64,000 bases of DNA from Octopus vulgaris (Eukaryota). The position numbers and the translations under genes are program-made. The notes beneath the pieces were generated by a model. The model ran no database searches. It had not been told where the DNA came from and worked only from the letters and a program-made list of their open reading frames with translations. Location of the stretch: positions 76,818,001 through 76,882,000 of the forward strand of contig OX597823.1 in assembly GCA_951406725.2 (NCBI GenBank). The letters run 5' to 3'. Positions 1 to 64,000 of the stretch are shown here, one piece after another; the stretch's first letter is position 1; the number at the start of each line of letters is the position of its first letter.

Positions 1-224
1 CTTATATAATAGCGAAAAAATGCATTAAAATGGAAAAAAATGATTGTAAATTTTTTTTTAAATCGTAGACTCATCGTAGACGCGCGCTAATACCCAGAAG
101 GGCTCGATATGAATCACGACTATAAGATACCCGGTTTTGGCTAAACTGCACCGCAAAATGTGGGAGTAGTTAGGAATCTAAATCGTAGGAGACAGACACA
201 CAACTTCACTTTTATATATAAAGA
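1..224 (-). mobile_element. Non-autonomous Helitron, copy 1 of tandem array (3' end beyond window start)
   Basis: Minus strand begins TCTTTATATATAAAAGTGAAG at 224. Body matches the complete solo copy at 15841-16237. Confidence 0.85.
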
Positions 225-610
225 CTAGCAGTATCGCCCGGCGTTGCTCGGGTTTGTAAGGGAAATAACTATATAAGCATTTTTAGAGAGTTATAGCCAA
301 AAAATAGCAAAAAAATGCATTAAAAATGGACAAAAAAAATTTAAATCGTTGACTCATCGTAGACATTTTTAGAGAGTTACTTCCCTTATATAATAGCGAA
401 AAAAATTGCATTAAAATGGAAAACAATTATGGTAATTTTTTTTTTAAATCGTAGACTCATCGTAGACGCGCGCTAATACCCAGAACGGCTCGATATGAAT
501 CACGACTTTAAGATACCCGTTTTTGGTTAAACTGCACCGCAAAATGTGGGAGTAGTTTGGAATCTAAATCGTAGGAGACAGACACACAACTTCACTTTTA
601 TATATAAAGA
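225..610 (-). mobile_element. Non-autonomous Helitron, copy 2 of tandem array (complete, 386 bp)
   Basis: 5'-TC at 610, GC hairpin CCCGAGCAACGCCGGG and 3'-CTAG at 225-228. Exact CTAG|TC junctions on both sides. Confidence 0.9.
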
Positions 611-995
611 CTAGCAGTATCGCCCGGCGTTGCTCGGGTTTGTAAGGGAAATAACTATAAAGCATTTTTAGAGAGTTATAGCCAAAAAATAGCAAAAAAA
701 TGGGGAAAAAAATGATGGTCAATATTTTTTGATAGTTAAAAAGGTCGAGTTGCGTCCCCTAGACCATCTGTGGTTTGTGTTTCTGATTGTTGACCCCATG
801 TCGAATTTATCGATCTTTTTCAGAACTGGGGGAACTTTTCAAAATTTTCGCTGCGTTAGTTTTGAATTATGACATTGGGCTATGTTTGTATCAAGTTTCA
901 TCAGAATCGGTTGAAAGCCGTGGTCAGAGTGAGGGTACAACCAAACAGACACACAGAAACACACACAGACAAACTGCCGTTTATATAGAGAGAGA
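611..995 (-). mobile_element. Non-autonomous Helitron, copy 3: different 5'/internal sequence, same 3' end
   Basis: A|TCTCTCTCTATATAAACGGC start at 995. Internal ~280 bp is unlike copies 1-2, while the last ~90 bp, hairpin and CTAG are shared. Confidence 0.8.
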
Positions 996-1618
996 TGTGT
1001 TAGTGGAAAAAAGATGCTGACGTCCACTGACAGTAGCAAAAGGAACGAAAATAACATCAATGAATCGACATAGAGAGGCCTAATCTTGCACACACACACA
1101 CATTATGTTTACATTCATACATACATGCACACATGCATATACGTACGCACTTACAGACATGCACACACATATACACGCTGAGAGCTATAGTAGTTTGTCT
1201 TGCTGAAGAGGTTTGTAGGTTGTTAGGTAAGGGGGCGGGAATAGATAATGTAAGCACTGGCTGTTAAAGACCGACGCCAAAGTATTTATTTATTTATCTT
1301 AATTGGAGTGAAATTTAAAAACAAAAAATCGGTGCTTTAGCGCATGCGCCGTAGTGTAAGCGATTATTGTCTGCTAGACATAATTTTCGTAAATTTCAAC
1401 ATTCAAAAATTTACTGTTACTTTTCTATTATCTATATTAATATTTTGTAATAACCATGAAATGAGCTGGACGACATAATCTATTATGCATACACCATTTA
1501 TAATAATATCCGTGAGACAACTGGCCTATAACAATGGGGAAATATCTATATTAGATACAGAACTTACGATATATTAATAATTAAAACTTTTCACTGTGAA
1601 TTAAATATTTTAAATTAA

Positions 1619-1673
<55 letters not shown>

Positions 1674-1676
<3 letters not shown>

Positions 1677-1825
1677 GCCATGATAAATCAGTAGCCACTA
1701 CACACATCTTTTTTCTTTCTGTGTTCCTTTCTGTTGAAGAGCGTAGGCTCGAAACCTAAAAGACTTTTACAATTCCTGAGCGTTATACTAATACAGCTGT
1801 TTGTTTCCTACATCACCAGTCTTCG
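1674..1825 (+). mobile_element. PLE pseudo-LTR-like fragment next to (TA)n with decayed minimal hammerhead (1727-1762)
   Basis: cttt-CTGTTGA-a-gagc-gtag-gctc-GAAA-CCTA-aaag. Homologous copy at 34330-34510. Confidence 0.55.
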
Positions 1826-1870
1826 TATGTATGTATGTATGTATGTATGTATGTATGTATGTATGTATGT

Positions 1871-2235
1871 AGCCGCAGGAGTGGCTGTGTGATAAGTAGC
1901 TTGATTACCAAACGTATGGTTCCGGGTTCAGTCCCACTGCATGGCACCTTGAGCAGGTGTCTTCTATAGCCTAGGGTCGACCAAACCCTTGTGAGTAGAT
2001 ATGGTAGACGGAAACTGAAAGAAGCCCGTCGTACATATGTGAGTATATGTGTGTGTGTGTGTGAGTATATGTGTGTGTGTTCCCCCCGCAACTGATGCTG
2101 GTCTCTGTAACTTAGCAGTTCGGCAAAAGAGACGATAAAATAAGTATTAAGCTTACAAAGTCCTGGGGTGAGTTTGTTCGACTAAAAGCGGTGCTCCAGC
2201 ATGGCCGCAGTCAACTGACTGAAACAAGTGAAAGA
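1871..2235 (+). mobile_element. tRNA-derived SINE family 1 (CORE-like block, internal TA/TG microsatellite)
   Basis: Head GGAGTGGCTGTGTGGTAAG...GGTTCAGTCCC (A/B-box-like) and a CCTTGGGCAAGTGTCTT-like block. More than 10 copies in the window. Confidence 0.85.
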
Positions 2236-2329
2236 ATATATATAATTCTTTCTACTATAGACACAAGCTCTGAAAATTGGGGGAGAGGGATGCTATCGAT
2301 TCTGCCAGCTCGACGCCTTAATAATAAGG

Positions 2330-2330
<1 letters not shown>

Positions 2331-2384
<54 letters not shown>

Positions 2385-2388
2385 TAAT

Positions 2389-2431
<43 letters not shown>

Positions 2432-2483
2432 GCAGCAGCAGCAACAACAACAACAACAACAACAATAATAATAATAATAATAA
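2331..2483. repeat. Compound trinucleotide microsatellite (AAT)n(AAC)n(AGC)n
   Basis: Read directly; explains the poly-N/poly-L ORFs. Confidence 0.95.
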
Positions 2484-2867
2484 TATAGGGTACTTTTGTT
2501 TTATAAAACATATGCATGTTTCTACAAATTCCTGCCAGGATTACATAACTGAATCATGAGACAATATATAGTTCTTACAGAAACCTGTCTTTACAGTATT
2601 AAGCAAAAGCCACCTGCGCAACTCCCTGCTGTATTTAAGCTTAGAATGCAGCAGTGAAATGAAAGTAGACTTGAAGGAAAAATCAAAACGACGCTTAACG
2701 TTTGTACACACACACACACAGATACACATATACACTCACACATAATCTACTGCACAGTGCATCAGATAATGTTTTTCTTGGTTCAAGTCTGCCCATGCAC
2801 ACTATACTTTGATATGAAAATAAAGATGCATAGCGAAGAATTAAGATTCCTTTAAGTGTTACCAGTA

Positions 2868-3183
2868 TAAGTAGCTTACTTATCAACCACATGGTTCCGG
2901 GTTCAGTCCCACTGCGTGGCACCTTGGGCAAGTGTCTTCTGCTATAGCCTCGGGCCAACCAAAGCCTTGTGAGCGGATTTGGTAGATGGAAACTGAAAGA
3001 AGCCCATCGTATGTATATATATAATATATTATATTTATATATATATATGCATATGTATGCATGTGTATGTGTGTGTTTGTGTGTCTGTGTACAAAGAATA
3101 AGTCCTGGGGTCGATTTGTTCAATTAAAAGGACGGTGCTCCATCATGGCCGCAGTCAAATGACTGAAATAAATAAAAAAATAA
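2868..3183 (+). mobile_element. SINE family 1 copy, 5'-truncated
   Basis: Matches family consensus from AAGTAGCTT onward. Confidence 0.85.
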
Positions 3184-3473
3184 ATATATATATGTGTGTG
3201 TGTGTATGTATGTGTGTATGCACGTATAAGTTGCCTTTGATTTCTTTCTATAATTAACAAAATTCTTTGAACAATTTTTAAATAAAAATAATTTCTTTGC
3301 ACTGTTTACAATGAGACCTGAAACGGTTATTTGTATATTTATTTTCTTTTGATTCATTGAGGCACCTTCGAACGCAAAATATAGTGGTTGCTGTTATGTA
3401 TGTCATACAACAACGTTTCTCTTTTACGATGATAGTATGATCATTACATACTCGATTCACTGTCGTACGGGTA

Positions 3474-3517
3474 TCTGAGACACCGGTGTTTCGGCATGTA
3501 GTCTCTCATCAGTCAAA
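3474..3517 (-). ncRNA. Type I hammerhead-like ribozyme, intact core
   Basis: Minus: ttttga-CTGATGA-gagactacatgcc-GAAA-CACCGGTG-TC-tcaga. Palindromic helix III, GUC site, 5-bp helix I; helix II imperfect. Confidence 0.6.
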
Positions 3518-3720
3518 ATCAACCCAATCGAACCTGCTGGCTTTGTTTTATACTTCTAGCAAACAAATTATTTGCCGATCAGTGCTTAAACCTGCCCACC
3601 GATAGAAAAAAAAATCATTATTCTTACTGAGTGCAGCGAAGCACCGACTGGCAAACAATTTGTTTGCAGATAGTATAAACAAAGCCAGCAGCTTTGTCTA
3701 GGTTCAAAGACCCGGGCGCT

Positions 3721-3761
3721 TCCGGCTGACGAGACACATGCCGGAACACAGGTGTCCCAGA
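3721..3761 (+). ncRNA. Decayed hammerhead-like motif, inverted partner of 3474-3517
   Basis: tccgg-CTGACGA-gacacatgcc-GGAA-CACAGGTG-TC-ccaga; GAAA mutated to GGAA. Confidence 0.5.
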
Positions 3762-3912
3762 ATTCCAAGCGTTAATAAGCCAATACTTATTGAACACTCC
3801 ATCATTCTAAAAGTAAGACGTTATTCTATGAAATTACTACGACCAATGTATTTTGCATTCGAACCTACCTGGATGTATTAAGAATAAGCATACAAATAGT
3901 CATTAATATTTA

Positions 3913-4156
3913 GGTACTATTTAAGAAGAGTGATCCCGGTGCGCGCACTCGCGTACTCGTGCATCCGCGCTAGCTAGTCGTGACTAGTCGATCAAAACGA
4001 CTACCTAGCAAAGTAAATAAAACAAAATAAATATTTTTTTTACACAGAGTAAATAATTTTTTTAAACAAAGTAAATAAAACACAAAAACCCAAATTAAGA
4101 ATCGACTAGTCACGACTAGCTAGCGTGCACCGGGACCACTCTTCTTAAATAGTACC
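3913..4156. mobile_element. MITE with GG-terminal TIRs and 8-bp TSD (Merlin-like)
   Basis: TIR GGTACTATTTAAGAAGAGTG(A/G)TCCCGGTGC plus a second IR block CTAGCTAGTCGTGACTAGTCGAT. TSD AATATTTA at 3905-3912 and 4157-4164. Confidence 0.8.
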
Positions 4157-4369
4157 AATATTTAAATAATTTTGATATTATATTCCCAACATTTTCTCGG
4201 GAACAGTTGTATACAGAGCCTCCCATAACACGTTCGATTATTGAGGCAAAGTTAAGACGTTTGCTTATTGAGGCAAGGTTTACATAAAAGTTAAGCGTTA
4301 AGCTAGTACAAGCATATTTGCAGAGAAGATCCGCCCAAAAAACCTAATATAAATTATCTATGTGGTACC

Positions 4370-4596
4370 TATTTCTTTACTACCTACAAGGGGCTAAACA
4401 CAGAGGGGACAAACAAGGACAGACATGGGTATTAAGTCGATTACATCGACCCCAGTGCGTAACTGGTACTTAATTTATCGACCCTGAAAGAATGAAAGGC
4501 AAAGTCAACCTCGGCGGAATTTGAATTCACAACGTAACGGCAGACGAAATACGCATTTCGCCCGGCGTGCTAACGTTTCTGCCAGCTCGCCGCCTT
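4370..4596 (-). mobile_element. tRNA-derived SINE family 2 (Meta-like core), with TSD
   Basis: Core GCCTTTCAT(C/T)CTTTC(G/A)GGGTCGATAAATTAAGTACCAG and (AAGAAAT) tail. Flanking direct repeat CTATGTGGTACC. Confidence 0.85.
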
Positions 4597-7315
4597 GTAA
4601 ACTACCTATGTGGTACCATATACTATAGCAAGAATTATGGTTTCAGTAAAAGAAAAGAGAACGTCAAATGAAGTAATGTATTTCATGAGTTTTTATAAAA
4701 CTCCAACAGTTTTATTGCTTTCAAAGAAAACACAAGGGTGGAAATTCCCAAAGTACACGAGTATTGTTAGTATGTGTACGTAGGTATCACACATACACAC
4801 ATGTATAATTGTATATATATATATATATATTTATATGCATCTTTATGCATATATAGACACACACATATAGATACAAACACATACACACAAACATACACAT
4901 ATTCACGTGTGCGTGTTTGTAAAGCCTAGCCAGATTATATGACAGACAGTTATAAATCCTAGTTGAATATACATATATGATTAATATATTTTTCTTTCTA
5001 AATCTCTTGGAATTTCAAATTTGGTTTTAATCTATTTATTCAGGTTTGATTTTCATGGCATTCCTATTATTATTGTTTTTGTTGTTGTTGACAGCAACAA
5101 CGTCGACAATAATAACAACTACAACACGGTTACCACCATTTTAATGACAAATTGGTCGAGCAGCATAACAGTCTGAAGCAAAACCCTCTTATCATTTCTT
5201 CCACCATTTCTACTATTAACATCACCTCCGTCTATTGCACTTGCAGCTACAATAACACAAAGCATGGCTGCTGCTAGTTTTTCACAAATGTCCTTGAAGC
5301 AGTAGAATGATTCGATTTATCGGGAGAACAGAAGATAATAAAAATGCTGCATTCGTCGTGTCCCTGAAAATGAAGCAAAGCGCACAAAAATGTATAGTAA
5401 TATACGAACATATATTACCTATAAGAATTGATAGATCGTAAGGTTGAATCTCACCATGGTACAAAAATTACTGATGATTGTATAGGATGCTGAAACTCAT
5501 CACCCACAGTAAGTAATGTGGGACAGTGGACATTAGGCTCCTCTACAGTGAGGTGGGGGCAGGTGAAGAATTACTTCATACTTATAAAGGACATATTCGT
5601 TGGAGTTCTAATAGAAAAAGTGTAACTGCCTGACGAAAGTCAGCACTGGATAACCGGGGACAGACAACAGAAAATGATATTTGTTCCGCGAACTTTCAAA
5701 ACTTTACACACATTACTTTTTCACATGGTTCTGAATATGACATTAAAGTGCATCCGCTGGTCAGACTTCAGTTCTCCTCTGCATCTAAGGAACTTATTCT
5801 GCCCGTACAAAATTCTATTTAACTCAGTAGAAGCAACAAAACCCAGGTTCTTGAACAACACCAAGCAAAACTCTAGGAATAGCGAAGGAAATATCTTCTG
5901 GCTCAGAAGTGCATCTACATGGAAAAGTACCTTGTCCTCTAACAATTTCAACTTGTAGTACAACTCCTTCATCGTACAACGTGGAAGGAATAATTACAGA
6001 TGAAAATGCTAAAAGAAAGAAAAAGGGGTGGGGAAAAGCAGAAAAAATGACTCAACGTTTTGCACCGAAAACAGATAATGAAGAACAATTTCTCTTGAAC
6101 GACAAGATTGCATATCTCTGGAGCAATGGAATATCCCAAAAATTTATAATGGCACAAAAATAGTTAATTTTCAGACTGTAAACAGCATGTAAAAGGCAGA
6201 ATACTAGTAAAATTAAGACATTACATCAAACTTGAAAAAGAATATCTTCAAAATATTAGTGTGTTTTTTTTTTTAATAAAATGTCTCAAAAAATGCATAA
6301 TAGTGCATTTGTTGCACTGAAAAATAGCTTGAGAAGAGTTTAATGTATGAGATCGTGGAGAACCAATCTAGACCTAGCCAGCAAATATTTCAAGTCTTCT
6401 TGAAATAACAACACCTTGTTTGAATTATTGTGTATTTTATTATACAGTTATTATTTCCGTGCAAATATGTGTTTATGCATACATATCTGTAAATGCATAT
6501 GTGTACTCATGTTTGTTTCTGTACTTTTGTGTGTGTGTGTGTGTAATATGTGGACACCTATAAAATTCTTAATACACCCGCTTACATTTTGTATGTCATC
6601 ACCTACCCCACTATGTTGTATTTGTAAACGTATTCTGTTTCTTTTTTTTCACATTCCACGACCGCTTATCTATCTTTGTAAACCCTACTGAAGGTTTCAT
6701 ATGTTTAATATCTCCATGTGGCTAATAAAGAAAAGATTATCGTTCTTGCTGTAGTTTTTAATCCTATTACTCCAAGTTTTGCAAACCAAATATCTTCTTA
6801 CTTAAAACTGGAACTAAGACCATCTAAGGGAACATTCATAAAATATTTCAGGTCTAACAAATATTTGATTGTTAAATAATCTAGCGCAGCATTTGAAATG
6901 GTTTCTAAAATTTAAATACGATAATAGCAGTACATGCATAGTTATAGGCATGTCTATGTGATAACGGCTTTCGCATTGCAACTCCAGAGGTCTGCGTTTG
7001 ATTCCATGATTGAATTACTTTCTCTATTCTTTAAAATTTAGAAAAGGGGTACTAATCGAACGTTAAGCTTAACTTCTTTTCCTCTATATACCTGTCCGAA
7101 AAAGAACAGAGCAGTTTGATGAAATTTCTGATAAACAGAATTTTATTGTTTTCGTACACACACACACACACACAAAAGAAAACGAATGCCGTTACTACAG
7201 AAGACAAAACATCAAGAGAGTTTTTTGTTCTTGCTGTAGTTGTAGCAGTTCATAAAGTATTGTTAGTTGCTTGACGGCTAATGACTTCTAAGTTTTTTCA
7301 TCTTCAAACTGTCCA

Positions 7316-7832
7316 TTGCCTTTCATCCTTTCGGGGTCGATTAAATAAGTACCAGTTACGCACTGGGGTCGATGTAATCGACTTAATCCCTTTGTCTGTC
7401 TTTGTTTGTCCCCTCTATGTTTAGCCCCTTGTGGGCAATAAAAAAATAAGAGACGTTAGCACGCCGGGTGAAATGTTTAGCAGCATTTCGTCTGCGGTTA
7501 CGTTCTGAGTTCAAATTCCGCCGAGGTCGACTTTGCCTTTCATCCTTTCGGGTTCGATTAAATAAGTACCAGTTGCGCACTGGGGTCGATATAATCGACT
7601 TAATCTGTTTGTCTATCCTTCTTTGTCCCCTCTGTGTTTAGCCCCTTGTGAGTAGTAAAGAAATAGGTATTTCGTCAGTCTTTACGTTCTGAGTTCAAAT
7701 TCCGCCGAGGTCTACTTTACCTTTCATCCTTTCGAGGTCGATAAATTAAGTACCACTTGCATACTAGGGTCGATCTAATCGACTGGCTCCCTCCCCAAAA
7801 TTTTTAGGCCTTGTGCCTGGAGTAGAAAAGAA
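7316..7832 (+). mobile_element. SINE family 2 multimer (A-A-B tails)
   Basis: Three successive cores. Junction AAAGAAATA|GGTATTTCGTC at ~7660; last unit ends in the alternative tail GGCCTTGTGCC..GTAGAAAAGAAT. Confidence 0.8.
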
Positions 7833-7852
7833 TATTTGTTCCGATTCTAAGA

Positions 7853-8200
7853 TGGCGAGTTGGCAGAATCGTTAGAACGCTGAGCAGAAGGCTTAATGGC
7901 ATTTTGTCCATCATCCTTTCACCCTTTCGGGATCGATAGGATAAGTACCAGCTGAGCACTGGGTTCGAAGTAATCGATTTATCCTCTCCAACAAACTTGC
8001 TGGTCTTGTTCCAATATTTAAAACCATTATTAGTTCCAAACCTTTGCGTTCTGAGTTCAAATATCCATGAGGTCAACTTGGCGTTTTATCCTTTGCGGTC
8101 AATAAAATAATGTACCAGACTCGTACTATGTTCAACTTTATCAACTAAACTGCTCCGTTGTAAATTAATAGCTTCATGACTAAATTAGGAATAATTGTTT
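7853..8200 (+). mobile_element. Older diverged SINE family 2 fragments
   Basis: GGCGAGTTGGCAGAATCGTTAG head and degenerate cores. Confidence 0.65.
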
Positions 8201-9385
8201 TAATAACAATATGTTAGAAGAATCGTTAGAACTTCGTTCAATATGTTGTGCTATATTTCCCTCAATGATTTACTTTCTGCGTTTAGATCCAGTCAGCCAG
8301 CTTTGCTGTCAGTCCTTCTAGAGTCTAGAGTCCTTCACGAACTAGGTTAAATAGTATCGGCTAATCCCTTTTACAAAACCTTTCTGACATTCTGCCTGAA
8401 TCAGAAGCGATTGTCAGAATTATTTGATGCCCTTTAGTCCTTGTTCAAGTCATATTCAGCAGTCACCCCAGTTCCATTTTCTCACAGTTTTTCAAATGTT
8501 GTTGGTATTTAGCTTCAGGGGGAACTCTGATCACACAAGCTTGTTTACTAAAGACATTCCAACCAGGACCATCCTGCTTTTTGGGGCTATATTTCAGAAT
8601 GTATTAATCAAAGTATTTTTCTTGTGAATTTTAAAGGAGACTTCTGTTCTACATCTTCAGAGCAGAGCAATAATCTGGAGGTCCAAGATTAAAGTAAGCA
8701 GCAGTAGCAGCAATTGCAGCAGCAGCAGTAGTAGTAGTAGTAATAGTGGGCAGTGGTAGTGGTGGTGGTAGTGGTGACGGATTCTATGTCGGTTTTGGCA
8801 ATGGGTAGTCTGACCAGCCAAATGAATTCCTGTTTGTAAAATTCCCAGCTCGAGCCAGCGGAGCTAGACCGAAAGAACAGTAAAAGTCCTGATAGTATGA
8901 CAATTTTTCTGTTTCATGGCGGTAGGCCCCCTCATCTGGGACGTCACGCGCTGTAACACCTTCTCCAGCGGCAACTTGGTCAGCAATTACCCCAGGCTCC
9001 GCAGCTCGTCAGGCTGAGAAAAGCAAATTGTTTGGGTATCGGTTGCTCTCTGACAGGTTTATGGGTCTAGCCTTAGGCAGTGGGGACCTTCAGCGTTCTC
9101 GCCCAGCTGGACCATATCCTTGCTTACCGCTATCGGGACGGAGATGTCTGTTCGCAAGTTCGAGCCCCGTGGGTCACAATAACAGTTTCAGAGCATCTCC
9201 TTCTTTGTCCTCTGAGGCAAGGCCTTTTCCATTTTGTCTGATGGGACCTTGAGGTGGGTCGACTTATAAGAAATTGCATGCTTCACTCCTTTTTATAAAG
9301 TTACTCCATGTGTGTGTGTGTATGTGTGTGTGTGTTTTATGTATGTATGTATGTATGTTTGTATGTATGTATGTATGTATTTATG

Positions 9386-9419
<34 letters not shown>

Positions 9420-9557
9420 TGTATGTATGTATGTATGTGTGTGTTTGTGTGTGTATGTATGTATGTATGTATGTATGTCTATCTTAGAAACCACTGCTAC
9501 CTGTAAATGACTTAAGCAGAGAGATACAATGTGATAAACCTTTGAATTTCAGTAACA

Positions 9558-9592
<35 letters not shown>

Positions 9593-10787
9593 AAGACAGA
9601 GAGAGGTGAGAGAGGGAGAGTGAAGAGAAAAAAGATAGAACAATCAACCCAGCATTGAAATAGTATTTTATTCATCGATTCCGAATTGAAGGAAAAAGTA
9701 TTATTGAGCTCAGCGTGATTTGAAACCAGAGCACCAAAATCTGGAATTGCTAAGTGTGGTAGTATCTGATTGGTGAATAACAGAATCATAAGAGCCTTGC
9801 TGTATTTAGTTATATCGGTTTATATTCTAAGATCAGATCCCTCAAGATCAACATCGCCTTTATTGTTTGCTGTATTTTTCTAGGTCAATAAAATAGACAA
9901 CAGTTAAGTAGTGGAGTGGTTTTTATTTTATGGATTACTTTTTTCCCATAATATTTATGGCCTTGTGCCAATGATAGAAACAGATTTTGTTTTTTATTAT
10001 TATTTGCATTCATTTTTTTGTTAGCTTCCTTTCCCAAGTTATCCTCTGATGTCATAGTTCAAGAAGTTACAAAGGAGGTCAGATTTAAAATACATATGTA
10101 ATAAACAAGTAAATAACAACAAACCCCATAATACAAAACAAAACATTATACGTGTATGATATAACAGCGCGTAAAGGCCAAACACAAAAGTTATCATCCT
10201 CATCATCATTATCATCGTTGTCGTCATCATTGTTATAATCATTAATATTCGTGGTTTGTTGAATATGTCGATAGCTTTCTTCAAAAAAACATTAAGTACA
10301 TATTGAAAAACAGGAATAAAAATAACCATTTTATGAACAAAATATTTTCATATATCGCCGTAGGTACGGCTTTATATTTAAAAAGTGCATCGTCAAAGCA
10401 TGTGATAATTAGTTCGATCCCGCCGTATAGAAACATTGGCAAGTGTTTTCTACTTTAACTTGGGTGGAGTTCATGAGCAAAGTAAACCTAACCGTGAACT
10501 CCTCAGTTTTAAGCTCTCTGTATTTATTTATTTGGGGTAGCATCAGGTGGAGTGAGAGCTCTCCTATAGACCATTGCCCCGAAGAGGCACAATTATCCCA
10601 GTGGACAAATCGTTCGACTTCAATAATTACATGTGTTTACTTAAGGTGAGAGTTGTGTTGATGTATTTTTTCTAATTTTAGCATGTGATATTGTTTGATA
10701 TTATCTAGGCAAGAGTAATTCTCGAAAATATTTTGTACATGCATTAATTAAAAATTAACTACAAACAAATAGCTTTCATTATTAAAA

Positions 10788-10995
10788 CGGCGAACTGGCA
10801 AAATCGTTAGCAGGCCGGGAAAATTACTTAGCTGCATTTCGTCTGTTTTTACGTTCAAATGTTACCGCGGTCGACTTTTTCTTTTATCCTTTCAGGGTCG
10901 CTAAAATAGAGTACCAATCGAGGACTGAAATCAGAGTAATCCATTATCCCACTCTCCCGCACAAAATTCCAGGCTTTGAGCCTATAGTAGAAAGT
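10788..10995 (+). mobile_element. Diverged SINE family 2 copy (B tail)
   Basis: GGCGAACTGGCAAAATCGTTAG head and degenerate core. Confidence 0.7.
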
Positions 10996-11039
10996 ATAAT
11001 AATAGCATTAGTAATAATAATAATAATAATAATAATAAA

Positions 11040-11600
11040 TGCCCTGATGCAGTACCAGGCAGTGGCTCTCATGGCTTCTGATCTTAACTGATTGGAAGTG
11101 TTATCATGTACATTGCTTTGTCCTGGTATAAAAGAAGGGCTACAGCAAATATTCTGCTCAATACCACAGATTTGCTTGTCAGTTGTTTGACCTTAACCAG
11201 CTGAGCATGGCACTTAGTGACCGACGATATGTGCATCTCTGATCACGAGTAGATGTAGTTGGGGAGAATCATAGTCATGTGTTGAGAGGGATTCTTTGGA
11301 GTTTGGATAATTCACCTCTAGAAACATGGGTGTTTCGTTCAACATCCTTAAACAACCTTTATTCATGGATCTTTTGAGCGGGATGGGATACTTGACCAGA
11401 AGAAAATTCTAACTGAGCCCCACCTGCAAGGTCATGTGCTGTTTATCTTGATATGAGATCACCGTGTCGTGTCAGGCACATATTGTTGTGATGCATGTGC
11501 CTGGTGTACCTTTATCAGACGGGTAGTCATGATGGGTATACTGGGCTTCGTATATTTGTACCCCAGTGTCCCTTTGAGGGCATACGCTGCTCTCTCACTC
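11040..11600. repeat. ~560-bp unique-looking block flanked on both sides by (AAT)n; probable interspersed repeat
   Basis: (AAT)n at 11014-11040 and 11601-11666; higher complexity inside; no ORF. Confidence 0.4.
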
Positions 11601-11662
<62 letters not shown>

Positions 11663-11894
11663 TAATATCTATTTGACTAATCGATAAAGTGTAACGTTAC
11701 CTTGGCAAAACTTAAGCATGCATTGCAGCAAACACTGCTTAGTTTTGATCAGAGACATGTCGGTCAATTGTGAGTCAATCTGAAGGACGCACACACACAC
11801 ACATACACACACACACAAACACACATTCAGGAATGTGTACATGCACGCGTACATGCACATACACAACTGCATAGCAGTCAGGATTCTTCTTCTT

Positions 11895-11928
<34 letters not shown>

Positions 11929-12559
11929 AACTTCTACCGCTACATTCCACCTTTTCTCTTGCCTTCCAGTTTCCAACATTTGCACAGACTCTGGGGAATT
12001 GTGTTAACAAACAATTTGGCTCCATTTCATAAACTGCTTTCATCGCTCCGAGGTTTGGATTATTGGTAATAGAAAGGTCAGGAGTTCAATATTTGTTGCT
12101 GACTAACTGTATAAAAACTGCAGTTTATTTTATTTATTATTATTATTTTTATTTTCATTCCATTATTCTCTCAGTTCTAGCTATCTTCCAATAACTACCC
12201 CCGCCACATCGCCATCAGCATCAACATCACCATAACAACAAGAAAATAATCCATTCTCTCCACTAAATACTATTTTGCTCTCTTGGGTATAGAGATGGTT
12301 CTTTTATCTGTTATTTCTTATAGAAACTGGTTCAATGGATCACTGACAAATTATTAGCTCAAACATTGATCACTGTACATCAAGAATATTCACTTTCCTT
12401 CTTTCACTCACTCTCACTCATTCCCCCCCTTCTCTCTCTCTCTCTCTTTCTTCTCTTTCATTTTATTCATCTCATTCAGTTCCCAAATATTTGTATGTGT
12501 TGCTTTCAAATATTTTCTCTTGTTCTTTTTCTATATATTTATTTATTTTATTTATTCTT

Positions 12560-12597
12560 CACTCACACATACATGCATACATATATGCATACATATA

Positions 12598-12638
<41 letters not shown>

Positions 12639-12729
12639 GTGTGTATGTAAATACATATATGTATGTATATATATATATATATGTGTGTGTGTATGTATAT
12701 ATATATATACATATACATATATATCTATC

Positions 12730-12781
<52 letters not shown>

Positions 12782-12826
12782 CATATATATATATATATAC
12801 ATATATAAACACGTATGTTTACATAC

Positions 12827-12894
<68 letters not shown>

Positions 12895-13269
12895 GTATCT
12901 ATATATATGCACACATATATGCATATATTTATATTATTTATATATTATTTTTTTTTTTAGAAAAATTCAATTAATGAACTTTATTGCAGTTTCCATGACA
13001 ACAACAATAATGTCAATGTTGACTCATTTGAATAATCAATACTGACTTGTTTTGTAAACTTTATTGCAATACCATATATTTGTGTACGTATGTGTACATG
13101 CGTTTGTACCTATGCGCCTACGTGCGTGAATGAATGCGTAAATGTGCATAAAATGTGTGTGTGCGTGTGTGTGAATGTATCTCTGTATGTATACATGTAT
13201 GTGCGTGCGCATACATGTGTGTCAGAGTGCATGTGTTGCTGTATGCATTCATGCGTGTATGTGCAGATA

Positions 13270-13330
<61 letters not shown>

Positions 13331-13546
13331 ATATGTATGTATATATACATATATATACACATATATATATATATGCATATATATATGCATACATAAATAT
13401 ACACACGCACACACACACACATAATATATATATATATATATGCATGCATTTTCGCTTGTGTATATGTATATGTGTATGCTTGCATATGTACAAATAAATG
13501 CGCATACAAATGTATATATACATATATACATAAATAAATACAGGTT

Positions 13547-13598
<52 letters not shown>

Positions 13599-13678
13599 AA
13601 CACACACAAACACACACATATATGTATATACAGGCTTGTATACATGAGTGTGTGTTTGTGTGTGTATGTGTGTGTATG

Positions 13679-13721
<43 letters not shown>

Positions 13722-13840
13722 ACGGACATGCATACACACACATGTATGTGCCTGTGCGTAAGTGTCTTTGCGTATGCGTATATGTATGTCTTTGTGTGGG
13801 TATGTATATACGTGCAAGTATGTGTATACGTATGTCACTT
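12560..13840. repeat. Long compound (TA)n/(CA)n/(TG)n microsatellite field
   Basis: Read directly; mostly alternating purine-pyrimidine. Confidence 0.9.
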
Positions 13841-14072
13841 ATTCATTTAGTCATCACTTGCATTTGCTATGCCACATGATGCAAAAAATGGCCAAAAAAC
13901 TAAAAGGTAACCTTTCGTTGGGCTTTAGACCATGCTATGAGTGTGTCTTTTTAAGCATATCCTCTTCGACTGCTTTTGCACACCCTCTCTAATCTACTTA
14001 AAGGTAGAATCTGTATAGTCTAAATGGCACTAGAGATTTTAAGAGTCAGTTTTAAAAAAGGAAGTTGTCTAT

Positions 14073-14419
14073 AGGCGTAGGAGTGGCTGTGTGGTAAGTA
14101 GCTTGCTTACCAACCATATGGTTCCGGGTTTAGTCCCACTGCATGACACCTTGGGCAAGTGTCTTCTACTATAGCCTCGGGCCGACCAAAGCCTTGTGAG
14201 TGGATTTGGTAGACGGAAAGTGAAAGAAGCCCATCGTATATATATATACATATATATGCTGGTGTGTTTACATCCCCGTAACTTAGCGGTTCGGCAAAAG
14301 AGAGCGATAGAATAAGTACTTAGGCTTACAAAGAATAAGTCCTGGCATCGATTTGCTCGACCAGTGCTCCATCATGGCCACAGTCAAATGACTGAAACAA
14401 GTAAAAGCGTAAAAGAGTA
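14073..14419 (+). mobile_element. SINE family 1 copy
   Basis: Full head through to the (AAAAGAGT) tail. Confidence 0.85.
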
Positions 14420-14513
14420 ATGGCAGCATTCGAACTCATTGACAAATGATTAAATTATTGATTATATTGCCTGCTTTGATCCCTTCATATATGCATTAAT
14501 TATGTAATTAACG

Positions 14514-14732
14514 CGGCGAGCTGGTGGAATCGTTAGCACGCTGGGAAAAAATTCTTTGCGACACTTCTTTCCATCTTTACTTTTTGAGTTCAAATCCCGC
14601 CGAAGTCAGTTTTGCCTCTCATCCTTTCGGTTCCGATAAAATAAGTACCAGTTGAATGAACTCTGGGGTCGATGTAATTGACTTAGCTCCATCTCGAAAA
14701 TCGCTGGACTTGTAGTACCAAAATTCGAAATC
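14514..14732 (+). mobile_element. Diverged SINE family 2 copy
   Basis: GGCGAGCTGG head and core. Confidence 0.7.
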
Positions 14733-15391
14733 AACTTATATTAGTTACGCCATTTTAAAATTAACAACAGAGGCGGCCTTTCGCTTAGCATATTCATGAC
14801 CGTATTCGTTTCTTTTAGGTACCTTCTTCCATGCTAATACAGATTAATCAAATACAAATTTGTGAGTCATTGCTTTTCACCTGGGCCCTTTCATGTAACA
14901 AACGCCAGTTTTTCAATAAAGCTATTTTTATTCTACTCGTTTTCGAAAGCACAGGGCTACTGGACAATTTGCTGAAGGAGAAATGTCAACAGATATAACT
15001 GCTCGTAGATATCTAGCTGACCCCGTGCAGTCAAAAATGATGGGTAATAGTAGTATTTTATAAATAAATAAGGTACATAATAATCACACATACAAACAAT
15101 CACATAATTTCCTTGTATACGCACACACATACACACATATGCTCACACAGAGTTGGAAGCCTGTTTCATTTGTTTTCAGCGTTGAACGTTCACCATCTCA
15201 TTTCCATTGCACACACACACACACACACAAACGTTCACATACCTCCATTTTACGTACACACACACACGTTCTCACACCGAGTTGAAACACTGATTTTTTA
15301 CCCCTTCGTTTCTCATTCATATGTTGCGATGAAGAAAAACAGAAGACACACGATGCGCTCTTTGCCACTTCCATTCTCTCATTGCTATTAC

Positions 15392-15452
<61 letters not shown>

Positions 15453-15606
15453 CAGGCTATTACTCTCACTACTTCTCCTCCACTGAATTACTTTTTTCTC
15501 TCCTCTCCCTTCACTTATACTACTCTTTCTCCTACTCTGTGATCTTGCACAAATGTATATATATATATATATATATATATTTTTACAAATTATATAGAAT
15601 TGGAAC

Positions 15607-15677
15607 GATCGTACTGAAGAGTCCACGGACGAGGATTACGTAAGTAAAATCGTTGATGGCGAAACCGGTCTACGATT
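15607..15677 (+). ncRNA. Type I hammerhead ribozyme candidate, intact core, long helix II
   Basis: gatcgta-CTGAAGA-(40-nt imperfect hairpin)-GAAA-CCGG-TC-tacgatt. Helix I of 6-7 bp, palindromic ACCGGT helix III, GUC site at 15670. Confidence 0.75.
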
Positions 15678-15840
15678 AATTCTGTATTTTGTATATTTTC
15701 ATTTGTCTTACCCGCTTATGTTCTGGTGTTTGCTGAATTTATCTAGAGAACATTCTTTTTATTGTAGTTAGATCGTAGGCGATCTTCTTCTAGCATATTG
15801 GTTGTCCACTTACTGGTCATCCCTATTATACGCGCGTATA

Positions 15841-16237
15841 TCTTTATATATAAAAGTGAGGTTGTGTGCTGTCTGTCTCCTACGATTTAGATTCCTAACT
15901 ACTCCCACATTTTGCGGTGCAGTTTAGCCAAAACCGGGTATCTTATAGTCGTGATTCATATCGAGCCCTTCTGGGTATTAGCGCGCGTCTACGATGAATC
16001 TACGATTTTAAAAAAAATTTACCATTAATTTTTCTCATTTTTAATGCATTTTTGGCATATATATAAGGGAAGTAACTCTCTAAAAGTTTATTATTAAATC
16101 TCAGAACGTAAAAAGCTACAGTAACACCCCCCTTTGTGGTTAACCATATTGAGATGGCTATTATACTTTACATCTCTAAAAATGCTTATATAGTTATTTC
16201 CCTTACAAACCCGAGCAACGCCGGGCGATACTGCTAG
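15841..16237 (+). mobile_element. Complete non-autonomous Helitron (397 bp)
   Basis: A|TC...hairpin CCCGAGCAACGCCGGG...CTAG|T with no TSD: canonical Helitron termini and target. Confidence 0.92.
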
Positions 16238-17008
16238 TATATATATATATGCACACACACACACTTACACAAATATATAAAAACACTACACTCATTATTT
16301 TAGATTTCTAAAACAAAACATCCATATGCATGTGCATTTACGTGCGCGCGCACACGCACGCACACACACACACCATTGCATTTTCTGTCAACCAAATTCG
16401 CTCACAAGACTCTTTTGGCTTCGAATCAGTTGTGGAACAGATTTTCCAAAGTGTTGCAAAACGGGATTGAACCCTAATGCATATGATTATGAAGTGAACT
16501 TAAAAACACAGTCAAGTTCTGTGCGTCTATTATGAGTATAGATATCGTATTTTTACATATAGATGACCCACTTAGAAAGGTGAACATCTTGCATTTGATG
16601 TTTACAACGAGAAATAACTGCATAAATCAAACGATGAATGAATTATCTGATCAATATTTCAGTGTAAAGTTGTAGAAGTAATTCACAAGCACCAAATCAA
16701 AGCACAATGCGTGTGTATGTGTGCGTACAAACACGTAAATAAAGAGAAGTGATAGGAAAGAGCTGTTTGCCACCGAAGTGGCTGTGTGGTAAGTAGGCGT
16801 AGGAGTGGTTGTGTGGTGAGTAGCTTGCTTACCAACCACATGGTTCCGGGTTCAGTCCCACTGCGTAGCACCTTGGACAAGTGTCTTCTACTATAGCCTC
16901 GGGCCAACCAAATCCTTGTGAGTGGATTTGGTAGGCAGAAACTGAAAGAAGCCCGTCGTATATATGTGTATATATATATATATATGTTTGTGTGTGTATG
17001 TATATGTA

Positions 17009-18717
17009 CACTTGCGTCGGAAATTAATTAGCACTTCTCAAATTTCTACATTTTCTTACATTTTCTTAATTTAATTAACTTATTATCAGAAACGAACTCG
17101 TTTTTAATCAAAAATTTATTAAAACATATCCCAGCACACCACATAATTGTTATTAATCGTGAAATTTAGTCAATATCTTGTTGCTCCTCCTTTGGCAGCA
17201 ATGACAGCTGCTACGCGGGTCGGCATGCTGTCTATGAGTGCCTGCAGGTACTGTGCAGGGATGGCCCCTCATGCAGCAAGGAGTGCCCCAAACAGCTCGT
17301 GTCGGTTCCTGTATTGTTGCACATTCAAATCCCTACCCAATCGACTCCAGAGGTTCTCAATAGGGTTCAGGTCAGGTGACTGGCCAGGCCAGTCCATGAC
17401 CGTCACCCCATGGTCCTTGAAGAAACCGGTTGTGAGCTTGGCTGTGTGGGAAGGCGCGTTGTCCTGCTGGAGCAGTACTCCTCGCCACCAAAGAGGTATC
17501 CCGTACTATCTCAACGTACTTTGCTGCGTTGATGTTGCCTTCGACGGCATAGAGCCGTCCAACACCACTGTAGCTGAACGCCCCTCACACCATCAGATCA
17601 CCCCCACCTTGCTTCATGGTGGGAGCAATGCAGTCTTTGTTGAAGCGCTCACCCCTGCGGCGTCGCACATGGACAGGCTTGTCACTGACGAGACTGAATC
17701 GCGACTCGTCAGTGAACATCACTGTCCGCCACTGCTGCACGGTCCATGTCTTGTGGGCACGGGCCCAGAGCAGCCGCCTCTTCCGGTGTTGGGCTGTAAG
17801 GAGCGGCTTACGGGTGGCCCTGCAGGATTTTAGACCAGCTTCCAGTAATCTGGTCTTGACGGTGGTTGTAGACAACTGCTTCCCTATCACCTTTTGCATC
17901 TCCTCCGCCAGTTGCCGGCTCGTTGCCCTTCGGTTGTACAGTGACTTTCGGATCAGCATCCGGTCCTCCCGCTGGGTCGTCAGCCTCTTCCGTCCCCTAC
18001 CCTTTTTGTCAGCTGCTGATCCGGTTTCCTCGTATTTCTTAAATAAGCACTGAATTGTGCGCCTGGCTACACCAAGTTTTCTGGCTATTGCAGCCTCCGA
18101 CAGCTTCCCACGCCACGAGAGAGCCTCGTACCGTCTCTCCAAGGTCATGCGAGGTCTTGGGCCCATCTAGGAATGAACGATAAAAACTAGTTATTTTCAT
18201 TAAAACTATTCATTTGAATAATGTTATGCTATAACAAAACTGCTATGAGTTATTATTCATTAAACAAAAAAGAAAGAAAGAAGAATTTCTCATCTTATTT
18301 GATGTATAACAGAAAGTTTTGTGAACCGGAAGTGACGTCACGAAGCAGAGTGTAGGAGAATTTGTGAGGAAAAAAAATCTTGCAAATACACAAATCAATT
18401 AACCTACGAGCTGTTCAAACGTCTTATGCGATGAGAAAACTTAGTACGGTGTGATTTCGGTCCTTGCGAGGAGCTACCTATATCTATTAAGCAAAGGAAG
18501 ATTTGTCTGCATCCGCACTCCAAGTTGTTGTTGCACTGCTATGTCAACATCATTAGGCTGTAGACTCTCAAACCGCTCTGCAAACAAAGTTACGTCATCG
18601 TTCTGCGCAACAGTGAACTCGCAACAAAGCAATAGTTCGAGATATGGCCACTAGGTGACAGCAAATACCTTGAGTGAAGAGCAAATCAAGGGTGCTAATT
18701 AATTTCTGACGGTAGTG
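17009..18717 (-). mobile_element. Tc1-family DNA transposon (DD34E), near full length
   Basis: 26-bp TIRs CACT(TG/AC)CGTC(G/A)GAAATTAATTAGCAC with TA on both sides. Confidence 0.93.
17170..18166 (-). pseudogene. Tc1 transposase pseudogene
   Basis: HTH region, RKPLL, VMFTDESRF, QQDNAPSH...WPGQSPDLNPIENLW (34 residues between D and E), ending KGGATRY*. Has TGG>TGA stops and frameshifts. Confidence 0.92.
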
Positions 18718-18765
<48 letters not shown>

Positions 18766-19030
18766 TGTGTGTATGTTTGCGTGTCCGTATTTGTTCCCCC
18801 AACATCGCTTGACAGCCGATGCAGGTGTGTTTACGTCCCCGTGACTTAGCGGTTCGGAAAAAAAAGACCGATAGAATAAGTACTAGGCTTGCGAAGCATA
18901 AGTCCTGGGGTCGATTTGCGGTGCTCCAGCATGGCTACAATCAAACGACTGAAACAACTAAAAGAGTAAAGAGTATACATACGTGTGTTTGTGTGTATGA
19001 ATATAGTGAATACAGCGAGAGAGAGAGAGG

Positions 19031-19091
<61 letters not shown>

Positions 19092-19403
19092 CACTCAGCT
19101 ATGCGTGGGTATGTCTTAGTAACGTACACCACGCATTCGCTAACTGTTTTATGTGCTTCTGTAGCCCCGAGCAGACATCCTCTCAATCTCCCCACCACTT
19201 GATGCATTGCTAAATCAAAGTCATGACAGCTGGAGGGCAAGATAAATGCACCAGCACTCAGCTGGTGCTTATTTTTCATTTAAGTAGAATGAAGCATCGA
19301 GAAACGAAGTGCATTTCTCCAGGAGGCAATATGCTGCTCGGTCAAGAAATCTAAGTCACTACTTTATAACCATAAGCTTAAGCATTACGCTGTGCACCTT
19401 CAA

Positions 19404-19485
<82 letters not shown>

Positions 19486-19611
19486 CCTATCTGTCTGTCT
19501 GTCTGTCTATTTTCTGTCTGTCTATTCGTCTATATCTATCTATATATCTATCATTCTGTGTGTGTGAGTGTGTACGCGTGTACGTGTGTATGAGCGTGTG
19601 TATTCTCTTTT

Positions 19612-19829
19612 TTTTCTCTTTTACTTGTTTCAGTCAATAGACTGTGGCCATGCTGGAGCACTGCCTTTAGTCGTGCAAATCGACCCTGGGACTTATTCTT
19701 TGTAAGCCCAGTACTTATTCTATCGGTCTCTTTTGCCGAACCGCTAAGTGACGGGGACGTAGACACACCAGCATCGGTTGTCAAGCAATGCTAGGGGCAC
19801 GAACACAAACACACACACACACATATATG

Positions 19830-19888
<59 letters not shown>

Positions 19889-20046
19889 GCTTCTTTCAGT
19901 TTCCGTCTACCAAATCCACTCACAAGGCATTGGTCGGCCCGGGACTATAGCAGAAGACACTTGCCCAAGATGCCACGCAGTGGGATTGAACCCGGAACCA
20001 TGTGGTTGGTAAGCAAGCTACTTACCACACAGCCACTCCTGCGCCT
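19612..20046 (-). mobile_element. SINE family 1 copy
   Basis: Full-length reverse-complement match. Confidence 0.87.
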
Positions 20047-20262
20047 GTAGATATTCACTCTCCCTCTCAATATATATATATGTATGTATTTGTGTGTGTA
20101 TGTGCTTGTGTATGTGTGTGCATATTTATATATATATATATATATATATCACGTGATCACGTTACCGACCAGACCATCAGATGTTGCTACACATCACTGG
20201 TCACAATGCGTTCGCATTGTTTTAGCCATCGAATGACGCCACCCCGCTGGCTAAGCGAGCAG

Positions 20263-20332
<70 letters not shown>

Positions 20333-20349
20333 AGTTAGCCGTTTTCCAT

Positions 20350-20389
20350 TGTGTGACTTGAAGTTTCACCCTTCCAATCCTCAGACAAA
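20350..20389 (-). ncRNA. Hammerhead-like motif with decayed helix II
   Basis: Minus: tttgt-CTGAGGA-ttggaagggt-GAAA-CTTCAAG-TC-acaca. Confidence 0.4.
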
Positions 20390-20532
20390 TAGGGAGGGAA
20401 ATCATTTATGTTATACGAAAGCTGTGGGAACGTTGAGACACTAAAGTAAGTTTTGATTGGTTGCCGGAGGCAAATGAAGAATGTTGGTTAATTGAAGAAA
20501 GAATGTGGGGACAAGGAATGGTTTAGATTGTA

Positions 20533-20689
20533 AGGAGTGGCTGAGTGGTAAGTAGTCTGCTTACCAACCACATAGTTCCGGTTTCAGTCCCACTGCGTGG
20601 CACCTTGGGCAAGTGTCTTCTACTATAGCCTCGGACCGACCAAAGCCTTGTGAGTGGTTTTTGGTAGATGGAAACTGAAAGAAACCCGT

Positions 20690-20730
<41 letters not shown>

Positions 20731-20946
20731 GTGTGTGTGTGTGTGTGTTTGTTCCCCCACCATCGCTTTTCAACTGATGCTGGTGTGTTTGCGTCTCCGT
20801 AACTTAGCGGTTCGGCAAAAGAGTCCGATAGAAATAATTACTAGGCTTACAAAGAATAAGTCCTGGAGTCAATTTGCTCGACGAAAGGCGGTGCTCCAGC
20901 ATGGCTACAGTCAAATGACTGAAATAAATAAAAGAATAAAAGAATA
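20533..20946 (+). mobile_element. SINE family 1 copy
   Basis: Head, internal (TA)n(TG)n, tail. Confidence 0.85.
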
Positions 20947-21718
20947 TACGCATATGCACACACATGTGTGTGTGTATGAGTATGTGTGTGTATGTGTTTA
21001 GTTTTTTGATGATGGTTTGAGTTTGTTACATTATTACACTCGCTGCAACGAGAGAATCTCTTACCGTAGTCCTACCACATATCACTCTAATTTACTCGTT
21101 CGTAATGTTTACATCGTAGCATGTTTTGATCTATATAGCTATACGCGGTTCACGCATGCGTGTGGTGCTTACATGGTTGTTTATGTAAGTAAGGATTTAC
21201 CATCAAAAGCCTTCACCAATCGATAATAACATTCCAAGTCGAACTGATTGTCTCTCGGACTTCGTTCACAGCAGCCCAGCTGTGAATATGTGCATGCAAT
21301 GCAGCCTCTTCCCTCACTGCTCTTGCACTTCTCAAACCCGTCATACAATATAACCACATCTATTTTTAATATTAATATATTTAAGTTTAATCTCACGCCT
21401 TTATAAATTTATATTAATAATAACATGCATATATTTACATATGTGCATGTGTATAAATGGTGTTCCACATGATTTCATCTTTCAAAGCCCAAACCATCCC
21501 ATACTCAATCGTGCTTTCTTTCACTACAATACATTTCGCAACCTTCCGTTTCGCTTATTTCTTTGAGAGCTAATCAAAAGCAATCTCAGGGTCCAAATCA
21601 TCTCGTATATTTCGTATAAACGGTTTATTTTTGCATTTTATGTTTCGTTTAAAGATCCAGGCGAGAAATACAGAAAATCAATTTTAGCATATATTATAGC
21701 ATATATATATATATTATA

Positions 21719-21796
<78 letters not shown>

Positions 21797-21829
21797 GTAT
21801 GACAAGGAAAGTGTTAAGATCTCATGTGA

Positions 21830-22480
21830 AAGATAGAAGTCGTGTTTTGCTACGTGGGCTAAAAATATATGCGATGATTATAAGAGCAAATGGTTTACAG
21901 TTAATCAGTAAGGAACCTCTATATGTGCCAGTAGATGACAGCTCAGATTCTTTTGTTAAGAGATACAGCTAACCGTTAAAACACCTGTTGTTTCTCAGAA
22001 AATTATGGGAGCTTCAAATAAAAGGGAAGTTCTCTTTCGAGAATGCTGTAAAATATGCTACGAAGAACAAGTCAGTTTCTAGAGCTCCAAGGAAAAGCAA
22101 GACAGAGAAGATGAAGTTTCCTTAAGTCGTGACTTGAAAAAAATGCATATATTCGGTAAACTTTCTTTCAAAGTTGTTAGCTATAAACCCTGAGTAGTCG
22201 CTTGGAGTGATAATCGCAGTCTACATGAGGTCGAAACAAAATATTCTCCTTTGGCAGGTGGTTCTATTTCAGCAGCTGAATATGGGTAATTGAGATGAAA
22301 ACTATGCTGCCGTGGTTTTCCTTGCTGTAGCCTATTACATTGGATGTAATATTGTCTAGGCAAGAATAGTTCACCTTAGAAGTAGATACATCAAAATGTT
22401 TCTGGTTATGAGCTTAGAAACTGTTACTCAGTTCGATGTATCAAGTTCTTAGCTATGTTTTTGGAAGCATCTAGAAACAT
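21830..22480 (+). pseudogene. Heavily decayed Gypsy-like RT/RNase H remnant
   Basis: Fragmentary translation NRSLHEVETKYSPLAGGSISAAEYG resembles the Ty3/Gypsy RNase H SR.L..AE.RY..IE.EALA motif. Confidence 0.4.
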
Positions 22481-22987
22481 TAGAGGGTTAAACCAGGATT
22501 AAATTAAGCCTTTTGTCCGGCGTGCTAACGATTCTGCCAGTACTAAACTGGCAGAATCATAATAGTACGTTCCTTTATCAGAGAGAATTCTGTTTGAAGA
22601 TAGATTAGATATTCTTCTACTGATTCTTCTCCACTAAATTTGTAATTACAGCTGTGGAGTGCTGGCTAAAATTTCTATAAATATATAGTCTTCTCGCTAG
22701 ATTTGTTACAGAGAAAGTAGTTGCCATTCCTAATGTGTAGAGTAAGTTCTAAAATGTTAATTCGTAGCATAGTGATTCATACTAGTTTAAATGAAAGGTG
22801 AATGTTTATTCGGTTTTCCAGAAGTTACGAGGGGCTGCGGTGGTTATATGATGACACTTATATTTAAACGAAAAGATTTCAATTTACTTCTATTTTAAAT
22901 CAATCCATGTATTGTAACTCTGTTTAAGCTGTGCAAAATTGCTAGGTCGCAGTCATTGTACACACTTAAGATATAATAGTGGATACC

Positions 22988-23388
22988 CTTACTCTTTACT
23001 CTTTCAGTCATTCTGACTGCGGCCATGCTGGAACACCGCCTTTAGTCGAGCAAATCGAACCCAGGACTTATTCGTTGTAAGCCTAGTACTTATTCTATCG
23101 GTTTCTTTAGCCGAACCGCTAAGTTACGGGGACGTAAACACACCAGCATCGGTTGTCAAGCGATGTTGGGAGTACAAACACAGACACAGAAACATATATA
23201 CACACATGCAGATATATATATATATATACAACAGGATGTTCGCAGTTTCTGTCTATCAAATCCACTCACAAGGCTTTGGTCAGCCCGATGCTATAGTAGA
23301 AGACACTTGCCCAAGGTGCCACACAGTGAGAATGAACCCAGAACCATGTAGTTGGTAAGCAAGCTACTTACCACACAGCCATTCCTGT
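22988..23388 (-). mobile_element. SINE family 1 copy
   Basis: Reverse-complement match. Confidence 0.85.
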
Positions 23389-23404
23389 GGGTGTACAATT
23401 CTTA

Positions 23405-23830
23405 AGAGCATCTGGGATAAATATCAGACCAAGTTCGCACCCTCGTAACTCCTGGGACATCGAATCATTATTCGATATTCACTTTTCTTTTAAACCAGCA
23501 TGAATCACCATACTACCAGTTACTATTAATATATATTAATATTTATCTAAACTCCATATTATTAAACTTAGTATAACGCCTCTAGAACTGAAGAGATTTA
23601 AGGAGAGATTTAGATATGGAATGGTGGAAGTCCACGATATCAAAATTGGTAAATTAAAAGGCTGCTTTGTTTTTGATATCAGGGAACCGGTTGGTAAGAG
23701 CAGTGCTGGAATTCCATTAGATTAATCATCTAGTGGCCATTCATATAACAGAATTAATGATATTGGGGATTATTTTACTTAATAGCCCGTTTTACTCTCT
23801 GGAGAGTTAATCAATTTGCCTTTAATGTTG
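23405..23830 (-). pseudogene. Penelope-like RT remnant
   Basis: Translates to WNSSTALTNRFPDIKNK..FTNFDIVDFHHSISKSLL and FDVP/GSYEGA, matching PLE RT motifs FDIVDFYPSI and FDVTMGSYDGAE. Confidence 0.7.
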
Positions 23831-24055
23831 CAAAACTGATGGCATAACTGGTCTTTAAGATTAATATGTCGGGAGACGAAGTACCTAATGATGCAGTCCA
23901 CGTGGTATTTTTATCTTGATGGAAGTAGCCTCCACCTGCACTTTCAAGTCGATTTCAAAGTATACCGGTAGTTTTCTTGTATGTACTGAAGATGGTATTA
24001 AACAGAAGGTTGTTATGTGCGGATTTACTTGATTCGTATGTGTAATGTGTATATA

Positions 24056-24622
24056 CTGGGTTGTCCGGAAAGTTCGTGCCGATTTTTAAAGGAAAGAAAA
24101 AGGTCTATAAATACTTGCCATTACATTTTTAATCAACCAAATATGAGCCATTTTGTTTCACAAAGTGTCTCCATCTTTTCCTTTAACTTGAAAATACCCT
24201 CTTCCCAGAACTCAGGTGGTTTCATGGCAAAGAATTCATCAAGGTATCTTTTTACGTCATCCAAGGAATTGAAATTTTTACCATTAAGACTATTCTGCAG
24301 AGACCTGAATAAGTGGAAATCCGAAGGAGCAATATCTGGTGAATATAGAGGGTGGGGTAACACATCCCAGCCGAGCTGCAGCGATTTTTGTCTGGTTCCC
24401 AATGCATCAAGTGCCGAAAAGGAACTTTCTTATCTTCCATTTTAAAGGGTTACAGAATTAACACACGTTATAGGAACATAAATCTTCTATCACGGAAAGA
24501 TAGTTTAAACTGTGCTCTAAATGGAGGTGTAATCAAATCCTATTTTATGGACTCAACCATGTTCTAAAATAAGTCGAAAGGTAATCTGCAATAAATCGGC
24601 AAGAACTTTCCAGACAATCCAA
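24056..24622 (-). mobile_element. Internally deleted mariner (567 bp)
   Basis: ~30-bp TIRs with TA TSD. N-terminal MEDKKVPFRHLM joined to LGWDVLPHPLYSPDIAPSDFHLFRSLQN. Confidence 0.9.
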
Positions 24623-24642
24623 TATATACACGCATATGATGC

Positions 24643-24696
<54 letters not shown>

Positions 24697-24747
24697 AAAG
24701 ATAAATGCGATACAATAAAATTAATTATAATCGCCGGTGTACCAGCG

Positions 24748-24803
<56 letters not shown>

Positions 24804-25178
24804 GTATTTACTCGTATATAATTCGGTGTTTTATAATTCGGTATAAGAAAGACAGGGATGTGACTTATATATGAGTTAGACAACATATACGTACATGCAT
24901 ACGCGCACACGTGTGTATGTATATGTATGTCTGAGTGTGTGTGCATATATATATATATAATGTACATATAAAGCGAGCGCTTTATATGTATATCCCATAC
25001 ACACACTATACACAAACAAGCATATGACATGTTGCCAATCCACTAATCATACAGTAACTAAAAAAAAATCAATATTTTAGTAAGAAATTTTCACCTAAAT
25101 ATAACAGGATTAATGTCCCCTGATCAATTCTGTTCCCTTGAATCAGGTGATCTCAAGTTAACATTGTTATGATATTTT

Positions 25179-25254
25179 AGAACGATGAGAGATCGATATG
25201 AAACGTAGGTATTAAAGAATTGTCTACAAATATGGATTTCGAAACGTAAGTTTT
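25179..25254 (+). ncRNA. Decayed hammerhead motif upstream of PLE ORF remnant
   Basis: agaac-GATGA-gagatc...gatttc-GAAA-CG-TA-agtttt; small deletion in the CUGA turn. Confidence 0.45.
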
Positions 25255-25290
25255 GCTTAATCGTACCCGTAGACTATATTAATGATAACA

Positions 25291-25518
25291 GGCGGTGAGC
25301 TGGCAGAAACGTTAGCGCGCGGGCAAAATGCTTAGCGGTATTTCGTCTGTCGTTACGTTCTGAGTTCAAATTCCGCCGAGGTCGACTTTGCCTTTCATCC
25401 TTTCGGGGCGATAAATAAAGTACCAGTTTCGCACTGGGGTCAATGTAATGAACTTAATTCCTTTGTCTGTCCTTGTTTGTCCCCTCTATGTTTAGCCCCT
25501 TGTGGGCAGTAAAGAAAT
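25291..25518 (+). mobile_element. SINE family 2 copy with 16-bp TSD
   Basis: TATATTAATGATAACA on both sides. Confidence 0.88.
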
Positions 25519-25749
25519 ATATATTAATGATAACATTCAACTCTATTGACTATACAGAGCGCATTTTTGCACTTCTGTCATTCTACAGAAATATTTGATA
25601 CTATATATATAGTTCTCATCGTGGAATTACTAATGCAAAATATAACACTTATTTAGTGAGGGTTGCACTTTCTACTCCAGCACGTCGTGCGCTCTAGAGA
25701 GACGCAGACACATATCTCCGCAATAAGATGCATTTATACGATATCGTCT

Positions 25750-27100
25750 GCTCCACCATAAACATATCAGCATCAACCGATATGAATTATACCAAAATAC
25801 TGATCGATAAAGTTGATAAAGTTGTGTGCAGAATGAGATGCAAAGCACTTCTGTTTGAAGGAGAGTTAGCCTCTACTGCTGCTGAGTATTATAATATAAA
25901 AGCGTACAGGTACTCACCTAGAGTTAATGACCTGGCCCCATTTGAAGATATGATCTCAATAGCATTAAATTTCGTAAGTACAGGAATAATTTACAAACTA
26001 AGCTCGCAAACGACTCACGCAAAATAAAATCCTCTACGCTTTTAACCGTATTCTCAGATAAAACTAATATCTTATATAAAGGCGATAAGGATAAAGATAA
26101 CTAGCTCTTAGTTGATAGTAAAACTAATAAATAGCAGAAAGTTAATAGTGATACCTATAATAAAATTAATGATGAAGACAAAAATATCGCCAGACCTTGA
26201 AGATAAGAGAGCTGAATGTCTAGCTAAATGTAATGATGAAGCGTAATCTTGCTGAAAGTCCATAAAAAACTTCAAAACAAAGGTAAAACAGGATCAGTTA
26301 GTAAAATGACTTATGTGGCGTAAATATACGTACAAAGAAAAACACTAACTAACCTACTGTTGTAAAATAGCACATAAACTGTGTTGGCTTGGTTTAATGA
26401 TATTTGAGAGAAAATAAGGCCAGTTTACAGTTTGACATAACATATTAAATTTTGTATTTATCAGTCACTAGACCCGCACTAAATAAAGCTTTAGGTTTCG
26501 TCTGTACGTTTAGCTCTACCAGCACTCAAGGAATCGATCTAATTACGCACACCTGGAAGACCCTCCTATTTAACCCTTTAGTGTTCGCATTATTCTACCA
26601 AAATGAATGTCTTTTCATCCACATTGTTTTGAACTAATCATGCATTATCTTGTAGTTATGAGATTTTGATGCGGTTGCTGTTAAATTTTAAAACGATATT
26701 GTAGGGTTGGTGTGAGAGACCAGATCTGGCCAGTTTGAACATAAAACAGGCAGAATACTTTTGGCTGGATATGGCTGGTTTAAATGCTAAAGGGTTAATA
26801 ATGAGTCTATAATGGTTAAAAATTATCAAACACTGAAGATGCATTGATGTTTCGATGGGTCGTACGACAGCGCTTATATCAGCGACTTCGTTGGATTATG
26901 TATCCTTCATACACTTAAGGAAAAATTCTCCAACTGCACCATTGGTTATTACTGCGTTGTATTGGTTATTACTTCCAGTTACACAGAGAAGTCACCATTT
27001 TTTCCATGCTGACCAACTCTGGCGAGCACAATTGTTAGATATTGTTTAATTTACCTAATATCCTGTGTGAAAACGATTGGTAAGATTTGCTGTAATGGAT
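25750..27100 (+). pseudogene. Penelope-like element ORF remnant (N-terminus and RT)
   Basis: Fragments YTKILIDKVDKVVCRMRCKALLF, KFRKYRNNLQTKLANDSRKIKSS..FSDKTNILYK and DVSMG/SYDSAYISDFVGL. Interrupted by a MITE. Confidence 0.75.
26574..26794. mobile_element. piggyBac-like MITE (221 bp)
   Basis: TTAA|CCCTTTAG...CTAAAGGG|TTAA. Confidence 0.8.
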
Positions 27101-27126
27101 CTATAATACCTCTCTGCTTTGGTTAA

Positions 27127-27525
27127 CCCCTTACCCAACAATTATTTTGAAAATAAATGTATTTTTTCAGACATATTTTTTATTGTTTTATTTTACTATG
27201 TTTTTGAATGGTGATTTCGAGGTATATTTCAAACCTTATTTATTATTCATAAAATGTGCCTTCCAACCGTTCGAGTATCTCCAGGTGACTAAATCATACT
27301 CGGTCTTCAATGCCTTACTCAAGCGAAAGGTGGCAGAAATCGTCCCTGCCAGACGTATAAAGTGAGCGAATATACTCGTATATGTCAAAAAAGAGTTTAT
27401 AATAGACAAAGGAACTCGTTTGCTGTCGATTTTGGCAAGTCTATCTTTTGACGAGTTAACTCGCCTGAGATAGAAAAAAACGATTTCGGTCAAAACGCAT
27501 ATATTCGTTTCTGCCGGGTAAGGGG
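27127..27525. mobile_element. piggyBac-like MITE (399 bp)
   Basis: TTAA|CCCCTTACCC...GGGTAAGGGG|TTAA. Confidence 0.8.
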
Positions 27526-28029
27526 TTAATATGCTCACTCTACCAACAAATATACATGTGCCTATATTTTTCAGACTTATGGATTCTTAGACGCCTATAC
27601 ATATATGTGTGTGTATATGTGCATGTGAGTATGCGTATGTGTGTGTATAGACAGACCCGCACACAGACAGGTAAGCAGGCAGACAGACAGACAGATAAAT
27701 AGAATAGAGAGAGAAAGGAGGTGGAACAGAAGAAATAATGAAGAATGTGAGTTAAGGAATATAATGGAGGACAATTAAAATAACATACAATAACTTAAAC
27801 CATACAAATTGAAACACAAGAAATTAAAAGAGAGAAATGCTGGAAGCAAACCTATCAATAATTAGAGAAAAGGAGCAAACAATATTCGTGTTGATATTGA
27901 CTGATAGAAACTAGTCTGCAGGTGATGGTGTGATGGACTTTTGTCTTTAAATGATGAGGATTCAGTTGTCTGATGAACTGAATTACTTTTACCTTGATTA
28001 ATACATAAATGGTTGAGCATTCCATAGAC

Positions 28030-28446
28030 ACATTACCCTTAATGCTACTTCAGGAATATAACCACAACATGTGCCCTTAATGCTACCTCAAGAATACAGT
28101 TTCCACATGTACCCTTAATGCTACCTCACGAATACAATCACTACATGTACCCTTAATGCTACCTCAGAAATATAACTTCTACATGTACCCGTAATGCTAC
28201 CTCAAGAATACAATCGCCACATGTTCCCTTAATGCTACCTCATGAATACAATCACCATATGTACCCTTAATGCTACTTCAAGAATACAGTCACCATATGT
28301 ACCCTTAAAGCTACTTCAACAATACAGCTTCCACATATACCTTTAATACTACATCATGGATACAATCACCACATGTACCCTTAATGCTACTTCAAGAATA
28401 TGGCTTCCACATGTACCCTTAATGCTACCTCGTGAATGCAGCTACC
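28030..28446. repeat. 38-bp minisatellite, 11 copies
   Basis: Unit ACATGTACCCTTAATGCTACCTCAAGAATACAATCACC. Confidence 0.92.
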
Positions 28447-29122
28447 AGACTGATTAGCATGGAACAGCTGCTTACTAACAAATTTTTATTCTGTCTTCCT
28501 GCTCCGCCTTACTTTTTTTTACCCTAACTGTATCATCGTCTCTGTTCCTCAGGTCACCCCCAACTGCAGTACCTCACTCTCTTCTCTCATATTTCATATT
28601 ATGCCTATCCTTTCCATTCATCTCTTCTTGATTCCATCTTGATAGTCCATTATTTTCATGCAGCTAGTCAAAGAGTACATCAACGATATCTGTCTCACTA
28701 GTCTAGGAGTGCAGAATCATGAGCACAGTTTCTTCTTCCAAACCAATAAAATATTTTAGCCAACTATTTCAGTAGTACAAGTTACTGAATTTTATTGGAG
28801 TAGGCATGTGATATATGGCACATAGTATCTATTTCACCGAAGCACAAGAAACATGGAACCAACTCATTGTACAAATACATTAAACACAAAATAAAAATCA
28901 TTGACCTTTAAGCTTCTAACTGAAGGAGTCTTTACACTGTTACATAACCTACTAGAAATAGCAGTCTTATATTTATATCAAACCTTCTCCTCTTAGGAAT
29001 CAAAGGAACATTGGATGATATTAATCTACATCGACCTTGTTAGGAAAAAGATGTGTTGGTCACAGTTGGAATGCATTTGATCATAAATCTACTTCATCAG
29101 ATACAACCTTGCATTAAATATA

Positions 29123-29353
29123 TATTTCTTTACTGCCCACAAGGGGCTAAACATAGAGGGGACAAACAAGGACAAACAAAGGGATTAAGTCGATTACATC
29201 GACCCCAGTGTGAAACTGTTACTTTATTTTATCGACCCCGAAAGGATGAAAGGCAAAGTCGACCTCGGCGGAATTTGAACTCAGAATGTAATGACAGACG
29301 AAATGCCGCTAAGCATTTCGCCCGGTGCGCTAACGTTTCTGCCAGCTCGCCGC
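29123..29353 (-). mobile_element. SINE family 2 copy with TSD
   Basis: CCTTGCATTAAATA repeated at both ends. Confidence 0.88.
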
Positions 29354-30545
29354 CTTGCATTAAATAATAGCAACAACAGCGACAACACTATGCATTCAAC
29401 CAATTCTAATTCGAAATGAGAACATATGATAATCAATGTATAAAGGTTCCTTATCATCTCACCATTTAGGCACTACTGAATATTCTGTTCATTGAATATA
29501 ACATTGGTATATTGGCACATCTATCACCATATTATACCTATGTTAATATTTTAACTCAGCACTTAATAATAACCTCAGCTATTGAAGAACTTATTGATTA
29601 TAAAGTATTCCTGCTGTTTATAGGAATGGTATGATAAATATCCTTGCATAATATGTCTGTTGTTGGACTACACAGCACTTGGCTTTATGAAATGCAGCAA
29701 TTCTATTAATGTTATTCCAAAGTGTCATACATGTATGAATAAATATGAAAATCACTTCAGTGGTAATTTTTAAACTTTGAAATGTTTTTATGTTTTATCA
29801 GAATGCTTAAGCTATGCATTGTTGTATGTATCGGCAATCTCTTTTGTCCCCTAATATATTTATATTAAATTACTTCTGAAATCTAATCCTTAATACTAAC
29901 AATATTTTTCTGCAGTAGAATTCTATTACTTTTCTATGACTCTGTCATGCAATTATATCACAGTTTCTAAACCATATGAAATGGCAACAAACTTATCTCA
30001 CTTAAAGATAAAATATTAATGTGATGCTCTTTCTAAGATATATTTACGATATATGACTTTCACAGATTGCCAGTGTTTGCAAAAAAACAACCATTGTTTG
30101 GATGATATTGTAGAAAGAAAGTATTTACAGATATTTTCGTTATTCCTTGTTAGTTTCTTAAATATATTGTTATCATCATAATCATCAGGCAAAGGCACCC
30201 TTACCAACAATCTACGTTGTTTTTACTGTTCTGCCATGTTATGTAGAATGGCAAAACTTGTATGAAATGAATTATTCATACATTTAAGATTGAAATATAA
30301 CAATACTAGAATGAATTTTGATCTGATGCTAATGTATGCCCTTATGGAAGTATGAAAATATACAGACTATTGTGAACATCTATACTAGTTTAGAATACAA
30401 AATACACTGTATGTATAATAGTAGAATGGATATATTTACAGCACAATATTTAGGTAACCTGCCACAAATGAATTTTGATGTGTGGAAATGTTCACCAATT
30501 TTAGTATATTTAGTATATTTATCCTACTGGTATGAAATCTCTCAA

Positions 30546-30779
30546 GGCAGCGAGCTTGTAGAAACGTTAGCATGGCGGACGACGAAGTGTTTAGCGGTAT
30601 TTCGTCTGCCGCTACGTTCTGAGTTCAAATTCTGCTGAGGTCGACTTTGCCTTTCATCCTTTCGAGGGTCATTAAATAAGTACCAGTTACACACTGGGAT
30701 CGATATAATCGACTTAATCCGTTTGTCTGTCCTTGTTTGTCCCCTCTGTGTGTAGCCCCTTGTGGGCAGTAAAGAAATA
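30546..30779 (+). mobile_element. SINE family 2 copy with TSD
   Basis: GGTATGAAAT(C/A)TCTCA on both sides. Confidence 0.88.
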
Positions 30780-32154
30780 GGTATGAAATATCTCACCAAC
30801 ATTCCTCAACATCTGGCAGATATGTTCTGTATCCTTTCTCAACACTTTCTACTGCTTCCTTGGTACTGCCTGGTCTCTTACTGCTTCCGCTAAGACTCTC
30901 CATATTCATTCATTTCTCTGTTCCTTTCATCTACTCATAGTATTTTTTCCCACCCACAAAATCCTGGACTAACTACTAGCTCTGGTTCTTCTTCCTGAAA
31001 TTCCTTCTTAGCACATGTTTTACTTACAAATATCGATTGTTCAAGAAAATCCTTAATAACATTGATTTCACCAATCCCAAAGGGTTTATAAACAACATAG
31101 CTTCATCTCCTTCCTCCAAATGCCCTTCACTTCAAATAAAATTAAAGACAAAATTTCTTTATGACAAACACTTTGAAGTGAAGTCTAAATTTCAACCCTT
31201 ATTAAGTAGTATCTATGTAATAGTTGCTTCTCTTATGTTTTCCTCACTTTAATTTATGGCTGAAGGGTTATTGGTAAAAAGATAAAAACATTCAACATAT
31301 AATCCATACACAATATCATGTTAGCAGAAACTTTCTGCCATCGTAACATCAACTGCAAAAAACACAGAGTACTGATATATTCAGCCAATGCCTAGAGAGT
31401 CTTTTCTGCATTTTTAATAAGCATGTATGCTCATATTTTCAGAATTCTAATACATTATAACAATACCCAGCTGTTTTTCTTTCTTCCTGCTGTCATTCAA
31501 GTAGGCAAAGTTTGCTTTTGTTGTTTTGTTTTTTTTAATTTCGAAAGTTTCTCTGAGCTGAATTTATTATTAATTATGGTTCTGCTGTAATAATTAAAAA
31601 ATATTCTGCCATAATTTGTTATAATTCCTCTTTGTTGGAAAATATATTGAATTAGTTTTAAGAATAGCTGATTTCTTAACTGCAACAATTTTTCTTTAAT
31701 AATGCTTGTCTAGTATAAGAATTTCAGACATATTTGTGAGTGTTGCTGATATATTTTTCTCCCTTAAGGAAACATTATTTCTTATTTTAAAATTTAAGCT
31801 GACACTTGGGAGTTTCTACTTTGTTTTCAGAAATTTGAAAGCTGTCACTGATTAAAGTAAATATATTGTCCACTTATAGTTATCATTCTAATGGTCAGTT
31901 CAGACAATCTGACAGAAATTAGCTTGACACAGTCAGGTTTGAAGTTTATGTAAGCTACAAACAATTTGATGACGTGATTGTGAGCACAATGATTAGACAA
32001 GGAACCATTCAGACAGCTTCCAGTATTTTCCACTCTCTAAAATGTTGATAAGGGTGCCTGGAGGATCCTTCAACTTGCCATTTAGTTTGTTAAACTAGAC
32101 TATGCCTAAGAACGAGAACAGAGTGAATGGCTGGATAAATAGCTGAGTAGCAAT

Positions 32155-32373
32155 AGGCAGAATCGTTAGGATGCCAAGCGAAATTCTTAGCGGTATTTCG
32201 TCTGCCACTACGTTCTGAGTTCAAATTCCGCCGAGGTCGACTTAGCCTTTCATACTTTAGGGATCGATTAAATAATTACCAGTTACTCACTGGGGTCGAT
32301 GTAATCGACTTAATCCCTCTGTTTGTCCCCTCTATGTTTAGCCTCTTGTGGGCAATAAAGAAAAAGAAATAAG
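32155..32373 (+). mobile_element. SINE family 2 copy
   Basis: Head, core and AAGAAAT tail. Confidence 0.82.
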
Positions 32374-33198
32374 AATTATGAACAGCATAAGCAAAATGTT
32401 TATGAGGCCAAGTAGTGAACTACCAGTTCATTATTCTTAAGCTCAAGTTCATGCCAAACATTTAGTTGTATCTCTCTGCAGTACAATTCATGCCATTGGC
32501 CTTACTTCAATATATAACAATAACCCCATAGCAAAACAGAGATATTTTCCACTTATCATATGATTGTTATAAGACAGAAACTAAACGTAAGTCTTTCAAT
32601 GTTAGACTTGGGAAAGTTGATAATTAGCATAATCTAACGGAATTTGGAGAATAATATTCAGAGAGTACACTGAATGTAACCTTGTCCAGAAAATAGCCAC
32701 CTGGTATGATAGACTGAATAAAAGAACAGATTTGAAAACAAATACCATTTCCCATTTCAAGAGACTTTTACAGAACGAAGGGTAACCGATTGTGAAATAT
32801 TAGCAGTCTAATAAATTCAAGAATACTTCAGACAATGCATGGAAAATCTTTAATCAGTGACAGCTTCAAAAAGTCAATAAAATTATAAGAAAAGAAGAAT
32901 TTGTAGCATACAAATAAGTATTCTGTGTTTAACTATATATGATTATCTATTGTCTGTATCGGATTCTTGGCAAAATTAACAATTACATTCTGCATTAAAT
33001 TGGTAGGTTTGGAAGGCCAAACACAGCTAAAAATGTTCTATTCTTTTAATGATGGTTTAAAATGTCATGTTAAGAATAGCTTGTTGGCAACTCCAACATG
33101 TGTATACATACAGACACATAAATATATATATATTGATGGATGCATGCATATATATATATATATTGATGAATGCATACATATAAACATATATATATATG

Positions 33199-33280
<82 letters not shown>

Positions 33281-33559
33281 CATATATGTGAATATATGTA
33301 TGTATATGTATATATATATATATATGTATAAACATATTCTTTCTCACACACATTTATCCTACATTGTAATTACTCGTGTAAAATGAGAAAAATCTAATGC
33401 AAAGCAACAAGGTCAGAATTGGGGTAGCATTATAACTTAAACGTAAAAAAGAAAATAGTATAAAATATATTATTGATCTTACGTAGAAAAACGTATTGTA
33501 CTCACGTAAACATGGAGTATGTGTGAGCTTGTGTGTGTGTGCGCGCGCGTGTGGTGGAG

Positions 33560-33900
33560 AAATGTCTTTCACTGAAAAGCTATGATCTCAACATTGTTAC
33601 TGTCAGCTACTTTCACTTTCTAAGACTGGAATATGGACGTGAGTGATGTGCTGTTTATGTTTCTTATTTTTTTCTTCTTTACTAGTTTTATATCTCTATG
33701 GTTGGAGAAGGTTGTGGGCTTTGGTCGATCCGTTTGGATTGAAATCTGCTGAACTATTTCATTAGTAGAACAGAGTTCGCCTTTGATCTTGAAGTTACGT
33801 TGGAAAATCTGTCTGATTTAGAAAATGATAAGTAGGTTTTATAATGGGGAAAATTGTTTCAGCTTAGCATTGAGTAGCAGGGTAAAGTGATTTGATTGGT
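33560..33900 (-). pseudogene. Possible PLE GIY-YIG endonuclease remnant
   Basis: KGELCSTNEIVQQ and KHSTSLTSIFQ resemble PLE motifs CPL.GKC....IVYQ and KNSTELSKYIW. Confidence 0.35.
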
Positions 33901-34281
33901 TTTAAGATCAATGAATCATTTTGTTTTATTTTTTTCATAGTTAGTCCGCTCCTCACAACATATTGGTGAAAGATGACAGTAGAGAACAGTTGTTCGGCAG
34001 CAGACACACAGAGTAAGATTGAACTCAGAACCATCTAGTGAAAAAATAGATCTGTTAACTGCATCCATGTATGACAAATACGTCAATTTCCTTAACATTT
34101 TGCTAATATCGTTTTGGTTCTGCACATTTGTCCTCCAAAACAAATTGCCTTTTAGGGAACAATAATGTTTGTTTGTATATATATTCCTATTATTTTACTA
34201 GTTTCAGTCACAGAACGGCAATAATGTTGGGTCTCTGTCTTCAAAAAGTTTAGTCAATTATATAATAACACCCATAATTTG

Positions 34282-34329
<48 letters not shown>

Positions 34330-34333
<4 letters not shown>

Positions 34334-34510
34334 CCATGATAGATCGGTAGCCACTACACACATTTTTTCTCTCCTTGTTTGTTTTTTTCTTGTCCCTTTC
34401 TGTAGGCTCGAAATGTAAAAGACTTTTCCCATTCCTGAGCGTTATACTAATACATCTGTTTGTTTTGTACACCATCTGTCTTCGTCTTTTGTTTTTTTCG
34501 TGAACTCTCC
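34330..34510 (+). mobile_element. Second copy of the 1674-1825 pLTR-like fragment, between (TA)n tracts
   Basis: Clear homology; hammerhead core partly deleted (CTGTAGGCTCGAAATGTAAAAG). Confidence 0.6.
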
Positions 34511-34529
34511 CCTTATATATATATAAATG

Positions 34530-34570
<41 letters not shown>

Positions 34571-34702
34571 GTGTGAGAGTGTGTGTGTGTGTGAGTATGT
34601 ACGTATTTACGTACGCGCATATGCATGCATGTATGTATGTATGTATGGATGGATGTATGTATGTATGTATGCATGTATGTATGTTTGAGTGTGTGAAGGA
34701 GC

Positions 34703-34860
34703 ATGTAACCTAGTAGTTAGGGTATTGGACTAAGAATGTGGTTTCAATTTCTGGATCAGGAGATTTGTTGTGTTCTTGTTTATTTGTTGTGTTCCTGATC
34801 AAAACACTTTATTTCACACTGCTCCTGTCCAGTCAGCTGACAAAAACGAAAACACCAAGT
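34703..34860 (+). mobile_element. Decayed tRNA-derived SINE (family 3 type)
   Basis: Resembles 59273-59500 (TTGTGTTC..AAAACACTT.ATTTCAC..TGCTCC.GTCCA.TCAGCTG). Confidence 0.55.
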
Positions 34861-34869
34861 GCTGAGAGC

Positions 34870-35095
34870 CATTGCCGAGCGGCATCATGTGACAACGTCC
34901 ACTATGAGGAATATAGCGTTGGAAGATATCAGATACAAGCCATACGATCATACATGATGAGGTGAGAGCAGATTCTGGTCTCCAAAACGCGAGATAACAA
35001 TTAGACCTTGCAAAAACTTCCAACCTTGTCTGATTTCCTATCTCTCGTGAATTAAATCCATTAGACGGATACAGCTTGTAAGCTGTCATATAAAA
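34870..35095 (+). pseudogene. Decayed Tc1/mariner-superfamily (maT-like) transposase fragment
   Basis: LEDIRYKPY and *FPISRELNPLDGYSL resemble VHEDIRYKSY and WPPSSPDLNPLDY. Confidence 0.45.
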
Positions 35096-35521
35096 AAACA
35101 TGGCTGGCGTTACGGGAAAGAAGTCTCGATGGGATTCAGCGTCAGTGTGTAATGATCGGTATGGGTTGAAGCTACTTGAACTTCTGTGTAGGAACAGCAG
35201 TGGTATCTAGGGTGATGAGAGCAATTTTCTTGATTGGCCTTTTTTAATTATTGATCTATTTAGCTAAATGTGTTCTGGGATTATGTTCCTTTCTCTCGTT
35301 AGTATGTTTCTTTTTACTTGCATCTTGTTTTATTGCGGTTGCTAGCTTTCCCTATATCATATGTATGTATGTATATGCATGTATGTATGTGTATATATAT
35401 ATATAAACACTCACGCATATACACAAGTACACACACACATATATATATATACATATATATATACATATATATATACATATATACAGATATATATATATAT
35501 ATACATACACATATATATGTA

Positions 35522-35570
<49 letters not shown>

Positions 35571-36202
35571 ATACAAATGTGTGCCTGTTCATCCTATTTT
35601 TCAATTATCCTGGTGAAATGACAATTAAGAAATATATAAAGCAACGTTAAAACAAGGAGAGAAAGAAAGAAGGGAGGAAGGAAAAACACAAATAACATTT
35701 TATACAAACACTGAAATAGGCAAAAATTAGACAAGATCGAGAAAATAGGAAAAAAGACAACAAAAACATTCCAACAAAACACAAACAAAAGATATTTACA
35801 TAATTCTAAAATTAGTTTAAAATGAATGAAAAACAAAGAAATTTTTAAAATTTGCTATTTTCACCAAAATACTTCAAAATTAATGAGAATTAAAAACAAA
35901 GACAATGAAAAAAAAATATAGTCATTTGGTGGGTAAACTAGATTTTAGTAAATAAGACACGCGCCTGGGACCACTTTTATGATATATTCACGGAGTTGCT
36001 AAGGAATATAGAATTAAAAATAGGAAAAGACTTGTAATGTATCAGGCAGAAATAGGTTTGTATTGATGACACAGGTATATACATCTAAAATAAACAAAGA
36101 AAATCACTAAATAAGAGCAGGTGTGATTGTGATAAGAAGCTTATATCCCGACCACATGGTTCTGAATTCAGCCCAACTATGTGGCACCTTCGGGAAGAGA
36201 GA

Positions 36203-36738
36203 GCCAATCGATTAGATCGAACCCAGTAAGCAACTGGTACTTAATTTATCGACCCCAAAAGAATGAAAGGCGAAGTCGACTTTGGCGGAATTTGAACTCA
36301 GAACGTAAAGACAGACGAAATACCTATTTCTTTACTACCCACAAGGGGCTAAACACAGAGAGGACAAACAATGACAGAAAAAGGGATTAAGTCGATTACA
36401 TCGACCCCAGTGCGTAACTGGTACTTAATTTATCGACCCCGAAAGGATGAAAGGCAAAGTTGACCTCGGCGGAATTTGAACTCAGAATGTAATGGCAGAC
36501 GATATACCTATTTCTTTATTACCCACAAGGGGCTAAACACAGAGAGGACAAACAATGACAGACAAAGGGATTAAGTCGATTACATCGACCCCAGTGCGTA
36601 ACTGGTACTTAATTTATCGACCCCGGAAGGATGAAAGGCAAAGTCGACCTCGGCGGAATTTGAACTCAGAATGTAACGGTAGACGAAATACCGCTAAGCA
36701 TTTCGCCCGGTGTGCTAACATTTCTGCCAGCTCACTGT
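36203..36738 (-). mobile_element. SINE family 2 trimer
   Basis: Three cores; junctions AAAGAAATA|GGTAT at ~36325 and ~36510. Confidence 0.85.
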
Positions 36739-37137
36739 CTTACATGCAATATAACATTATTTGGGAAAACATTTACATATATACATATAAACAGGAAAAG
36801 CATTATGATTAAAAAAGCATAAACGTACATGGGAAACCGATTCAAGTCATTGATGGGGTGAAGCCTGTCCCAGAGTTGAAAGAAAACAATTTTTTTACAT
36901 ATGTATAAAGATAGGCACGTGAAGAGCTTATATGAAAAGAAGTAGAAATGTCATAAAAAGAAGTCGAAAAAAGGAAAATATATGCACAAGGAATAAAGAT
37001 AGAATGCCAGATATAGGATCCAAGACAATGAGAGAAAGAGAAAAAAGGAGAGAAAATAGAATAGAACGCAAACAGAAAGAGATAATGGGAAAATGTTTAT
37101 GAGGATTAATAAACACTTTTCTATATAATGAGCTTCG

Positions 37138-37213
<76 letters not shown>

Positions 37214-37370
37214 GGGGGGGGGAGAAGAAGAAGAAGCGAAAATGCACATTGGAAATTAAAAAATGTAAAGGCTTTTTATGAAAAGTAACGATAGATATAT
37301 ACAATTAGATGAACTGAGGTAGGAATAAAAGTAATAAAACTCATTATTATGAATTGTTAAAGAGATTCAA

Positions 37371-37408
37371 AAGCTCACCGGTTTCGTAAAATTACTAATC
37401 ATTGCTTT
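37371..37408 (-). ncRNA. Decayed hammerhead-like motif
   Basis: Minus: aaagc-AATGATTA-gtaa-tt-ttac-GAAA-CCGG-TG-agctt. Confidence 0.4.
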
Positions 37409-38180
37409 GAATGCACACCGATTACTGAACGATGTTAGGTCTACTAGTCCCCGAGTAAAAAGATTATGTTTAAGGGAGGTAAGTAGTTCTAGATTTGGTG
37501 CAATTAGGGTAGATATAGATCTGTAATGTGAATGGTGTATGGGATGTATGGGGGGTAGTGGTTTTAATTTAAAAGGTTAGTAGTGTTCTGTATTATGTTA
37601 TGTGTTCATATTGAGGTATCGGATCGACTCCAGTACATTTGTTTTAAAGCCTGATACTTGTTCTATCTGTCAACATCACCTTTGGCTCTCTCCCACTCTC
37701 CATCTATTTACACACACAAACACACACGTTGCTAAATGTATCACATCTCCTCGCTTCTTTCTCCTCTCTCTTTCTTTCTCCGTTGTCTTCGGTTTGTTAA
37801 TTACAAATGGTCAATCTGGCTGAGATCCTGATGTCGAAAAGTATTTATTGATCCTCATAAATACTTTTGATTTCTCTTTCTCTTTCCATTCTATTTCCTC
37901 TCTTTTCTTTTCCTCTTTCTCTCGTTGTCTTGGGTCCAGCTTCTGCCATTTTATCTCAATTCCTAGGACATTATTATTCTGTTCATTTCCGTGTTATTTA
38001 TATTACTTCTACCTCTTTTCATAAAGGTTCTTCATATACCTATCTTTATATACATTTTAAAATTATCTTATTCTAATACTTTCAGGGGCTTCTAACCTTC
38101 AAACTTCTGAATTCATTTCCTATATACGCTAATGCTCTCTCGGTAAATATTTCCCAAATGAAATTACACATCATACTTGA

Positions 38181-38261
38181 AGCTCCGACGAAGCTACAGG
38201 GTGACATTCAAGCATTCACCTGTGTGTGCATTACACCTTATAACAGAAACATCTGTTAGCT
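38181..38261 (+). ncRNA. Decayed hammerhead-like motif, long helix II
   Basis: agct-CCGACGA-...-GAAA-CATCTG-TT-agct. Confidence 0.4.
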
Positions 38262-38393
38262 AATGAAATTCATAACATTTTTTAATATTTCTTAGTTATT
38301 CTAATTTCTTATTGCCGATCTATACTCCACTTACACTTCGATCTGAAGCTTATGTATATTGAGTTTTAACACCAGGTTGTTAGTGTTGCTCGT

Positions 38394-38707
38394 TTTATTT
38401 TTTTATGCGCCTTTTTCAAGCCTAACCAGGATCATGGGCTCGGTTTCCAGGTTGCTATGGCGTATGTGTTCCCCCCAGCTGGAAGGGAAACCAATCCATC
38501 GCAGCGTTACTCAAGAAACAAGAAGAAAGAGTGAAAGAAAGTTGGGGCGAAAGAATACAACAGGGGGCGCCACCACCCCATGCCGGAGCCTCGTGGAGCT
38601 TTTAGGTGCTTTCGCTCAATAAACACACACAACGCCTGGTCTGGGAATCGAAACCGCGATCCTCCGACCGCGAGTCTGCTGCCCTAACCACTGGGCCATT
38701 GCGCCTC
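38394..38707 (-). mobile_element. tRNA-derived SINE family 3 copy
   Basis: Head GAGGCGCAATGGCCCAGTGGTTAGGGCAGC...GGTTTCGATTCCC with A/B boxes. Confidence 0.82.
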
Positions 38708-38860
38708 TACTTAGCGTTGCTCTGCCTAAGCAAAATATTAATATATTTTGTATAAGAGAGAGAGAGAGAGAAAGACAGACAGACAGAAATAGACAGAGAC
38801 AAACAGAGAGAGAAAGATAGATATTAATTGAAAATGGAATGGACGACATTATTTATTTAA

Positions 38861-38969
38861 AATCACTACAATTATTTCGACATATTTTTTACACTCGTAC
38901 AAAATTGATGAGATCTAGCGTAATCTTTATCATCAATGAATGGTGTAAAATAGGACTCTTCAGGTGATT
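38861..38969 (-). ncRNA. Type I hammerhead ribozyme candidate, intact core, ~78-nt helix II
   Basis: Minus: aatcac-CTGAAGA-[tattttacac..attgatga..tcatcaat..gtgtaaaa]-GAAA-TAATTG-TA-gtgatt. Perfect 6-bp helix I, GUA site. Confidence 0.75.
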
Positions 38970-40030
38970 GCCTATATAAGCACACGCATAATACTTTCCA
39001 AGGCCTCGGTGACTCGTGATAGAAAGGTAGGAACAGCTGTTTATTTGTTTATCTTTGCTCCTTAGTGTATGCAATACTCGGTGATCTGTCAACCTGTCGA
39101 CTACGTCAATATATCCTGTTTTGTTAGGTGCAATTTTTTACTTACTTTAATTTGTTGGTTACTTTGTTTATTCTTATATTAGAATTAGTATTGTTGCACC
39201 ACTACAGTTTTTAAATGTTGCTGGAGTGCTATTAAATGTTTACTTGCTTACAATTTCGGACAAACTTTTAAGAATTGGATATTTTCCGGAGTCTACAACG
39301 AAGTATCGGATCGACTCCAGTACATTTGTTTTAAAGCCTGATACTTGTTCTATGCGTTAGGTCACGGACACGTAAAAACACCAACACAGGTTGTCAACCG
39401 GTGATGACGGACAGACACACACACACATACATACACACAAGCATGCATGAACGCACATGCACACGCACACATGCACCGACGCACATGTACGTACGCACAC
39501 GCACACAGAGAGACAAAGAGGTTGTGGTGTGTGACATTTATGTTTTTAACTAGGTTTTTTCTCCGTTACTTAGCCCGTTTGTAACGTTTTAACGTGATTA
39601 GTTGAAGAGAAGGCGAAGATTGAAAGAAAAAGGAGAAAGAAAGATAGAGTAAGGTGAAGAATGAGAGAAAAATAGGGAGAGTTGTGTGTATTAAGTATAT
39701 GAAATTGTGCATAAAAATATAAAATGAATATATAAATTGTATTAAGTAATCATCGTATTCCAATTTCCTTTACTTTTCAGTGATTAGCAGATGAGTGACT
39801 ATCTTCCCATACGCTTTCAGGTTTTGGGGGTAAAGTTTTCAGAAATAACTCACTAAATTTACCATTAAGTCCATCAAATATTCACGGGTCCCGCTAGCAA
39901 AATATGTAATATGCAAACAAAAAAAGAACATGCGGCTCTGAGACAAGACAAGACAAAACGTGTGTATAAATGATGCAATAGAAAAGGGTGTCCTATAGGA
40001 CTGGAAAGGAGAAGTAGACAAATGAAAATA

Positions 40031-40266
40031 AACTAATCCCTTGATTATCGCGGGTGTTACGTTCCAAACCCCTCTACGATAAGTGATAATCCGCGAAGTA
40101 GAAACAGTACTGCATTGTATTTATTTTTTATTATTTTTATAACTTGTATATAATTGTTTTATTATAAATGCAAAAGAACAGGACGGAGGAATCTACGTTA
40201 GCTTAAATAATAAACCGCAGTAGGTGAACCGCGATAGGTGAACCGTGATATGGCGAGGGGATACTG
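40031..40266. mobile_element. pogo/Tigger-like MITE, diverged
   Basis: Ends ATCCCTTGATTATCGCGG and CCGTGATATGGCGAGGGGATACTG; internal AACCGCGA-like repeats. Confidence 0.55.
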
Positions 40267-41266
40267 TTTAGAAAGCGAGATGGAAAGAACGAACGGTGAA
40301 AAAAGACGAATTCGATGTTGAAAGTAAAGAAAAAAGGGAGAAGCCAGGAGAAGCGTGACTGAATAAGTCAGCGGTCAAGCGAAAAACACGAACTTGGAAA
40401 GGGAAATAGAATGGTCACGGGTGATATGGTAGTGGAAGAAGAGGGGAGAGAAAGAAAGTGGTTGAGGGCAGAGACACATAAAAAGCCACAGAGAGGCAAG
40501 ATGAATTGAGAGGGAAAGAAAGTGTGAGGAAGAGAGAAAAATAAAGAGAGAGGGACGTTGTACTAAAAGAAACTCCAGCTTATATAGGAGGACAGTGAGA
40601 AGATGGGTGCGTGGCTTTATATTAGACAATAGTTTCAAAAATTAAACAGAAGCACGTGAAAGGAACGAACGCAAAATTGATACACAAAACATTGCCCTGC
40701 TATGATTAAAGATCTTAAACGATTTGAGAAACGTAACCCTTTCATGTTTAAAAATCTGTGAACTGTAAACTTTTCAGAAATAAAAATATGAAGTGCAGAC
40801 AAGTCTGAAGTAGATTGTTATGTAAATAAGATGTAGAAATCAAGCAACTAGCCAATACATTAATAATTTGGCTGACAAAGTAAGTAACCTCTACAAAATG
40901 CATAGATGCACATAAAAATATGAACATAAGGATATATATGTGTGTGTGTACATACATACATACATACATACATACATACATACATACATACATACATACA
41001 TACATACATACATACGTACATACATAATCATACACACAGACGAGTAAGTACTGGCATTGATATAGCGACATCTGAAATTTTGTCTAGTTGAATCTAGCCG
41101 ATGAGAACTAATAAAATTTACGTTGACAAACGTAATCTAGAAAGTTCGAAACCTAGATCCTAGATTATCCACATCTGGGTTGTACATTTATTCAATGTTC
41201 TTCCTATAGGTAAGATGAAATTTCTAAGGTTCACCGCCCGCAAACATTTTTGCCAGTATATATATA

Positions 41267-41465
41267 TAGGAAAGGAAAAAATTATAAGGCAGAATGCTAA
41301 ACTGAAAGTAAATTTTAATAAACATTGATGTTTCTAAATCTTGAAAATTTGCCTTGATATGAAAACCGGTGTGATTTATTTTTTTCTTTTTAATTCTTCA
41401 TACGTCCGTTTTTATTAAAATTTACTTTCAATTTAGCATTCTGCCTGATAATTTTCCCTGTCCTA
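41267..41465. repeat. Inverted repeat, ~55-bp arms with 88-bp spacer
   Basis: AGGCAGAATGCTAAACTGAAAGTAAATTTTAATAAA / TTTATTAAAATTTACTTTCAATTTAGCATTCTGCCT. Confidence 0.85.
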
Positions 41466-41516
41466 CCATTTCTCCACGTGCGGTTAACACAACCCCACTA
41501 TTTACTGATTTATACA

Positions 41517-41561
<45 letters not shown>

Positions 41562-41659
41562 ATAAATATTAGGGAATAAATCCAAATTTACAGGGAAAAA
41601 TCAGATTTATGATTGAATCCAATTTATAGTAAAATATATATATAATATTAATTAGAGAA

Positions 41660-42448
41660 AGCAACACAGCACGGGGCTATTAGTCTGGCGTCAAGAACAA
41701 TAACACTACGTTCAAGCTCCAATACATAAAAGATTTTATATAAATTAAATAAAGGCATTAAATTCCGAACTTTTTCATATTTGTTCGTGTCTCTTCTAAG
41801 GACGATCGTCGATCCTACAGGTGGTTTTCAAATCTAAAAATAATCAATATTTTATAAGATAGTAAATTTAATAACCCTCGATTTCAAAAAATATAAATAA
41901 TATATTTATCAATGAAAAAATTTTCTATATAATCTATACTATCCATCTATTGCCTCTAATCACCCGAACTAAAATAACCTCTACAGTAAACAATTGAATA
42001 TAAGACAAACCTACCTCACAGCTTAGTTCTCTGATATCTACCCATCCACAAACACAATCACGCATTCAGACACACACACATACACACATTAAGACAGTTA
42101 TATAGTCACACACACAGGCACTCATTCATAAAAGAAATCATTTAAACCCACCATTCTTTTGACCTGCATTAAGTCTTTACTATTCTTATGCCTCCCTCCT
42201 CCTACTTGGTTTGAACCCTAACCTTTAGAATATCTATATTCTATATATATATCATATACTATGACGTCACTCCTTATAAATATATATATATTATCGCCAT
42301 GGGCTCCTTGAAAGCGGTATAAAAGTTTTTGTCGCATTTTATGTCGACTGTTCCTTGATTTCCTGATGTAAATATTGGTGCATTCCTTCGGAATTAGGTA
42401 CCACCGTCGAAACATATATCGATAATATAGGATATTTGTTAACTAGTC

Positions 42449-42450
<2 letters not shown>
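41660..42450 (+). mobile_element. Probable PLE 3'/pseudo-LTR remnant with decayed hammerhead (42359-42423)
   Basis: TGACGTCA..TATAAATA motif, then CTGATGT...GAAACATATATC; abuts (TA)n. Confidence 0.35.
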
Positions 42451-42532
<82 letters not shown>

Positions 42533-43004
42533 TGAAGAAGACAAAATCATAGGAATTTAAAAATAAAGAACATGAGTAAAATACTACACAATGTTTTAGT
42601 CTACCATATTGATTTGAGTCTATGACTGATACTTATTTTATTAACCTCGGATTATCATGTGCAGGAATCTAATGGAACAGAGGCAAATATCGTAAGATAT
42701 TTTTCCAACACGAGATTCCGAAGAGTTTCTACCGAGTAAGTTTTCACTTACAAGGGGTTACACAAGTAGGCCGAAGTTAAGTTAGAAAACATATGCCTAA
42801 GTTTAGTGTATAAGCAATTAAGAAAAATCTCTAGTGTGTCGATTTTACGGTAAATAGTGGGTTGGTGTGTAATTAATGACCGTTTCGTTTATTCTAAATT
42901 TTAAATAAAACTGTCGTAAATCAAATTATAAAACGGTCGTTAACTTGTTTAACAAACCAACCCAGCAAAAATGATAAATGTCCTGACAATATATAGCTTA
43001 AATA

Positions 43005-43410
43005 AGGCGGCGAGCTGGCAGAAACGTTAGCACGCCGGGCGAAATGCTTAGCGGTATTTCGTCTGCCGCTACGTTCTGAGTTCAAATTCCGCCGAGGTCG
43101 ACTTTGCCTTTCATCCTTTCGGGGTCGATAAATTAAGTACCAGTTACGCACTGGGGTCGATGTAATCGACTTAATGCGTTTGTCTGTCCTTTTATTTGTT
43201 CCCTCTGTGTGTAGCCCCTTGTGGGTAGTAAAGAAATCGGTATTTTGTCTGTCTTTACGTTCTGAGTTCAAATTCCACCGAGGTCAACTTTGTCTTTCAA
43301 CCTTTCGGGGTCGATAAATCAAGTATCAGTAGCGTACTGGGTTCGATCTAATCGACTGCCCCACCCTACTCAGCAAACATTTCGGACCTTGTGCCAAGAG
43401 AAGAAAAGAA
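43005..43410 (+). mobile_element. SINE family 2 dimer (A+B)
   Basis: Complete head, A tail, junction AAAGAAATC|GGTATT, B tail. Confidence 0.87.
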
Positions 43411-43959
43411 TATATAACTTAAATCTAAGGCAGCCAACTGGCAATCGCTACCTCGCTGGACAAAATCCTTGACGTTATATCTTCCGACTTTATGGGCTAA
43501 GTTCAAATGCCACCGGAGTCAACTTTGGCTTTCATCCTTTCAAATTCGTTGAAATAAGTACCGTTTGAGCACTGGGGTCGATCTAACAGATTACTCCTTT
43601 CCATGAAATTGCTGGCCTTATGCCAACATTTGAAAATAATATATAATTTGAATTTAACATTCAAAGATTTTATCGTGGGATCTAGTAGACAAATTTTAAA
43701 CGCTGATATGTACGCTTTAAGTGAAAATAATCTTAATACGAACGATAATATAGATATCCCTTAATAATGATTTAAACCTATGGTACAGGGCCAACAGTTT
43801 GTGAGGGGAGAAAGTCGATTACATCGTCCCCAATACTTGTCTTGTACTTATTTTATCGACCCGAGAAGATGAAAGGCAAAGTCAGCCTCTGCGAAATTTG
43901 CCCAGCGTGCTACTGATTCTGCCAGCCTGCCACCTTAGATTCCTTTAATAATAAGGAAG

Positions 43960-44800
43960 AAATATCAACGATTCTTAAATTAAAATTGGATGATAAAAGA
44001 ATATGAAAAGCAAGAAAGTAATGCGATGTGTTATTGCTTTTAACACAACATTTTCAGTCTTACAGAATAGGAGCAGACTGTTTGTTTTTGACAATGAAAA
44101 TATATTTCAAAATAAGATTCTCACCTCCTCACAAGCTACAAATCTTGAAAGAAGGTTATGGAAAATTATATGGATACCAACACTTGTTTGTTACTTATTT
44201 TGTCAACTAAAAACTCTAGATTGTATGAAGGATATGATTCAAACATGGAAATAATTCAACTTCAACATTTCTTTAACAACAAATACACTAAGAGTAGACT
44301 CCTTAGACATCGCCGTGAACCTGTCTATTAAAAGATAGCAAACGTATCGGAAATTAACCGGGGCAGCTAACTCAAGTGAGTAAATCTTAATGCTATTCAG
44401 CAACAATCTAAAGAATATTGAATGCAAATGTAAGCATAAGAATAACAAGCAAATCTACTGATAAACTTCAACCATGTGGTGCACAACTACAATAACACTT
44501 TAACAAATGGTGGATATAATGAAAAATCGAATTCCTGCCTAAGTAACAAGTTATATCTAGAAGCAAGAAAAGAAATATAATCTGGTTTGACCTGGCATAG
44601 AGTTGGAATGTAAAATCAAGGAAAGCTAGGAACTTATCAGTCCTACTTAACAAACAATTTGCTGCTAACCATAAGTAAGATAACTTATTTAATAGACATA
44701 ATGTAAATGTCAGTTTCCGTTGCATAAAGAAAAATGTAATGTGAAGTATGAAACAAGATTATAATAACAAGAGATTCAAACATATAGCAATCTAAAAGTA
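43960..44800 (+). pseudogene. Penelope-like RT thumb/linker remnant
   Basis: FNISLTTNTLRVDSLDIAVNL; KKRNIIWFDLA*SWNVKS...NKQFAANHK*DNLFNRHNVNVSFRC (compare PLE RNIIWFNPP..FNRNTVKVSYSC). Confidence 0.78.
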
Positions 44801-45200
44801 ACTATAAAAATTTGAATCACCGTTCAGTTGACAGTGAATTATTATAGTGTTCTCTTGGTTATAGCACTATGGTAAAAGCAAGTGAATGCTTATGTGGTCA
44901 CGAGATTTCTTTCGTAAACTCGTGGAATTCGTTTCGATGCCGATACGCGAAATTTGAGCAGTATTAAATTAAAACAGCCATATACATACGTGTTAGGTAT
45001 GGTACAAAGATTGCAAATTTAATTTAATACTGCATCAATTGCATACACGGATTATTTATTCAACCCGATGGCTATTCACAATACCCCTGGATGTCTTAGT
45101 CACTATTATACATACATGCATGCATACTTATATACATACATACACACAGACAACACACACACGCACACACACACATATATACGACGGGCTTTCAGTTTCT

Positions 45201-45606
45201 TATTTCTTATTTCTTTATTGCCCACAAGGGGCTAAACGTAGAGGGTACAAACAAGGAGAGACAAAGGGATTAGGTCGATTACATCGACCCCAGTGCGTGA
45301 CACCGAAAAGATGAAAGGCAAAGTCGTCCTCGCCGGAATTTGAACACAGAACGTAACGGCAGACGAAGCACCTATTTCTTTACTACCCACAAGGGGCTAA
45401 ACATAGAGGGAACAAACAAGGACAGACATAGGTATTAAGTCGATTACATCGACCCTAGTGCATAACTGGTACTTAATTTATCGACCCCGGAAGGATGAAA
45501 GGCAAAGTCGACCTCGGCGGAATTTGAACTCAGAACGTAACGGCAGACGAAATACCGCTAAGCATTTCGTCCGGCGTGCTTATGTTTCTGCCAGCTCGCC
45601 ACCTTA
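45201..45606 (-). mobile_element. SINE family 2 dimer inserted in a family 1 SINE, 17-bp TSD
   Basis: ACGGGCTTTCAGTTTCT at 45184-45200 and 45607-45623. Confidence 0.88.
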
Positions 45607-45992
45607 ACGGGCTTTCAGTTTCTGCCAACCAAATTCACTCACAAGGCTTTGATCGGGACGAGGCTACAGTAGAATATACTTGCTCAAAAAGTGGCACAAA
45701 ACCAAGGTTCATCGCGTTCTTGTTGACTATTACTAAGATGACTTGTTCGCCTTGCTCTGATATATATTGTGCTTTTAGGCACAGCATGTTCAAAATAGAT
45801 TTTATATCGGACGAAAACAGTATTAACGCGCCTGTCAATGGAGTAGATACATTAAATATGATAAATAGATGCCTAATTTAATTTGATACACTTTCAGTTG
45901 CGCACACTGGTTAATGATGTATATTTGAACACATTATTTCACATCGTGAATTTTCTGAAATACATACATACATACATACATACATACATACA

Positions 45993-46028
<36 letters not shown>

Positions 46029-46029
46029 T

Positions 46030-46078
<49 letters not shown>

Positions 46079-46118
46079 TATATACATACATATATATATA
46101 CATACATATATATATGCA

Positions 46119-46200
<82 letters not shown>

Positions 46201-46521
46201 AATTTACAGCATTTCTATTTTGTTGCCAGACAAACCTCCAACACCACTTGTCTTTGCAAAGGGCAGACATACGTTCATGTACACTCACGCACTCAAACTT
46301 AAACATACGCGCTAATACGATGGCAATTTTTCAAACCAAAATACGAATTAGGTCTATTAACTCTGTATTATGTACTCTATTCAAGTTTCAGCGCTATAAA
46401 AGTACTATATAGATGTATTTAATCGATCAAACTATTTGTCTGTCTATCTATTTCTCTATGTGTATATATATATGTACACATATATATATATATATATGAA
46501 TATGTGTGTATGCATGAATAC

Positions 46522-46567
<46 letters not shown>

Positions 46568-46578
46568 GTATTCATGCC

Positions 46579-46614
<36 letters not shown>

Positions 46615-47337
46615 CGTGAGTGTGTTTGTATGTATGTATGTATGTATTATTTGTAAATAGTTTCATGAACAAACTGGCAGAACTCCATACATTATTATAT
46701 TAGGCAGCGCAAATATATTTATTATGATATAGTAGATAAATATTGCTAGCTTTTGGTTACTTCAGTTTTCATACTAAACAGAGCATTCTTCAGATGGATG
46801 TGATTCGAAATGGTGGGTTTTTTTCACTTGAATAATTTCATCTGAAAAATGTCGCTTTGGATGAAACTTTAAGTCAGAGAAAATTTGTAAAATTTATTTC
46901 ATATTTGTTTACTGTATGTGCGCTTATATATGTTTGTGTGTACGTGCGTGTGGTTTTATTTATATATAACTGAGAAAGTCGGCATTGTCCGGATGCTGCG
47001 ACTACCGAACCAAATTATAAATCCGTTTCTGAACTTTTAAGATTTGGCATCGATCCTCCTTCATATATCAAACGAAGCCAAATTCAATGCGTGTGACGGA
47101 AAAAAATATAGAAGCGAACCATTTTTGGGAAAAAAATCATTCATTCGAATAACTGTAAATGACTTAACATTTAAAGTGATTGAATTCTTATCGAGGAGGC
47201 TGGCCAACATTCTTGTTATATCTTGTACTGTATTCATTGCCGGAGCCTTCCGATACGTTCGTTAAAGAATTTTTTTCAGAGTTTTCCTCAATATTGAAAG
47301 TCCCTTATTACAATGGAGAAGATTCTATACTTTCGTA

Positions 47338-47481
47338 GCTGTGAGGTTAAAAGTTTGCTTTCCAACCTCATGGTTCCAGGTTTAGTTCCACTACGTGGTT
47401 GTTTGGACAAGTGTCTTCTACTAAAGTCCCGGGCCGACGAAAGTCATGTAGTTTGGTCGACGGAAACTGAAAGAAGCCTGT

Positions 47482-47519
<38 letters not shown>

Positions 47520-47802
47520 TAAGAAAGTTGGTTTGTGTGAAAGCACGTGGTTGAATATATAGAAAATAGTAAAAAGTGAAAAAACTACAGAAGGCTTGTT
47601 TTAAAAGGTTAAAAAATATATATTTGAGTCAATATGTCTGAAGAATATTATAAATTATTTTCTTACAATGACATATAATATTCTTCAGACATATTGACTC
47701 AAATATATATTTTTTAACCTTTTAAAACAAGCCTTCTGTAGTTTTTTCACTTTTTACTATTTTCTCTCTCTCTATATATATATATATATGTGTGTGTGTG
47801 TA

Positions 47803-47837
<35 letters not shown>

Positions 47838-48082
47838 ATGTATGTATGTATGTATATATGTATATATCTGTGTGTGTTTGTGCTTGTCCTCAATCGCTTG
47901 ACAATCGATGTTAGTTTGTTTATGTTCCATAACTTAGCAATTCTGCAAAAGAGACTGACAGAATAAGTACTAGGCTTAAAAACAATGAACTATGAGATCG
48001 ATTCGTTCGACTGAAATTCTTCAAGGCGGGGGTCCAGCATGGCCGCAGTTTATGACAGAAATGACAAAAAAAAAAAGATAAA
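47338..48082 (+). mobile_element. Diverged SINE family 1 copy with a hairpin insert in its (TA)n
   Basis: Head at 47338-47485, tail at 47880-48082. Confidence 0.75.
47561..47765. repeat. Perfect 92-bp inverted repeat with 21-nt spacer
   Basis: 47561-47652 is the exact reverse complement of 47674-47765. Confidence 0.93.
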
Positions 48083-48199
48083 GGGTTTTATGAATTACAA
48101 AACAAAACTAAACGATTTATATACAGGGGTCAATGGTTAGATATATGGTGTCAGAGGTCCAGTTTCTTACGTAGGGACCTGCTATTTTATCTTTCAAGA

Positions 48200-48620
48200 C
48201 ACCTAAGCCGTGTTTGGCTCCCATTCGACACATACTTCTCACTTGTAGTTCCTCAAAATATTTGAATGCGGCAGTGAGTCACTCTCTGGACAACAATAAG
48301 GACATGCTGGCTTAACCAAGCCGAACCGACGAGTTTATCACACTCTCAGTGAAATTTGTTAGGTGCTTGTCACTCCCCGTATGTGAAGTATCATTTTCAG
48401 TGAACCGTGTGAGACACAAGAAGCTTAAACATCATTGATGAAGGCTCGGTGCACAGAAAGACCATCTCTAACAACGATGCTGTGGAGCACGGACCCAGTC
48501 GCGTAGCTAACAGGGGAAAAACTTGTTCAACCACTCCTTCCGAGCAAGTTTTTCAAATTTGGTGCCCTTTCAACTATTATTCTAAAACTCCCTAGTTACC
48601 TATATCAATAGCTTTATACA
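48200..48620 (+). pseudogene. Very decayed mariner-like transposase remnant
   Basis: FECGSESL resembles F..GRESLED; a later segment resembles HPPYSPDLAP. Confidence 0.3.
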
Positions 48621-49420
48621 TAGTGACGCTGTTAATCAAATGCCAAGAATTAATGAACGTAGAATCCAATTACGTGTAGGAGTTACATAATTCGTAAGAG
48701 GTTTATTATTACCTATTTTACGTTGACGAATCATGGGAGTTACCCACAGTGGTCTTCCTTGGCAAATATTCTACAAGATTCCAAGAAATCGGATTTATGT
48801 CCCTTTTACTAATCTCATTGAGCTGGGATTGCTCTAGAAGATTTTTTAGTCGCCAGAGGGAGCCAGTAGTCTTTGGGGGTTATGTATTTAATTGCTGTGG
48901 GATTTCGATCTCTTCTTCAACCGTCGGACTTCGACCTAAACACGTGTCTGTGTTTGAAAGCGCAAAGTTTTTACAACACGTTCCTAAGCAAACGAATACC
49001 TCCGACGAGCATCCTGGTATTTCAAAGTTATCAAATCACACACCATCTACACGACTTACTCATTCACTAGAAGTAACCTAAGTGGTGTATGAAATTCTCT
49101 CGTTCATTTTAATTTAACTTCCTCACACAGAACGCGATAAGGCAATGTAGTACGTACACTCTTTATTCATGTACCGCTTCAACCGAAGCATGTCATTAGT
49201 GAATTCCTACCTGTTCTGAATTGTATTAAGTTGTTTGTGAAGTTCAAGAAGTCTCTTTTGTTTATTCCAACCAAGAATGCTTTTGATCTTTCGTAACACG
49301 AGGACTTTTGCTTCTTAATTAACTTCTGTGGCTGAACGTTCAAGGTTACAGTAATCAACATCATTTGTAACAGTGGTAACATCCTTGTAACATACGTATA
49401 TTATAACCAGTGTAATATTA

Positions 49421-49755
49421 AGCGCAGGAGTGGCTGTGTGGTAAGTAGCTTGCTTACCAACCACATGGTTTCGGGTTCAGAGCAAGTGTCTTCAACTATA
49501 GCCTCGGGCCGACCAAAGCCTATGTGTATATATATGTGTGTGTTCGTGTGTCTGTATTTGTCCCCCTCCAGCATTGCTTGACAACCGATGCTGGTGTGTT
49601 TACGTCCCCGTAACTTAGCGGTTCGGCAAAAGACACCGATAGAATAAGTACAAGGCTTACAAAGAATAAGTCCTGGGGATCGATTTGCTCAACTAAAGGC
49701 GGTGCTCCAGCATGGCAGCAGTCAAATGACTGAAGCAAGTAAAGAGTAAAGAGTA
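49421..49755 (+). mobile_element. SINE family 1 copy with internal deletions
   Basis: Head and tail match. Confidence 0.85.
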
Positions 49756-50594
49756 ATATGAGAGAAAGGAATCGAGAATTGTTTGGTATGTGTCACGGCC
49801 CCTCTTTTATGTGCTCGCTTCATCTAACCTGGCGACGCCTATGCACATACCTCAAGATACGTGAGACGCGCAGATCACCCCAATCATTCCGCTGCATCCT
49901 GTCGTTTTGATTCACTTTCCTATTGGTTCAGGAAGTTATGGATGCAAAAGTAAAGCTGGTAGCCCATCCGTCCGGTATTGCAAGTTCAGTACAAATTAGT
50001 ATTCGAACATTTGTAAACCACAAACAGATAGCAGATCATTCGTTGTGGCAGTCGATATACCATGCACGCCTGTGACAATGAAATACCGGAACTTTAATAG
50101 CTTAATCATACGGAACCTTATTGCATCTGGAGATGCAGTCGAGAATCTTACGTAACCTTCAATTAAAGAAGAATCACTGCATTTTACGTTATTGATACCC
50201 TCAAAGAAGCCTTGTTGAGGTTTAACAGGTGAAATTTTTTATTATCTTCGTAGACGCTGCTACAATAAGAGTAAAGCTTTGTATGAATGTGTGTACGTAT
50301 GAATATATATTTAAACATGTATGTATGTATGTATGTATGTATGTATGTATGTATGTATGTATGTATGTATGTACGTACGTATGTATGTATGTATGTAAGT
50401 ATGTATGTATGTATATATATATATATATATTATTTAGAGATAGTAGTAAGTATTAAATTAAATTAAAATTTTTTTTATATAGTAGGATGAAGGGGACTAC
50501 TATCTCTAAATAAAAAATATATATTTCCTCATTGAGAATAATTTGAACCCCTGTGATGCCGGAATTTTTATTCCCTAATAAATAAAATAATATA

Positions 50595-50652
<58 letters not shown>

Positions 50653-50697
50653 TAACAATAGTACTAAAAACTAATCCATTCTTGTTGCTTCTTTCTC

Positions 50698-50743
<46 letters not shown>

Positions 50744-50894
50744 TTGTTTTCTTGTTGTAAATTTTTGTTTTTCCCGTTTCTACGTCTTGTTGTGGTGTCC
50801 TGTACTCACGTATATTTACTTATATATGCATGTATATATACATGTAGATGTAGGTATGTACATATATGTTTGTATGTATGGATATATTTTTATT

Positions 50895-50930
<36 letters not shown>

Positions 50931-50959
50931 ATGTATGAATGCATGTACGTACGTACGTG

Positions 50960-50993
<34 letters not shown>

Positions 50994-51897
50994 TGTATGT
51001 ATGTATGTATGTATGTATGTATGTATGTATGTACATGTGTTCGTCTGTCTATCGGGATGTGTGTGTGCGTATGCCTGTCTATATTATTTTGAATATCCAT
51101 AAACTGAGTGTCTGAATTGTCTACAAACATAGACACATTTCCATCAAAATAAGACATAATGCAAAATGTCTTCATTTTTTTTTATCTCTCACAAAATGTT
51201 AATTAAAGTTGAACTGAAATAATGTTTCTTCAGATGTACAAAATTTTAATTTGTTTTATACTGAATATTTAATCATCGGTGCTACTGCAATGTTTATCTT
51301 GTAGCAGCTTTAAACCTTTTAATCGCCATGTCATCAGTGTTTTTCAATAATTAAAGTATACATTGTTAACTGCTGCAAGTTTCACTTCTTTCGGAACTTC
51401 TCTAATCCAGTTGTGTTTAATAATTTGACACACGTATGCTGTCTGTCTGCAGTCGTCTATTCCAGCAAAAAGCACACAAAATGTAGATTTGAATATCTGA
51501 TAACTAACTGAAAATTACGTTTTAAAATGCATTACATTTTCAATCAATACCAGTGGCAAGAAGTAATGACATATATTGTCAGATAAGTCTCGTAGATATT
51601 TAAAAACTATTAGGCACTTTCTGCTATTGAGAGGAAGATAATTAGTGATGGAAATGGTTGTAATGAAAATATACAAGTTAGAGTTATATTACAAAAACGG
51701 AAAACGTTTAAAGAACAGTTACGACTTGGCAACGAAATGGTTTCTTTCTATGGAGTAATGGGCGGTTGCATACTAATTATACATGTTCGTTCAATGTGGT
51801 AGAGCAACGAAAATGAACTGAGCATGCTTTGCTTGATATGTTATATCAAATATTATTAAAATCTGAGTGCAGATGAATTGAAATTACTGGTTGATTA

Positions 51898-52075
51898 TTA
51901 ACCCTTAGACGGCTGATATCTTTAACTAATGTTCCATTATGGAACAGCAGACATCATCAGCTGATGTTTCAAAAATTTTATATGGATACGGACGTCATCA
52001 AAGAAAAGTGAATATTTTACAACACTTTTCAATAATGAGATTATAAATTTTATTGTGCAAGAGACTAATAATTTC
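51898..52075 (+). mobile_element. piggyBac remnant (left end plus transposase fragment)
   Basis: TTAA|CCCTTAGA; EYFTTLFNNEIINFIVQETN resembles the piggyBac F..FF.....IV.ETN motif. Confidence 0.5.
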
Positions 52076-52719
52076 AGTTTAGGCGTGGCTGTGTGGTAAG
52101 AAGTTTGCTTTCCAACTACAAGGTTTTTGGTTCACTCCCACAACGTGGTACTTCGGGCAGGTGGCTTCTACTATAACACCGTGTCGAGTGAAGCCATGTG
52201 GTTTGTTCGCGCGTGTTCGTTAGTGATGCGTTTTCAAGCGTTTGTGCGAGCGCGCGTGTGTTAATATAATCGGTGCGCATGGGTGGTAGGTATGCGTGTG
52301 AATGTGTGTGCGCGCGTATTTTGTGTGTGCGTGCGCAGTACTTTTTGAAATTGTGCATACGTGGGGTTTAATATTACGTAATGTGTGTGTGCTTAGCATA
52401 TCGTGTTTGTATTCGTGTATTTACGTGGTAGTAAACCATTATTAGCAGTTTATAGTGTTGTATGCAAGTTCGAGTGCACGTGTGACGAGAAGAGCTGAAA
52501 GGAAATTAAAATGGGAACGAGCTTGTGGATGGAGTGAAAGTTCCAAGAAAATATATGAGTTTTTGTTCCTTTTGAAAACGAAAGATGTAATCCTGTCAGC
52601 GACGTGACACATACATATATATGAATGAGTGAATGAATGCATATATGTATCTATGTATGTATGTATGTATGTATGTATGTATGCATGAATATATACATAT
52701 ATATATATTTATAGAAATG

Positions 52720-52767
<48 letters not shown>

Positions 52768-52779
52768 CATATATACATA

Positions 52780-52843
<64 letters not shown>

Positions 52844-53011
52844 TCAGAAGCTACAAATGTAGCTATGCATATGACAATGGCTACAAAATAAGCAAAATCC
52901 AATCTAGATCCATAGAAGATTTTCTGTAAGTGAGTTTGTGTGAGTATATATATATGTATGTATATACGTATGCATAATTACATACATTCATATATACATA
53001 CGCATGCACAC

Positions 53012-53044
<33 letters not shown>

Positions 53045-53269
53045 AAGATAACAAAGGAGGATGGTAAATGAAACGTTGAGATCAGATCTGAGAAGCTTGG
53101 GATTTGCTGCCAAGGTGTGGGTAGATCTTCGCAACACAATTCTTGAGTGGAGAATAACGACGCTAAAGCCACTATGATAGTAAAATGGATGTAGTGAGGC
53201 CAATATTAACGCTGATATTAACAGTGGTGATGATGATGATGATGACGACGAGGACGGTGATGATGATGG

Positions 53270-53305
<36 letters not shown>

Positions 53306-54639
53306 CAGATGTATAGATATAAAGAGATCAAACAGATGTTTCAATACATAGATAAATTAATACACATACATAAAGTCCTAAATATGGATGACTGAACTAT
53401 TCAGATAGAAATTCGAAGAAAAAGAGACAGCGATAAGTAAAATATATATATATATAATACAATAAAATAAAAAGAAAGCAAAGCAAATAAGATGGGAAAA
53501 GAATAATACAGCAGTAAACTGAGAAACGTAAGAGTAAGAGAAAGAAAAAAGATTTTATAGAAGATGAAAAACCAATAATAAATTCATAAAAGCAGAATAG
53601 AGAGAAAAAAATGAAAGATAACGAAAGAGAAATAAGAAATGAGAAATAGTTGAGTGGACACAAAAAATAATGGCGAAGGAATAGGGATAAAAGACAAAGA
53701 AAGAAAGAGAAAAAGAAAGAAGGAAAGAAAGGAAAGGAAAAGAAGAGAAGAGAAATAAAGAAAGAATGAAGGAGGGTGAGAGGCGGAGAGATGAAAAATG
53801 AAAAATGGAAAGAGAAAGTAATATATTGAACTGAAAAGATAGTAATGGCCAGATTAACAAAGAATTTAACATATGAACTGAGAGAAGAAATTCTTACTGT
53901 CTCTTTTAGTTATGCATAACAGGTGCAGCAGCGAATTCTGGCAAATTCTATTTGACTGAAGGCATTACTAAAGTCTAAGATAAAGAAACAAAACAAAAAA
54001 AAAAACAAAGAAAAAAACATAGAAAAAAAAAGCAAGTTATTCTATCTAGCTGTCTCTTCTGAGCTGAGGCAGCAGACAATATTCACTACTTGAACTGACT
54101 TTGATTCGAGTCTCTTCAAATGGAATTGTTTTAGTTTTAAAGTGCTTCTTGTACGACAATTTCTTGGAAAATATGTTTTTGCGATCGTCATTGCAAATTT
54201 TTGTGTCGTCGTTGTTGTATTTGTTGTTATTGCTGTTGTTGCTGTTGTTGTTGTTGTTGCTGTTGTTGTTGTTTAACCCCCAGTCAGTCGGAGAAAATTG
54301 TTTTTTAACCTATTATTATTAAAGGTATTTCAGAAACATCGTATCTAGTTTTACGTTTACCTAATGTAATCTTTTTTGAAAAGTAACAAAGAGAATTCTA
54401 GTGAGCGACTGGAGGGAGATTGAACAGATATATCTAATAACCATTGAGACTCTCGTTAACCTGTTACGTTTTATCGCCGTTTGCCATGATAAAATGGCCA
54501 ACTAACAGCTAAGTCTACAGTAGACGTTTTCATCTTTTATTTAACGCAGCAGTTTTCAAACTGCGTCTAGCAAAATCAGTCTAAGACCTTCACAGGAGTT
54601 CTCAACCATTTTTTTTACCTAAGGATCCCTTTAATTACT

Positions 54640-55331
54640 ATTCTTATTTCTTTATTGCCCACAAGGGGCTAAACATAGAGGGGACAAACAAGGACAAACA
54701 AAGGGATTAAGTCGATTACATCGACCCCCAGTGCGTAACTGGTACTTAATTTATCGCTGGGTGAAATGCTTAGAGGTGTTTCGTCTGCCGTTACGTTCTG
54801 AGTTCAAATTACTATTCTTATTTCTTTATTGCCCCCAAGGGGCTAAACATAGAGGGGACAAACAAGGACAAACAAAGGGATTAAGTCGATTACATCGACC
54901 CCAGTGCGTAACTGGTACTTAATTTATCGCTGGGTGAAATGCTTAGAGGTGTTTCGTCAACCGTTACGTTCTGAGTTCAAATTCCGCCGAGGTCGACTTT
55001 GCCTTTCATCCTTTCAGGGTCGATTAAATAAGTGCCAGTTGCGCACTGGGGTCGATATAATCGACTTGATCCGTTTGTCTGTCCTCGTTTGTCCCTTCTG
55101 TATTTAGCCCCTTGAGGGTAATAAAGAAATAGGTATTTCGTCTGCTGTTACGTTCTGAGTTCAAATTCCGCCGAAGTCGACTTTGCCTTTCATCCTTTCG
55201 GGGTCGATAAATTAAGTACCAGTTACTCACTGAGGTCGATATAATCGACTTAATCTCTTTGCCTGTTCTTGTTTGTCCCCTCTGTGTTTAGCCCCCTGTG
55301 GGCAATAAAGAAATAAAAAAGAAAATAAGAA
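54640..55331. mobile_element. SINE family 2 complex: inverted 3' segment plus forward dimer, with a 174-bp tandem duplication
   Basis: Inversion junction TTTATCG|CTGGGTGAAATG occurs twice, 174 bp apart. Confidence 0.82.
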
Positions 55332-55879
55332 TCAATAACAGAATGAAAACCAAAGGACTTATCCCCTCCCCGAATTTTCTGGCCTTGTGCCAAAATTAGA
55401 AATCATTATTACTGCATGGTCTAGTCGATAGGGTCAGACTTGAAACGAAACAGTCGCATGTCTCATTAAGTGTGATCTGGGCAAAAGATCATCACCGAAT
55501 ATTATTAGATTGGGAAACTTTTCAGGAACTCCCAACTGCATTCTAGATTTAATTAACTCTAATTACTTTAAATTCTAGGGTTGACTTTCCTGTCATTCTT
55601 CACCAGAATCCTTTATTTAGATAATTGCTTTTTCTCAACAATGACGGCATAAATTTAAATAATTAAAAATATTCCACTGTTTACATCAAGTATTCTAACA
55701 AACACTATTACTGCTAAAAGTTTATGATGAAGTTCGAGATGCTTGCTGTAGAAGTAAGGAAGTAGGAGCTGAGAGCTGAACATCTCACGCTAGAAGATAT
55801 ACTTGATAACATTAGCGGCCAACCCGATATAGCATTAACGTGAATATGTTTTATTGTTGTTGTAATCGTATTTTCACGG

Positions 55880-55932
<53 letters not shown>

Positions 55933-56185
55933 TCTAATATAACGACAATATGTACAGGCTGCGGTAAATAAATTGTCGTCTAAATTACGCAAAATTGAAA
56001 AGAAACACTGGCATCTCATTTTAGCAGATATGGCACTACATAAAAATACTAAAGAGTAAGGAGAGTATCGTAGTTCGCTTGAAGCATTGTGTATTGTTTC
56101 TAAAGAATAAAAAGTTTTGACTGGTACAACAATGCACTATAATACAGACAATGGTCTATATACCTGTTGTAATTTAGTCATTCAT

Positions 56186-56228
56186 AGTCTTATAATATTT
56201 CGGAATAAAATTCCTTCTTCAGATATTC
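56186..56228 (-). ncRNA. Hammerhead-like motif, intact core and helix II, weak helix I
   Basis: Minus: CTGAAGA-a-ggaat-ttt-attcc-GAAA-TATTA-TA. Confidence 0.5.
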
Positions 56229-56327
56229 TTCGATGGAGTCGCTCCTATAATCGGTTTTCTAACAGCTTTTCGTATTATAGTGAATTGTTGTGCCATTCAA
56301 AACTTTTTATTCTTTACTAAAGAGTAA

Positions 56328-56400
56328 ATTTATTCAATAAAATTACCATTGGCTTCAACAACGGTCTCCAGACGACCTCGGAATCTCCTGAAACTCTTCT
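56328..56400 (-). pseudogene. C-terminal fragment of a Tc1/mariner-superfamily transposase
   Basis: KSFRRFRGRLETVVEANGNFIE*. Confidence 0.55.
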
Positions 56401-57496
56401 GAGCAGAAATTCTAACCCCACGAACAAATAACGAAAGGAATCGTAAATTGAAAAGCCACACATATTGATATCTTCACGATTTCAAACTTTGTGAAGCTGT
56501 CACTTAATTCTCATCAGCGAGTCGTTCTCACCCGAGGGTCAAAGAACCTACCCATCTCAAACAATGTGCGCGATGACCGTCTTTAATGCCGTGCCAAATT
56601 TAAAAAGGTGTTTGAAGTGAATGATAAAGCATAAAAATATACGTAAGAATATTACTGTTTCCACTAATATCAAATGGCATAGCATTCATTAGATGAGGGG
56701 GGAATTATTAATTAATAATTAAGGGTACTGCAAATAGCTCCAGCACGATAAAAATAGCAGTAGGCCAATTAATGCTTATCAGTGAAAATTTTTGGTTGTA
56801 GTCGCCTTCTGACTGCTATCTTTAGCGTGCTGGTGCTATTTGTAGCACCCTCAATATTAATGTGTGTGTGTATATACATACATGAACACACACACGTACG
56901 CACACACACACACACACACCTGAATGTCTGTCTGTCTGTATGTATGTATGTATGTACGTATGCATGTACGTAAGTAAGTATGTATGTCTACATGTATTTC
57001 TACATAAGTTATTGGATATTTCAACGGCTATTATTCGGAGATTCCTAAGCGCGAAAATACATGTCTAATCGATTCGAAGTCCGATTTATGGTGAACATGT
57101 GATCGATAACCTATTTGCTCCTAAACCCATAAATACAAAACAGAAATGGCCCTATAAGTCATCATCTGTCTCTATAACCTCTACATCTTGAATGAAATGC
57201 ATTTTGCTTTTACATATTACTCAAATATACGCACGCACACATGCAGACACATATGCATGCGTACACATACATACATAAATACATACATCGATATACGTAT
57301 ACATACATATAAATATGTAGACACATACACACAAGCATACATATGTATGTATGATGTATGCATTAATCTATATGTATATATATATATATATATGTAAAGT
57401 TAATCCAAACAAGAAAGCACAAAAAAAAACACAACGCGAGGACGTGGAACAAATATAGTATTATTGGACGCTCAGGAAAGAAGGAAAGAAGGAGGG

Positions 57497-57529
57497 TTTA
57501 ACGTTTCGAGCGGAGCTCTTCGTCAGAAA
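57497..57529 (-). ncRNA. Minimal hammerhead motif, intact core
   Basis: Minus: ttt-CTGACGA-a-gagc-tcc-gctc-GAAA-CG-TT-aaa. Lies in a ~200-bp element (57397-57605) related to 1674-1825. Confidence 0.55.
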
Positions 57530-57662
57530 TGTAGGAGAAGGAAAGATCCAGAGAAGGGAAGACAGAGGGAAAAAATCGCCAACGGTACACACGAGGTCAC
57601 ATTTTGAAAGACCGGAAGGAAAAGGGTGAAGAAAGAAGTATGTATGTATGTATGTACCTGCA

Positions 57663-58558
57663 CGAGGGTAATCCCAAAAGTAAGGTCTCAAAAGCGTTGG
57701 GAATGTAGGGAAACTGTGCGTGAGGCTATTGGCAACACTTGTGTTTGTTGCGCATGCGCCTGCGCCTGACCCCGCGCACGCCTCGCTGCCATGCTTTGTC
57801 TTGGCTTGGCAGTCGTATCTGATAGAGCTCCCGATTGACGCTACCGCCAAGTATGAAGTTCGCGCAGTTATTCGGTTTTTGAACGCAAAAGTCATTATAC
57901 CGACTGAAATTCAACGTCAATTAACGTAAGTGTATAGTGAGTCGTGCATGGTAGTCAAAAACGTCCGCAAGTGAAGTAGGGAGTTTGCAGCTGGTCGTAC
58001 TGAAATTCAGGATGAAGAAAAAAGATGGCGACCCTCAATTTCCGACGAGACAGTCGCGAAGGTTGAGCAAATCCTGCCTGAAAATCGGCGGATCACTCTG
58101 GATGATCTCCACATTTTGGATCCCGAGGTTTCTCGTAGCACCATTCATAGGGTTTTGAGTGAAAAGTTGCAATATTTTTGCAAGGTGTGCGCAAGATGGG
58201 TCCCACGAATACTCACAGAAGACCATAAACGGCAACCAACCTTTATAGTCCGGACTTGGCACCCGGTGACTACCACTTGTTTCCTAACTTGGAAGAGCAT
58301 TTAGCCGGAACGCTCTTCAGCAACGACGACGAAGTGAAAGATGAGGTTCAAGGCTTCCTTAACGACATGGCGGTGAGTTGGTATGACATGAGCATACAAA
58401 AACTGCCCCAGTGCCTACAAAAATGCATCGACCGAAAGGGCGATTATGTAGAAAAAAAATAAATGTTCAAACTTTAAAATGATGCAAACATCATTGACAA
58501 TGAACGTTTCTGTGATTTTTAAATATTTTTGGAAACTTTACTATTGGGATTACTCTCG
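57663..58558 (+). mobile_element. Internally deleted mariner (irritans-like), pseudogenised
   Basis: TIRs CGAG(G/A)GTAATCCCAA.AGTAA. Translates to EVRAVIRFLNAK, KVCARWVPRILTEDHK, YSPDLAPGDYHLF...GDYVEK; catalytic middle deleted. Confidence 0.9.
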
Positions 58559-59272
58559 TATATATATATATATATATATATATACGTGTTTGTGTGTACA
58601 TACCTGTATACTCTCACAACGTACCTACGCACACACTCATATACATATATGCAGACATACATATTTATACAGGTACGTATGCGCATACGTTTAAGGAACG
58701 AGCACAAACGGTAACAACAAAAAGCGTTACAAACGTACAAAATAAACCAGAAGTAAGCCCTTATCAGCTGTCTTACTATAGATTATAGCAGTTTCGACGC
58801 CTTTTATAAAACTACATTCCCTACGGGTAAAAACAACAGCTGGATACAATTGCAAGGCAATAAATACAGTGGAGAAGAGCTACAAAACAGGAAAAAATAT
58901 AGTGTTGAGTCTTAGCGACAGGGATGGAAGAAACTCAAGAATAAAAAATGAATGTATAGTAAAGGCCTAACAATTAGAACAGAAAAATTTAAAAAACGTC
59001 GGTTCTATTTGATTAATATATAATGATAAAGTTGAAAATTTATAAATTTAGTATTCCTTTTGGAGTGAAGTTTTCTGTTTGGGGTGACCAAGGCTGAAGA
59101 TTTGCATTAGTCCCACTGTGTGAGATATTGGGACCAAACACACACGTGTGTTTGTGTGCGCGCACGTGTGTGTATGGGTTTCAAATTTAGGTACAAGATT
59201 CAGTGATTTCGGAGGAGTGATAAATCGATTACGTTGACTTCTGTATTCAACTGGTACTTATTTTATCTATAG

Positions 59273-59500
59273 TGGAGGCGCGTGGCTTAGTGGTTAGGAT
59301 GTCAGTATCATGATCGTAGGGTTGTGGTTTCGATTCCTAGACCGGGCGACGCGTTGTGTTCTTGAGCAAAACACTTCATTTCACGTTGCTCCAGTCCACT
59401 CAGCTGGCAAAAATGAATAACGTTGCGATGAGGAACACATACGCCACTGAAACCGGGAAACCGGGCCATGAGCCTGGCTAAACTTTAAAAGGCGCATTTA
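59273..59500 (+). mobile_element. tRNA-derived SINE (V-domain-like body) nested in a decayed family 2 SINE
   Basis: GGAGGCGCGTGGCTTAGTGGTTAGG..GGTTTCGATTCC head; TTGTGTTCTTGAGCAAAACACTT body. Confidence 0.75.
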
Positions 59501-59670
59501 TATTATCATTTTATACTTATTTTATCGATTCCGAAAGGATGAAGAGCGGTGTCGACCCTAGCGGCATTTGAACTCAAAAAGCTAAGTCGAAAGAAATGCC
59601 GCTAAGTATTTTCTCCGGTGCGGTTACGACTCTGTTTGCTCGCTGCCTTCAGTTTTTGTTTATAAATTAC

Positions 59671-59766
<96 letters not shown>

Positions 59767-60635
59767 GGTGTTGAAAGAGTTTATATACGAAGTCATAATC
59801 TTAATATATATTTAGTCTCTCTGCGAAATTAGTCCTGATCGTATAAACCACAGATCTTTTTAGCACCGTGAAATAGTAGAGAATTCACTAGTTTCGTTTT
59901 CTCACAAATCATCGTGATTCACTTTTCTCCCCGCCTTTCAACGATAACCGCAGAATGCTATTTATCTAATTTTACGACGAAGTGGCGGAGTGAAACGGCA
60001 GCCTTGAATAAATTTCACACACACACACACACACATACATATCCTTATATGGATATATATGTGTGTGTGAATGAATGTACGTATGTATATCTTATCCATT
60101 ATTATAGATTGTATAATAAAATATAATATATGGCACAAAGCCATATATAGTATGGGAGAGTTAAATAGATGCATCTCATCTACTTAAAGCTACTGAAGTT
60201 GAAGTTAAAGTATCAGCTTTATGAGTTTTGTTTGGTTTATGGTCTCACATTTCCTTATCACATAAGAATTATCAATATTTATTGAGTTCACTGAACCTTA
60301 CTTGAAATTATACGCAACTTCGACGGAAAATACAACATAGATGTGTGTATACGTATAAGATAGTGAAGACGGGCTTACATCAATGTGATTAAAAAGTTAA
60401 CTTTACAGTTACGTACTCTAAATTTCAGTACCGCATCTTGGTACCTTACTCAAGTGTCTTTCACGGTAGTCTCGGATTGCTCAAAGACTTTTAGCAGAAT
60501 TCTATGAAAGGAAATTGTATGGATGCTCTAACTGAAAAGTTCATTCTTGTTACACACTGCATCACTCTTATTCTCTCTCTCTCTTTCTCTTTCTTTCTCT
60601 CCTTCTCTCTCCCTCTCCTTTTCTCTCTCTCTTAT

Positions 60636-60860
60636 CATTTCTTATTTCTTTACTGCCCACAAGGGGCTACACATAGAGGGGACAAACGAGGACAGACAAA
60701 CGGATTAAGTCGATTATATCGACCCTAGTGCGTAACTGGTACTTATTTAATCGATCCCGAAAGGATGAGAGGCAAAGTCGGCCTCGGCGGAATTTGAACT
60801 CAGAAGGTAGCGGCAAAGCATTTCGCCCGACGTAATAACGTTTCTGCCAGCTCGCCGTCT
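60636..60860 (-). mobile_element. SINE family 2 copy
   Basis: Reverse-complement match. Confidence 0.85.
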
Positions 60861-61028
60861 TATAAACAAACGTCCCTATGCTGGGATGTCCTGTTTATTC
60901 ATTTTCAGAATTTCTCTCTCTTTCTGATCCTTCCTCACACACCCCTCTCTCAATATCTGTCATACTCTCTGCCCCCTACGTAAATTTCATCGATATTTTC
61001 CTTTTTTCTTAACCCTCTTTATCTTACC

Positions 61029-61424
61029 CAGGGCTGGATTAAGACACGCAAAGGCCCTAAGCTCTTAAAAGATTCTTGTGCTCCCATATATATGTAATTC
61101 GAAATATAAATAACAATAAGCCATTAAATAATGATTTTTGTCTTTCAAAATGAGACAAAACTTATAGTAAGATGGAAAAAAGGGTTTATTTTTCTCTACT
61201 TCCACTTTATATTAAAAAAGTGTTTTCTCCTACTTTTTGTAATTGCAAAGACTTTGATAAGATCATCACTATGACACCATGAACACTTCGAATTTTATTT
61301 TAGCCAGTTTAATGTGATTTCTTTTATGCCGTAAGCTATTTACCATTTCTCTGGTCCACACACACACACTTCCCTTGAAGCCCTAAGCACGTGCTTATTT
61401 TACTTAATGGTTAATCCAGGGTTG
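61029..61424. mobile_element. hAT-like MITE, decayed
   Basis: CAGGGCTGGATTAA...TTAATCCAGGGTTG ends, with GCCCTAAGC subterminal repeat; no TSD seen. Confidence 0.5.
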
Positions 61425-61833
61425 ACTCTGATACTGGGCGAGATTCTGCAAAGGGGACAAGTAACGACAGTTAATTACAATGCAATTTAAAGAAAGTGGC
61501 ATTAGATCTGCTAATCGAACCAAATGTTAAGTGATTGTCCAAGTCGGAGGAAATGTATATCCTTTTATAGTGAGAGTAACAAATTATCCAAATATTTCAG
61601 CCAATTTTAAAGGTGTCTCTGACACATATAGGAATGTTTCTGCTCTACGTTTTACACCTATTATGTAGACTAACGTCTTTAAAGCAAAGAGGTGATAATA
61701 AGACAATCAAGATATTGGCCCGTGTTATTTTCTCTGAACTAAACAATAAAAAAGACCCTTCTCTTCGTTTGGTTTAGCTATTATATAAAGTAAAAAGCAG
61801 CTATTTATGATCAAATATATCATGGAATGACAG

Positions 61834-62171
61834 TGGAGGCGCAATGGCCCAGTGGTTAGGGCAGCGGACTCGCGATCATAGGATCACGGTTTCGATTCCC
61901 AGACCGGGCGAAAACACCTGGGTGAACCCTGCTGTACTCTTTCACCACAACTTTCTCTCACTCTTACTTCCTGTTTCTGTTGTACCTGTATTTTCAAAGG
62001 GCCGGCCTTGTCACTCTCTGTGTCACGCTGAATATCCCCGAGAACTGCGTTAAGGGTACACGTGTCTGTGGAGTGCTCAGCCACTTACACGTTAATTTCA
62101 CGATCAGGCTGTTCCGTTGATTCGGATCAACCGGAACCCTCGTCGTCGTAACCGACGGAGTGCTTCCATCC
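61834..62171 (+). mobile_element. SINE family 3 copy with 11-bp TSD
   Basis: CATGGAATGAC at 61821-61831 and 62172-62182. Confidence 0.85.
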
Positions 62172-62233
62172 CATGGAATGACTAATAAAGAGAAATCTAA
62201 ATATCTGAATATGCAAATTTAAAATTATACATG

Positions 62234-62475
62234 CTCTTTTACTTGTTTCAGTCATTTGACTGTGGCCATTCTGGAGCACCACCTTTAGTCGAACAAATCG
62301 ACCCCAGGACTTATTCTTTGTAAGCCTAGTACTTTTGCCGAATCGCTAAATCACGGAAGCCTAGTACTTATTCTATCGGGCTCTTTTGCTGAATCGCTAA
62401 ATTACGGGAACGTAAACACACCAGCATCGGTTGTCGAGCGATGTTGGGGGGTCAAACACAGACACACAAACATAT

Positions 62476-62570
<95 letters not shown>

Positions 62571-62734
62571 CGATGGGCTTCTTTCAGTTTCCGTCTACCA
62601 AATCCACTCACAAGGCTTTGGTCGGTACGAGGCTATTGTAGAAGACACTTGCCCAAGGTGCCATACAGTGGGACTGAACCCGGAACCATGTGGTTGGTAA
62701 GCAAGCTACTTATCACACAGCCACTCCTACGCCT
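62234..62734 (-). mobile_element. SINE family 1 copy with small internal duplication
   Basis: Reverse-complement match; AAGCCTAGTACTT..GAATCGCTAAAT repeated. Confidence 0.85.
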
Positions 62735-64000
62735 CATGTCTTTATTTTACTGACCCCGAAAGGATAAAAGCGGAGCTGACCACGTTGGAATTTGAACTCA
62801 CAACGAGAAGACGGACAAAATACCGCTCACCATTTTTGGCTGGTGTGCTGAAGATTCTTCCAGCTCATTGGATAGAAAAATAAACCCGATTTGAATGATA
62901 TATGGTCTGTTATTGCTTTTATCCCAGAAAGAACACCCTTCTTCTCGGTTACTCAGGTCGGGCTAATTGGTATAACAGGGCAAACATTGACACGTTTAAT
63001 TAATTAATTAAATTATTTTGTTCGATTCTTATTTTTATGAATTATATCAGACATAATGCAAGGAATGTATTTTTTGATAAGCACACTAGTTTAAAACTAT
63101 ATAGATAAATATGTACGGTTCATGTTTGAATGTGTGTGTGTGTGGCTTGTATCCGATCGTGTTTGTGTTTGTGCGTTGGTTTATCGTATGATAGGCCAAC
63201 ATATGAAAACCTAACACTCATAGTATGAGATTCAGTTTTAACATCATTGAAGCATCGTTTCATGCACCAATTAATCAAGGAATGTTCATGTAAATATAAC
63301 GTGTAAAATTTTATTTACCAACAGCGCAAATCATGTTCGTAATATTGAAATAAGACCGTGTCCTTTCTCAGAAATGATATTTTGAGCTCTCGGTATGCAA
63401 ACACCGTTGACAAATATTTCTCAATCTAAAGCAGCAAAACATAAATTCTTGAAAATTGACATCCTTAATGTTGGGCGACTGTTTATGTTGTAGGGTAGGA
63501 TGCTAATCTGTGAGGAAAATATTAGTATATAATTTTGAACATACCAGGGGAAAGGCAACATAATATCTGTAGTCAAAAATAATTAAAATGTCCAATTTTT
63601 GTTGTAATGGAACGAAGTCTACACTATTCTCAAAGATAAGAGAATACGTACAAAGAAGCGTTAGAATGTTGTTTGAATTCGTCAATGCAACCCAAAAGTA
63701 AATAAAAATAAATTTAAACATAACCATTAAAGCTTCAGTGAATCGATCCGACGAAGGACATGCTTTGTTTCAATTTATGAGTCTCTAGTCATAAAACCAA
63801 AGTGTGAATCGTTTTGGAGTAGTTATGCTGTTGCTTTTGAGCGTAGTGGTCTTCGTCCAGTGGGAGAAGTCCGAAACGTGGTCCTTTGCTATTCGTAAGA
63901 CCCGCAGAAGAAAAAGCATGTCAAACCCCGACACCGAGAGCATCGACGGATGGATCAATGTGCACCCAGGCTCAGCGGTTGCGTAGGAAGTCGGGGACAA

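Follow-up and report, generated by a model that had tools for sequence, protein, structure and literature searches.

Type I hammerhead motifs of Penelope-like elements and ORF-less repeats with family-wide variant cores in a 64-kb window of the Octopus vulgaris genome

Hammerhead copies and PLE remnants in the window

The window is the whole stretch of 64,000 nucleotides from Octopus vulgaris that was analysed (contig OX597823.1, positions 76,818,001 to 76,882,000). A first-pass annotation had described a dozen hammerhead-like motifs in it, together with remnants of Penelope-like elements (PLEs). The features are as follows, numbered from the first letter of the window and with families named after the first-pass sites.

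1674..1826, plus strand: 1727-family copy with a CUGUUGA (A6U) core at 1731, 4-bp helix II, minimal helix III
3343..3560, minus strand: old type I hammerhead (site 3474); core at 3512, a single pair left of helix II
3640..3890, plus strand: copy of the 3474/3721 family (site 3721); core at 3726, GAAA altered
15576..15852, plus strand: 5'-truncated copy of a ~525-nt ORF-less unit (site 15607); intact hammerhead, core at 15614
20345..20395, minus strand: core letters without helix II (site 20350); single copy
23585..23788, minus strand: Hydra-type PLE ORF remnant; tblastn E 3e-8 against the L230 ORF
25127..25290, plus strand: eroded hammerhead (site 25179); core at 25182, family helix II domain of 52 nt
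25728..26952, plus strand: broken Hydra-type PLE ORF; E 1e-18, RWK-like and DKT motifs
34332..34514, plus strand: second copy of the 1727 family; core deleted, absent from the first-pass list
37223..37615, minus strand: Neptune-type PLE 3' end (site 37371); core at 37402 reads AUGAUUA (A3-U8)
38150..38384, plus strand: eroded copy (site 38181); core at 38185 with U4C
38826..38980, minus strand: nearly intact hammerhead (site 38861); core at 38963, helix II domain of 77-78 nt, palindromic helix III
41085..41170, plus strand: hammerhead absent from the first-pass list; U4C core at 41098, 7-bp helix I
42326..42530, plus strand: eroded copy (site 42359); family with a 54-nt helix II domain, intact elsewhere
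44577..44717, plus strand: weak Hydra-type PLE ORF remnant; tblastn E 3e-4
56058..56328, minus strand: 5'-truncated RT/GIY-YIG PLE 3' end (site 56186); core at 56222
57366..57602, minus strand: copy of a ~225-nt fixed-end ORF-less repeat (site 57497); core at 57526 canonical

All twelve motifs sit where the first-pass annotation had placed them, and eleven belong to dispersed repeats, ten families in all, that fold as a type I hammerhead; relatives elsewhere in the genome keep this fold better than the window copy does. The twelfth, 20350, is not supported as a hammerhead: helix II is missing, its one match is itself, and its core letters are probably due to chance or very old. The type I order CUGANGA...GAAA...UH is exact in the majority of copies in five families, and a single core substitution or a swap of the 3-8 pair marks four others.

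The earlier division into intact and decayed cores needs correction. The copies at 15607 (predicted to be cut after 15670, with a helix II domain of 40 nt) and 38861 are indeed the best kept, and those at 3721, 25179, 38181 and 42359 are eroded. The three other family copies listed as intact, 3474, 56186 and 57497, have exact core letters, but the first retains a single pair of helix II and the other two have a helix I of just three A-U base pairs. Conversely, the U at position 6 of 1727 is the family reading, not decay, and A3-U8 is the family-wide core of 37371, though the window copy (10-bp helix I, 3-bp helix II, ACCGGU helix III) has lost its cut site (G17). The 3474 copy and the copy with its core at 3726 are inverted partners of one family with a 6-bp helix I, a 4-bp helix II and a palindromic helix III. 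The 38181 family has a 54-nt helix II domain and mixed U4/C4. The 56186 copy carries a tail, a short inverted piece, an extra A after A9 and a 5-bp helix II. Of the two copies overlooked in the first pass, that at 41098 has a 43-nt helix II domain and belongs to a repeat family with 40 other matches at 85-91% identity.

An Rfam scan of the window gave no match at gathering score, and at E<=10 no hammerhead was present among the best 150 of 369 matches; we infer that the Rfam models are unsuited to a minimal helix III and a long helix II. A minimal-hammerhead descriptor, composed after the sites had already been seen, found three matches in the window (15614, 56222 and 57526); local dinucleotide shuffles averaged 0.22, and none of 60 reached three. 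A tighter setting gave no match in the window, and allowing one core mismatch gave one match against 1.13 in shuffles. The descriptor evidence from the window, taken alone, is modest, and the motifs are confirmed because family copies keep the fold.

The high density claimed for this region was not borne out. With a seed library drawn only from a 1.2-Mb evenly spaced sample of the genome, the window yields 3 copies, whereas the sample averages 4.7 per 64 kb (P 0.79); the motifs occur at the ordinary density of the genome and the window itself is unremarkable. A strict scan of the 1.2 Mb gave 17 matches to the canonical core, 12 of them with a helix II domain of 34-100 nt; shuffles gave 0.0 and reversed sequence 0. 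The variant cores A6U (9), U4C (7) and G3-C8 (4) were each matched against 0.0 in shuffles, U3-A8 was found 7 times against 1.5, and the eight mismatched 3-8 classes together 6 times against 4.0. Extrapolated from the sample, the genome would contain about 40,000 canonical motifs. The 1727 and 42359 families have 23 and 5 copies per 1.2 Mb.

Autonomous elements and ORF-less repeats

The PLE ORF remnants of the first-pass annotation are real: three Hydra-type pieces were confirmed by tblastn. Pfam, run on 298 of the 343 complex frames, missed them, as did tblastn and HMM searches with two other PLE lineages as query. The names Neptune-type and Hydra-type are clade assignments made solely from motifs (PMC8557442).

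The proposed origin from many PLE lineages and their non-autonomous derivatives was upheld by ORFs upstream in two families and by a permuted ORF-less unit for 15607. The 37371 and 56186 families are 3' ends of PLEs in which an ORF with RT and C-terminal GIY-YIG lies upstream of the hammerhead; this ORF is found in sense in 11 of 14 copies of the former and in 27 of 36 of the latter, 20 of these 36 loci having been retrieved by means of the ORF itself. In the window, the 25179 hammerhead precedes a Hydra-type ORF, with a SINE-like insert in between; among 16 other copies, just 2 have an ORF nearby. The upstream RT/GIY-YIG ORF was not found for the families of 1727, 3474/3721, 15607, 38181, 38861, 42359 and 57497. 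Six of the ten families yielded no autonomous partner, so that their PLE link rests on footprint and fold. The footprint consists of fixed 3' ends with an optional tail, often two of them 40-100 nt apart, an AT-rich target with (TA)n flanks, ragged or fixed 5' ends, and inverted partners. Beside the ORF end of a young 781-aa Neptune-type family (L036, L037), the scans revealed no clear hammerhead.

The 15607 family is a terminally redundant unit: sequence 270-200 nt upstream of the core recurs 250-330 nt downstream (offset 525-537 in three copies), and the joint is unbroken at 39 of the 40 places scored. A PLE ORF lies within 1.3 kb of none of 28 copies. There are two 3' ends, followed by (TA)n, and an inverted partner at 7 of 23 places; no same-strand tandem dimer was seen among the 40 scored or 23 fetched places. 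The 1727 and 57497 families are ~225-nt ORF-less repeats with fixed ends. In the sample, 22 of 24 copies of the former and 12 of 14 of the latter start upstream of the cut site and none starts within 20 nt past it; the copies run through the cut site, which points to synthesis from uncut RNA.

Variant cores and their explanation

Whole families carry altered catalytic cores, some of which are predicted to still self-cut and some largely not. A3-U8, G3-C8, A6U and U4C are family-wide readings, and their reading as mere decay is not supported. Genome-wide, 72 copies of the 37371 family comprise 55 with A3-U8, 11 with G3-C8 (a subfamily), 2 with G-U and 4 mismatched; the split between A-U and G-C is probably one event. 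A second family with the same footprint has 6,834 matches and G3-C8 in 95 of the first 100 listed. In the 1727 family, U6 is present in 20 of 20 copies, with position 7 free, and a wider count gave 16,703 copies with U6 against 645 with another base. The 57497 family has 10,486 matches, with C4 in 75 of the first 100 listed, and U4C recurs in the 38181 family, at 41098 and beside Hydra-type ORFs.

In the 38861 and 37371 families, 88% and 93% of cells in helices I, II and III are paired, against 20-48% in slid controls, with the structure for this count drawn from the same sequences. Within families covariation is weak. Double changes occur in 7 of 34 pairs in the 38861 family, a number that 47 of 500 shuffles reach, and RNAalifold did not recover the hammerhead fold; in the 37371 family, 13 distinct copies show a double change at 1 of 16 pairs. 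Between subfamilies and families covariation is clear at the core pair 3-8, which takes all four Watson-Crick forms, though through few independent events.

We consider it likely that the motifs are 3' ends (pseudo-LTR stubs) of several PLE families, together with ORF-less repeats likely moved by the same enzymes, at ordinary density and with window copies that are probably inert. Following the PLE model (PMC11167929), an RT/GIY-YIG protein would nick AT-rich DNA, reverse transcription would begin on uncut RNA immediately 3' of the hammerhead, at either of two sites, and copying would pass through the motif and stop or flip after 100-700 nt. Cleavage would occur only in tandem or paired transcripts of a few master copies, via the palindromic helix III. 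Selection would act on these masters, so that compensation would appear between subfamilies and families, as in the four Watson-Crick 3-8 pairs, rather than within the pool of dead copies. For the two ORF-less families with the most copies, the A6U or U4C core suggests that the fold is likely kept as part of the RNA recognised by the PLE protein, with cutting slow or nil.

Chance matches in AT-rich repetitive DNA would explain 20350, the empty Rfam result and the tight descriptor setting without excess in the window, but not the strict-scan matches absent from shuffled and reversed sequence or the fold conserved within families; this reading, already refuted for eleven of the twelve sites, has virtually no chance of being correct. 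That single copies act in cis on host read-through or intronic RNA, as the first-pass annotation had suggested, is highly improbable. Tens of thousands of motifs must place some in transcribed DNA, 15607 and 38861 retain every core letter and helix, and long helix II domains could provide stabilising contacts. However, helix III is a 1-3-bp palindrome that requires a partner, and the copies are solitary, with same-strand neighbours from different families with different palindromes. They also drift without compensation (38861 and 37371 families), and no host gene was established within the window. In the covered parts of the literature, single minimal motifs showed no monomer cleavage (PMC4209133), and minimal hammerheads needed the PLE protein, with no RNA-seq ends at the site (PMC11167929). 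The ~225-nt families could also be ordinary SINEs moved by LINEs, with the fold as an inherited relic: many copies have fixed 5' starts, an ORF is absent, and a curated octopus annotation contains 893 unclassified recently active SINE families (PMC13282606). We regard this as improbable, given (TA)n on either flank, inverted partners arranged head to head (L259), a lack of visible poly(A) tails, and a minimal-hammerhead layout that agrees with the published PLE consensus.

Tentatively, autonomous PLEs may have kept the catalytic 3-8 pair through its four Watson-Crick forms, the purine-first A3-U8 and G3-C8 included, while A6U or U4C became fixed in the most successful ORF-less parasites, which would have multiplied with little efficient cleavage; the fold would be a catalyst in one case and a recognition tag in the other. 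Alternatively, all four variant cores could be fully active, with A6U and U4C either tolerated or compensated for by protein, metal ions or tertiary contacts, and every family in need of cleavage. In the A6U subfamilies position 7 varies freely, but the helices, GAAA and the NUH site do not change, as expected for a fold under selection; U4C recurs in several families, a viroid U4C variant was sufficient in vivo (PMC3088659), and A6C cleaves with Mn2+ (PMC7151607). Against this stand the loss of rate by orders of magnitude for A6C in Mg2+ (PMC7151607), its slowness in nature (PMC3088659), the derivation of copies from uncut RNA, and hammerhead mutants that left PLE insertion in vitro unaffected (PMC11167929), and we think uniform activity rather unlikely. 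If catalyst and tag have indeed parted, the genome would amount to mutagenesis of the hammerhead core carried out by nature. Parasites in tens of thousands of copies would probably be hidden among unclassified SINEs, and published descriptors would overlook about 100,000 motifs, with a helix II domain of 34-100 nt in many of them.

Comparison with known systems

As far as the covered parts of the cited reports describe them, dispersed PLE hammerheads have been known since 2014 (Cervera and de la Pena 2014, PMC4209133). The octopus motifs resemble these metazoan pseudo-LTR hammerheads in type I order, short helix I, palindromic minimal helix III, an extra base after A9 in some families, the U3-A8 variant, few copies inside full elements, mostly single and dispersed occurrence, and inverted pairs 100-700 bp apart. 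They differ in the helix II domains of 34-100 nt found in many families (published: 6-8 bp and a short loop) and in family-wide A3-U8, G3-C8, A6U and U4C cores. The extrapolated ~40,000 canonical motifs compare with ~9,000 in frog and ~4,000 in coelacanth, counted with other descriptors.

The GIY-YIG at the C terminus and CX2-5CxxC linker of the 37371 family are those of EN+ PLEs (Craig et al. 2021, PMC8557442), as are tails, inverted 5'-truncated partners and microsatellite targets; RWK and DKT motifs in the window remnants match the Hydra clade. The 15607 family resembles the non-LTR retrozymes of metazoans (Cervera and de la Pena 2020, PMC7229834; Li et al. 2026, 10.64898/2026.07.22.740005) in having no ORF, a type I hammerhead, a unit of a few hundred bases and a proposed mobilisation by PLEs. 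Unlike retrozymes, its insertions measure at most about 1.2 units of 525 nt with no tandem array seen, and its long helix II is non-canonical. In the green anole, PAc Poseidon (Frangieh et al. 2024, PMC11167929) likewise ends at two fixed 3' points with a tail, inserts into AT-rich targets and is copied from uncut RNA; its mechanism was shown biochemically, whereas the octopus version is read from genomic footprints.

PLE hammerheads are poor cutters in vitro and their mutants still insert (PMC4209133, PMC11167929); a review suggests that they may be passengers. Variant-core families make the need for cutting testable. A pair formed only in the active core was swapped with compensation in a family that carries an ORF, which argues for selection of the active fold in vivo, and an A6U parasite family at no fewer than 16,700 copies argues that cutting may be dispensable for mobilisation. 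U3-A8, A6C and U4C are rare natural hammerhead variants (PMC3088659, PMC7151607), and no natural A3-U8, G3-C8 or A6U core was found in the literature covered on hammerhead variants. Compared with the variants of Perreault et al. 2011 and Naghdi et al. 2020, A3-U8, G3-C8 and A6U here define whole families, and octopus variant-core families have tens to tens of thousands of copies each. Such core-swapped hammerheads would evade the descriptors named in PMC8557442, and the variant cores widen the descriptors required for counting ribozymes in animal genomes.

Hammerhead motifs of the window and their repeat families

All twelve type I hammerhead motifs listed in the first-pass annotation were found in the sequence of the window. 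A first descriptor, which allowed neither an extra base nor a minimal helix III, matched one site only; a second one, designed after the sites were known, permitted helix III to be minimal, helix II to be long and one additional base to follow A9. Against local shuffles, the scan gave three window matches versus 0.22 expected (0 of 60 shuffles reached three), whereas the tighter setting gave none. Rfam returned zero matches at the gathering score across the window, and the best 150 of 369 matches, occupied by microsatellite matches, contained no hammerhead model.

Family membership is a stronger test than the window descriptor. Searches of the O. vulgaris assembly (2.8 Gb, 227 contigs) recovered nine other relatives of 3474/3721, and also relatives of 15607, 38861, 57497, 56186, 25179, 37371 and 38181; those of 1727 and 42359 were met in loci fetched on other grounds. 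The hammerhead fold is better preserved in family members than in most window copies. The site at 20350, which matches only itself in the assembly and lacks helix II, is not supported as a hammerhead. A scrambled-order hammerhead, considered for 25179, 37371 and 38181, was ruled out, as all three have the ordinary type I order.

The proposed high density of motifs in the window was not confirmed. Seeds drawn solely from a genome sample of 120 evenly spaced 10-kb stretches (1.2 Mb) found 3 copies in the window versus 4.7 per 64 kb of the sample, and the window is typical of the genome for motif density. This recount used 41 seeds, excluding those from fetched loci L165 and L161 and one from L180. 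An earlier library count (14.7 per 64 kb; 35 in the window) was discarded because of a chance seed in an abundant 184-bp repeat, and was also unusable because the library included the window's own families. A strict scan of the 1.2-Mb sample detected 17 canonical motifs, compared with 0.0 in four shuffled sets and none in the reversed sequence, which extrapolates to about 40,000 canonical motifs genome-wide, or about 100,000 counting variant classes. The window, positions 76818001-76882000 of contig OX597823.1, has 36% G+C and plentiful microsatellites, together with the following repeats.

Other repeats in the window
17147-18166, minus strand: Tc1/mariner transposase remnant (Pfam HTH_Tnp_Tc3_2, DDE_3)
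57975-58301, plus strand: Tc1/mariner transposase remnant (Pfam HTH_Tnp_Tc3_2, DDE_3)
28029-28431: 38-bp minisatellite, about 10.6 copies
4296-4604, 7229-7802, 25290-25530, 29117-29358, 30545-30875, 32075-32328: copies of an abundant SINE-like repeat (period 184 bp), which frequently forms short tandems
36193-36742, 43003-43610, 45202-45606, 54639-55411, 60569-60868: further copies of this SINE-like repeat

A near-perfect inverted repeat at 47600-47730 carries the word CUGAAGA on both arms; no GAAA/helix III partner for these words was recognised there. Unique sequence at 5626-6163 contains overlapping 100-aa open frames, with a weak PHD match under the cut-off on the minus strand as its sole Pfam match, and may represent an exon or an ancient transposon.

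Core variants and helix II domains

In the active hammerhead core, C3 and G8 form a tertiary pair. When positions 3, 4, 6 and 8 were left free in the scan of the sample, several variant classes exceeded the shuffles: A6U (9 vs 0.0), U4C (7 vs 0.0), U3-A8 (7 vs 1.5) and G3-C8 (4 vs 0.0). Classes with a mismatched 3-8 pair occurred at about the chance level (6 vs 4.0).

Genome-wide counts were taken with exact patterns, for which the reversed-pattern controls gave 0. Across the whole genome, the 37371 family (n = 72) comprises 55 A3-U8, 11 G3-C8, 2 G-U and 4 mismatched cores, and the split between A-U and G-C was probably a single event. A separate G3-C8 family has 6,834 exact matches, 95 of the first 100 being G3-C8 (fetched loci L158, L171, L186, L302, L116, L073 and L294). 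This short repeat shows the same insertion footprint; its helix I is 7 bp long, its 3' end is fixed at two positions, and its copies often pair head to head. In the 1727 family, position 6 is U in 16,703 matches and a different base in 645; position 7 takes any of the four bases. Among the first 100 of the 10,486 matches to the 57497 family, 75 carry C4 and 20 carry U4. The explanation of the canonical core at 57526, within site 57497, as mere CpG decay is weakened by these 20 copies versus 3 with the opposite-strand product, and the counts suggest that a U4 subfamily exists. Further U4C cores lie at 38185, the core position of site 38181, at 41098, an additional hammerhead that the first pass had missed, and beside Hydra-type ORFs.

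Engineered 3-8 exchanges remain active, a point also touched on in PMC3088659. Natural U3-A8, A6C and U4C variants are known (PMC3088659, PMC7151607). A literature search covering few subscription papers returned no natural A3-U8, G3-C8 or A6U core.

The helix II domain spans 34-100 nt in 12 of the 17 canonical sample motifs. Hammerheads with 78-100-nt helix II domains were seen at L169, L302, L170 and L274, as inverted pairs at L169 and L170, and, with the looser descriptor, a repeat at L172:2867 and L180:9869 can be read as a hammerhead whose helix II domain measures 92-93 nt. Covariation inside families is weak, which is expected of dead copies, yet it is also no proof of function.

Penelope-like ORFs and ORF-less families

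The reported Penelope-like element (PLE) ORF remnants proved real, since three stretches of the window are matched by ORFs of a Hydra-type family, to which a DKT motif spotted in translation had led. The clade names were assigned from motifs described in PMC8557442 rather than from a tree. These remnants were missed by Pfam over 298 of 343 complex frames and by tblastn and HMM searches with two PLE lineages. The Pfam blanks carry no weight because Pfam also failed to recognise the Hydra-type ORF and an unmistakable PLE fragment. The motif at 25179 precedes the largest Hydra-type remnant.

The suggested link between the families and PLEs stands for some of them. In the 37371 family, which is the 3' end of a Neptune-type element, 11 of 14 copies have the ORF upstream. 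The 56186 family belongs to a second PLE lineage, beside that of the intact 781-aa ORFs described below, and constitutes its 3' end; in longer copies, an RT/GIY-YIG ORF ends about 300 nt upstream. For six of the ten families, no autonomous partner was found in the data examined. The assembly contains intact RT/GIY-YIG ORFs of 781 aa with Pfam RVT_1 and GIY-YIG. The Neptune-type family of these 781-aa ORFs (L036:5587-6100, L037:5506-6000) is young, with many near-identical copies; its 3' region is long and internally repeated, and no hammerhead was recognised next to the ORF at these two loci. At L229:1177, L231:1180 and L222:2075, a U4C hammerhead with a 7-nt helix III insert lies beside Hydra-type ORFs; these are related to a family whose 717-aa frames are intact.

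The 15607 family is an ORF-less, terminally redundant, retrozyme-like unit. In three longer copies, the sequence preceding the hammerhead recurs downstream of it, shifted by 525-537 nt. Of 40 scored places, 39 have a contiguous joint, and none of 28 copies has a PLE ORF within 1.3 kb. Tandem arrays of the unit were absent from the places examined. Contigs from four probable RNA runs over 15300-16000 rise in depth behind the predicted cut, a rise we did not count because such contigs merge every copy of the family and give no information on RNA ends, strand or level.

Members of the 1727 and 57497 families measure about 225 nt; their 5' starts recur, and their 3' ends are fixed within (TA)n. 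The 1.2-Mb sample holds 23 and 12 copies, respectively, from which genome-wide totals of about 54,000 and 28,000 are extrapolated. The start lies upstream of the predicted cut in 22 of 24 copies of the 1727 family and 12 of 14 of the 57497 family, so that the copies span it, and genomic copies show no accumulation of 5' ends there.

Proposed origin and comparison with known elements

We consider it likely that the motifs are pseudo-LTR stubs of several PLE families and of ORF-less dependants. Their insertion would have proceeded by PLE-type reverse transcription with uncut RNA as the template. Cleavage, if any, would be confined to tandem or paired transcripts of master copies, and solitary genomic copies would be inert.

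Features seen repeatedly are a pair of fixed 3' ends, inverted partners and flanks rich in A and T, as in the published PLE footprint. Insertion from uncut RNA, described in PMC11167929, agrees with the copies spanning the predicted cut. A hammerhead-bearing PLE system is already known (PMC4209133). What appears new relative to known PLE hammerheads is the purine-first exchange at the 3-8 pair, an A6U family of very high copy number and the length of the helix II domains.
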